64,000 nt of DNA from Blastocladiella emersonii ATCC 22665 (Eukaryota > Fungi > Blastocladiomycota), in contig JANHCV010000005.1 in NCBI GenBank assembly GCA_025594325.1, forward strand, positions 2,046,001-2,110,000, written 5' to 3'. Every line of letters begins with the position of its first letter. Within the stretch, counting starts at the first letter, position 1. The position numbers and the translations under genes are program-made. The notes under the pieces are model-generated. The model was given only the letters and a program-made list of their open reading frames with translations. It had not been told where the DNA came from and made no database searches. Positions 1-64,000 of this stretch are shown here, piece after piece.

Positions 1-902
1 ACGGAGAAGAAGTGAACGTAGTTGACGAGCTTGAAGAGATCGTGGGCGAGGTCGATGTAAAACACCCAAACGGACTTGTTCTCCCATGCGCTTTCGCGAC
101 GCGCGTCATAGAGATTGATGAGATACTTGATGGCGATCACAACCATGGTTGAAATGAGAATTGTGTACTCAAAGTTGAAGAGAAGCATGACGCTCGGTCC
201 CGACCCACGGTACGTGTCCATTGCGGCGTTTGCGAGGGTGATATCGACCGCAAGCATGGCCATCATGAAGACCTGAAGACGGAAATGAGAGAGAAAGGGA
301 GATGTCGGAAGTTGCTCCATCTAGTACACGGTCGCACGACAAGTCAGCACTAAAACATGGTTGGTAGAGGGGGAGGGAAGCCCGACTGACGTACAATATC
401 TACGCGGTCAGCAGTGACCCAATGGAACATCTTGAGGACAAGCAGAACCACAAAGTAGAGAGCAAAGCGGGCATCAAACTCGTCGCGGAAGGTTGTCATC
501 GCAATGAGGAGTTCGGTAACAGCGAGCCAAGAGCGTTCGTATAGGTGTTCGACCTCGATGCCGCGGAGCGGCCCGAAAACCACCTTTTGGACCGAGCGCG
601 CGGCCAGGAAGATAAGCAAGAGCCCGAGGTTGGCGATCACCTAGGGCGGCGCGGGAAAAAGGTCAGTTCGCGCTGGTCAAGTCAACGAGAATAAGCCGGC
701 CTGGATGCTAGCAAGGTACCATCATGCTACCACCCGACTGGCTAAGCTGGATTCCAGCTGCGTAAAAGTGGCGACTCTGCTGCCAAGTGCTGGTGACGAC
801 CAACCCGGCAAGGCCGGCCGAGATAACACCATACGTAAGCATTCGTGAGGATGGCAATGACCAGCGGCCGCCGCGGCGATTGACGGTAGTAGTCGGCGGC
901 AT
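1..902 (-). CDS. HRD1: HRD1/synoviolin-type ERAD E3 ubiquitin ligase, 5' part (membrane domain); continues beyond the left edge
   Basis: Spliced model: exons 902-720, 640-395, 320-<1; GT-AG introns 719-641 and 394-321. The translation includes FGPLRGIEVEHLYERSW, MTTFRDEFD, LKMFHWVTADRVDI-MEQ, LFNFEYTIL and AWENKSVWVFYIDL, which match the HRD1/SYVN1 N-terminal region. The start could be Met 902 or Met 842. The RING domain lies outside the window. Confidence 0.9.
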
Positions 903-1238
903 TCCGGCGCGTGGGGGTCGGGCGACTAGTACGATGCAGTGACTCTTCAAGTTAGCGCGGGATAAACAGCGTGCGTGAAGCTTGATGCATCAACTCTCGA
1001 TTGCGCCAAGTGACGGCGAAAGCTGACGACGTCAGAGTCCGCAGGGAAGGGAGGAAGACGTGGGCGGCTTGCATGGCGCGGTGGCGGAACGCGTAGATCG
1101 GACGTTGCACACGTGCGCCCATGTGTTTGTTCGACGCGTCGACAACGTAGCACCTGGAGACAACAAATTTTGTGTGCGAGGGAAAAGAAAGAGACTGATA
1201 TATAAAAATGCGTGTCCGCCCATCATCCACTGTTCACT

Positions 1239-4200
1239 TTACTCGTCGTTGATCCGGCAAGCCGCCCGCATCTCCATCGTGAGACTACGGTTCAGCACAC
1301 TCTCGCGCATCTTGAACATGTCGTGCTCGAGCTCCAGCAGGGTCGCTGCAGACCACGCCTGGGTTGGGCAGCTCCCGTTGCACTTGGACCCGTTGCGGTT
1401 GGTGAGTTCAGGGAGACCTGCCCAGCTCGACGAGTTGATGTGCACGCGCGCCGGAAGCAGCCGGGAGTTGATGACCTGGAGCGTGTGCTTGAGCCGGTCC
1501 GCCTGGGTGTCTCCGGGGAGCGCGCTGAGCTCCAGCGCCTCGGGGCTTGGCACGAGCCCCATCGCACTCCACTCGGACGCATCCGGACGCAAAGTACCGA
1601 AATGAAGAAGCGCGCGGTACAGGTGCCCGGCGAGCCAAAGCCACTCCGGCCCCTGGTGATAATTCCACCCGTGGGCTACAGTCTTGTCCGTCCCGTCGTT
1701 ACCGTTGTCGTAGTCGCCTCGGTAAGCGGGGTCCGCTGGATCCAGAGTGCGCACCCCGAGCGGGCCAGCCAGGTGCTCGAGACCCTGCTGAAGCGCAATG
1801 GCGGCGTGTACCGGGTTGAAAAGCTCCGGGTACTATAGTTCCGCGCAAAGGTGGCCGTTAGTCCTCTGGCACTACTAACTGGCAGCCAAACAAGGGGACG
1901 CGACACGTACGATGGCCATGGCAACAAACTGGTTTGGACGGAACTGGTAGTCGGCGCGCGGATCTGCTCCTCCGTACGTGTCCTTGAAGATTCCGCGCCG
2001 CTGGACGTGCGCCAGGGCCAAATTGGCACCTGCGGCCTCCCATACAGCCTGCTCGGACAACAGCGGCACGTACATGTGCAAGGCAAAGGACCGCTTCAGA
2101 AGGCCGAGCCACTCCCCCCACGCCACGATCCGGTCAAGCGGTGCGGGGGCGGTAACGCCAGGTACAGTAATGGTACCCTCGTCGTAGAGTGAATCGAGCC
2201 ACGCGATGCAGCTCGCAAGCAGAGCCTGAAGCTCAATATCAGCGCCGTCGCGGGGCGTTGCGGGCTGGCCTGCATTGCCTGCCTTGTGCGAGTCACCCAT
2301 CTACATCAAGGACCAGGGGAAGTTGGTCAGGTCAGGCTCGAAACAAGAAAATGATCAGGTAGTCTCCGGTCCGCACCTTGTCCATCCAGGTGCCGCAGTT
2401 CCACGGGTTGCCGCCGCAAACAAAGCCAGTCGACCAATCGATGAAGGCGTCGACCTGGAAGCCGTCGTCTTTCATGGCGTGGTCCAAATTGGGACCTGCA
2501 TTCCACTCGCGGAAGTGAATGCCACTGGCATGGCGCTGCAAGGCCTCGATCAAGAGGTCGAGGACCGTGGTCGAAGTGGAGAACGCGCTCGGATCGTCCC
2601 AGTGGACGAAAGTGTCCCCTGGGAACCGGCGCGGCAGACGCACTTCGAGGAAAGCATTGCCCTCGGGCGACCCAGTACAATAATCCTGCACACTTTGCAC
2701 AAACCACCAAACGGCGTCGCGCGCGTTATAGCGCGGGTACCGGCCGCTGTCGAGAAGGTTTGGGATCAATCCATGGCGCATCGTCGAGCCAAAAGCGAGA
2801 AGATGGGCCCGAGCCAAGTCAAACTGCTCGGTGATGAGGTACATGCCTTTGAGGGAGATGAAAACGTCGCGCCCCCAGCAGCGCATGTGCTGCGTCGAAA
2901 AGTGTGGCAGCCCTACGCACCGAGCGCACCGAACAGGTCAGTTGGATTACAGAGTTGTGTGGAGACGAGGAAGAGGATATGTACCGGCAGCCAAAGAGGG
3001 GAGAGGCTTCCGCGGGTCCAGGGATGCGCTCCGCACGACGCTCGTCAGCTGGACCGAGGTCAAGGCGAGCTGCTCGACAAATTTAGGGCTTTTGGCAACA
3101 AATCGGCCCAGCTTCTTGGACGCCGACGTGTGCGCAGCGCTACAGGCTGTCATGATAACGACCGAAAAGTACTTGGGAGCCAGGTAGTGAGGAACCGTTT
3201 TAATGAGATCGAACCGCTCGCGGAGCCATTCAGCGACTGCAGCAACTGCGCCAGTTGCATGACCATCACGAACTAGGCGTTCAAGGCGACCGACGGTGTA
3301 GTCCATGAGCCACGCGCCATCGCGTAGATTGGTGCACATCGGGTGGCCGAGGTCGTTGCGCTGCATGATCCCCCGAAGCACGGACGCAATGCCCTCGAGA
3401 CCACAGTACGAAAGCGGACCGTAGCCGGGAACGTCGTAGACACCGCCTCCGTGCTCCCGCTCCTCTGCATCGCTCTGGAACAACAACAAGCCATGGTCTC
3501 GCAGCGTCAAAGCGTCGCAGAGGAGGGAAAGGCCGCTCCGTAGAGTCCCCTCCAGGGTCTCCAATTCGTGAAGGCTCGCAAGCCGGTCGGCAGTCGTGAT
3601 CCAAGTCTCGAAGATGAAAGCCGTGCCGGGTGCGGTAGCTGGGTCAATTGAGACCGTGGTGTTCCCTTGGTCGTCAGTGGTAATGCGGCACTGAGAGCGA
3701 GTGTCCACGAGGTGCGCTGGAATGCCAAGGATGAATCCGCCCGTCTCTGAGTCCTTGGGGGCAGGCCCATCAACCTGGACTCCGTGAGCAGCAATGAAGC
3801 GCGCCTGGGTACGTTTGAGAATAACCGGGTTCAAAGAGCTCGAAACGGACGTGTTCCGAAAGCCGGTCCGTGCGATGAGCACCACGCCGCGATGCTGAAC
3901 GGGATCTTGGCGGTAGACAATGACGTAGTCGTTCTCTTGGTGGACGTACAGCTCAGAAAAGTGCTCGCGGGCCATGCGCTGGTGCAAATCGTTGAGCGTT
4001 TGGCGGAACGGATGCATCCCCTGCGTCTCCGCGAGGGGAGGGTAGTGGCGCTGCTCGTGGACAATATCCGAAGCTTTTGGCGGGAAGATGTCGTAGCCGA
4101 GTGTAGTGCCCACGGCACAGCAAGTCATCGCAACCAAGGCGGCGTTGGAAATCGAGTCCTGGACAGTCCGCTTCTCTGCGACAGCTGGGTTATCGTGTGT

Positions 4201-6556
4201 GCAATCGTAGAAGAGGGCGTGAGGTTCAGAAGCACGGACGTCAATGAACTACATGCGTGGGTGAGCGAACGTCCTGCAAATTCACTCGTGAGCGACGTAC
4301 CTCATGCGGGTGGGAGGTACAATGGGTCGATGACGTGTTGGACGAGCGGAAGGATCCCACCGGATCGCCCGAGTACCGGTGAATGAGACGGGACAGCTCA
4401 GTAGGGTCCCACGCCTGCATTGCTTCGCGGATAAGCGAGTTGATCCCGAGCTTGGCAACAAAGAATCGGTCGACCTCCGAATCCCCAGTGAAGAGCTCGG
4501 CGACAACGTATAGGTCGGGACGGACAGTTCGCGCCGTGTCGAGGAGGTATTGCGCGACGTGAATTGGAGTTGAGTGGCAGTTGTCGATGCGGAAGCCGTG
4601 GAAGTGCTTCGCCATGAGGCGGGTGTACTCGGCCATGTGATCCCAAAGCCACGGTGCGTCTGCGCGGGACTGCCCGTAGCGCAGTTTGACGCAGTCGCCC
4701 CACACGATCACCTCGCGCCGGAGGTAGGCGCGCGACTTTGGCGACGCAAAGTCCACGAGCGGGTTCGCGTTCCAAATCCAGCCGTTGTTGGCCCACGCCA
4801 GCTCAGGTCGGAACGCTTTCTCACAGAGGGCAATGTTGTCGCAATCAAGCGAGTCGAGGAATCCCCGCGTGAAGTAGGACCATACGAGGGGTGTTTCGCG
4901 AGACACAGGCCCGAGCTTGGGGCCGTCTGCAGCGATTCGCTGCCAGCGGACAGTGTTGGTGATGTTGGTGAAAATGGCACGCACATCATCGTCGTATGCC
5001 GTGTACAGAGGGAGGTTGATCTCGTTCAGGACAGAAACGAGCTCTTCCTCCAGGTCCTCGACGCTTGGTTCACCCGGTGAACGTGGCCGCGGAACATTCG
5101 AGAGCGCGGAAGCGACGGCCGTGGAGGAAGCAGGCGCCGTTTCGGCCGAGGTCACTGCGGGAGAAGCGGCGTTACCGCTCGCGGTGGAACAACGCAGAGC
5201 AACACGCTCACGGCGCCACGCCTCGAGGTAGCGAATGCACGCGTCGGATGAGATAGACTTGGCGAAGCGATCCCCGAACTGCCCATCGACCAGACCGTGA
5301 CGTTTGAGGCGCTCAGCGCGTGCGGCAAGGGGCAGTGCAAACACACCAGAAAAGTTAGCGACATCGAGAGCAAGGCGGAGGTGTGGGTCGAGAGTAAGCC
5401 ATGCCGTTCTGGCAGCACACGAGACGGCGGCCACGTCGAGGACGTAGTACTCCCAAAGGCGAAGGGCCTTGAAAGGTCCGTCGCGGAAAGCGGTCAAAGC
5501 CTGAGCCAGGTCCTCCTCGCAGGCAATGACACTCGGGAGCCCGTGCTCGGTGACGAGGGTGGCCGAAAAGTTCACAATCGCATCGTCGAGCTCGTAAGCC
5601 GGGCGAAGGTGCGGCGAATTGACCAGGTTGTAGCCCGACTCTGGATGCGAGCGGAGCCAGGCCGAGTTGCAGGCCGTGTGGTTCCATACCACGTCGGTCA
5701 TGGACAGGATGGCGAGGTCCTGGTCAAGGTGGTCTACGAAACGCCGAAGCTCGGCGAAACGGCCGTCCGCATCCGTGGGCGGGGCGGCGTCGCCGACAAA
5801 CAAGTTCGGGTCGAGGTCGAGCTGGTCAAAGAGCGAGTAAGGGGAACCCGAAATCCCGCGCGGCTGGAGCGGTACAAAGTGCACCATGTTGTAGCGCAGC
5901 TTGGACAGCACACGAAATTGCTTGTCCCAATCGCGGAGCGGGCCCAACCACTTGGGGACCACGGTCAGCAGGACGACGGCATCGAGGGAAGCAGGAGCAA
6001 GCAAGCGACGCTCGTCCTCCGCTGAGCCGCCCGTCGTGGCGCCCAGGTGAGGCGCGATGCGCAGGCAAAGCGAGGGCTCGACGAGAAAGTAGCCAGTCTC
6101 GGTGCGGTGCGCCGAGGACTCGGGTGGACCGTACTCGACGTGGTACTCAAAGGCACCCGGGAGCGCCACGTCGATCTCGACGTACGCATCGTTCACGTAG
6201 TCGTAGTGGAAGGGGACCGCGTGGAAGGATGAGCGCTGGAAAGCGGCGGCGGCCTCGGCGGCCGGCGACACGCCAACGGGGTAATTCGTCACGAGGCGCG
6301 CCTGGTCGGCGAGCAAGTCGACGCCGGCGCGCAGCAGGAAGCGCAGGCGGTGTGCGGCATCCGGGGCTCGCCGCGGCGGCAGGCGCACCAGGGGCAGTGC
6401 GTAGCGCGGTGCGTCGAGCTTGAACTGGAGGATCGGGGCGCGGGTGGGGGCCGCGGAGTCGCCGTCACCGTAGACGCCCGGGAGATGGTGGACGCTCTCC
6501 GAGTGTGCCGTGCGCATGCGTCCCGAGTTGGGCGGCGCCACGGCCGAGACGTGCAT
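1239..6556 (-). CDS. GDB1: Glycogen debranching enzyme (4-alpha-glucanotransferase / amylo-1,6-glucosidase), AGL/GDB1 family
   Basis: Exons 6556-4301, 4248-2985, 2912-2377, 2300-1911, 1832-1239 join in frame across GT-AG introns. Family motifs are intact: DVVWNHTA, YLRREVIVWGDCVKLRYG, FRIDNCHSTP, YVVAELFTG, HALFYDCTHDN, MRCWGRDVFIS, RYNARDAVWWF, NCGTWMDKMG, YHQGPEW, QAWS. Confidence 0.96.
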
Positions 6557-6987
6557 GTTGGGGGCAATGGATGCGGGGCACTGGTGTTGGCGAGCGCGGG
6601 ACGAGAGCAGGGCGGGGCAAGTTCCGCTGGATTAGCAGCAGCAGGAGCGACCGTTGCGGTTGCGGTTGCGGTAGGAGCGAAGTGTGCAAGAGGGGCGGCG
6701 GCGGGGCAGCGGCAGGGCGAGTCCAAAGGCGGTGGTTCGAAAAACGGTTACGCGTCGCTCATGCGTGTGCATCATGTGCCGCCATGGGACCGCGGACCTC
6801 GGGTGGCGCACCGCCGCGGGAGGCTGCTGCCACCCCCACCCTGCCACCCACCCCTGCTGCTGCACAGAGCGGCAGCGCCTTCGCGGCAGCCTTCGCGGCC
6901 CACCGACTGGCCGCTTCCTCCCTCGATCGCACGAGTCCCCCGCTTGCGACCGACCCCGGTGCAAACAGCACTTGTTGCAACGAAACC
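6557..6987. promoter_or_regulatory. Probable bidirectional promoter between divergent GDB1 and intersectin-like genes
   Basis: Only 431 bp separate the two opposing start codons, so both promoters must lie here. This is a positional inference; no specific motif was identified. Confidence 0.5.
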
Positions 6988-9900
6988 ATGAACGCACCGC
7001 CCGGCAGCGGACCGCTGCCGGCCCCGCCCTCGTTCGTGCCGCCCGCCGACGTGCAGACCTACTCGCAGCTCTTTGCCGCTTCGGCCGGCAACGACTTCCG
7101 CGCCCGCATCCCCGGTATGCCTCCCCTCCGTGTGTAAAGCGCACGCCCAGTGAGCTGACGGATTGCCGTCATGCGTGCCCGCCCCGATCCTAGCCAATGC
7201 CGCCCGGGCCATCCTCGTGAAGAGCGGCGTCGCGAACGAGGTCCTCGCCCGCATTTGGGGCCTCGCCGACACCTCGTCGACCGGCGCCCTGACCTTTGCT
7301 GAGTTTTGCCTCGCCATGGCCCTCGTCAAGCGCGCCATGGAGTCGCCCGCCAACGTGCCCCCGACCCTCCCGCACCACATTCGCAATGAGATCATGTCCC
7401 TGAACATCCAGCTTGGCGTCGGCGCTGGCCTTGGCGCGAGCCCCGCACCGTCCCCTGCACCGCCCATGCCCTCGTCGTTCTCGGGCTCCGCGCTTGGCCC
7501 CGCCTCCGTGTCTGCCTCCTCGAGTCTTTCAAACCTTTCCGCCCTGGCCGCTGCCACCGCGGTGCCTGCCCATCTGCCCAAGTCCACCAGCGCCGGCGCT
7601 CTGGGCGCCTGGACATCGTCCTCGGGCGCTTCTGTTTCGCTCCCGCGTGCCGCCCCTGGAAGTCAGGTGGGGTCTGGTACCGGCTTGGCCATGTCTGCCA
7701 TGACCGTGCCCGGCATCATGGCCTCGCTCGCCACGCCGCCCACTGCCGCCTCGACAGCGCGCGTGCCCACGGGAGAGTGGCTCATCTCTCACGATGAAAA
7801 GCTCAAGTACCTATCACTCTTCAAATCCTGGGACTCGGCCGGCGTGGGTTACCTCTCGGGTGAGCAGTGCCGCGAAATCTTTGCTACCGCGGGTCTGCCG
7901 CAGAACATTCTGCAGCACATTTGGTCGCTCGCCGATATCCACAATGCGGGTAAGCTCAATTCCGACGAGTTTGCCATTGCCATGCACCTCATTTACAAGA
8001 AACTGAGCAACGTTGACCTCCCGTCCACGCTTCCGCCCGGGCTCGTACCCTCGTCGCAAAAGGACCTCGACAACTCGGTCTCCTTCATGAAGGACCGTCT
8101 CATGCAGCAGATGCTAATCGAGAAGATGGCTTCCGCCAACTCACCGGCATGGGTGCGCTCGGCATCGCCCTCGGGCCCTACAGGCAGCGTCCGCTCGCAC
8201 AGCTCGACGGCGGCTCCTGCCGGCGCACCCGGCGCGTCAGGGGCTTCAGCTGACCCTGCCGTCGGCTACGTCTCCAAGCACCGCCGGCGCCCGCTTGCTG
8301 GTGCGGCCAACGCTGCGCCGTCCGACCCCGCTGTTGCCGAACGCCTCACTGAGCTGCAGCGCCAGATTGACCAGACACGGGAGCTGCTTACGCTGAAACG
8401 TGACCAGGCCCAGCGCATTCGCCTTGCCCAAGGCAAACTTGAGGACCCAGACCTCGTGCGCTCGCTGCATGGGCAGGTGATTGACCTCCAGCGCGTGCTT
8501 CGCAGCCTCAAGGCTCAGTACGAGGACAAGCTGCGCTCGGGCATTGTCTTACCCGATACGGCTGGCCCGACCGCAAATGCGCGCGGCGCACGCGAGCGTG
8601 AGGACATGGTTCGGACCATTCTTACTCTTCGTGAGAAGCTGAACGGTATCCTCCTCAAGGTCTTCAAACTGCGCGACATGAAAAAGTACAAGTACGCGCC
8701 CATTCCAGAGCAGTCTTCGATCAACATTTCGTCTCTTTTGCATGCCACGCAGCGCGCGCCTGGCTCGCCTGCCACTCTGGCCTCTGCGACCATGTCGGAA
8801 GAGGAGCGTCGGAAGCAAAAGGCGGCCGAAATGCTTGCTCAGCGCATGGCTGCGCTCAACGTCACTTCAGACTCGGCCTCAGGCGCCAAAAAGCTTTCTT
8901 CCGCCCAGGAGGAGGCGAAACTGCGCATCCAGGCCGAGTCGGATCGTCTCACAGCTTCGTACCGCGAGCTGGAGGGGAAGCTTAAGGCACTTTCGAGCCC
9001 CGAATCAGCGCAAGAACTTTTGGGCCAGTTCCAGGCCAAGCTGGCCGTCATTGCTGAGCTTTTGCGCCCTGTCGAGCTGCCTGAAGTGTACGCCAAGCAA
9101 TCGTCTCGTATTGAGCCGGCGCTTTCACCGCAGACCAAGCCCCCCGCGCAACCTCTGCCTGCTGCTTCGCCTGTCGCGGTCGCGGATGGCCCCGCGTCCG
9201 TGACCATCAACCGGCCTTCAACCTTTGCCGACGACTCGATGCTGAAGCAATTCAGCAAAATCACTGGACAGGCCGCTGGCCAAGCTTCTGCCGCTGCGTA
9301 TGACCGCTCGCCTGGACTGTCCACTTGGCAAGCAGTGCAGCAGCCTGGTCACCACGACGCACACAACTCCACCTCAACCTCGTCCGCGCGGCCAAACGTC
9401 CCGACGGTGCTGACCACCAATGAAAACGGCATCCCTCCTGATTGGACGTCACTGCTCACCAACCCCACCACCACGGGCCTGGCGACCATGGCCCCGTCCA
9501 AGTCGCCGCAGCTCACCGCTTCGGTTACTCGTAACTTGCCAAAGCCAGGCGACGACGACCTTACGCAGGCTGCGGCGAACGAGCCTACCTCTCCTCCCCC
9601 TTCCTCGGCATTCCAACGAAAGCTCTCAACCGATTGGCTGGCGACGTCGGGACCCACCTCCAAGCATACCGATCCGTTTGCTCCTGACGCCTCTGTGCCT
9701 TCGGTCCCGCCGCTTCCCTTCCCAGCCAAGACGGTCAAGACTGAACCACCCCCGCTTGCAGAGTCGTCTTTTCCGCCACCCCCTCCGCCGGCCATCGAGT
9801 TCCCTGACCCGTTCAATGCGGCTGGGTCCCCGACAGACCCGTCACTTGTGGATTTGCAGCATAACTTGCAAGGCGCAGCCTCCCTGTCCGCGTCTGGCTC

Positions 9901-12640
9901 TCGCTCTGTGTTTGAGGCCACGGCAATGCCTGCTCAAGTCCTTTCCTCGGACCCGTTCGCCTCGCTGCTTGAGCCATGTGCGGCTCCAGCGGGAAACTCT
10001 GATTCCGACCCGTCCTCGAATCCCTTCGCCGATATCACCGCGCCCGCCGTTTCCTCTCAAATCGCCAGCATCACCGACAGTCTGGAGCCACTGGCCACCA
10101 CTTTGGTCCGCGCCCTGTACGATTGCCCCCCTGATCCGAAAGCGGACGACCTCGTTTTCCGCGAAGACGACCTGATCGAGGTCATCAAGTCGGACGGCGA
10201 CTGGATGTGGGGCCGTGTGAAGGGTGGCCAGCGCGAAGGATGGTTCCCAGCAAACTACACGGTCTCCGCATCTGCAACTGCGTTTGCATCACTGCCCGCG
10301 GATCCTCCTGTCGCCACCATCCTTGCCGAGCCTGCTCCTGGGCTTGTCCTCTACGATTACACGGCAGCCGAACCGGATGAGCTCACTGTTTTTGAAAATG
10401 ACGAAGTGACCATCCTCGACACCTCGGATCCAGATTGGTGGCGTGTCGCGGGGCCAAATGGCACCGATGGGCTCGTGCCAGCTACCTACGTTCAACGTAT
10501 GTGAATTCGTCCTCCTACTTTCCACTGCACTGTTTGCACACGGCTCGGCATTCCTCGCTCCCATATTCTCGCTAGCTGTCACAATACATCAGCTCACCGC
10601 TCAACTTTTCTCGTCAGCCACTCCCCTTGCGCACTCCACATTCGAAACATTGACAAAGGGGAAGAGAAATGCAACTGACGGCTCCTCCAATCACTGGTTT
10701 GTAGGTGCTGCTGCAGAGGCTAACCAGCTTGTTGCTGTCAGTCACAACTCCACTTCCGCTCAAGCTTCCGAGTGGCTCGCGGCTCCTTCGCTCCGAAACA
10801 AGGTCAGCTCGAAATCAATGCAATCTCAAGGGACCACCTGGTCGGCCGCCATGTACCCAAAACTGGTCGAGTCGCTTTCGCCCCTTGAAAGGCGGCGGCA
10901 GGAAGCCATCTTTGAGCTGATTGTTTCAGAAAAAGCTTACGTGCGTGATCTCGAAACCGTCATGGACGTCTACATCCAGCCGCTCCTTGGGCCGGACGCC
11001 GCTTTGATCCCACCAGGCACAGTGGAAAAGATTTTCGGTCCCTGGGAGGAGCTGCTCGTCACCAACGTCGCTTATCTTAGCGATCTTGATTTGGCACAGG
11101 AGAAAGACGACGGCCTCGTGGAAGCCCCTGGAGCGGTTATTCTCAAACACGTACATAGCGAGGAGGCTTCGTCGCGACCGCTGCTCACATCATATTGACT
11201 AACCTCTTGTCACCTCCCCCTCTCCTTCCAAAATTCATTTCCGACTGGTTGATATAGATGAGCAACATGGCGTGCTATCTTCCTTACTGCGCACACCAGC
11301 AGCAAGCACTCAAAGTCTTCACCGAGCTGCTGGATTCCAATTCGCATTTTCGCGCGTTTCTTCAACGGTGCCAAGCTGATCCACGGTGCCAGCATCTGGA
11401 TCTTTCCTCGTTTCTTCTCAAGCCGATGCAACGGTCCGTATCCCGTCCAACCGTGCAAGTTTGCTGACTTCCGGTCCACGCCCTGACGCCTTTGATCACA
11501 CTGTAGCATTACGCGGTACCCGCTTCTTGTGAAGCAAATTCTGCACCACACCTCGAAAGAGCACTCCGATTACGAGGACCTTCGTAGTGCACTACTGTTG
11601 GCCGAGCGTGTACTACGCGAGGCCAACGAAAGTGCGCGTGACGAGGAAACTCGCAAGACCGTTGCGCGCATTGTTCGCAACGTTGACTTGCGTGTTGGTT
11701 CCAACGTACGTGTATCGATCTTGATTTTCAGCGTTTGGTTTGAGCGCCGCCACTAACCCTCGATCACACGACTTGTTTCCTTCAAACTCGTAGACGTTGG
11801 ATCTTCAGAGTCCCACGCGACTCCTTGGGCGCCGGTATTTCATTTTCGAGGGTCCCCTGCAGAAGGCCAAGAGCGGGCGCGTGCTCTACGGTTATCTGTT
11901 CAATGACTTGCTTCTGCTTACAGAAGAACGGCGGTCGGATCGCGGGCACCCGTACTCTGTCTACCGCGCTCCGATCCCGCTTGACGTGACGACCGTTGAG
12001 CGTGGGGACCCGACTCAAAGTACCATCTTTAAGCTGCTTGTGTCCGACAGCCAGGTCGCCCCAGACGGATCCCTTGTCCTGCGATGTGATGATCAATCCA
12101 GCCGGAGCAACTGGGTGCGGTTGATTGAGTCAGCCACGCGACTCGCATCAGCTGCTGGCACCACATGTTCCGGCGGAAGCGGAGCAGCTATCGGCTCGCT
12201 GCGCATCGAAGTTGTTGAGGGCTCAAACATTTACAGCCCGAATCCCTCGGCCAAGCTCAACTTGCTCTGTGAGGTTTCCCTGCCAAACGACAAGTCTCGC
12301 ACTCGACCATTTTCGGCAACCCACCCGCGGTGGAACCAGGTACGAAGCGTGCATCAATGGTCTCTCAAAGGTCACCTGTGCTAACCAACGCGTTTTGCCA
12401 CGTACGTAGACCCTTTTCCTCTCGGTTCGGTCTCTTGACGACACCCTCAGGCTCGTTGTATTGAACGCCTTTGACAAGTATTCGCAAGAAGACTACCTGG
12501 GGACGGCCGAACTTCCGCTGCACACCCTCGAGTACTACGGTGACAAAGAAGTCAGTCAGGTTCTCCCGCTTCAAAATGGTGTCCAGGGAGCTCAACTTCG
12601 CGTCAAGCTACAGTACCGCAGCCTTACCAGCCACAAGTGA
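6988..12640 (+). CDS. ITSN: Intersectin-like endocytic scaffold / Rho GEF (EH-EH-CC-DPF/NPF-SH3-SH3-DH-PH-C2)
   Basis: Exons about 6988-7114, 7194-10496, 10576-11150, 11258-11433, 11507-11705, 11794-12339, 12410-12640. Introns are GT-AG with compatible phases, several with CTAAC/CTGAC branch sites; splicing in 10497-10741 is less certain. Domains seen: EH (LARIWGLADT..EFCLAM; LQHIWSLADI..DEFAIAMHLI), SH3 (ALYD..GWFPANY; VLYDY..DWW..GLVPATYV), DH (ERRRQEAIFELIVSEKAYVRDL; LLKPMQRITRYPLL), PH (KAKSGRVLYGYLFNDLLLLT) and C2 (LRIEVVEG..DYLGTAEL). Confidence 0.9.
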
Positions 12641-12789
12641 TCAATGTCGTGGCCTGATTTTCGTTTCTATATATCGCTGTTCACTCCGAGCCGTCCGTGA
12701 CCACATCAACATAATACCGGCTGGCTTTTCGTGGATCGCAAGCAGCGCAGAAGTATCCTACGGTTGCCCTTGAGCTGATCGAATCTCAA

Positions 12790-14805
12790 ATGAAATCGCA
12801 ACCTGGGCGTCTTCCTCAACGCGACAGGCACGGGTGGCCCGGCCGTAGAGGCCATGGGGGAGACGTTCGGGCGCGCGATGCTCTCGCTGCGAAACAAGGA
12901 GATCACGGCCAAGATGGCCGTGTACGTCATCAACGCGGTCGTCTGGCCTGCCATGGTGTACCGCTCTCGCAACTTTGTGCCCAAGCTCCGCCGCTTGCAG
13001 AAGTGGGACGCGTCCGCGCGTGCTCTCATTCGCAAGAAGCTGCATGTCGCGAGCGCCTTCCACGCGTCAGCGCTCCACCATCCCGCGATCCTCGCGCTTG
13101 CGTTCATCGAGGAGCAGGTCACCCGGTACCACATGAAGGCGGTCATCTCTTCTCTCAACCACTGCGATATCATGATCCGCACGGCAGTCCGCTGCTCGCT
13201 CTCAGCTTTGCAGACCTATCTCACGGTCCCTTGCTCGCCGCTTGCCGTCCCAACCAGCGAGCCGACTGCGGAGACTCCGTGCTACTTTGGCGGCTTGCTC
13301 GGGCGTATGCGCGTCCGGCGCCTCTCGATTGTCGATCTTAGCGGCCAATACACAATCGGCAACCCCGCCACGGACTTGCCGATACGCCAGCTGGTGCCCT
13401 GGGGGCAGATCCCTCCCACTATCCGCCACGCCATGCGTGCCTACTTCATCTCGGACGTCTCGCAGCGTACTCAGCATGGCAATATCACAGATGGCATCAA
13501 CGCACAGTGTGCTCTAGGTGCCGAGCAGCCGACGACGACGGAAGTCACTGGATGATCTGTACAGGTAACGCCGCGGCCGTGTCCGCTGCGCTGGGCTCTG
13601 CCCAAAAGTCTGTTGAGCGCTACGCTCGCCGCGCCGCTGCCTCTGTTGCCGCCGCCGCCGCCGCTACTGCCGTCGTCGCCTCCACTGCACGAGCACCAAA
13701 TGCGCCCACTCCACCTCCACCTTCACCTGCACCACCACCGCCTCTCTCCCCTATCCAAGGCGAGGACCTCAGCACGCCCGGCTACACCATGGTCGGCGAG
13801 CCCATTGCTGGCGCAACCGACGCCCTCCACAACTTTGGCACTCGACACGCAGCGTCTATCTGGCGCGACCCCGACGCCCTCTCCCGCCTCGCCGGCTGCG
13901 TTCTACGCGTCCGCGCGACGTGTCGTTCGGCTCGCGGGCCCTCCAACTCGACCGCGCCCTCACCCGGCCCGTCCTCGCGGCCATCACCTCCGTGGCCTCG
14001 CGCTCCCTCTGGTGACTCGGCTGGCTCCCCCATGCCGCTGGGTGCGCCGAGGTCGACCCGCTCAACTATTCCGACGCTCCGCCCCGCGAGGCGAGCGCAC
14101 GCGCCCGACGTCCATTTGGCCAACACAGGGCCACCCTCAAGTTCATCAACAAACACCACTTCTGCACGCGGTGCTTGCACTCGATGCATTCCCACGCCCC
14201 CAACCCCTCTGGGCGTGAAGAAGACCCGCCCGTGTGCCCGCCCACCACTGCGGCCCAGGCGGCTCTTGCTGCAGATCCCTCCGTCCGTCTTTGGCTGCTC
14301 GGCTCCCCAAGGCACATCCTGAAGTGACAAGTCCAAAGGAACCGCGTGGTCGTCGCTGAATCATGCCCATCGGCGCGTTGATTGACACAAAATAAAAGAA
14401 AAGAAACGAAAAGAACAGAAAAGACAAAACAGAAGAAGAAAAAGAAAAACTGACATTCCTCTCGAGCCACGGCCAAAGCCACAGTACTGCTACTGGCTTT
14501 CCGGCGTGCCCTCGCTCTCTCGCTGGCCAGCCCAGCATGTCGCCCTGCTCAATCTCGATTATTGTTCATTCGCTCCCTCTCTCGCTACTGCTCGTTTGAC
14601 GCTACTGGTCTGATTTGCTCCGTCCGTCTGCCCTATCTTCCCTCCTTCCCTCATTTCTTCCCCTTTGCTCCTCGACGTGCGTAGTCCAGGCCTTGCTGCA
14701 TTGCAGCTCGGCCAGAAAAGGCCGGCGCCTGTCGTACGGTGGATACTCTCCTTGCAGGTTACAACCGCTGTTAAAGAATAAATCAAAGGTTCCAAAAAAA
14801 GAAAA
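12790..14805 (+). mobile_element. Degenerate 5'-truncated non-LTR retrotransposon (LINE, copy A): RT motif 7/thumb, CCHC knuckle, C-terminus, 3' UTR, poly(A)
   Basis: RNLGVFLN (YLG-like RT motif, 12797) is followed by a thumb-like segment (EITAKMAVYVINAVVWPAMVYRS..LQKWDASARALIRKKL). A CSRC-x8-H-x3-C knuckle at ~13510 lies in another frame. The C-terminal ORF is frameshifted and has a stop but is homologous to copy B. AATAAA at 14777-14782, then GGTTCC-A7-GAAAA. The 5' boundary is uncertain (~12,690-12,790) and no TSD was found. Confidence 0.8.
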
Positions 14806-14806
14806 T

Positions 14807-15365
14807 GGTCAGGATTTGTTGGCCACCACCCGCCAATCCTGCGGCATGGCTGTGGGTGTCGCTGCATCCATCCGCCTTGGCGGGTGGGGGTGGGTGGTGT
14901 GGTGGTGGCGGGTGTGGGGGCGGCAGTGGTGGTAGTGGAGCTAGAGTGGTGTCGTAGGGCTGGTGGAATCAGTCCCCTCTCCTTCCTGTCTGGCCTAGGT
15001 GGGTGGGCGGACGTAGCGCGCATGCGGGCGGGCAAGGTAGGAACGTTGTTCATGCAATGGATCATGCATTCTATGGCATGTAATCTGCACGACAGAGAGG
15101 GAAGCGACTGTGCCGAATTTTGACCGAGGGACCTTACTGCAGGAAACGTCTAGCCCAATCTGACCCTCCACAAATCGCAACAAGCACGAAACAAATTAGC
15201 CGATGTTTGGGATGTACCAAACCGGCCACGTACATAATTGCCATGGTACTCAAACAAAACTATAATCAAATCTTTGACTTCACGCGTGTCCAGCTAGGCA
15301 GGCTCCTGTAAATCACATTGTCGATGCAAAAACATATCTGTCCATAAGAATATTGTAAACCAGTC
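14807..15365. repeat. Diverged relative of the macrosatellite host sequence, carrying an empty LINE-B target site
   Basis: Aligns by eye, with many substitutions and indels, to 17330-17648 joined to 18917 onward. The uninterrupted site ACCCTCCACAAATCGCA at 15163-15179 differs at 2 of 17 positions from the TSD. It includes one locus-specific 138-bp monomer at 15236. Confidence 0.85.
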
Positions 15366-15859
15366 ACTCTGGCAATTGTCATGGTACTCAAACAAAACCA
15401 TACTCAAATCTATGACTTCCCACATGTCCAGCAGGTTGGACACCCATAAATCACAGTATCAAACCAACAAAATATCAGACCACAGGAGTATATAAAACCG
15501 ACCACGTAGGTAATTGTCTTGGTACTCAAACAAAACCATATTCAAATCTTTCAATTCCCGCTTGTCCAGCTAGCCAGGGACCCATAAATCACAGGATCAC
15601 AGCAACAAAGTATCTGACAACAGAAATATGGTACACCAGCCACGTAGATAATTGTCATGGTACTCAAACAAAACCATACTCAAATCTTCGAGTGCCCCAT
15701 GTCCAGGTGGGCAAGGGCCTATAAATCACAGTATTGAACCAAGAAAATACCTGACGATCGGGATGTATCAAACCCGCCACGCTGATAATTGTCGTGGTAC
15801 TCAAACATAACCATACTCAGCCAAATCTTTGAATACCCTCACGTCCAGGTGGGCAAGGA
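15236..15859. repeat. 138-bp satellite array, flank version (1 locus-specific monomer + monomers 5-8)
   Basis: Monomer starts at 15236, 15374, 15512, 15650 and 15787. Confidence 0.92.
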
Positions 15860-15981
15860 ACCAAAGCGCCAGATATTCAAATCTACCGCTTTGTGCACAC
15901 TCCACTAGCCAACTCTTCGATCCACTAATTATGGAGCCCGTCGTCAAAGTACACTGTCCAATCAACTAAGTAAACAGCCAA

Positions 15982-16083
15982 CCTGCCAGCCTGCCAGCCT
16001 GCCAGCCTGCCAGCCTGCCAGCCTGCCAGCCTGCCAGCCTGCCAGCCTGCCAGCCTGCCAACCTGCCAACCTGCCAACCTGCC
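15982..16083. repeat. Octamer microsatellite (CCTGCCAG)n(CCTGCCAA)3, variable copy number, one per unit
   Basis: 9 G-type + 3 A-type octamers here. Other copies start at 20133 (12), 24285 (9), 28413 (27), 32684, 36835, 40986 (12 each), 45137 and 49248 (7 each), and 53359, 57510, 61661 (12 each). Confidence 0.97.
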
Positions 16084-16966
16084 GCCTTGCCTACCTGCTA
16101 TCCGAACACCCACACCGCCTCGCAAGTCATTGGGGGCCCGCGCTCTCTGGTTGCCGTCCCAGCCAACAAAGGAATGAATGATGAGCCCTGGCAGCCTGGC
16201 AGCCTGCCACACTGACAGCCTGACTGACAGCGCCCACCCAGTAGATATTATCTATCTCGTAGGTAGTCTGGGAGGACTTCGTTAGTCAATACACGACCAG
16301 TCTCCTCCTGGCTGCCGGCTCTGCTGTCCACTCCAAGTCCTGCATGATGATGGGCCAAGGAGGGTTCCGAGCAGCTCCTCTGTCTACCCGCGTGAAACCA
16401 CTCACCCGCTGACGGATGTATACCACGCACCGTGCAGCGCGCACAGCACACAGCGCCCGACGCACCACGCGGTGCGCACACGGCGCAAACGGCCACCCTG
16501 GTGTCACACACACTCGCATGAACGGCAGGCATGCAAGGCGTCCGTCCTCAACTCAACAATGATTTATCATCCAGGCTTACTACTCGCTCCAACGGGTGCG
16601 CCTGCCTGCCCTCCCAGTGCCGTTGATTGATTGATGGGTGCGCCAGCCCCTGTTGCCAGCCACGTGGCAAGCAACACCTCAGCACCTGCGTCGCCCTGGC
16701 CACCGTCCGTACCTTGCAAACAGCGTAGCAGCCGTACTGCTTCACAGGGCTGCAGAGGGCTGGCTGCGGAGGGCTGAGGCGGCAGGGCTCCTCCTGCAGG
16801 AAGGAGACAGTGCTGGGGCCAAGGAGTGCTAGGGACGACAAACTGAATGGTGAATGACCAGACCAACACACCACATGCTCCTGGCAGGAGTGCGTGTGGG
16901 CGTGCGGGCCCGTGTCCGTGCGTGCCTGTGTCTGTGCGTGCCTGGATTAGACCTCCATCACAAGCG

Positions 16967-17061
16967 CCAAGTGACCAAGTGACCAAGTGACAAAGTGACC
17001 AAGGTGACCAAGGTGACCAAGGTGACCAAGGTGACCAGGGTGACCAAGGTGACCAAGTGAC
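16967..17061. repeat. Mixed 8/9-mer minisatellite (CCAAG[G]TGA)x11, one per unit
   Basis: Four 8-mers, six 9-mers and one 8-mer, read directly. It looks identical in all 12 units. Confidence 0.95.
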
Positions 17062-17648
17062 ACACAAGCACCAAGCTAGGGTGGCCGGGCGGCCATGGAC
17101 CGTACTGCATGGGTACCATTACCGTGGACTGGCCGCGGCCATTTATTGCAGCACAGCCCTGCCTGGCTCAGGACGCGGCGGGCGTGGGAGGCGGGCAGGG
17201 TAGATAGGTAGCAGCAGCAGGACCTGGCTAGCTGGCTGTCAAACAACACGAGTGAAGGGGTGCGTGAGGGAGGGTGTGTTGAACGAATGGATGGGTGGAT
17301 GCAGGCAGACCTTCATACGTGTCGTGCGTGATGAGGATTGGTTGGCCACCATCCACCAACGCCATGGCATGGCTGCGGGTGTCGCTGCGTGCGCCTTGGC
17401 GGGTGGTGGTGTTGGTGGGTGGTGTTGGTGGGTGCTGTGGTGGTAGTGGAGCTAAAGTGGTGTTGTGGGGCTCCTGGGGTCCCCTTCCCTTCCTGTCTGG
17501 CCTAGGTGGGTGGGTGGGCGGACGTAGCGCGCATGCGGGCGGGCAAGGTAGGAACGTTGCTCACGCAATGGATCATGTATTTTATGGAACGTAGTCTGCA
17601 CAGCAGAGAGGGGGACGTCCGGCCCAATCGGACCCTCCACGAATCACA

Positions 17649-18900
17649 CCGCGCCGCCGCCTCTGTTGCCGCCGCGGCCGCCGCTAAACGACCAATCGAA
17701 TCTTCTACTACACCACCAACACCACCACCACCACCCGCTACGCTTTCTCCTGTCCATGGCGAGGACCTCAGCACTCCCGGCTACGCCATGGTCGGCGAGT
17801 CCGTTGCTGGCGCGACGCGGTCCCTTGCCTCGTTCGGCCGTCGCCTCCTCGCCTCCATCTGGCGCGACCCCGCCGCTCTGTCTCGCCTCGCCGGCTGCGT
17901 TGTACGCGCCCGCGACGTCGCCTTCGCCTCCCGCTCACTCCAACTCGACCGCGACCTCGCTCGACCCGTCCTCGCGGCCATCACGTCCGTCGCCTCCCGA
18001 TCCCTCTGGCGCGGCGCCTGGCTCTCTCACTCCGCTGGCTGCGCCGAGGCCGACCCACTCGATTCTTCTGAAGCTCCGCCGCGCGAGCCGCGTGAGCGGG
18101 CCCGCCGCCCATTTGGCCAGCCCATTGCCACACTCAAGTTCATCAACCGCCACCACTACTGCTCTCGCTGTCTGAGCTCGCTCCATTCCCACGTCCCCAA
18201 CCCGTCTGGGCGTGAAGAAGACCCGCCAGTGTGCCCGCCGTCCACCGCGGCCCAAGCGGCTCTTGTTGCAGATCCCTCCGTCCGACTTTGGCTGCTCGGT
18301 TCCCCAAGGCACATTCGGTGATGTGACTAGACCAAGGATCGGCGCAGTCGACGCAAGTCCAGTAGCACCAGGTGTTTGCGCGCGGTACTGACCCATCCAC
18401 TTTCTCTCGTTCTGACGACGATGAAACGCATGATCCGCCACTGAATGGCGCTGACGCACAAAAGAAAACGAAGGAGAAAAACAAAAAGAAAAGAAACGCA
18501 AAAAGAAGAATGTCCGCACAAAAAGATGGAAAAACATCTGACGAACCTCACAGGCCATGCCCAAGACCACAGCACTGCCACTGGTCCATTGGCATGTCCT
18601 CGCGCTCTAGTTGGTCACGCCAGCTTGTCTCTCTGCTCGGTCTCTCTTTACTGCGTTTCGTTCGCTCTCTTAGCTCGCTGCTCGAGCTCGCTCTCTCTTC
18701 GCCTCGTTCGCCCATCTCTCTCGTACTCCCCTCTCCTCCCACAATTCTTCCCCCTATGCTCCTCGACGTGCACGGTCCGGGCTTGTCGTACTGCGGCTTG
18801 CCCACAAAAGGGCTGCTGCCCGTTGCACAGTGGATATTCTGCTTGCAGTTCACAACCGCTGTTAAGGAATAAATGCATTGGTTCCAAAAAAAAAAAGAAA
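17649..18900 (+). mobile_element. 5'-truncated non-LTR retrotransposon (LINE copy B) with TSD and poly(A)
   Basis: Flanked by the direct repeat (A)CCCTCCACGAATCACA at 17632-17648 and 18900-18916. Homology to copy A begins exactly after the left TSD. The ORF is open to TGA at 18319-18321 and includes CSRC-x4-HxH..C. AATAAA at 18868-18873, A11 at 18886-18896, then GAAA. Confidence 0.9.
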
Positions 18901-18972
18901 CCCTCCACGAATCACAATATGCGCGCAATGAATTGACCGATGATATGGCCGTACCAAACCAGCCACGTAGAC

Positions 18973-20010
18973 AATTGTCATGGTAGTCGAACAAAACCAT
19001 ATTCAAATCTTGGACTACCCGCTTGTCCAGCTAGCCAGGGACCCATAAATCACAGTATCGACCCAACTAAATATTTGACAGCAGAAATATAGTAAACCAA
19101 CCTCGTACAAAATTGTCATGGTACTCAAACAAAACCATATTCAAAACCTTGACTTCCCGCATATCCAGCTGGCCAGGGACCCATAAATCACAGTATGGAA
19201 CCAACAAAGTATCTGACAACAGAAATATGGTAAAACAGCTACGCGGATAATTGTCATGGTACTCAATCAAAACCATACTCAAACCTTTGCTTTCCTGCAT
19301 GTCCAGCTGGCCACTGACCCATAAATCACAGTATCGGACCAAGAAAATATCTGACCATGGAAATATAGTATACCAGCCACCTAGGTAATTGTCATGGCAC
19401 TCAAACAAAACCATAGTCAAGTCTTTGACTATCCACATGTCCAGCTGATTGAGGACCCATGAATCGTAACGTCAAAGCAACAATATATCTCACCATGGAA
19501 GTAAAGTAAACCAGCCACTCTGGCAATTGTCATGGTACTCAAACAAAACCATACTCAAATCTATGACTTCCCACATGTCCAGCAGGTTGGACACCCATAA
19601 ATCACAGTATCAAACCAACAAAATATCAGACCACAGGAGTATATAAAAGCGACCACGTAGGTAATTGTCTTGGTACTCAAACAAAACCATATTCAAATCT
19701 TTCAATTCCCGCTTGTCCAGCTAGCCAGGGACCCATAAATCACAGGATCACAGCAACAAAGTATCTGACAACAGAAATATGGTACACCAGCCACGTAGAT
19801 AATTGTCATGGTACTCAAACAAAACCATACTCAAATCTTCGAGTGCCCCATGTCCAGGTGGGCAAGGGCCTATAAATCACAGTATTGAACCAAGAAAATA
19901 CCTGACGATCGGGATGTATCAAACCCGCCACGCTGATAATTGTCGTGGTACTCAAACATAACCATACTCAGCCAAATCTTTGAATACCCTCACGTCCAGG
20001 TGGGCAAGGA
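18973..20010. repeat. 138-bp satellite, 8-monomer higher-order array
   Basis: Monomer starts at 18973, 19111, 19249, 19387, 19525, 19663, 19801 and 19938 (six 138-bp steps, then 137; the 8th is partial). Conserved box AATTGTCATGGTACTCAAACAAAACCAT. Monomers 2 and 3 differ at 25 of 138 positions by hand count; monomer 2 is ~41% GC. Confidence 0.96.
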
Positions 20011-21799
20011 ACCAAAGCGCCAGATATTCAAATCTACCGCTTTGTGCACACTCCACTAGCCAACTCTTCGATCCACTAATTATGGAGCCCGTCGTCAAAG
20101 TACACTGTCCAATCAACTAAGTAAACAGCCAACCTGCCAGCCTGCCAGCCTGCCAGCCTGCCAGCCTGCCAGCCTGCCAGCCTGCCAGCCTGCCAGCCTG
20201 CCAGCCTGCCAACCTGCCAACCTGCCAACCTGCCGCCTTGCCTACCTGCTATCCGAACACCCACACCGCCTCGCAAGTCATTGGGGGCCCGCGCTCTCTG
20301 GTTGCCGTCCCAGCCAACAAAGGAATGAATGATGAGCCCTGGCAGCCTGGCAGCCTGCCACACTGACAGCCTGACTGACAGCGCCCACCCAGTAGATATT
20401 ATCTATCTCGTAGGTAGTCTGGGAGGACTTCGTTAGTCAATACACGACCAGTCTCCTCCTGGCTGCCGGCTCTGCTGTCCACTCCAAGTCCTGCATGATG
20501 ATGGGCCAAGGAGGGTTCCGAGCAGCTCCTCTGTCTACCCGCGTGAAACCACTCACCCGCTGACGGATGTATACCACGCACCGTGCAGCGCGCACAGCAC
20601 ACAGCGCCCGACGCACCACGCGGTGCGCACACGGCGCAAACGGCCACCCTGGTGTCACACACACTCGCATGAACGGCAGGCATGCAAGGCGTCCGTCCTC
20701 AACTCAACAATGATTTATCATCCAGGCTTACTACTCGCTCCAACGGGTGCGCCTGCCTGCCCTCCCAGTGCCGTTGATTGATTGATGGGTGCGCCAGCCC
20801 CTGTTGCCAGCCACGTGGCAAGCAACACCTCAGCACCTGCGTCGCCCTGGCCACCGTCCGTACCTTGCAAACAGCGTAGCAGCCGTACTGCTTCACAGGG
20901 CTGCAGAGGGCTGGCTGCGGAGGGCTGAGGCGGCAGGGCTCCTCCTGCAGGAAGGAGACAGTGCTGGGGCCAAGGAGTGCTAGGGACGACAAACTGAATG
21001 GTGAATGACCAGACCAACACACCACATGCTCCTGGCAGGAGTGCGTGTGGGCGTGCGGGCCCGTGTCCGTGCGTGCCTGTGTCTGTGCGTGCCTGGATTA
21101 GACCTCCATCACAAGCGCCAAGTGACCAAGTGACCAAGTGACAAAGTGACCAAGGTGACCAAGGTGACCAAGGTGACCAAGGTGACCAGGGTGACCAAGG
21201 TGACCAAGTGACACACAAGCACCAAGCTAGGGTGGCCGGGCGGCCATGGACCGTACTGCATGGGTACCATTACCGTGGACTGGCCGCGGCCATTTATTGC
21301 AGCACAGCCCTGCCTGGCTCAGGACGCGGCGGGCGTGGGAGGCGGGCAGGGTAGATAGGTAGCAGCAGCAGGACCTGGCTAGCTGGCTGTCAAACAACAC
21401 GAGTGAAGGGGTGCGTGAGGGAGGGTGTGTTGAACGAATGGATGGGTGGATGCAGGCAGACCTTCATACGTGTCGTGCGTGATGAGGATTGGTTGGCCAC
21501 CATCCACCAACGCCATGGCATGGCTGCGGGTGTCGCTGCGTGCGCCTTGGCGGGTGGTGGTGTTGGTGGGTGGTGTTGGTGGGTGCTGTGGTGGTAGTGG
21601 AGCTAAAGTGGTGTTGTGGGGCTCCTGGGGTCCCCTTCCCTTCCTGTCTGGCCTAGGTGGGTGGGTGGGCGGACGTAGCGCGCATGCGGGCGGGCAAGGT
21701 AGGAACGTTGCTCACGCAATGGATCATGTATTTTATGGAACGTAGTCTGCACAGCAGAGAGGGGGACGTCCGGCCCAATCGGACCCTCCACGAATCACA

Positions 21800-23052
21800 C
21801 CGCGCCGCCGCCTCTGTTGCCGCCGCGGCCGCCGCTAAACGACCAATCGAATCTTCTACTACACCACCAACACCACCACCACCACCCGCTACGCTTTCTC
21901 CTGTCCATGGCGAGGACCTCAGCACTCCCGGCTACGCCATGGTCGGCGAGTCCGTTGCTGGCGCGACGCGGTCCCTTGCCTCGTTCGGCCGTCGCCTCCT
22001 CGCCTCCATCTGGCGCGACCCCGCCGCTCTGTCTCGCCTCGCCGGCTGCGTTGTACGCGCCCGCGACGTCGCCTTCGCCTCCCGCTCACTCCAACTCGAC
22101 CGCGACCTCGCTCGACCCGTCCTCGCGGCCATCACGTCCGTCGCCTCCCGATCCCTCTGGCGCGGCGCCTGGCTCTCTCACTCCGCTGGCTGCGCCGAGG
22201 CCGACCCACTCGATTCTTCTGAAGCTCCGCCGCGCGAGCCGCGTGAGCGGGCCCGCCGCCCATTTGGCCAGCCCATTGCCACACTCAAGTTCATCAACCG
22301 CCACCACTACTGCTCTCGCTGTCTGAGCTCGCTCCATTCCCACGTCCCCAACCCGTCTGGGCGTGAAGAAGACCCGCCAGTGTGCCCGCCGTCCACCGCG
22401 GCCCAAGCGGCTCTTGTTGCAGATCCCTCCGTCCGACTTTGGCTGCTCGGTTCCCCAAGGCACATTCGGTGATGTGACTAGACCAAGGATCGGCGCAGTC
22501 GACGCAAGTCCAGTAGCACCAGGTGTTTGCGCGCGGTACTGACCCATCCACTTTCTCTCGTTCTGACGACGATGAAACGCATGATCCGCCACTGAATGGC
22601 GCTGACGCACAAAAGAAAACGAAGGAGAAAAACAAAAAGAAAAGAAACGCAAAAAGAAGAATGTCCGCACAAAAAGATGGAAAAACATCTGACGAACCTC
22701 ACAGGCCATGCCCAAGACCACAGCACTGCCACTGGTCCATTGGCATGTCCTCGCGCTCTAGTTGGTCACGCCAGCTTGTCTCTCTGCTCGGTCTCTCTTT
22801 ACTGCGTTTCGTTCGCTCTCTTAGCTCGCTGCTCGAGCTCGCTCTCTCTTCGCCTCGTTCGCCCATCTCTCTCGTACTCCCCTCTCCTCCCACAATTCTT
22901 CCCCCTATGCTCCTCGACGTGCACGGTCCGGGCTTGTCGTACTGCGGCTTGCCCACAAAAGGGCTGCTGCCCGTTGCACAGTGGATATTCTGCTTGCAGT
23001 TCACAACCGCTGTTAAGGAATAAATGCATTGGTTCCAAAAAAAAAAAAGAAA
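21800..23052 (+). mobile_element. LINE copy B in unit 2
   Basis: Same TSD and sequence as 17649-18900; tail A12. Confidence 0.9.
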
Positions 23053-23124
23053 CCCTCCACGAATCACAATATGCGCGCAATGAATTGACCGATGATATGG
23101 CCGTACCAAACCAGCCACGTAGAC

Positions 23125-24162
23125 AATTGTCATGGTAGTCGAACAAAACCATATTCAAATCTTGGACTACCCGCTTGTCCAGCTAGCCAGGGACCCATAA
23201 ATCACAGTATCGACCCAACTAAATATTTGACAGCAGAAATATAGTAAACCAACCTCGTACAAAATTGTCATGGTACTCAAACAAAACCATATTCAAAACC
23301 TTGACTTCCCGCATATCCAGCTGGCCAGGGACCCATAAATCACAGTATGGAACCAACAAAGTATCTGACAACAGAAATATGGTAAAACAGCTACGCGGAT
23401 AATTGTCATGGTACTCAATCAAAACCATACTCAAACCTTTGCTTTCCTGCATGTCCAGCTGGCCACTGACCCATAAATCACAGTATCGGACCAAGAAAAT
23501 ATCTGACCATGGAAATATAGTATACCAGCCACCTAGGTAATTGTCATGGCACTCAAACAAAACCATAGTCAAGTCTTTGACTATCCACATGTCCAGCTGA
23601 TTGAGGACCCATGAATCGTAACGTCAAAGCAACAATATATCTCACCATGGAAGTAAAGTAAACCAGCCACTCTGGCAATTGTCATGGTACTCAAACAAAA
23701 CCATACTCAAATCTATGACTTCCCACATGTCCAGCAGGTTGGACACCCATAAATCACAGTATCAAACCAACAAAATATCAGACCACAGGAGTATATAAAA
23801 GCGACCACGTAGGTAATTGTCTTGGTACTCAAACAAAACCATATTCAAATCTTTCAATTCCCGCTTGTCCAGCTAGCCAGGGACCCATAAATCACAGGAT
23901 CACAGCAACAAAGTATCTGACAACAGAAATATGGTACACCAGCCACGTAGATAATTGTCATGGTACTCAAACAAAACCATACTCAAATCTTCGAGTGCCC
24001 CATGTCCAGGTGGGCAAGGGCCTATAAATCACAGTATTGAACCAAGAAAATACCTGACGATCGGGATGTATCAAACCCGCCACGCTGATAATTGTCGTGG
24101 TACTCAAACATAACCATACTCAGCCAAATCTTTGAATACCCTCACGTCCAGGTGGGCAAGGA
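23125..24162. repeat. 138-bp satellite 8-mer array
   Basis: Near-identical copy of 18973-20010. Confidence 0.95.
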
Positions 24163-25927
24163 ACCAAAGCGCCAGATATTCAAATCTACCGCTTTGTGCA
24201 CACTCCACTAGCCAACTCTTCGATCCACTAATTATGGAGCCCGTCGTCAAAGTACACTGTCCAATCAACTAAGTAAACAGCCAACCTGCCAGCCTGCCAG
24301 CCTGCCAGCCTGCCAGCCTGCCAGCCTGCCAGCCTGCCAACCTGCCAACCTGCCAACCTGCCGCCTTGCCTACCTGCTATCCGAACACCCACACCGCCTC
24401 GCAAGTCATTGGGGGCCCGCGCTCTCTGGTTGCCGTCCCAGCCAACAAAGGAATGAATGATGAGCCCTGGCAGCCTGGCAGCCTGCCACACTGACAGCCT
24501 GACTGACAGCGCCCACCCAGTAGATATTATCTATCTCGTAGGTAGTCTGGGAGGACTTCGTTAGTCAATACACGACCAGTCTCCTCCTGGCTGCCGGCTC
24601 TGCTGTCCACTCCAAGTCCTGCATGATGATGGGCCAAGGAGGGTTCCGAGCAGCTCCTCTGTCTACCCGCGTGAAACCACTCACCCGCTGACGGATGTAT
24701 ACCACGCACCGTGCAGCGCGCACAGCACACAGCGCCCGACGCACCACGCGGTGCGCACACGGCGCAAACGGCCACCCTGGTGTCACACACACTCGCATGA
24801 ACGGCAGGCATGCAAGGCGTCCGTCCTCAACTCAACAATGATTTATCATCCAGGCTTACTACTCGCTCCAACGGGTGCGCCTGCCTGCCCTCCCAGTGCC
24901 GTTGATTGATTGATGGGTGCGCCAGCCCCTGTTGCCAGCCACGTGGCAAGCAACACCTCAGCACCTGCGTCGCCCTGGCCACCGTCCGTACCTTGCAAAC
25001 AGCGTAGCAGCCGTACTGCTTCACAGGGCTGCAGAGGGCTGGCTGCGGAGGGCTGAGGCGGCAGGGCTCCTCCTGCAGGAAGGAGACAGTGCTGGGGCCA
25101 AGGAGTGCTAGGGACGACAAACTGAATGGTGAATGACCAGACCAACACACCACATGCTCCTGGCAGGAGTGCGTGTGGGCGTGCGGGCCCGTGTCCGTGC
25201 GTGCCTGTGTCTGTGCGTGCCTGGATTAGACCTCCATCACAAGCGCCAAGTGACCAAGTGACCAAGTGACAAAGTGACCAAGGTGACCAAGGTGACCAAG
25301 GTGACCAAGGTGACCAGGGTGACCAAGGTGACCAAGTGACACACAAGCACCAAGCTAGGGTGGCCGGGCGGCCATGGACCGTACTGCATGGGTACCATTA
25401 CCGTGGACTGGCCGCGGCCATTTATTGCAGCACAGCCCTGCCTGGCTCAGGACGCGGCGGGCGTGGGAGGCGGGCAGGGTAGATAGGTAGCAGCAGCAGG
25501 ACCTGGCTAGCTGGCTGTCAAACAACACGAGTGAAGGGGTGCGTGAGGGAGGGTGTGTTGAACGAATGGATGGGTGGATGCAGGCAGACCTTCATACGTG
25601 TCGTGCGTGATGAGGATTGGTTGGCCACCATCCACCAACGCCATGGCATGGCTGCGGGTGTCGCTGCGTGCGCCTTGGCGGGTGGTGGTGTTGGTGGGTG
25701 GTGTTGGTGGGTGCTGTGGTGGTAGTGGAGCTAAAGTGGTGTTGTGGGGCTCCTGGGGTCCCCTTCCCTTCCTGTCTGGCCTAGGTGGGTGGGTGGGCGG
25801 ACGTAGCGCGCATGCGGGCGGGCAAGGTAGGAACGTTGCTCACGCAATGGATCATGTATTTTATGGAACGTAGTCTGCACAGCAGAGAGGGGGACGTCCG
25901 GCCCAATCGGACCCTCCACGAATCACA

Positions 25928-27180
25928 CCGCGCCGCCGCCTCTGTTGCCGCCGCGGCCGCCGCTAAACGACCAATCGAATCTTCTACTACACCACCAACA
26001 CCACCACCACCACCCGCTACGCTTTCTCCTGTCCATGGCGAGGACCTCAGCACTCCCGGCTACGCCATGGTCGGCGAGTCCGTTGCTGGCGCGACGCGGT
26101 CCCTTGCCTCGTTCGGCCGTCGCCTCCTCGCCTCCATCTGGCGCGACCCCGCCGCTCTGTCTCGCCTCGCCGGCTGCGTTGTACGCGCCCGCGACGTCGC
26201 CTTCGCCTCCCGCTCACTCCAACTCGACCGCGACCTCGCTCGACCCGTCCTCGCGGCCATCACGTCCGTCGCCTCCCGATCCCTCTGGCGCGGCGCCTGG
26301 CTCTCTCACTCCGCTGGCTGCGCCGAGGCCGACCCACTCGATTCTTCTGAAGCTCCGCCGCGCGAGCCGCGTGAGCGGGCCCGCCGCCCATTTGGCCAGC
26401 CCATTGCCACACTCAAGTTCATCAACCGCCACCACTACTGCTCTCGCTGTCTGAGCTCGCTCCATTCCCACGTCCCCAACCCGTCTGGGCGTGAAGAAGA
26501 CCCGCCAGTGTGCCCGCCGTCCACCGCGGCCCAAGCGGCTCTTGTTGCAGATCCCTCCGTCCGACTTTGGCTGCTCGGTTCCCCAAGGCACATTCGGTGA
26601 TGTGACTAGACCAAGGATCGGCGCAGTCGACGCAAGTCCAGTAGCACCAGGTGTTTGCGCGCGGTACTGACCCATCCACTTTCTCTCGTTCTGACGACGA
26701 TGAAACGCATGATCCGCCACTGAATGGCGCTGACGCACAAAAGAAAACGAAGGAGAAAAACAAAAAGAAAAGAAACGCAAAAAGAAGAATGTCCGCACAA
26801 AAAGATGGAAAAACATCTGACGAACCTCACAGGCCATGCCCAAGACCACAGCACTGCCACTGGTCCATTGGCATGTCCTCGCGCTCTAGTTGGTCACGCC
26901 AGCTTGTCTCTCTGCTCGGTCTCTCTTTACTGCGTTTCGTTCGCTCTCTTAGCTCGCTGCTCGAGCTCGCTCTCTCTTCGCCTCGTTCGCCCATCTCTCT
27001 CGTACTCCCCTCTCCTCCCACAATTCTTCCCCCTATGCTCCTCGACGTGCACGGTCCGGGCTTGTCGTACTGCGGCTTGCCCACAAAAGGGCTGCTGCCC
27101 GTTGCACAGTGGATATTCTGCTTGCAGTTCACAACCGCTGTTAAGGAATAAATGCATTGGTTCCAAAAAAAAAAAAGAAA
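25928..27180 (+). mobile_element. LINE copy B in unit 3
   Basis: Same TSD; tail A12. Confidence 0.9.
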
Positions 27181-27252
27181 CCCTCCACGAATCACAATAT
27201 GCGCGCAATGAATTGACCGATGATATGGCCGTACCAAACCAGCCACGTAGAC

Positions 27253-28290
27253 AATTGTCATGGTAGTCGAACAAAACCATATTCAAATCTTGGACTACCC
27301 GCTTGTCCAGCTAGCCAGGGACCCATAAATCACAGTATCGACCCAACTAAATATTTGACAGCAGAAATATAGTAAACCAACCTCGTACAAAATTGTCATG
27401 GTACTCAAACAAAACCATATTCAAAACCTTGACTTCCCGCATATCCAGCTGGCCAGGGACCCATAAATCACAGTATGGAACCAACAAAGTATCTGACAAC
27501 AGAAATATGGTAAAACAGCTACGCGGATAATTGTCATGGTACTCAATCAAAACCATACTCAAACCTTTGCTTTCCTGCATGTCCAGCTGGCCACTGACCC
27601 ATAAATCACAGTATCGGACCAAGAAAATATCTGACCATGGAAATATAGTATACCAGCCACCTAGGTAATTGTCATGGCACTCAAACAAAACCATAGTCAA
27701 GTCTTTGACTATCCACATGTCCAGCTGATTGAGGACCCATGAATCGTAACGTCAAAGCAACAATATATCTCACCATGGAAGTATAGTAAACCAGCCACTC
27801 TGGCAATTGTCATGGTACTCAAACAAAACCATACTCAAATCTATGACTTCCCACATGTCCAGCAGGTTGGACACCCATAAATCACAGTATCAAACCAACA
27901 AAATATCAGACCACAGGAGTATATAAAAGCGACCACGTAGGTAATTGTCTTGGTACTCAAACAAAACCATATTCAAATCTTTCAATTCCCGCTTGTCCAG
28001 CTAGCCAGGGACCCATAAATCACAGGATCACAGCAACAAAGTATCTGACAACAGAAATATGGTACACCAGCCACGTAGATAATTGTCATGGTACTCAAAC
28101 AAAACCATACTCAAATCTTCGAGTGCCCCATGTCCAGGTGGGCAAGGGCCTATAAATCACAGTATTGAACCAAGAAAATACCTGACGATCGGGATGTATC
28201 AAACCCGCCACGCTGATACTTGTCGTGGTACTCAAACATAACCATACTCAGCCAAATCTTTGAATACCCTCACGTCCAGGTGGGCAAGGA
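27253..28290. repeat. 138-bp satellite 8-mer array
   Basis: Near-identical copy; carries the variants T27784 and C28219. Confidence 0.95.
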
Positions 28291-30199
28291 ACCAAAGCGC
28301 CAGATATTCAAATCTACCGCTTTGTGCACACTCCACTAGCCAACTCTTCGATCCACTAATTATGGAGCCCGTCGTCAAAGTACACTGTCCAATCAACTAA
28401 GTAAACAGCCAACCTGCCAGCCTGCCAGCCTGCCAGCCTGCCAGCCTGCCAACCTGCCAGCCTGCCAGCCTGCCAGCCTGCCAGCCTGCCAGCCTGCCAG
28501 CCTGCCAGCCTGCCAGCCTGCCAGCCTGCCAGCCTGCCAGCCTGCCAGCCTGCCAGCCTGCCAGCCTGCCAGCCTGCCAGCCTGCCAGCCTGCCAGCCTG
28601 CCAGCCTGCCAACCTGCCAACCTGCCAACCTGCCGCCTTGCCTACCTGCTATCCGAACACCCACACCGCCTCGCAAGTCATTGGGGGCCCGCGCTCTCTG
28701 GTTGCCGTCCCAGCCAACAAAGGAATGAATGATGAGCCCTGGCAGCCTGGCAGCCTGCCACACTGACAGCCTGACTGACAGCGCCCACCCAGTAGATATT
28801 ATCTATCTCGTAGGTAGTCTGGGAGGACTTCGTTAGTCAATACACGACCAGTCTCCTCCTGGCTGCCGGCTCTGCTGTCCACTCCAAGTCCTGCATGATG
28901 ATGGGCCAAGGAGGGTTCCGAGCAGCTCCTCTGTCTACCCGCGTGAAACCACTCACCCGCTGACGGATGTATACCACGCACCGTGCAGCGCGCACAGCAC
29001 ACAGCGCCCGACGCACCACGCGGTGCGCACACGGCGCAAACGGCCACCCTGGTGTCACACACACTCGCATGAACGGCAGGCATGCAAGGCGTCCGTCCTC
29101 AACTCAACAATGATTTATCATCCAGGCTTACTACTCGCTCCAACGGGTGCGCCTGCCTGCCCTCCCAGTGCCGTTGATTGATTGATGGGTGCGCCAGCCC
29201 CTGTTGCCAGCCACGTGGCAAGCAACACCTCAGCACCTGCGTCGCCCTGGCCACCGTCCGTACCTTGCAAACAGCGTAGCAGCCGTACTGCTTCACAGGG
29301 CTGCAGAGGGCTGGCTGCGGAGGGCTGAGGCGGCAGGGCTCCTCCTGCAGGAAGGAGACAGTGCTGGGGCCAAGGAGTGCTAGGGACGACAAACTGAATG
29401 GTGAATGACCAGACCAACACACCACATGCTCCTGGCAGGAGTGCGTGTGGGCGTGCGGGCCCGTGTCCGTGCGTGCCTGTGTCTGTGCGTGCCTGGATTA
29501 GACCTCCATCACAAGCGCCAAGTGACCAAGTGACCAAGTGACAAAGTGACCAAGGTGACCAAGGTGACCAAGGTGACCAAGGTGACCAGGGTGACCAAGG
29601 TGACCAAGTGACACACAAGCACCAAGCTAGGGTGGCCGGGCGGCCATGGACCGTACTGCATGGGTACCATTACCGTGGACTGGCCGCGGCCATTTATTGC
29701 AGCACAGCCCTGCCTGGCTCAGGACGCGGCGGGCGTGGGAGGCGGGCAGGGTAGATAGGTAGCAGCAGCAGGACCTGGCTAGCTGGCTGTCAAACAACAC
29801 GAGTGAAGGGGTGCGTGAGGGAGGGTGTGTTGAACGAATGGATGGGTGGATGCAGGCAGACCTTCATACGTGTCGTGCGTGATGAGGATTGGTTGGCCAC
29901 CATCCACCAACGCCATGGCATGGCTGCGGGTGTCGCTGCGTGCGCCTTGGCGGGTGGTGGTGTTGGTGGGTGGTGTTGGTGGGTGCTGTGGTGGTAGTGG
30001 AGCTAAAGTGGTGTTGTGGGGCTCCTGGGGTCCCCTTCCCTTCCTGTCTGGCCTAGGTGGGTGGGTGGGCGGACGTAGCGCGCATGCGGGCGGGCAAGGT
30101 AGGAACGTTGCTCACGCAATGGATCATGTATTTTATGGAACGTAGTCTGCACAGCAGAGAGGGGGACGTCCGGCCCAATCGGACCCTCCACGAATCACA

Positions 30200-31451
30200 C
30201 CGCGCCGCCGCCTCTGTTGCCGCCGCGGCCGCCGCTAAACGACCAATCGAATCTTCTACTACACCACCAACACCACCACCACCACCCGCTACGCTTTCTC
30301 CTGTCCATGGCGAGGACCTCAGCACTCCCGGCTACGCCATGGTCGGCGAGTCCGTTGCTGGCGCGACGCGGTCCCTTGCCTCGTTCGGCCGTCGCCTCCT
30401 CGCCTCCATCTGGCGCGACCCCGCCGCTCTGTCTCGCCTCGCCGGCTGCGTTGTACGCGCCCGCGACGTCGCCTTCGCCTCCCGCTCACTCCAACTCGAC
30501 CGCGACCTCGCTCGACCCGTCCTCGCGGCCATCACGTCCGTCGCCTCCCGATCCCTCTGGCGCGGCGCCTGGCTCTCTCACTCCGCTGGCTGCGCCGAGG
30601 CCGACCCACTCGATTCTTCTGAAGCTCCGCCGCGCGAGCCGCGTGAGCGGGCCCGCCGCCCATTTGGCCAGCCCATTGCCACACTCAAGTTCATCAACCG
30701 CCACCACTACTGCTCTCGCTGTCTGAGCTCGCTCCATTCCCACGTCCCCAACCCGTCTGGGCGTGAAGAAGACCCGCCAGTGTGCCCGCCGTCCACCGCG
30801 GCCCAAGCGGCTCTTGTTGCAGATCCCTCCGTCCGACTTTGGCTGCTCGGTTCCCCAAGGCACATTCGGTGATGTGACTAGACCAAGGATCGGCGCAGTC
30901 GACGCAAGTCCAGTAGCACCAGGTGTTTGCGCGCGGTACTGACCCATCCACTTTCTCTCGTTCTGACGACGATGAAACGCATGATCCGCCACTGAATGGC
31001 GCTGACGCACAAAAGAAAACGAAGGAGAAAAACAAAAAGAAAAGAAACGCAAAAAGAAGAATGTCCGCACAAAAAGATGGAAAAACATCTGACGAACCTC
31101 ACAGGCCATGCCCAAGACCACAGCACTGCCACTGGTCCATTGGCATGTCCTCGCGCTCTAGTTGGTCACGCCAGCTTGTCTCTCTGCTCGGTCTCTCTTT
31201 ACTGCGTTTCGTTCGCTCTCTTAGCTCGCTGCTCGAGCTCGCTCTCTCTTCGCCTCGTTCGCCCATCTCTCTCGTACTCCCCTCTCCTCCCACAATTCTT
31301 CCCCCTATGCTCCTCGACGTGCACGGTCCGGGCTTGTCGTACTGCGGCTTGCCCACAAAAGGGCTGCTGCCCGTTGCACAGTGGATATTCTGCTTGCAGT
31401 TCACAACCGCTGTTAAGGAATAAATGCATTGGTTCCAAAAAAAAAAAGAAA
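30200..31451 (+). mobile_element. LINE copy B in unit 4
   Basis: Same TSD; tail A11. Confidence 0.9.
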
Positions 31452-31523
31452 CCCTCCACGAATCACAATATGCGCGCAATGAATTGACCGATGATATGGC
31501 CGTACCAAACCAGCCACGTAGAC

Positions 31524-32561
31524 AATTGTCATGGTAGTCGAACAAAACCATATTCAAATCTTGGACTACCCGCTTGTCCAGCTAGCCAGGGACCCATAAA
31601 TCACAGTATCGACCCAACTAAATATTTGACAGCAGAAATATAGTAAACCAACCTCGTACAAAATTGTCATGGTACTCAAACAAAACCATATTCAAAACCT
31701 TGACTTCCCGCATATCCAGCTGGCCAGGGACCCATAAATCACAGTATGGAACCAACAAAGTATCTGACAACAGAAATATGGTAAAACAGCTACGCGGATA
31801 ATTGTCATGGTACTCAATCAAAACCATACTCAAACCTTTGCTTTCCTGCATGTCCAGCTGGCCACTGACCCATAAATCACAGTATCGGACCAAGAAAATA
31901 TCTGACCATGGAAATATAGTATACCAGCCACCTAGGTAATTGTCATGGCACTCAAACAAAACCATAGTCAAGTCTTTGACTATCCACATGTCCAGCTGAT
32001 TGAGGACCCATGAATCGTAACGTCAAAGCAACAATATATCTCACCATGGAAGTAAAGTAAACCAGCCACTCTGGCAATTGTCATGGTACTCAAACAAAAC
32101 CATACTCAAATCTATGACTTCCCACATGTCCAGCAGGTTGGACACCCATAAATCACAGTATCAAACCAACAAAATATCAGACCACAGGAGTATATAAAAG
32201 CGACCACGTAGGTAATTGTCTTGGTACTCAAACAAAACCATATTCAAATCTTTCAATTCCCGCTTGTCCAGCTAGCCAGGGACCCATAAATCACAGGATC
32301 ACAGCAACAAAGTATCTGACAACAGAAATATGGTACACCAGCCACGTAGATAATTGTCATGGTACTCAAACAAAACCATACTCAAATCTTCGAGTGCCCC
32401 ATGTCCAGGTGGGCAAGGGCCTATAAATCACAGTATTGAACCAAGAAAATACCTGACGATCGGGATGTATCAAACCCGCCACGCTGATAATTGTCGTGGT
32501 ACTCAAACATAACCATACTCAGCCAAATCTTTGAATACCCTCACGTCCAGGTGGGCAAGGA
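31524..32561. repeat. 138-bp satellite 8-mer array
   Basis: Near-identical copy. Confidence 0.95.
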
Positions 32562-34350
32562 ACCAAAGCGCCAGATATTCAAATCTACCGCTTTGTGCAC
32601 ACTCCACTAGCCAACTCTTCGATCCACTAATTATGGAGCCCGTCGTCAAAGTACACTGTCCAATCAACTAAGTAAACAGCCAACCTGCCAGCCTGCCAGC
32701 CTGCCAGCCTGCCAGCCTGCCAGCCTGCCAGCCTGCCAGCCTGCCAGCCTGCCAGCCTGCCAACCTGCCAACCTGCCAACCTGCCGCCTTGCCTACCTGC
32801 TATCCGAACACCCACACCGCCTCGCAAGTCATTGGGGGCCCGCGCTCTCTGGTTGCCGTCCCAGCCAACAAAGGAATGAATGATGAGCCCTGGCAGCCTG
32901 GCAGCCTGCCACACTGACAGCCTGACTGACAGCGCCCACCCAGTAGATATTATCTATCTCGTAGGTAGTCTGGGAGGACTTCGTTAGTCAATACACGACC
33001 AGTCTCCTCCTGGCTGCCGGCTCTGCTGTCCACTCCAAGTCCTGCATGATGATGGGCCAAGGAGGGTTCCGAGCAGCTCCTCTGTCTACCCGCGTGAAAC
33101 CACTCACCCGCTGACGGATGTATACCACGCACCGTGCAGCGCGCACAGCACACAGCGCCCGACGCACCACGCGGTGCGCACACGGCGCAAACGGCCACCC
33201 TGGTGTCACACACACTCGCATGAACGGCAGGCATGCAAGGCGTCCGTCCTCAACTCAACAATGATTTATCATCCAGGCTTACTACTCGCTCCAACGGGTG
33301 CGCCTGCCTGCCCTCCCAGTGCCGTTGATTGATTGATGGGTGCGCCAGCCCCTGTTGCCAGCCACGTGGCAAGCAACACCTCAGCACCTGCGTCGCCCTG
33401 GCCACCGTCCGTACCTTGCAAACAGCGTAGCAGCCGTACTGCTTCACAGGGCTGCAGAGGGCTGGCTGCGGAGGGCTGAGGCGGCAGGGCTCCTCCTGCA
33501 GGAAGGAGACAGTGCTGGGGCCAAGGAGTGCTAGGGACGACAAACTGAATGGTGAATGACCAGACCAACACACCACATGCTCCTGGCAGGAGTGCGTGTG
33601 GGCGTGCGGGCCCGTGTCCGTGCGTGCCTGTGTCTGTGCGTGCCTGGATTAGACCTCCATCACAAGCGCCAAGTGACCAAGTGACCAAGTGACAAAGTGA
33701 CCAAGGTGACCAAGGTGACCAAGGTGACCAAGGTGACCAGGGTGACCAAGGTGACCAAGTGACACACAAGCACCAAGCTAGGGTGGCCGGGCGGCCATGG
33801 ACCGTACTGCATGGGTACCATTACCGTGGACTGGCCGCGGCCATTTATTGCAGCACAGCCCTGCCTGGCTCAGGACGCGGCGGGCGTGGGAGGCGGGCAG
33901 GGTAGATAGGTAGCAGCAGCAGGACCTGGCTAGCTGGCTGTCAAACAACACGAGTGAAGGGGTGCGTGAGGGAGGGTGTGTTGAACGAATGGATGGGTGG
34001 ATGCAGGCAGACCTTCATACGTGTCGTGCGTGATGAGGATTGGTTGGCCACCATCCACCAACGCCATGGCATGGCTGCGGGTGTCGCTGCGTGCGCCTTG
34101 GCGGGTGGTGGTGTTGGTGGGTGGTGTTGGTGGGTGCTGTGGTGGTAGTGGAGCTAAAGTGGTGTTGTGGGGCTCCTGGGGTCCCCTTCCCTTCCTGTCT
34201 GGCCTAGGTGGGTGGGTGGGCGGACGTAGCGCGCATGCGGGCGGGCAAGGTAGGAACGTTGCTCACGCAATGGATCATGTATTTTATGGAACGTAGTCTG
34301 CACAGCAGAGAGGGGGATGTCCGGCCCAATCGGACCCTCCACGAATCACA

Positions 34351-35602
34351 CCGCGCCGCCGCCTCTGTTGCCGCCGCGGCCGCCGCTAAACGACCAATCG
34401 AATCTTCTACTACACCACCAACACCACCACCACCACCCGCTACGCTTTCTCCTGTCCATGGCGAGGACCTCAGCACTCCCGGCTACGCCATGGTCGGCGA
34501 GTCCGTTGCTGGCGCGACGCGGTCCCTTGCCTCGTTCGGCCGTCGCCTCCTCGCCTCCATCTGGCGCGACCCCGCCGCTCTGTCTCGCCTCGCCGGCTGC
34601 GTTGTACGCGCCCGCGACGTCGCCTTCGCCTCCCGCTCACTCCAACTCGACCGCGACCTCGCTCGACCCGTCCTCGCGGCCATCACGTCCGTCGCCTCCC
34701 GATCCCTCTGGCGCGGCGCCTGGCTCTCTCACTCCGCTGGCTGCGCCGAGGCCGACCCACTCGATTCTTCTGAAGCTCCGCCGCGCGAGCCGCGTGAGCG
34801 GGCCCGCCGCCCATTTGGCCAGCCCATTGCCACACTCAAGTTCATCAACCGCCACCACTACTGCTCTCGCTGTCTGAGCTCGCTCCATTCCCACGTCCCC
34901 AACCCGTCTGGGCGTGAAGAAGACCCGCCAGTGTGCCCGCCGTCCACCGCGGCCCAAGCGGCTCTTGTTGCAGATCCCTCCGTCCGACTTTGGCTGCTCG
35001 GTTCCCCAAGGCACATTCGGTGATGTGACTAGACCAAGGATCGGCGCAGTCGACGCAAGTCCAGTAGCACCAGGTGTTTGCGCGCGGTACTGACCCATCC
35101 ACTTTCTCTCGTTCTGACGACGATGAAACGCATGATCCGCCACTGAATGGCGCTGACGCACAAAAGAAAACGAAGGAGAAAAACAAAAAGAAAAGAAACG
35201 CAAAAAGAAGAATGTCCGCACAAAAAGATGGAAAAACATCTGACGAACCTCACAGGCCATGCCCAAGACCACAGCACTGCCACTGGTCCATTGGCATGTC
35301 CTCGCGCTCTAGTTGGTCACGCCAGCTTGTCTCTCTGCTCGGTCTCTCTTTACTGCGTTTCGTTCGCTCTCTTAGCTCGCTGCTCGAGCTCGCTCTCTCT
35401 TCGCCTCGTTCGCCCATCTCTCTCGTACTCCCCTCTCCTCCCACAATTCTTCCCCCTATGCTCCTCGACGTGCACGGTCCGGGCTTGTCGTACTGCGGCT
35501 TGCCCACAAAAGGGCTGCTGCCCGTTGCACAGTGGATATTCTGCTTGCAGTTCACAACCGCTGTTAAGGAATAAATGCATTGGTTCCAAAAAAAAAAAGA
35601 AA
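34351..35602 (+). mobile_element. LINE copy B in unit 5
   Basis: Same TSD; tail A11. Confidence 0.9.
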
Positions 35603-35674
35603 CCCTCCACGAATCACAATATGCGCGCAATGAATTGACCGATGATATGGCCGTACCAAACCAGCCACGTAGAC

Positions 35675-36712
35675 AATTGTCATGGTAGTCGAACAAAACC
35701 ATATTCAAATCTTGGACTACCCGCTTGTCCAGCTAGCCAGGGACCCATAAATCACAGTATCGACCCAACTAAATATTTGACAGCAGAAATATAGTAAACC
35801 AACCTCGTACAAAATTGTCATGGTACTCAAACAAAACCATATTCAAAACCTTGACTTCCCGCATATCCAGCTGGCCAGGGACCCATAAATCACAGTATGG
35901 AACCAACAAAGTATCTGACAACAGAAATATGGTAAAACAGCTACGCGGATAATTGTCATGGTACTCAATCAAAACCATACTCAAACCTTTGCTTTCCTGC
36001 ATGTCCAGCTGGCCACTGACCCATAAATCACAGTATCGGACCAAGAAAATATCTGACCATGGAAATATAGTATACCAGCCACCTAGGTAATTGTCATGGC
36101 ACTCAAACAAAACCATAGTCAAGTCTTTGACTATCCACATGTCCAGCTGATTGAGGACCCATGAATCGTAACGTCAAAGCAACAATATATCTCACCATGG
36201 AAGTATAGTAAACCAGCCACTCTGGCAATTGTCATGGTACTCAAACAAAACCATACTCAAATCTATGACTTCCCACATGTCCAGCAGGTTGGACACCCAT
36301 AAATCACAGTATCAAACCAACAAAATATCAGACCACAGGAGTATATAAAAGCGACCACGTAGGTAATTGTCTTGGTACTCAAACAAAACCATATTCAAAT
36401 CTTTCAATTCCCGCTTGTCCAGCTAGCCAGGGACCCATAAATCACAGGATCACAGCAACAAAGTATCTGACAACAGAAATATGGTACACCAGCCACGTAG
36501 ATAATTGTCATGGTACTCAAACAAAACCATACTCAAATCTTCGAGTGCCCCATGTCCAGGTGGGCAAGGGCCTATAAATCACAGTATTGAACCAAGAAAA
36601 TACCTGACGATCGGGATGTATCAAACCCGCCACGCTGATACTTGTCGTGGTACTCAAACATAACCATACTCAGCCAAATCTTTGAATACCCTCACGTCCA
36701 GGTGGGCAAGGA
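35675..36712. repeat. 138-bp satellite 8-mer array
   Basis: Near-identical copy. Confidence 0.95.
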
Positions 36713-38501
36713 ACCAAAGCGCCAGATATTCAAATCTACCGCTTTGTGCACACTCCACTAGCCAACTCTTCGATCCACTAATTATGGAGCCCGTCGTCAA
36801 AGTACACTGTCCAATCAACTAAGTAAACAGCCAACCTGCCAGCCTGCCAGCCTGCCAGCCTGCCAGCCTGCCAGCCTGCCAGCCTGCCAGCCTGCCAGCC
36901 TGCCAGCCTGCCAACCTGCCAACCTGCCAACCTGCCGCCTTGCCTACCTGCTATCCGAACACCCACACCGCCTCGCAAGTCATTGGGGGCCCGCGCTCTC
37001 TGGTTGCCGTCCCAGCCAACAAAGGAATGAATGATGAGCCCTGGCAGCCTGGCAGCCTGCCACACTGACAGCCTGACTGACAGCGCCCACCCAGTAGATA
37101 TTATCTATCTCGTAGGTAGTCTGGGAGGACTTCGTTAGTCAATACACGACCAGTCTCCTCCTGGCTGCCGGCTCTGCTGTCCACTCCAAGTCCTGCATGA
37201 TGATGGGCCAAGGAGGGTTCCGAGCAGCTCCTCTGTCTACCCGCGTGAAACCACTCACCCGCTGACGGATGTATACCACGCACCGTTCAGCGCGCACAGC
37301 ACACAGCGCCCGACGCACCACGCGGTGCGCACACGGCGCAAACGGCCACCCTGGTGTCACACACACTCGCATGAACGGCAGGCATGCAAGGCGTCCGTCC
37401 TCAACTCAACAATGATTTATCATCCAGGCTTACTACTCGCTCCAACGGGTGCGCCTGCCTGCCCTCCCAGTGCCGTTGATTGATTGATGGGTGCGCCAGC
37501 CCCTGTTGCCAGCCACGTGGCAAGCAACACCTCAGCACCTGCGTCGCCCTGGCCACCGTCCGTACCTTGCAAACAGCGTAGCAGCCGTACTGCTTCACAG
37601 GGCTGCAGAGGGCTGGCTGCGGAGGGCTGAGGCGGCAGGGCTCCTCCTGCAGGAAGGAGACAGTGCTGGGGCCAAGGAGTGCTAGGGACGACAAACTGAA
37701 TGGTGAATGACCAGACCAACACACCACATGCTCCTGGCAGGAGTGCGTGTGGGCGTGCGGGCCCGTGTCCGTGCGTGCCTGTGTCTGTGCGTGCCTGGAT
37801 TAGACCTCCATCACAAGCGCCAAGTGACCAAGTGACCAAGTGACAAAGTGACCAAGGTGACCAAGGTGACCAAGGTGACCAAGGTGACCAGGGTGACCAA
37901 GGTGACCAAGTGACACACAAGCACCAAGCTAGGGTGGCCGGGCGGCCATGGACCGTACTGCATGGGTACCATTACCGTGGACTGGCCGCGGCCATTTATT
38001 GCAGCACAGCCCTGCCTGGCTCAGGACGCGGCGGGCGTGGGAGGCGGGCAGGGTAGATAGGTAGCAGCAGCAGGACCTGGCTAGCTGGCTGTCAAACAAC
38101 ACGAGTGAAGGGGTGCGTGAGGGAGGGTGTGTTGAACGAATGGATGGGTGGATGCAGGCAGACCTTCATACGTGTCGTGCGTGATGAGGATTGGTTGGCC
38201 ACCATCCACCAACGCCATGGCATGGCTGCGGGTGTCGCTGCGTGCGCCTTGGCGGGTGGTGGTGTTGGTGGGTGGTGTTGGTGGGTGCTGTGGTGGTAGT
38301 GGAGCTAAAGTGGTGTTGTGGGGCTCCTGGGGTCCCCTTCCCTTCCTGTCTGGCCTAGGTGGGTGGGTGGGCGGACGTAGCGCGCATGCGGGCGGGCAAG
38401 GTAGGAACGTTGCTCACGCAATGGATCATGTATTTTATGGAACGTAGTCTGCACAGCAGAGAGGGGGATGTCCGGCCCAATCGGACCCTCCACGAATCAC
38501 A

Positions 38502-39753
38502 CCGCGCCGCCGCCTCTGTTGCCGCCGCGGCCGCCGCTAAACGACCAATCGAATCTTCTACTACACCACCAACACCACCACCACCACCCGCTACGCTTTC
38601 TCCTGTCCATGGCGAGGACCTCAGCACTCCCGGCTACGCCATGGTCGGCGAGTCCGTTGCTGGCGCGACGCGGTCCCTTGCCTCGTTCGGCCGTCGCCTC
38701 CTCGCCTCCATCTGGCGCGACCCCGCCGCTCTGTCTCGCCTCGCCGGCTGCGTTGTACGCGCCCGCGACGTCGCCTTCGCCTCCCGCTCACTCCAACTCG
38801 ACCGCGACCTCGCTCGACCCGTCCTCGCGGCCATCACGTCCGTCGCCTCCCGATCCCTCTGGCGCGGCGCCTGGCTCTCTCACTCCGCTGGCTGCGCCGA
38901 GGCCGACCCACTCGATTCTTCTGAAGCTCCGCCGCGCGAGCCGCGTGAGCGGGCCCGCCGCCCATTTGGCCAGCCCATTGCCACACTCAAGTTCATCAAC
39001 CGCCACCACTACTGCTCTCGCTGTCTGAGCTCGCTCCATTCCCACGTCCCCAACCCGTCTGGGCGTGAAGAAGACCCGCCAGTGTGCCCGCCGTCCACCG
39101 CGGCCCAAGCGGCTCTTGTTGCAGATCCCTCCGTCCGACTTTGGCTGCTCGGTTCCCCAAGGCACATTCGGTGATGTGACTAGACCAAGGATCGGCGCAG
39201 TCGACGCAAGTCCAGTAGCACCAGGTGTTTGCGCGCGGTACTGACCCATCCACTTTCTCTCGTTCTGACGACGATGAAACGCATGATCCGCCACTGAATG
39301 GCGCTGACGCACAAAAGAAAACGAAGGAGAAAAACAAAAAGAAAAGAAACGCAAAAAGAAGAATGTCCGCACAAAAAGATGGAAAAACATCTGACGAACC
39401 TCACAGGCCATGCCCAAGACCACAGCACTGCCACTGGTCCATTGGCATGTCCTCGCGCTCTAGTTGGTCACGCCAGCTTGTCTCTCTGCTCGGTCTCTCT
39501 TTACTGCGTTTCGTTCGCTCTCTTAGCTCGCTGCTCGAGCTCGCTCTCTCTTCGCCTCGTTCGCCCATCTCTCTCGTACTCCCCTCTCCTCCCACAATTC
39601 TTCCCCCTATGCTCCTCGACGTGCACGGTCCGGGCTTGTCGTACTGCGGCTTGCCCACAAAAGGGCTGCTGCCCGTTGCACAGTGGATATTCTGCTTGCA
39701 GTTCACAACCGCTGTTAAGGAATAAATGCATTGGTTCCAAAAAAAAAAAGAAA
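38502..39753 (+). mobile_element. LINE copy B in unit 6
   Basis: Same TSD; tail A11. Confidence 0.9.
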
Positions 39754-39825
39754 CCCTCCACGAATCACAATATGCGCGCAATGAATTGACCGATGATATG
39801 GCCGTACCAAACCAGCCACGTAGAC

Positions 39826-40863
39826 AATTGTCATGGTAGTCGAACAAAACCATATTCAAATCTTGGACTACCCGCTTGTCCAGCTAGCCAGGGACCCATA
39901 AATCACAGTATCGACCCAACTAAATATTTGACAGCAGAAATATAGTAAACCAACCTCGTACAAAATTGTCATGGTACTCAAACAAAACCATATTCAAAAC
40001 CTTGACTTCCCGCATATCCAGCTGGCCAGGGACCCATAAATCACAGTATGGAACCAACAAAGTATCTGACAACAGAAATATGGTAAAACAGCTACGCGGA
40101 TAATTGTCATGGTACTCAATCAAAACCATACTCAAACCTTTGCTTTCCTGCATGTCCAGCTGGCCACTGACCCATAAATCACAGTATCGGACCAAGAAAA
40201 TATCTGACCATGGAAATATAGTATACCAGCCACCTAGGTAATTGTCATGGCACTCAAACAAAACCATAGTCAAGTCTTTGACTATCCACATGTCCAGCTG
40301 ATTGAGGACCCATGAATCGTAACGTCAAAGCAACAATATATCTCACCATGGAAGTATAGTAAACCAGCCACTCTGGCAATTGTCATGGTACTCAAACAAA
40401 ACCATACTCAAATCTATGACTTCCCACATGTCCAGCAGGTTGGACACCCATAAATCACAGTATCAAACCAACAAAATATCAGACCACAGGAGTATATAAA
40501 AGCGACCACGTAGGTAATTGTCTTGGTACTCAAACAAAACCATATTCAAATCTTTCAATTCCCGCTTGTCCAGCTAGCCAGGGACCCATAAATCACAGGA
40601 TCACAGCAACAAAGTATCTGACAACAGAAATATGGTACACCAGCCACGTAGATAATTGTCATGGTACTCAAACAAAACCATACTCAAATCTTCGAGTGCC
40701 CCATGTCCAGGTGGGCAAGGGCCTATAAATCACAGTATTGAACCAAGAAAATACCTGACGATCGGGATGTATCAAACCCGCCACGCTGATAATTGTCGTG
40801 GTACTCAAACATAACCATACTCAGCCAAATCTTTGAATACCCTCACGTCCAGGTGGGCAAGGA
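39826..40863. repeat. 138-bp satellite 8-mer array
   Basis: Near-identical copy. Confidence 0.95.
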
Positions 40864-42652
40864 ACCAAAGCGCCAGATATTCAAATCTACCGCTTTGTGC
40901 ACACTCCACTAGCCAACTCTTCGATCCACTAATTATGGAGCCCGTCGTCAAAGTACACTGTCCAATCAACTAAGTAAACAGCCAACCTGCCAGCCTGCCA
41001 GCCTGCCAGCCTGCCAGCCTGCCAGCCTGCCAGCCTGCCAGCCTGCCAGCCTGCCAGCCTGCCAACCTGCCAACCTGCCAACCTGCCGCCTTGCCTACCT
41101 GCTATCCGAACACCCACACCGCCTCGCAAGTCATTGGGGGCCCGCGCTCTCTGGTTGCCGTCCCAGCCAACAAAGGAATGAATGATGAGCCCTGGCAGCC
41201 TGGCAGCCTGCCACACTGACAGCCTGACTGACAGCGCCCACCCAGTAGATATTATCTATCTCGTAGGTAGTCTGGGAGGACTTCGTTAGTCAATACACGA
41301 CCAGTCTCCTCCTGGCTGCCGGCTCTGCTGTCCACTCCAAGTCCTGCATGATGATGGGCCAAGGAGGGTTCCGAGCAGCTCCTCTGTCTACCCGCGTGAA
41401 ACCACTCACCCGCTGACGGATGTATACCACGCACCGTGCAGCGCGCACAGCACACAGCGCCCGACGCACCACGCGGTGCGCACACGGCGCAAACGGCCAC
41501 CCTGGTGTCACACACACTCGCATGAACGGCAGGCATGCAAGGCGTCCGTCCTCAACTCAACAATGATTTATCATCCAGGCTTACTACTCGCTCCAACGGG
41601 TGCGCCTGCCTGCCCTCCCAGTGCCGTTGATTGATTGATGGGTGCGCCAGCCCCTGTTGCCAGCCACGTGGCAAGCAACACCTCAGCACCTGCGTCGCCC
41701 TGGCCACCGTCCGTACCTTGCAAACAGCGTAGCAGCCGTACTGCTTCACAGGGCTGCAGAGGGCTGGCTGCGGAGGGCTGAGGCGGCAGGGCTCCTCCTG
41801 CAGGAAGGAGACAGTGCTGGGGCCAAGGAGTGCTAGGGACGACAAACTGAATGGTGAATGACCAGACCAACACACCACATGCTCCTGGCAGGAGTGCGTG
41901 TGGGCGTGCGGGCCCGTGTCCGTGCGTGCCTGTGTCTGTGCGTGCCTGGATTAGACCTCCATCACAAGCGCCAAGTGACCAAGTGACCAAGTGACAAAGT
42001 GACCAAGGTGACCAAGGTGACCAAGGTGACCAAGGTGACCAGGGTGACCAAGGTGACCAAGTGACACACAAGCACCAAGCTAGGGTGGCCGGGCGGCCAT
42101 GGACCGTACTGCATGGGTACCATTACCGTGGACTGGCCGCGGCCATTTATTGCAGCACAGCCCTGCCTGGCTCAGGACGCGGCGGGCGTGGGAGGCGGGC
42201 AGGGTAGATAGGTAGCAGCAGCAGGACCTGGCTAGCTGGCTGTCAAACAACACGAGTGAAGGGGTGCGTGAGGGAGGGTGTGTTGAACGAATGGATGGGT
42301 GGATGCAGGCAGACCTTCATACGTGTCGTGCGTGATGAGGATTGGTTGGCCACCATCCACCAACGCCATGGCATGGCTGCGGGTGTCGCTGCGTGCGCCT
42401 TGGCGGGTGGTGGTGTTGGTGGGTGGTGTTGGTGGGTGCTGTGGTGGTAGTGGAGCTAAAGTGGTGTTGTGGGGCTCCTGGGGTCCCCTTCCCTTCCTGT
42501 CTGGCCTAGGTGGGTGGGTGGGCGGACGTAGCGCGCATGCGGGCGGGCAAGGTAGGAACGTTGCTCACGCAATGGATCATGTATTTTATGGAACGTAGTC
42601 TGCACAGCAGAGAGGGGGATGTCCGGCCCAATCGGACCCTCCACGAATCACA

Positions 42653-43904
42653 CCGCGCCGCCGCCTCTGTTGCCGCCGCGGCCGCCGCTAAACGACCAAT
42701 CGAATCTTCTACTACACCACCAACACCACCACCACCACCCGCTACGCTTTCTCCTGTCCATGGCGAGGACCTCAGCACTCCCGGCTACGCCATGGTCGGC
42801 GAGTCCGTTGCTGGCGCGACGCGGTCCCTTGCCTCGTTCGGCCGTCGCCTCCTCGCCTCCATCTGGCGCGACCCCGCCGCTCTGTCTCGCCTCGCCGGCT
42901 GCGTTGTACGCGCCCGCGACGTCGCCTTCGCCTCCCGCTCACTCCAACTCGACCGCGACCTCGCTCGACCCGTCCTCGCGGCCATCACGTCCGTCGCCTC
43001 CCGATCCCTCTGGCGCGGCGCCTGGCTCTCTCACTCCGCTGGCTGCGCCGAGGCCGACCCACTCGATTCTTCTGAAGCTCCGCCGCGCGAGCCGCGTGAG
43101 CGGGCCCGCCGCCCATTTGGCCAGCCCATTGCCACACTCAAGTTCATCAACCGCCACCACTACTGCTCTCGCTGTCTGAGCTCGCTCCATTCCCACGTCC
43201 CCAACCCGTCTGGGCGTGAAGAAGACCCGCCAGTGTGCCCGCCGTCCACCGCGGCCCAAGCGGCTCTTGTTGCAGATCCCTCCGTCCGACTTTGGCTGCT
43301 CGGTTCCCCAAGGCACATTCGGTGATGTGACTAGACCAAGGATCGGCGCAGTCGACGCAAGTCCAGTAGCACCAGGTGTTTGCGCGCGGTACTGACCCAT
43401 CCACTTTCTCTCGTTCTGACGACGATGAAACGCATGATCCGCCACTGAATGGCGCTGACGCACAAAAGAAAACGAAGGAGAAAAACAAAAAGAAAAGAAA
43501 CGCAAAAAGAAGAATGTCCGCACAAAAAGATGGAAAAACATCTGACGAACCTCACAGGCCATGCCCAAGACCACAGCACTGCCACTGGTCCATTGGCATG
43601 TCCTCGCGCTCTAGTTGGTCACGCCAGCTTGTCTCTCTGCTCGGTCTCTCTTTACTGCGTTTCGTTCGCTCTCTTAGCTCGCTGCTCGAGCTCGCTCTCT
43701 CTTCGCCTCGTTCGCCCATCTCTCTCGTACTCCCCTCTCCTCCCACAATTCTTCCCCCTATGCTCCTCGACGTGCACGGTCCGGGCTTGTCGTACTGCGG
43801 CTTGCCCACAAAAGGGCTGCTGCCCGTTGCACAGTGGATATTCTGCTTGCAGTTCACAACCGCTGTTAAGGAATAAATGCATTGGTTCCAAAAAAAAAAA
43901 GAAA
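42653..43904 (+). mobile_element. LINE copy B in unit 7
   Basis: Same TSD; tail A11. Confidence 0.9.
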
Positions 43905-43976
43905 CCCTCCACGAATCACAATATGCGCGCAATGAATTGACCGATGATATGGCCGTACCAAACCAGCCACGTAGAC

Positions 43977-45014
43977 AATTGTCATGGTAGTCGAACAAAA
44001 CCATATTCAAATCTTGGACTACCCGCTTGTCCAGCTAGCCAGGGACCCATAAATCACAGTATCGACCCAACTAAATATTTGACAGCAGAAATATAGTAAA
44101 CCAACCTCGTACAAAATTGTCATGGTACTCAAACAAAACCATATTCAAAACCTTGACTTCCCGCATATCCAGCTGGCCAGGGACCCATAAATCACAGTAT
44201 GGAACCAACAAAGTATCTGACAACAGAAATATGGTAAAACAGCTACGCGGATAATTGTCATGGTACTCAATCAAAACCATACTCAAACCTTTGCTTTCCT
44301 GCATGTCCAGCTGGCCACTGACCCATAAATCACAGTATCGGACCAAGAAAATATCTGACCATGGAAATATAGTATACCAGCCACCTAGGTAATTGTCATG
44401 GCACTCAAACAAAACCATAGTCAAGTCTTTGACTATCCACATGTCCAGCTGATTGAGGACCCATGAATCGTAACGTCAAAGCAACAATATATCTCACCAT
44501 GGAAGTATAGTAAACCAGCCACTCTGGCAATTGTCATGGTACTCAAACAAAACCATACTCAAATCTATGACTTCCCACATGTCCAGCAGGTTGGACACCC
44601 ATAAATCACAGTATCAAACCAACAAAATATCAGACCACAGGAGTATATAAAAGCGACCACGTAGGTAATTGTCTTGGTACTCAAACAAAACCATATTCAA
44701 ATCTTTCAATTCCCGCTTGTCCAGCTAGCCAGGGACCCATAAATCACAGGATCACAGCAACAAAGTATCTGACAACAGAAATATGGTACACCAGCCACGT
44801 AGATAATTGTCATGGTACTCAAACAAAACCATACTCAAATCTTCGAGTGCCCCATGTCCAGGTGGGCAAGGGCCTATAAATCACAGTATTGAACCAAGAA
44901 AATACCTGACGATCGGGATGTATCAAACCCGCCACGCTGATACTTGTCGTGGTACTCAAACATAACCATACTCAGCCAAATCTTTGAATACCCTCACGTC
45001 CAGGTGGGCAAGGA
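43977..45014. repeat. 138-bp satellite 8-mer array
   Basis: Near-identical copy. Confidence 0.95.
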
Positions 45015-46763
45015 ACCAAAGCGCCAGATATTCAAATCTACCGCTTTGTGCACACTCCACTAGCCAACTCTTCGATCCACTAATTATGGAGCCCGTCGTC
45101 AAAGTACACTGTCCAATCAACTAAGTAAACAGCCAACCTGCCAGCCTGCCAGCCTGCCAGCCTGCCAGCCTGCCAACCTGCCAACCTGCCAACCTGCCGC
45201 CTTGCCTACCTGCTATCCGAACACCCACACCGCCTCGCAAGTCATTGGGGGCCCGCGCTCTCTGGTTGCCGTCCCAGCCAACAAAGGAATGAATGATGAG
45301 CCCTGGCAGCCTGGCAGCCTGCCACACTGACAGCCTGACTGACAGCGCCCACCCAGTAGATATTATCTATCTCGTAGGTAGTCTGGGAGGACTTCGTTAG
45401 TCAATACACGACCAGTCTCCTCCTGGCTGCCGGCTCTGCTGTCCACTCCAAGTCCTGCATGATGATGGGCCAAGGAGGGTTCCGAGCAGCTCCTCTGTCT
45501 ACCCGCGTGAAACCACTCACCCGCTGACGGATGTATACCACGCACCGTGCAGCGCGCACAGCACACAGCGCCCGACGCACCACGCGGTGCGCACACGGCG
45601 CAAACGGCCACCCTGGTGTCACACACACTCGCATGAACGGCAGGCATGCAAGGCGTCCGTCCTCAACTCAACAATGATTTATCATCCAGGCTTACTACTC
45701 GCTCCAACGGGTGCGCCTGCCTGCCCTCCCAGTGCCGTTGATTGATTGATGGGTGCGCCAGCCCCTGTTGCCAGCCACGTGGCAAGCAACACCTCAGCAC
45801 CTGCGTCGCCCTGGCCACCGTCCGTACCTTGCAAACAGCGTAGCAGCCGTACTGCTTCACAGGGCTGCAGAGGGCTGGCTGCGGAGGGCTGAGGCGGCAG
45901 GGCTCCTCCTGCAGGAAGGAGACAGTGCTGGGGCCAAGGAGTGCTAGGGACGACAAACTGAATGGTGAATGACCAGACCAACACACCACATGCTCCTGGC
46001 AGGAGTGCGTGTGGGCGTGCGGGCCCGTGTCCGTGCGTGCCTGTGTCTGTGCGTGCCTGGATTAGACCTCCATCACAAGCGCCAAGTGACCAAGTGACCA
46101 AGTGACAAAGTGACCAAGGTGACCAAGGTGACCAAGGTGACCAAGGTGACCAGGGTGACCAAGGTGACCAAGTGACACACAAGCACCAAGCTAGGGTGGC
46201 CGGGCGGCCATGGACCGTACTGCATGGGTACCATTACCGTGGACTGGCCGCGGCCATTTATTGCAGCACAGCCCTGCCTGGCTCAGGACGCGGCGGGCGT
46301 GGGAGGCGGGCAGGGTAGATAGGTAGCAGCAGCAGGACCTGGCTAGCTGGCTGTCAAACAACACGAGTGAAGGGGTGCGTGAGGGAGGGTGTGTTGAACG
46401 AATGGATGGGTGGATGCAGGCAGACCTTCATACGTGTCGTGCGTGATGAGGATTGGTTGGCCACCATCCACCAACGCCATGGCATGGCTGCGGGTGTCGC
46501 TGCGTGCGCCTTGGCGGGTGGTGGTGTTGGTGGGTGGTGTTGGTGGGTGCTGTGGTGGTAGTGGAGCTAAAGTGGTGTTGTGGGGCTCCTGGGGTCCCCT
46601 TCCCTTCCTGTCTGGCCTAGGTGGGTGGGTGGGCGGACGTAGCGCGCATGCGGGCGGGCAAGGTAGGAACGTTGCTCACGCAATGGATCATGTATTTTAT
46701 GGAACGTAGTCTGCACAGCAGAGAGGGGGATGTCCGGCCCAATCGGACCCTCCACGAATCACA

Positions 46764-48015
46764 CCGCGCCGCCGCCTCTGTTGCCGCCGCGGCCGCCGCT
46801 AAACGACCAATCGAATCTTCTACTACACCACCAACACCACCACCACCACCCGCTACGCTTTCTCCTGTCCATGGCGAGGACCTCAGCACTCCCGGCTACG
46901 CCATGGTCGGCGAGTCCGTTGCTGGCGCGACGCGGTCCCTTGCCTCGTTCGGCCGTCGCCTCCTCGCCTCCATCTGGCGCGACCCCGCCGCTCTGTCTCG
47001 CCTCGCCGGCTGCGTTGTACGCGCCCGCGACGTCGCCTTCGCCTCCCGCTCACTCCAACTCGACCGCGACCTCGCTCGACCCGTCCTCGCGGCCATCACG
47101 TCCGTCGCCTCCCGATCCCTCTGGCGCGGCGCCTGGCTCTCTCACTCCGCTGGCTGCGCCGAGGCCGACCCACTCGATTCTTCTGAAGCTCCGCCGCGCG
47201 AGCCGCGTGAGCGGGCCCGCCGCCCATTTGGCCAGCCCATTGCCACACTCAAGTTCATCAACCGCCACCACTACTGCTCTCGCTGTCTGAGCTCGCTCCA
47301 TTCCCACGTCCCCAACCCGTCTGGGCGTGAAGAAGACCCGCCAGTGTGCCCGCCGTCCACCGCGGCCCAAGCGGCTCTTGTTGCAGATCCCTCCGTCCGA
47401 CTTTGGCTGCTCGGTTCCCCAAGGCACATTCGGTGATGTGACTAGACCAAGGATCGGCGCAGTCGACGCAAGTCCAGTAGCACCAGGTGTTTGCGCGCGG
47501 TACTGACCCATCCACTTTCTCTCGTTCTGACGACGATGAAACGCATGATCCGCCACTGAATGGCGCTGACGCACAAAAGAAAACGAAGGAGAAAAACAAA
47601 AAGAAAAGAAACGCAAAAAGAAGAATGTCCGCACAAAAAGATGGAAAAACATCTGACGAACCTCACAGGCCATGCCCAAGACCACAGCACTGCCACTGGT
47701 CCATTGGCATGTCCTCGCGCTCTAGTTGGTCACGCCAGCTTGTCTCTCTGCTCGGTCTCTCTTTACTGCGTTTCGTTCGCTCTCTTAGCTCGCTGCTCGA
47801 GCTCGCTCTCTCTTCGCCTCGTTCGCCCATCTCTCTCGTACTCCCCTCTCCTCCCACAATTCTTCCCCCTATGCTCCTCGACGTGCACGGTCCGGGCTTG
47901 TCGTACTGCGGCTTGCCCACAAAAGGGCTGCTGCCCGTTGCACAGTGGATATTCTGCTTGCAGTTCACAACCGCTGTTAAGGAATAAATGCATTGGTTCC
48001 AAAAAAAAAAAGAAA
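46764..48015 (+). mobile_element. LINE copy B in unit 8
   Basis: Same TSD; tail A11. Confidence 0.9.
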
Positions 48016-48087
48016 CCCTCCACGAATCACAATATGCGCGCAATGAATTGACCGATGATATGGCCGTACCAAACCAGCCACGTAGAC

Positions 48088-49125
48088 AATTGTCATGGTA
48101 GTCGAACAAAACCATATTCAAATCTTGGACTACCCGCTTGTCCAGCTAGCCAGGGACCCATAAATCACAGTATCGACCCAACTAAATATTTGACAGCAGA
48201 AATATAGTAAACCAACCTCGTACAAAATTGTCATGGTACTCAAACAAAACCATATTCAAAACCTTGACTTCCCGCATATCCAGCTGGCCAGGGACCCATA
48301 AATCACAGTATGGAACCAACAAAGTATCTGACAACAGAAATATGGTAAAACAGCTACGCGGATAATTGTCATGGTACTCAATCAAAACCATACTCAAACC
48401 TTTGCTTTCCTGCATGTCCAGCTGGCCACTGACCCATAAATCACAGTATCGGACCAAGAAAATATCTGACCATGGAAATATAGTATACCAGCCACCTAGG
48501 TAATTGTCATGGCACTCAAACAAAACCATAGTCAAGTCTTTGACTATCCACATGTCCAGCTGATTGAGGACCCATGAATCGTAACGTCAAAGCAACAATA
48601 TATCTCACCATGGAAGTATAGTAAACCAGCCACTCTGGCAATTGTCATGGTACTCAAACAAAACCATACTCAAATCTATGACTTCCCACATGTCCAGCAG
48701 GTTGGACACCCATAAATCACAGTATCAAACCAACGAAATATCAGACCACAGGAGTATATAAAAGCGACCACGTAGGTAATTGTCTTGGTACTCAAACAAA
48801 ACCATATTCAAATCTTTCAATTCCCGCTTGTCCAGCTAGCCAGGGACCCATAAATCACAGGATCACAGCAACAAAGTATCTGACAACAGAAATATGGTAC
48901 ACCAGCCACGTAGATAATTGTCATGGTACTCAAACAAAACCATACTCAAATCTTCGAGTGCCCCATGTCCAGGTGGGCAAGGGCCTATAAATCACAGTAT
49001 TGAACCAAGAAAATACCTGACGATCGGGATGTATCAAACCCGCCACGCTGATACTTGTCGTGGTACTCAAACATAACCATACTCAGCCAAATCTTTGAAT
49101 ACCCTCACGTCCAGGTGGGCAAGGA
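48088..49125. repeat. 138-bp satellite 8-mer array
   Basis: Near-identical copy; private variant G48735. Confidence 0.95.
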
Positions 49126-50874
49126 ACCAAAGCGCCAGATATTCAAATCTACCGCTTTGTGCACACTCCACTAGCCAACTCTTCGATCCACTAATTATGG
49201 AGCCCGTCGTCAAAGTACACTGTCCAATCAACTAAGTAAACAGCCAACCTGCCAGCCTGCCAGCCTGCCAGCCTGCCAGCCTGCCAACCTGCCAACCTGC
49301 CAACCTGCCGCCTTGCCTACCTGCTATCCGAACACCCACACCGCCTCGCAAGTCATTGGGGGCCCGCGCTCTCTGGTTGCCGTCCCAGCCAACAAAGGAA
49401 TGAATGATGAGCCCTGGCAGCCTGGCAGCCTGCCACACTGACAGCCTGACTGACAGCGCCCACCCAGTAGATATTATCTATCTCGTAGGTAGTCTGGGAG
49501 GACTTCGTTAGTCAATACACGACCAGTCTCCTCCTGGCTGCCGGCTCTGCTGTCCACTCCAAGTCCTGCATGATGATGGGCCAAGGAGGGTTCCGAGCAG
49601 CTCCTCTGTCTACCCGCGTGAAACCACTCACCCGCTGACGGATGTATACCACGCACCGTGCAGCGCGCACAGCACACAGCGCCCGACGCACCACGCGGTG
49701 CGCACACGGCGCAAACGGCCACCCTGGTGTCACACACACTCGCATGAACGGCAGGCATGCAAGGCGTCCGTCCTCAACTCAACAATGATTTATCATCCAG
49801 GCTTACTACTCGCTCCAACGGGTGCGCCTGCCTGCCCTCCCAGTGCCGTTGATTGATTGATGGGTGCGCCAGCCCCTGTTGCCAGCCACGTGGCAAGCAA
49901 CACCTCAGCACCTGCGTCGCCCTGGCCACCGTCCGTACCTTGCAAACAGCGTAGCAGCCGTACTGCTTCACAGGGCTGCAGAGGGCTGGCTGCGGAGGGC
50001 TGAGGCGGCAGGGCTCCTCCTGCAGGAAGGAGACAGTGCTGGGGCCAAGGAGTGCTAGGGACGACAAACTGAATGGTGAATGACCAGACCAACACACCAC
50101 ATGCTCCTGGCAGGAGTGCGTGTGGGCGTGCGGGCCCGTGTCCGTGCGTGCCTGTGTCTGTGCGTGCCTGGATTAGACCTCCATCACAAGCGCCAAGTGA
50201 CCAAGTGACCAAGTGACAAAGTGACCAAGGTGACCAAGGTGACCAAGGTGACCAAGGTGACCAGGGTGACCAAGGTGACCAAGTGACACACAAGCACCAA
50301 GCTAGGGTGGCCGGGCGGCCATGGACCGTACTGCATGGGTACCATTACCGTGGACTGGCCGCGGCCATTTATTGCAGCACAGCCCTGCCTGGCTCAGGAC
50401 GCGGCGGGCGTGGGAGGCGGGCAGGGTAGATAGGTAGCAGCAGCAGGACCTGGCTAGCTGGCTGTCAAACAACACGAGTGAAGGGGTGCGTGAGGGAGGG
50501 TGTGTTGAACGAATGGATGGGTGGATGCAGGCAGACCTTCATACGTGTCGTGCGTGATGAGGATTGGTTGGCCACCATCCACCAACGCCATGGCATGGCT
50601 GCGGGTGTCGCTGCGTGCGCCTTGGCGGGTGGTGGTGTTGGTGGGTGGTGTTGGTGGGTGCTGTGGTGGTAGTGGAGCTAAAGTGGTGTTGTGGGGCTCC
50701 TGGGGTCCCCTTCCCTTCCTGTCTGGCCTAGGTGGGTGGGTGGGCGGACGTAGCGCGCATGCGGGCGGGCAAGGTAGGAACGTTGCTCACGCAATGGATC
50801 ATGTATTTTATGGAACGTAGTCTGCACAGCAGAGAGGGGGATGTCCGGCCCAATCGGACCCTCCACGAATCACA

Positions 50875-52126
50875 CCGCGCCGCCGCCTCTGTTGCCGCCG
50901 CGGCCGCCGCTAAACGACCAATCGAATCTTCTACTACACCACCAACACCACCACCACCACCCGCTACGCTTTCTCCTGTCCATGGCGAGGACCTCAGCAC
51001 TCCCGGCTACGCCATGGTCGGCGAGTCCGTTGCTGGCGCGACGCGGTCCCTTGCCTCGTTCGGCCGTCGCCTCCTCGCCTCCATCTGGCGCGACCCCGCC
51101 GCTCTGTCTCGCCTCGCCGGCTGCGTTGTACGCGCCCGCGACGTCGCCTTCGCCTCCCGCTCACTCCAACTCGACCGCGACCTCGCTCGACCCGTCCTCG
51201 CGGCCATCACGTCCGTCGCCTCCCGATCCCTCTGGCGCGGCGCCTGGCTCTCTCACTCCGCTGGCTGCGCCGAGGCCGACCCACTCGATTCTTCTGAAGC
51301 TCCGCCGCGCGAGCCGCGTGAGCGGGCCCGCCGCCCATTTGGCCAGCCCATTGCCACACTCAAGTTCATCAACCGCCACCACTACTGCTCTCGCTGTCTG
51401 AGCTCGCTCCATTCCCACGTCCCCAACCCGTCTGGGCGTGAAGAAGACCCGCCAGTGTGCCCGCCGTCCACCGCGGCCCAAGCGGCTCTTGTTGCAGATC
51501 CCTCCGTCCGACTTTGGCTGCTCGGTTCCCCAAGGCACATTCGGTGATGTGACTAGACCAAGGATCGGCGCAGTCGACGCAAGTCCAGTAGCACCAGGTG
51601 TTTGCGCGCGGTACTGACCCATCCACTTTCTCTCGTTCTGACGACGATGAAACGCATGATCCGCCACTGAATGGCGCTGACGCACAAAAGAAAACGAAGG
51701 AGAAAAACAAAAAGAAAAGAAACGCAAAAAGAAGAATGTCCGCACAAAAAGATGGAAAAACATCTGACGAACCTCACAGGCCATGCCCAAGACCACAGCA
51801 CTGCCACTGGTCCATTGGCATGTCCTCGCGCTCTAGTTGGTCACGCCAGCTTGTCTCTCTGCTCGGTCTCTCTTTACTGCGTTTCGTTCGCTCTCTTAGC
51901 TCGCTGCTCGAGCTCGCTCTCTCTTCGCCTCGTTCGCCCATCTCTCTCGTACTCCCCTCTCCTCCCACAATTCTTCCCCCTATGCTCCTCGACGTGCACG
52001 GTCCGGGCTTGTCGTACTGCGGCTTGCCCACAAAAGGGCTGCTGCCCGTTGCACAGTGGATATTCTGCTTGCAGTTCACAACCGCTGTTAAGGAATAAAT
52101 GCATTGGTTCCAAAAAAAAAAAGAAA
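50875..52126 (+). mobile_element. LINE copy B in unit 9
   Basis: Same TSD; tail A11. Confidence 0.9.
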
Positions 52127-52198
52127 CCCTCCACGAATCACAATATGCGCGCAATGAATTGACCGATGATATGGCCGTACCAAACCAGCCACGTAGAC

Positions 52199-53236
52199 AA
52201 TTGTCATGGTAGTCGAACAAAACCATATTCAAATCTTGGACTACCCGCTTGTCCAGCTAGCCAGGGACCCATAAATCACAGTATCGACCCAACTAAATAT
52301 TTGACAGCAGAAATATAGTAAACCAACCTCGTACAAAATTGTCATGGTACTCAAACAAAACCATATTCAAAACCTTGACTTCCCGCATATCCAGCTGGCC
52401 AGGGACCCATAAATCACAGTATGGAACCAACAAAGTATCTGACAACAGAAATATGGTAAAACAGCTACGCGGATAATTGTCATGGTACTCAATCAAAACC
52501 ATACTCAAACCTTTGCTTTCCTGCATGTCCAGCTGGCCACTGACCCATAAATCACAGTATCGGACCAAGAAAATATCTGACCATGGAAATATAGTATACC
52601 AGCCACCTAGGTAATTGTCATGGCACTCAAACAAAACCATAGTCAAGTCTTTGACTATCCACATGTCCAGCTGATTGAGGACCCATGAATCGTAACGTCA
52701 AAGCAACAATATATCTCACCATGGAAGTATAGTAAACCAGCCACTCTGGCAATTGTCATGGTACTCAAACAAAACCATACTCAAATCTATGACTTCCCAC
52801 ATGTCCAGCAGGTTGGACACCCATAAATCACAGTATCAAACCAACAAAATATCAGACCACAGGAGTATATAAAAGCGACCACGTAGGTAATTGTCTTGGT
52901 ACTCAAACAAAACCATATTCAAATCTTTCAATTCCCGCTTGTCCAGCTAGCCAGGGACCCATAAATCACAGGATCACAGCAACAAAGTATCTGACAACAG
53001 AAATATGGTACACCAGCCACGTAGATAATTGTCATGGTACTCAAACAAAACCATACTCAAATCTTCGAGTGCCCCATGTCCAGGTGGGCAAGGGCCTATA
53101 AATCACAGTATTGAACCAAGAAAATACCTGACGATCGGGATGTATCAAACCCGCCACGCTGATACTTGTCGTGGTACTCAAACATAACCATACTCAGCCA
53201 AATCTTTGAATACCCTCACGTCCAGGTGGGCAAGGA
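52199..53236. repeat. 138-bp satellite 8-mer array
   Basis: Near-identical copy. Confidence 0.95.
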
Positions 53237-55025
53237 ACCAAAGCGCCAGATATTCAAATCTACCGCTTTGTGCACACTCCACTAGCCAACTCTTCGATCC
53301 ACTAATTATGGAGCCCGTCGTCAAAGTACACTGTCCAATCAACTAAGTAAACAGCCAACCTGCCAGCCTGCCAGCCTGCCAGCCTGCCAGCCTGCCAGCC
53401 TGCCAGCCTGCCAGCCTGCCAGCCTGCCAGCCTGCCAACCTGCCAACCTGCCAACCTGCCGCCTTGCCTACCTGCTATCCGAACACCCACACCGCCTCGC
53501 AAGTCATTGGGGGCCCGCGCTCTCTGGTTGCCGTCCCAGCCAACAAAGGAATGAATGATGAGCCCTGGCAGCCTGGCAGCCTGCCACACTGACAGCCTGA
53601 CTGACAGCGCCCACCCAGTAGATATTATCTATCTCGTAGGTAGTCTGGGAGGACTTCGTTAGTCAATACACGACCAGTCTCCTCCTGGCTGCCGGCTCTG
53701 CTGTCCACTCCAAGTCCTGCATGATGATGGGCCAAGGAGGGTTCCGAGCAGCTCCTCTGTCTACCCGCGTGAAACCACTCACCCGCTGACGGATGTATAC
53801 CACGCACCGTGCAGCGCGCACAGCACACAGCGCCCGACGCACCACGCGGTGCGCACACGGCGCAAACGGCCACCCTGGTGTCACACACACTCGCATGAAC
53901 GGCAGGCATGCAAGGCGTCCGTCCTCAACTCAACAATGATTTATCATCCAGGCTTACTACTCGCTCCAACGGGTGCGCCTGCCTGCCCTCCCAGTGCCGT
54001 TGATTGATTGATGGGTGCGCCAGCCCCTGTTGCCAGCCACGTGGCAAGCAACACCTCAGCACCTGCGTCGCCCTGGCCACCGTCCGTACCTTGCAAACAG
54101 CGTAGCAGCCGTACTGCTTCACAGGGCTGCAGAGGGCTGGCTGCGGAGGGCTGAGGCGGCAGGGCTCCTCCTGCAGGAAGGAGACAGTGCTGGGGCCAAG
54201 GAGTGCTAGGGACGACAAACTGAATGGTGAATGACCAGACCAACACACCACATGCTCCTGGCAGGAGTGCGTGTGGGCGTGCGGGCCCGTGTCCGTGCGT
54301 GCCTGTGTCTGTGCGTGCCTGGATTAGACCTCCATCACAAGCGCCAAGTGACCAAGTGACCAAGTGACAAAGTGACCAAGGTGACCAAGGTGACCAAGGT
54401 GACCAAGGTGACCAGGGTGACCAAGGTGACCAAGTGACACACAAGCACCAAGCTAGGGTGGCCGGGCGGCCATGGACCGTACTGCATGGGTACCATTACC
54501 GTGGACTGGCCGCGGCCATTTATTGCAGCACAGCCCTGCCTGGCTCAGGACGCGGCGGGCGTGGGAGGCGGGCAGGGTAGATAGGTAGCAGCAGCAGGAC
54601 CTGGCTAGCTGGCTGTCAAACAACACGAGTGAAGGGGTGCGTGAGGGAGGGTGTGTTGAACGAATGGATGGGTGGATGCAGGCAGACCTTCATACGTGTC
54701 GTGCGTGATGAGGATTGGTTGGCCACCATCCACCAACGCCATGGCATGGCTGCGGGTGTCGCTGCGTGCGCCTTGGCGGGTGGTGGTGTTGGTGGGTGGT
54801 GTTGGTGGGTGCTGTGGTGGTAGTGGAGCTAAAGTGGTGTTGTGGGGCTCCTGGGGTCCCCTTCCCTTCCTGTCTGGCCTAGGTGGGTGGGTGGGCGGAC
54901 GTAGCGCGCATGCGGGCGGGCAAGGTAGGAACGTTGCTCACGCAATGGATCATGTATTTTATGGAACGTAGTCTGCACAGCAGAGAGGGGGATGTCCGGC
55001 CCAATCGGACCCTCCACGAATCACA

Positions 55026-56277
55026 CCGCGCCGCCGCCTCTGTTGCCGCCGCGGCCGCCGCTAAACGACCAATCGAATCTTCTACTACACCACCAACACC
55101 ACCACCACCACCCGCTACGCTTTCTCCTGTCCATGGCGAGGACCTCAGCACTCCCGGCTACGCCATGGTCGGCGAGTCCGTTGCTGGCGCGACGCGGTCC
55201 CTTGCCTCGTTCGGCCGTCGCCTCCTCGCCTCCATCTGGCGCGACCCCGCCGCTCTGTCTCGCCTCGCCGGCTGCGTTGTACGCGCCCGCGACGTCGCCT
55301 TCGCCTCCCGCTCACTCCAACTCGACCGCGACCTCGCTCGACCCGTCCTCGCGGCCATCACGTCCGTCGCCTCCCGATCCCTCTGGCGCGGCGCCTGGCT
55401 CTCTCACTCCGCTGGCTGCGCCGAGGCCGACCCACTCGATTCTTCTGAAGCTCCGCCGCGCGAGCCGCGTGAGCGGGCCCGCCGCCCATTTGGCCAGCCC
55501 ATTGCCACACTCAAGTTCATCAACCGCCACCACTACTGCTCTCGCTGTCTGAGCTCGCTCCATTCCCACGTCCCCAACCCGTCTGGGCGTGAAGAAGACC
55601 CGCCAGTGTGCCCGCCGTCCACCGCGGCCCAAGCGGCTCTTGTTGCAGATCCCTCCGTCCGACTTTGGCTGCTCGGTTCCCCAAGGCACATTCGGTGATG
55701 TGACTAGACCAAGGATCGGCGCAGTCGACGCAAGTCCAGTAGCACCAGGTGTTTGCGCGCGGTACTGACCCATCCACTTTCTCTCGTTCTGACGACGATG
55801 AAACGCATGATCCGCCACTGAATGGCGCTGACGCACAAAAGAAAACGAAGGAGAAAAACAAAAAGAAAAGAAACGCAAAAAGAAGAATGTCCGCACAAAA
55901 AGATGGAAAAACATCTGACGAACCTCACAGGCCATGCCCAAGACCACAGCACTGCCACTGGTCCATTGGCATGTCCTCGCGCTCTAGTTGGTCACGCCAG
56001 CTTGTCTCTCTGCTCGGTCTCTCTTTACTGCGTTTCGTTCGCTCTCTTAGCTCGCTGCTCGAGCTCGCTCTCTCTTCGCCTCGTTCGCCCATCTCTCTCG
56101 TACTCCCCTCTCCTCCCACAATTCTTCCCCCTATGCTCCTCGACGTGCACGGTCCGGGCTTGTCGTACTGCGGCTTGCCCACAAAAGGGCTGCTGCCCGT
56201 TGCACAGTGGATATTCTGCTTGCAGTTCACAACCGCTGTTAAGGAATAAATGCATTGGTTCCAAAAAAAAAAAGAAA
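55026..56277 (+). mobile_element. LINE copy B in unit 10
   Basis: Same TSD; tail A11. Confidence 0.9.
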
Positions 56278-56349
56278 CCCTCCACGAATCACAATATGCG
56301 CGCAATGAATTGACCGATGATATGGCCGTACCAAACCAGCCACGTAGAC

Positions 56350-57387
56350 AATTGTCATGGTAGTCGAACAAAACCATATTCAAATCTTGGACTACCCGCT
56401 TGTCCAGCTAGCCAGGGACCCATAAATCACAGTATCGACCCAACTAAATATTTGACAGCAGAAATATAGTAAACCAACCTCGTACAAAATTGTCATGGTA
56501 CTCAAACAAAACCATATTCAAAACCTTGACTTCCCGCATATCCAGCTGGCCAGGGACCCATAAATCACAGTATGGAACCAACAAAGTATCTGACAACAGA
56601 AATATGGTAAAACAGCTACGCGGATAATTGTCATGGTACTCAATCAAAACCATACTCAAACCTTTGCTTTCCTGCATGTCCAGCTGGCCACTGACCCATA
56701 AATCACAGTATCGGACCAAGAAAATATCTGACCATGGAAATATAGTATACCAGCCACCTAGGTAATTGTCATGGCACTCAAACAAAACCATAGTCAAGTC
56801 TTTGACTATCCACATGTCCAGCTGATTGAGGACCCATGAATCGTAACGTCAAAGCAACAATATATCTCACCATGGAAGTATAGTAAACCAGCCACTCTGG
56901 CAATTGTCATGGTACTCAAACAAAACCATACTCAAATCTATGACTTCCCACATGTCCAGCAGGTTGGACACCCATAAATCACAGTATCAAACCAACAAAA
57001 TATCAGACCACAGGAGTATATAAAAGCGACCACGTAGGTAATTGTCTTGGTACTCAAACAAAACCATATTCAAATCTTTCAATTCCCGCTTGTCCAGCTA
57101 GCCAGGGACCCATAAATCACAGGATCACAGCAACAAAGTATCTGACAACAGAAATATGGTACACCAGCCACGTAGATAATTGTCATGGTACTCAAACAAA
57201 ACCATACTCAAATCTTCGAGTGCCCCATGTCCAGGTGGGCAAGGGCCTATAAATCACAGTATTGAACCAAGAAAATACCTGACGATCGGGATGTATCAAA
57301 CCCGCCACGCTGATACTTGTCGTGGTACTCAAACATAACCATACTCAGCCAAATCTTTGAATACCCTCACGTCCAGGTGGGCAAGGA
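56350..57387. repeat. 138-bp satellite 8-mer array
   Basis: Near-identical copy. Confidence 0.95.
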
Positions 57388-59176
57388 ACCAAAGCGCCAG
57401 ATATTCAAATCTACCGCTTTGTGCACACTCCACTAGCCAACTCTTCGATCCACTAATTATGGAGCCCGTCGTCAAAGTACACTGTCCAATCAACTAAGTA
57501 AACAGCCAACCTGCCAGCCTGCCAGCCTGCCAGCCTGCCAGCCTGCCAGCCTGCCAGCCTGCCAGCCTGCCAGCCTGCCAGCCTGCCAACCTGCCAACCT
57601 GCCAACCTGCCGCCTTGCCTACCTGCTATCCGAACACCCACACCGCCTCGCAAGTCATTGGGGGCCCGCGCTCTCTGGTTGCCGTCCCAGCCAACAAAGG
57701 AATGAATGATGAGCCCTGGCAGCCTGGCAGCCTGCCACACTGACAGCCTGACTGACAGCGCCCACCCAGTAGATATTATCTATCTCGTAGGTAGTCTGGG
57801 AGGACTTCGTTAGTCAATACACGACCAGTCTCCTCCTGGCTGCCGGCTCTGCTGTCCACTCCAAGTCCTGCATGATGATGGGCCAAGGAGGGTTCCGAGC
57901 AGCTCCTCTGTCTACCCGCGTGAAACCACTCACCCGCTGACGGATGTATACCACGCACCGTGCAGCGCGCACAGCACACAGCGCCCGACGCACCACGCGG
58001 TGCGCACACGGCGCAAACGGCCACCCTGGTGTCACACACACTCGCATGAACGGCAGGCATGCAAGGCGTCCGTCCTCAACTCAACAATGATTTATCATCC
58101 AGGCTTACTACTCGCTCCAACGGGTGCGCCTGCCTGCCCTCCCAGTGCCGTTGATTGATTGATGGGTGCGCCAGCCCCTGTTGCCAGCCACGTGGCAAGC
58201 AACACCTCAGCACCTGCGTCGCCCTGGCCACCGTCCGTACCTTGCAAACAGCGTAGCAGCCGTACTGCTTCACAGGGCTGCAGAGGGCTGGCTGCGGAGG
58301 GCTGAGGCGGCAGGGCTCCTCCTGCAGGAAGGAGACAGTGCTGGGGCCAAGGAGTGCTAGGGACGACAAACTGAATGGTGAATGACCAGACCAACACACC
58401 ACATGCTCCTGGCAGGAGTGCGTGTGGGCGTGCGGGCCCGTGTCCGTGCGTGCCTGTGTCTGTGCGTGCCTGGATTAGACCTCCATCACAAGCGCCAAGT
58501 GACCAAGTGACCAAGTGACAAAGTGACCAAGGTGACCAAGGTGACCAAGGTGACCAAGGTGACCAGGGTGACCAAGGTGACCAAGTGACACACAAGCACC
58601 AAGCTAGGGTGGCCGGGCGGCCATGGACCGTACTGCATGGGTACCATTACCGTGGACTGGCCGCGGCCATTTATTGCAGCACAGCCCTGCCTGGCTCAGG
58701 ACGCGGCGGGCGTGGGAGGCGGGCAGGGTAGATAGGTAGCAGCAGCAGGACCTGGCTAGCTGGCTGTCAAACAACACGAGTGAAGGGGTGCGTGAGGGAG
58801 GGTGTGTTGAACGAATGGATGGGTGGATGCAGGCAGACCTTCATACGTGTCGTGCGTGATGAGGATTGGTTGGCCACCATCCACCAACGCCATGGCATGG
58901 CTGCGGGTGTCGCTGCGTGCGCCTTGGCGGGTGGTGGTGTTGGTGGGTGGTGTTGGTGGGTGCTGTGGTGGTAGTGGAGCTAAAGTGGTGTTGTGGGGCT
59001 CCTGGGGTCCCCTTCCCTTCCTGTCTGGCCTAGGTGGGTGGGTGGGCGGACGTAGCGCGCATGCGGGCGGGCAAGGTAGGAACGTTGCTCACGCAATGGA
59101 TCATGTATTTTATGGAACGTAGTCTGCACAGCAGAGAGGGGGATGTCCGGCCCAATCGGACCCTCCACGAATCACA

Positions 59177-60428
59177 CCGCGCCGCCGCCTCTGTTGCCGC
59201 CGCGGCCGCCGCTAAACGACCAATCGAATCTTCTACTACACCACCAACACCACCACCACCACCCGCTACGCTTTCTCCTGTCCATGGCGAGGACCTCAGC
59301 ACTCCCGGCTACGCCATGGTCGGCGAGTCCGTTGCTGGCGCGACGCGGTCCCTTGCCTCGTTCGGCCGTCGCCTCCTCGCCTCCATCTGGCGCGACCCCG
59401 CCGCTCTGTCTCGCCTCGCCGGCTGCGTTGTACGCGCCCGCGACGTCGCCTTCGCCTCCCGCTCACTCCAACTCGACCGCGACCTCGCTCGACCCGTCCT
59501 CGCGGCCATCACGTCCGTCGCCTCCCGATCCCTCTGGCGCGGCGCCTGGCTCTCTCACTCCGCTGGCTGCGCCGAGGCCGACCCACTCGATTCTTCTGAA
59601 GCTCCGCCGCGCGAGCCGCGTGAGCGGGCCCGCCGCCCATTTGGCCAGCCCATTGCCACACTCAAGTTCATCAACCGCCACCACTACTGCTCTCGCTGTC
59701 TGAGCTCGCTCCATTCCCACGTCCCCAACCCGTCTGGGCGTGAAGAAGACCCGCCAGTGTGCCCGCCGTCCACCGCGGCCCAAGCGGCTCTTGTTGCAGA
59801 TCCCTCCGTCCGACTTTGGCTGCTCGGTTCCCCAAGGCACATTCGGTGATGTGACTAGACCAAGGATCGGCGCAGTCGACGCAAGTCCAGTAGCACCAGG
59901 TGTTTGCGCGCGGTACTGACCCATCCACTTTCTCTCGTTCTGACGACGATGAAACGCATGATCCGCCACTGAATGGCGCTGACGCACAAAAGAAAACGAA
60001 GGAGAAAAACAAAAAGAAAAGAAACGCAAAAAGAAGAATGTCCGCACAAAAAGATGGAAAAACATCTGACGAACCTCACAGGCCATGCCCAAGACCACAG
60101 CACTGCCACTGGTCCATTGGCATGTCCTCGCGCTCTAGTTGGTCACGCCAGCTTGTCTCTCTGCTCGGTCTCTCTTTACTGCGTTTCGTTCGCTCTCTTA
60201 GCTCGCTGCTCGAGCTCGCTCTCTCTTCGCCTCGTTCGCCCATCTCTCTCGTACTCCCCTCTCCTCCCACAATTCTTCCCCCTATGCTCCTCGACGTGCA
60301 CGGTCCGGGCTTGTCGTACTGCGGCTTGCCCACAAAAGGGCTGCTGCCCGTTGCACAGTGGATATTCTGCTTGCAGTTCACAACCGCTGTTAAGGAATAA
60401 ATGCATTGGTTCCAAAAAAAAAAAGAAA
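59177..60428 (+). mobile_element. LINE copy B in unit 11
   Basis: Same TSD; tail A11. Confidence 0.9.
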
Positions 60429-60500
60429 CCCTCCACGAATCACAATATGCGCGCAATGAATTGACCGATGATATGGCCGTACCAAACCAGCCACGTAGAC

Positions 60501-61538
60501 AATTGTCATGGTAGTCGAACAAAACCATATTCAAATCTTGGACTACCCGCTTGTCCAGCTAGCCAGGGACCCATAAATCACAGTATCGACCCAACTAAAT
60601 ATTTGACAGCAGAAATATAGTAAACCAACCTCGTACAAAATTGTCATGGTACTCAAACAAAACCATATTCAAAACCTTGACTTCCCGCATATCCAGCTGG
60701 CCAGGGACCCATAAATCACAGTATGGAACCAACAAAGTATCTGACAACAGAAATATGGTAAAACAGCTACGCGGATAATTGTCATGGTACTCAATCAAAA
60801 CCATACTCAAACCTTTGCTTTCCTGCATGTCCAGCTGGCCACTGACCCATAAATCACAGTATCGGACCAAGAAAATATCTGACCATGGAAATATAGTATA
60901 CCAGCCACCTAGGTAATTGTCATGGCACTCAAACAAAACCATAGTCAAGTCTTTGACTATCCACATGTCCAGCTGATTGAGGACCCATGAATCGTAACGT
61001 CAAAGCAACAATATATCTCACCATGGAAGTATAGTAAACCAGCCACTCTGGCAATTGTCATGGTACTCAAACAAAACCATACTCAAATCTATGACTTCCC
61101 ACATGTCCAGCAGGTTGGACACCCATAAATCACAGTATCAAACCAACAAAATATCAGACCACAGGAGTATATAAAACCGACCACGTAGGTAATTGTCTTG
61201 GTACTCAAACAAAACCATATTCAAATCTTTCAATTCCCGCTTGTCCAGCTAGCCAGGGACCCATAAATCACAGGATCACAGCAACAAAGTATCTGACAAC
61301 AGAAATATGGTACACCAGCCACGTAGATAATTGTCATGGTACTCAAACAAAACCATACTCAAATCTTCGAGTGCCCCATGTCCAGGTGGGCAAGGGCCTA
61401 TAAATCACAGTATTGAACCAAGAAAATACCTGACGATCGGGATGTATCAAACCCGCCACGCTGATACTTGTCGTGGTACTCAAACATAACCATACTCAGC
61501 CAAATCTTTGAATACCCTCACGTCCAGGTGGGCAAGGA
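60501..61538. repeat. 138-bp satellite 8-mer array
   Basis: Near-identical copy; has C61177, the allele otherwise seen only at 15498. Confidence 0.95.
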
Positions 61539-63327
61539 ACCAAAGCGCCAGATATTCAAATCTACCGCTTTGTGCACACTCCACTAGCCAACTCTTCGAT
61601 CCACTAATTATGGAGCCCGTCGTCAAAGTACACTGTCCAATCAACTAAGTAAACAGCCAACCTGCCAGCCTGCCAGCCTGCCAGCCTGCCAGCCTGCCAG
61701 CCTGCCAGCCTGCCAGCCTGCCAGCCTGCCAGCCTGCCAACCTGCCAACCTGCCAACCTGCCGCCTTGCCTACCTGCTATCCGAACACCCACACCGCCTC
61801 GCAAGTCATTGGGGGCCCGCGCTCTCTGGTTGCCGTCCCAGCCAACAAAGGAATGAATGATGAGCCCTGGCAGCCTGGCAGCCTGCCACACTGACAGCCT
61901 GACTGACAGCGCCCACCCAGTAGATATTATCTATCTCGTAGGTAGTCTGGGAGGACTTCGTTAGTCAATACACGACCAGTCTCCTCCTGGCTGCCGGCTC
62001 TGCTGTCCACTCCAAGTCCTGCATGATGATGGGCCAAGGAGGGTTCCGAGCAGCTCCTCTGTCTACCCGCGTGAAACCACTCACCCGCTGACGGATGTAT
62101 ACCACGCACCGTGCAGCGCGCACAGCACACAGCGCCCGACGCACCACGCGGTGCGCACACGGCGCAAACGGCCACCCTGGTGTCACACACACTCGCATGA
62201 ACGGCAGGCATGCAAGGCGTCCGTCCTCAACTCAACAATGATTTATCATCCAGGCTTACTACTCGCTCCAACGGGTGCGCCTGCCTGCCCTCCCAGTGCC
62301 GTTGATTGATTGATGGGTGCGCCAGCCCCTGTTGCCAGCCACGTGGCAAGCAACACCTCAGCACCTGCGTCGCCCTGGCCACCGTCCGTACCTTGCAAAC
62401 AGCGTAGCAGCCGTACTGCTTCACAGGGCTGCAGAGGGCTGGCTGCGGAGGGCTGAGGCGGCAGGGCTCCTCCTGCAGGAAGGAGACAGTGCTGGGGCCA
62501 AGGAGTGCTAGGGACGACAAACTGAATGGTGAATGACCAGACCAACACACCACATGCTCCTGGCAGGAGTGCGTGTGGGCGTGCGGGCCCGTGTCCGTGC
62601 GTGCCTGTGTCTGTGCGTGCCTGGATTAGACCTCCATCACAAGCGCCAAGTGACCAAGTGACCAAGTGACAAAGTGACCAAGGTGACCAAGGTGACCAAG
62701 GTGACCAAGGTGACCAGGGTGACCAAGGTGACCAAGTGACACACAAGCACCAAGCTAGGGTGGCCGGGCGGCCATGGACCGTACTGCATGGGTACCATTA
62801 CCGTGGACTGGCCGCGGCCATTTATTGCAGCACAGCCCTGCCTGGCTCAGGACGCGGCGGGCGTGGGAGGCGGGCAGGGTAGATAGGTAGCAGCAGCAGG
62901 ACCTGGCTAGCTGGCTGTCAAACAACACGAGTGAAGGGGTGCGTGAGGGAGGGTGTGTTGAACGAATGGATGGGTGGATGCAGGCAGACCTTCATACGTG
63001 TCGTGCGTGATGAGGATTGGTTGGCCACCATCCACCAACGCCATGGCATGGCTGCGGGTGTCGCTGCGTGCGCCTTGGCGGGTGGTGGTGTTGGTGGGTG
63101 GTGTTGGTGGGTGCTGTGGTGGTAGTGGAGCTAAAGTGGTGTTGTGGGGCTCCTGGGGTCCCCTTCCCTTCCTGTCTGGCCTAGGTGGGTGGGTGGGCGG
63201 ACGTAGCGCGCATGCGGGCGGGCAAGGTAGGAACGTTGCTCACGCAATGGATCATGTATTTTATGGAACGTAGTCTGCACAGCAGAGAGGGGGATGTCCG
63301 GCCCAATCGGACCCTCCACGAATCACA

Positions 63328-64000
63328 CCGCGCCGCCGCCTCTGTTGCCGCCGCGGCCGCCGCTAAACGACCAATCGAATCTTCTACTACACCACCAACA
63401 CCACCACCACCACCCGCTACGCTTTCTCCTGTCCATGGCGAGGACCTCAGCACTCCCGGCTACGCCATGGTCGGCGAGTCCGTTGCTGGCGCGACGCGGT
63501 CCCTTGCCTCGTTCGGCCGTCGCCTCCTCGCCTCCATCTGGCGCGACCCCGCCGCTCTGTCTCGCCTCGCCGGCTGCGTTGTACGCGCCCGCGACGTCGC
63601 CTTCGCCTCCCGCTCACTCCAACTCGACCGCGACCTCGCTCGACCCGTCCTCGCGGCCATCACGTCCGTCGCCTCCCGATCCCTCTGGCGCGGCGCCTGG
63701 CTCTCTCACTCCGCTGGCTGCGCCGAGGCCGACCCACTCGATTCTTCTGAAGCTCCGCCGCGCGAGCCGCGTGAGCGGGCCCGCCGCCCATTTGGCCAGC
63801 CCATTGCCACACTCAAGTTCATCAACCGCCACCACTACTGCTCTCGCTGTCTGAGCTCGCTCCATTCCCACGTCCCCAACCCGTCTGGGCGTGAAGAAGA
63901 CCCGCCAGTGTGCCCGCCGTCCACCGCGGCCCAAGCGGCTCTTGTTGCAGATCCCTCCGTCCGACTTTGGCTGCTCGGTTCCCCAAGGCACATTCGGTGA
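63328..64000 (+). mobile_element. LINE copy B in unit 12 (cut by window edge)
   Basis: Left TSD and ORF are present up to the stop codon at the window end. Confidence 0.88.

Follow-up and report, generated by a model that had tools for sequence, protein, structure and literature searches.

The centromeres of fungi are generally assigned to point, small regional, AT-rich or transposon-rich types, and retroelements accumulate at the edges of homogenised centromeric arrays. Mucor circinelloides has mosaic centromeres that are flanked by Grem-LINE1 (Navarro-Mendoza et al. 2019; bioRxiv 10.1101/706580), and the fungal centromeres in the papers that we covered are not satellite-built. The fungal literature searched contained no satellite-built centromere, no paper on a centromere of any Blastocladiomycota, none on the arrays reported here and nothing on the karyotype of Blastocladiella. 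In this study, we analysed a stretch of 64,000 bp from Blastocladiella emersonii, called the window below, and found that it holds the left third of a long macrosatellite array, which is a candidate centromere.

The array and its repeat unit

The array starts at window position 15221, at unit position 417. From there, 11.75 head-to-tail units of 4110–4271 bp each fill the window to position 64000, and the array reaches the end of its contig (C17) at 2,209,773, where the contig stops inside a unit. The total length is at least 148 kb, or about 36 units. On the left side there are 2.06 Mb of unique contig, and the junction to this unique DNA is clean. The array and one reference unit are composed as follows.

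15221..64000, + strand: macrosatellite array, 11.75 units, with about 100 kb more past the window up to the contig end
28408..28638, + strand: octamer (GCCAGCCT)n grown to 29 copies in the third unit (4271 bp)
31507..35657, + strand: reference unit, 4151 bp, GC 55.9%
31507..32565, + strand: monomer block, with seven complete 138-bp monomers and a partial one (tandem repeat finder, alignment and profile search)
32679..32789, + strand: (GCCAGCCT)n microsatellite, with between 9 and 29 copies depending on the unit, the chief cause of unit-length variation
33669..33763, + strand: (CCAAGGTGA)n microsatellite, about 11 copies
33867..33887, + strand: 21-mer marker GGCTCAGGACGCGGCGGGCGT, once per unit and common to all sister arrays
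34334..34350, + strand: 5' copy of the 17-bp target-site duplication ACCCTCCACGAATCACA
34351..35601, + strand: 5'-truncated LINE insert of 1251 bp, with the last ~100 ORF codons, 3' UTR and poly-A tail
35602..35618, + strand: 3' copy of the 17-bp target-site duplication ACCCTCCACGAATCACA

Exact 40-mer anchors in the window were spaced at 4152, 4128, 4271, 4151 (three times), 4111 (twice) and 4151 bp (twice). In the tandem repeat finder output, three components come back at intervals of ~4151 bp between 15219 and the window end: a 138-bp array (7.4 copies, 78% matches), (GCCAGCCT)n, and also (CCAAGGTGA)n. Within the window, the units showed 8 single-base variable columns and differences in octamer length, and 18 complete units sampled across the whole 148 kb were 99.93% identical. 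Adjacent units of this array resemble each other more than far-apart units do; ten SNP columns form positional gradients, and the unit lengths follow each other in a non-periodic order. A previous sequence-only reading of the window had claimed a homogeneous macrosatellite of more than 48 kb with at least 11.7 units of about 4.15 kb and very few differences between them, which agreed with our results in each of these points. Its start at 15365 has to be moved to 15221, and the repeat block continues past the window to the end of C17.

The 138-bp monomers are mutually 71–86% identical, and the GC content of the monomer block is 42%, against about 61% in the flanks. The boxes AATTGTCATGG, CAAAACCATA and CCCATAAATCAC are kept in 55 monomers from contigs C17, C19, C4, C5, C9 and C16, which represent five arrays. 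The monomer box had no match in the metagenome contigs searched, and the monomers gave no signal of dyad symmetry (z = -0.23). The unit is not a pure monomer-built higher-order repeat but that of a complex macrosatellite which contains a monomer block, because the profile search found monomers only at positions 1–1059 of the 4151-bp unit, besides one faint relic at 4101–4136. They make up 25% of the 4.15-kb unit and 36% of the ancestral 2.9-kb unit, and the remainder consists of the two microsatellites, 1.8 kb of non-coding DNA and the 1251-bp LINE 3' end. The nested scales that had been proposed (microsatellites, 138-bp monomers and the 4.15-kb unit) were thus found, while the build of the unit from monomers alone was not.

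The unit is non-coding, since indels break its frames, substitutions have no codon phase and its open frames resemble those of shuffled sequence. Seven of the eight indels between the C17 and C19 arrays are not multiples of three, and the open frames, which reach 271 aa, are no longer than in shuffles. Rfam gave zero matches in the unit, both at the gathering threshold and at E<=1, a tRNA scan of the unit found none, and a Pfam search on 13 open frames from the unit and the left flank found no domain inside the unit. These searches found no rRNA, 5S or tRNA gene in the unit, as an RNA gene array would have in each of its units, and they confirmed the earlier statement that no host gene is recognisable in it.

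The LINE insert and the left edge of the array

The insert in the unit is a dead LINE 3' end. Its 17-bp target-site duplication is perfect, the C19 sister array has the empty site, and the sister arrays are entirely without the LINE piece; the LINE insertion was fixed in the unit before amplification. The insert is 97.1% identical to the 3' end of an intact copy in L049, which has a 1666-aa open frame with Exo_endo_phos, RVT_1 and RNase_H domains. Exo_endo_phos is N-terminal and RNase H is C-terminal in the full-length relative, and the poly-A tail, the duplication and the 5' truncation are seen in the insert; these are the features of a non-LTR LINE with an apurinic-type endonuclease. An R2/CRE/NeSL-type LINE, in which a restriction-like endonuclease lies C-terminal to the reverse transcriptase, and which has no apurinic-type endonuclease, was rejected because of the N-terminal Exo_endo_phos and the C-terminal RNase H of the full-length relative. 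The embedded truncated LINE that had been noticed from the letters was therefore correctly recognised. The left flank of the array contains the following features.

2947..6556, - strand: glycogen debranching enzyme exons, a flanking host gene (Pfam hGDE_central, hDGE_amylase with E 5.7e-151, hGDE_N)
7163..12384, + strand: intersectin-like protein (EH, SH3, RhoGEF, PH and C2 domains by Pfam, three consecutive open frames), the last host gene before the array
12796..14805, + strand: internally deleted LINE remnant of an older subfamily, oriented so that its 3' end with the poly-A faces the array
14811..15220, + strand: diverged "fossil" unit piece at the array edge, 82% identical to unit positions 2530–2808, with the LINE target site empty

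The LINE remnant is 79–83% identical to the intact LINE copy and 92.5–94.6% identical to the copies at the array edges in C20, C19 and C16. Its close copies lie at array edges in 11 of 13 cases genome-wide, and inward-facing LINE 3' ends were found at 10 of the 12 array edges mapped in the genome. In the fossil piece, the target motif is present as a single copy and is followed by monomers. The nearest genes are less than 2.9 kb from the array, and there is no broad pericentric repeat zone.

Sister arrays and their position in the chromosomes

The 21-mer GGCTCAGGACGCGGCGGGCGT was used as a marker in the whole genome (32.65 Mb), with the reversed sequence as a control. It matched 12 times in the window, where 0 matches were expected, and 318 times in the genome, compared with 3 matches for the reversed control. 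Seven arrays explain essentially all of these 318 matches; they sit at contig ends without telomere repeats and pair as follows.

C2 end with C5 start
C7 end with C4 start
C20 end with C19 start (99.8% identical)
C11 end with C10 end
C21 end with C6 end
C9 end with C16 start
C17 end, without a partner contig

Identity is 99.9% within an array and 79–94% between arrays, the latter range being that of the C17 array against those of C19/C20, C4/C7, C9, C5 and C6/C21, and the monomer order is kept between arrays. The C17 array is long and gene-free, uniform along its own chromosome and divergent from the arrays of other chromosomes (99.93% against 79–94%). The assembled sizes are 43–276 kb, and every array is broken off by a contig end. 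Two contigs were rejected as partners of C17: the array of C19 is 99.8% identical to that at the C20 end, and the monomers of the C16 start match C9 (95.8%) and C17 at only 83%. Neither the unit/LINE junction of the C17 type nor a right edge that matches is present on any other contig, and the assembly lacks the right flank of the C17 array. Contig overlaps were trimmed in the published assembly (PMC9730499), which could have caused the loss of the array part of the partner.

The telomere repeat of this genome is AAACCT, with long tracts only at the starts of C2 and C11, and no TTAGGG telomere repeats were found in the genome. Short end samples of the contig termini showed that the far ends of the array contigs carry AAACCT (C2, C11) or one of two shared end elements (C4, C16, C20, C5, C21, C6), and the paired arrays are internal for this reason. 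Unique DNA lies on both sides of the six sister arrays, because each is split over a matching contig pair, and they are more than 1.1 Mb from the chromosome ends where those ends are identified. C2+C5 and C21+C6, the pairs for which both chromosome ends are identified, have exactly one array each, 1.2–1.7 Mb from either end. A single array per chromosome, shown for these two pairs, may be general; C1, C3, C8, C15 and C18 (11.9 Mb) are array-free and unplaced. AAACCT is absent from the window and from the C17 contig end, and the elements shared by contig termini are two others and not the satellite. A chromosome-end reading of the array is therefore disfavoured. Of the two options offered by the sequence-only reading, the centromere is favoured by the seven arrays, each homogenised within itself, by the contig pairing of six of them and by the internal position of the single array in each of the two fully ended pairs, and the chromosome end lost ground for lack of AAACCT and because other contig ends carry different shared elements.

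A candidate satellite centromere compared with known systems

Two candidate kinetochore components are encoded in the genome: a CENP-C cupin domain (80.6 bits) at C16:633010-633261, and at C15:561588-562077 a CenH3-like H3 variant with a non-H3 tail and a loop 1 that is two residues longer; the CenH3 candidate gene has an intron, and the search covered its first exon. A histone-fold match in C21 (521-aa open frame) at first looked like a long-tailed CenH3 and reads as an NF-YC-type protein. From the distribution of the arrays and the encoded CENP-C and CenH3-like histone, it follows that the best explanation of the C17 array is a candidate regional centromere of its chromosome, of the satellite type, to which we give a probability of roughly 55%. 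The odds are about even that all seven arrays are working CenH3-bound centromeres, which would be the first such centromeres, satellite-built and chromosome-specific, to be known in the fungal kingdom, and that the LINE family either inserts at array edges or survives only there. This reading is weakened by the monomers being just a quarter of the unit, by the missing dyad symmetry and by genes less than 2.9 kb away.

The ancestral unit was ~2.9 kb long and consisted of the block of 138-bp monomers, the two microsatellites and further non-coding DNA. A single LINE inserted into it by target-primed reverse transcription, which gave the 4.15-kb unit. This enlarged unit was then amplified and held 99.93% uniform over at least 148 kb, while sister arrays on other chromosomes retained their own variants (79–94% identical) and LINE copies persisted at the array edges. 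Unequal exchange or gene conversion within the array would maintain the uniformity. The large array, homogeneous and free of genes, with monomers that are relatively rich in AT and close to nucleosome length, may serve as a platform for CenH3 (CENP-A) nucleosomes and CENP-C, on which the kinetochore would be built, and its upkeep as a centromere would be epigenetic, as at animal and plant satellite centromeres.

An interstitial macrosatellite without centromere function, like knob-like heterochromatin or human D4Z4 and DXZ4, would also grow by unequal exchange and break the assembly, with the centromeres lying elsewhere. It predicts the same structure as the centromere reading, in which kinetochore binding is a prediction; the monomers are a minority of the unit, and the literature searched reports no satellite-built fungal centromere. 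We regard it as a serious but doubtful alternative, as seven chromosome-specific arrays, mid-chromosome and one in each of the two fully ended pairs, are centromere-like and unexpected for ordinary macrosatellites. A subtelomeric block, running into a telomere missing from the assembly, would explain why C17 stops inside a unit, why its unit/LINE junction and a matching right edge are on no other contig and why the apparent partner C19 pairs with C20 instead. It is improbable, given the lack of AAACCT in the window and at the contig end, the six sister arrays split over contig pairs with unique DNA on both sides, the two other shared elements on the likely true contig ends and the overlap trimming (PMC9730499) that could have taken the array part of the partner.

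The retroelement fragment in the unit and the open frames of up to 271 aa might point to clustered copies of a functional gene, for a non-coding RNA or a small protein, or to a tandemly amplified mobile element. This is very unlikely, because there is no Rfam match even at E<=1, no tRNA and no Pfam domain, indels break every frame, the frame lengths are as in shuffles, and the LINE piece is a dead 3' end that is absent from the sister arrays. Units of 4.15 kb that are 99.93% identical are hard to order with the reads of ~10.5 kb behind the published assembly (PMC9730499), and the contig terminates within the array, as if a few copies had been over-expanded or units misordered. Such an artefact is nevertheless highly improbable in view of the clean left junction to unique DNA, the positional gradients of the ten SNP columns, the non-periodic unit lengths and the same architecture in six sister arrays.

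If the centromere reading is true, an early-diverging, flagellated and culturable fungus would have an animal- or plant-like centromere organisation. Repeat-based centromeres would then be ancestral to animals and fungi, or would have re-arisen in a flagellated fungus, and homogenisation, centromere drive and retroelement targeting would be testable in a 33-Mb genome. The C17 array also offers a dated event: a single LINE insertion, with 3% divergence from an intact copy, spread through 36 or more units, between which the difference is now only 0.07%.

As in primate alpha-satellite, diverged monomers of near-nucleosome length (138 bp, 71–86%) lie inside near-identical units (99.93%), and each chromosome has its own variant. 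The interior is also the most strongly homogenised part of the array, LINE insertions persist at its edges, and a single array per chromosome may be a further similarity. Unlike in alpha-satellite, the monomers form 25% of the unit, the rest being unique non-coding DNA and microsatellites, and their order is the same across chromosomes. The alpha-satellite analogy drawn earlier is therefore only partial; it stands for monomers within near-identical units and fails for a unit built entirely of monomers. Since the chromosomes agree in the order of their monomers, homogenisation acts on the unit as a whole. The arrays are 43–276 kb as assembled, compared with megabases in primates, genes lie within 3 kb, and the centromere role is that of a candidate proposed from its sequence.

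Plant satellite centromeres (CentO with CRR, CEN180 with ATHILA) also have tandem arrays tied to one retroelement family, and a retroelement insertion can ride along with array homogenisation. Here the element is a non-LTR LINE (endonuclease, RT, RNase H) and not a chromovirus, and it lies mainly at array edges with its 3' end inward, being in every unit only in the C17 array. Human D4Z4 and DXZ4 share the kilobase GC-rich units and the long, highly homogeneous arrays whose copy number varies by unequal exchange; they do not occur once on every chromosome, they have no centromere role, and there is a gene in D4Z4, whereas the arrays here have no gene and occur one per contig pair. M. circinelloides is likewise an early-diverging fungus in which a LINE family flanks the centromeres, which in our case are candidates. 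Unlike M. circinelloides, B. emersonii keeps CENP-C and a CenH3-like histone, and its candidate centromeres are arrays of 43–276 kb.

Structure and coding status of the C17 array

Tandem repeat finder reported the same composition every ~4.15 kb from window position 15219 to its end: 7.4 copies of a 138-bp repeat (78% matches), (GCCAGCCT)n and (CCAAGGTGA)n. A 40-mer anchor recurred in the window at spacings of 4111–4271 bp. A BLAST search with one unit as query over the left-hand portion of the window placed the array start at 15221, at unit position 417, and the window holds 11.75 units. Variation between these units was limited to eight single-base columns and the run length of the octamer. 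The sequence-only reading of a homogeneous macrosatellite of >48 kb was thus confirmed, as was its repeat architecture, while its start moves from 15365 to 15221 and the share of the unit given to monomers shrinks to positions 1–1059. The third unit alone carries an octamer run of 29 copies (window 28408–28638; 9–14 in the other units), the greatest length variant observed in the C17 array.

The window corresponds to C17:2046001–2110000. On the whole contig C17 (2,209,773 bp), the unit probe and a once-per-unit marker matched each ~4.1 kb as far as 2,208,776. The contig terminates within a unit, and no telomere repeat was found at its end. The array is therefore cut off by the assembly, and its length of at least 148.5 kb (about 36 units) is a minimum. 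Identity among 18 complete units sampled along the whole array was 99.93%, and their ten variable columns formed positional gradients, which argues for a genuine, locally homogenised array.

Parts of the repeat unit (unit positions; reference unit, window 31507–35657)
1–1059: 138-bp monomers, seven complete plus one partial
1060–2827: non-monomeric stretch including both microsatellites
2845–4095: LINE insert with a poly-A terminus and a perfect 17-bp duplication (ACCCTCCACGAATCACA) on both sides

The monomers are 71–86% identical to one another and have a GC content of 42%, against about 61% elsewhere. Three monomer boxes are conserved across 55 monomers from five arrays, and monomers folded no better than shuffled sequence. 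Searches of the unit for Pfam, Rfam and tRNA matches returned none, and its longest open frames were no longer than in shuffles. Compared with the related unit of contig C19, 7 of 8 indels were not multiples of three and the substitutions had no codon phase (21/18/15). The unit is non-coding, in agreement with the earlier statement that it holds no recognisable host gene.

The insertion site is empty in C19 units. The 3′ end of a full-length copy on C21 shares 97.1% identity with the insert.

Full-length LINE copy
L049:1133–6130 (excerpt G000:C21:503201–509700), minus strand: uninterrupted 1666-aa frame with Exo_endo_phos endonuclease, RT and RNase H domains

The duplication, the poly-A, the empty C19 site and the domains of this copy identify the insert as a 5′-truncated LINE of the apurinic-endonuclease type, and the embedded truncated LINE first read from the window is borne out. 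The restriction-endonuclease type was rejected on the domains of the 1666-aa frame. The insert is present in every unit and the difference between units is 40-fold below that between insert and intact copy; the insertion therefore preceded the amplification. Among the arrays whose units were read, only C17 has a LINE inside every unit. Given the uninterrupted C21 copy, 97% identical to the insert, the LINE family may still be active.

Sister arrays and their edges

The genome searched comprised 32.65 Mb in 21 contigs (computed N50 2.02 Mb, L50 6); the published assembly of Blastocladiella emersonii ATCC 22665 is 34.27 Mb (PMC9730499). The 21-mer GGCTCAGGACGCGGCGGGCGT, which occurs once per unit, had 318 genome matches at up to 2 mismatches, compared with 3 for the reversed control. 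The matches were assigned by two refined patterns and contig-end samples and fell into seven arrays, whose orientation was consistent in all contig pairs.

Macrosatellite arrays in the assembly
Array 1: C2 end and C5 start; unit 3124 bp; about 263 kb assembled
Array 2: C7 end and C4 start; unit 2766 bp; about 119 kb assembled
Array 3: C20 end and C19 start; unit 3049 / 2635 bp; halves 99.8% identical
Array 4: C11 end and C10 end; unit about 3330 bp
Array 5: C21 end and C6 end
Array 6: C9 end and C16 start; at least 276 kb
Array 7: C17 end; unit 4151 bp; at least 148.5 kb

The C17 unit was compared with those of C19/C20 (94% identity in the non-monomer part, 90% in the monomer block), C4 (90%), C9 (80–91%), and C5 and C6/C21 (about 79–80%). 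Monomers of different arrays aligned best in register, which indicates that the homogenised entity is the whole unit rather than the monomer.

The flanking genes are eukaryotic: one encodes a glycogen debranching enzyme, the other an intersectin-like protein.

Features to the left of the C17 array (window positions)
7163–12384, plus strand: intersectin-like gene (EH x2, SH3 x2, RhoGEF, PH, C2)
12796–14805: remnant of an older LINE subfamily, poly-A toward the array

A fungal gene here has the complete series of intersectin-like domains, an arrangement most familiar from animals. Between the LINE remnant and the array lies a diverged unit piece in which the LINE target site is still empty. Of the older-LINE copies 88–95% identical to the remnant, 11 of 13 in the genome lie at satellite array edges. 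The only two close copies away from such edges (G000:C4:170313–171589 and G000:C19:311167–311979) might be relics of former arrays. The left edge on C7 has a young LINE copy in place of the older type. In 10 of the 12 edges mapped, the LINE is oriented with its 3′ end toward the array.

The C9/C16 array has its right edge at the C16 start, where an inverted unit fragment separates array and LINE; at C19 (C19:32677) the LINE directly abuts the array.

Fragment at the C16 edge
L047:355–433 (C16 start): inverted ~80-bp unit piece that carries the LINE target site in its empty state and lies between the final monomers and a LINE facing inward

Right edges may have formed as inverted copies of left edges. 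The C17 junction falls at about unit position 2530 and the C19 junction at about 1128; on C20 it lies about 8 bp ahead of monomer 1. Because these positions differ between arrays, a single inherited boundary was not adopted, and we infer that the edge LINEs go back to separate insertions or rearrangements, retained in places of weak homogenisation.

Position on the chromosomes

Long AAACCT repeats stand at the starts of C2 and C11. Two further elements are shared between contig ends. Element A is common to the ends of C4, C15 and C16 and the start of C20, with an identical terminal 60-mer in all four; element B is common to the ends of C5 and C3 and the starts of C21 and C6. C5 and C21 have the terminal 60-mer of element B in identical form, C3 has a diverged copy, and on C6 the element sits about 1.5 kb in from the contig start. 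Both appear to mark chromosome ends and are probably subtelomeric sequences beside unassembled telomeres, consistent with the assembly graph, which yielded telomere motifs for one end in ten further contigs (PMC9730499).

If so, C2+C5 and C21+C6 each make up a complete chromosome of about 3 Mb with one array, which lies 1.2–1.7 Mb from either end. The remaining paired arrays are >1.4 Mb from a known end. These positions place the paired arrays outside the subtelomeres and disfavour the chromosome-end option raised earlier. The right half of the C17 array is on no contig: C19 and C16 were rejected as partners since they pair with C20 and C9, and the C17-specific junction did not recur among the scored candidates. 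Contig overlaps were trimmed in the published pipeline (PMC9730499), which may have caused this loss.

C12 (58,780 bp) begins with 60 bases that are exactly reverse-complementary to its final 60, and the contig may be a palindrome or fold-back. C13 (32,196 bp) has (CTG)n at its start and (CAG)n at its end, and CTG/CAG runs also stand at the starts of C10 and C18, so trinucleotide repeats are the site of some assembly breaks. At the start of C1, with 5.14 Mb the largest contig, the sequence resembles that of tRNA genes.

Kinetochore genes and candidate centromeres

The genome encodes a CENP-C cupin domain within a 1644-aa open frame, four canonical H3 genes and two H3-like genes.

H3-like genes
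L060, C15:561588–562077, minus strand: CenH3-like H3 variant containing an intron
L067, C1:3640470–3640884, plus strand: second, more divergent gene, 38% identity to H3

The C15 variant has 61% identity in the histone fold, but its tail differs and its loop 1 is longer by two residues; in a search limited to the first exon, the scores against CENP-A chimeras, Cnp1 and H3 were about equal. In the C1 gene, loop 1 is enlarged by an insertion of about 25 residues. With a CENP-C domain and H3 variants encoded, a conventional CenH3-based kinetochore is plausible.

We suggest, with a probability of roughly 0.55, that the arrays are satellite-type regional centromeres, a better fit than any rival. This reading suggests itself from seven gene-free arrays in mid-chromosome position, homogenised chromosome by chromosome and capped by retroelements, together with conventional inner-kinetochore genes and one array per apparently complete chromosome, a count that covers two such chromosomes, with five large contigs unplaced. 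A macrosatellite of non-centromeric nature is possible, but we consider it the less probable account. That the C17 locus alone is a chromosome-end block would agree with its right half being on no contig, but its end carries no telomere repeat, and we think this improbable. Still less credible is an array of functional genes or mobile elements, as the non-coding unit matches no Pfam, Rfam or tRNA entry, and an assembly artefact is the least credible of all in view of the gradients in the ten variable columns.

Our literature search turned up no account of satellite-type centromeres in fungi, nor of a centromere of any kind in Blastocladiomycota, and the assembly paper does not mention centromeres or satellites (PMC9730499). 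The candidate centromeric unit of C17 is not a monomer-built higher-order repeat in the strict sense, whereas its array resembles alpha-satellite and plant satellite centromeres in both homogenisation pattern and retroelement association.
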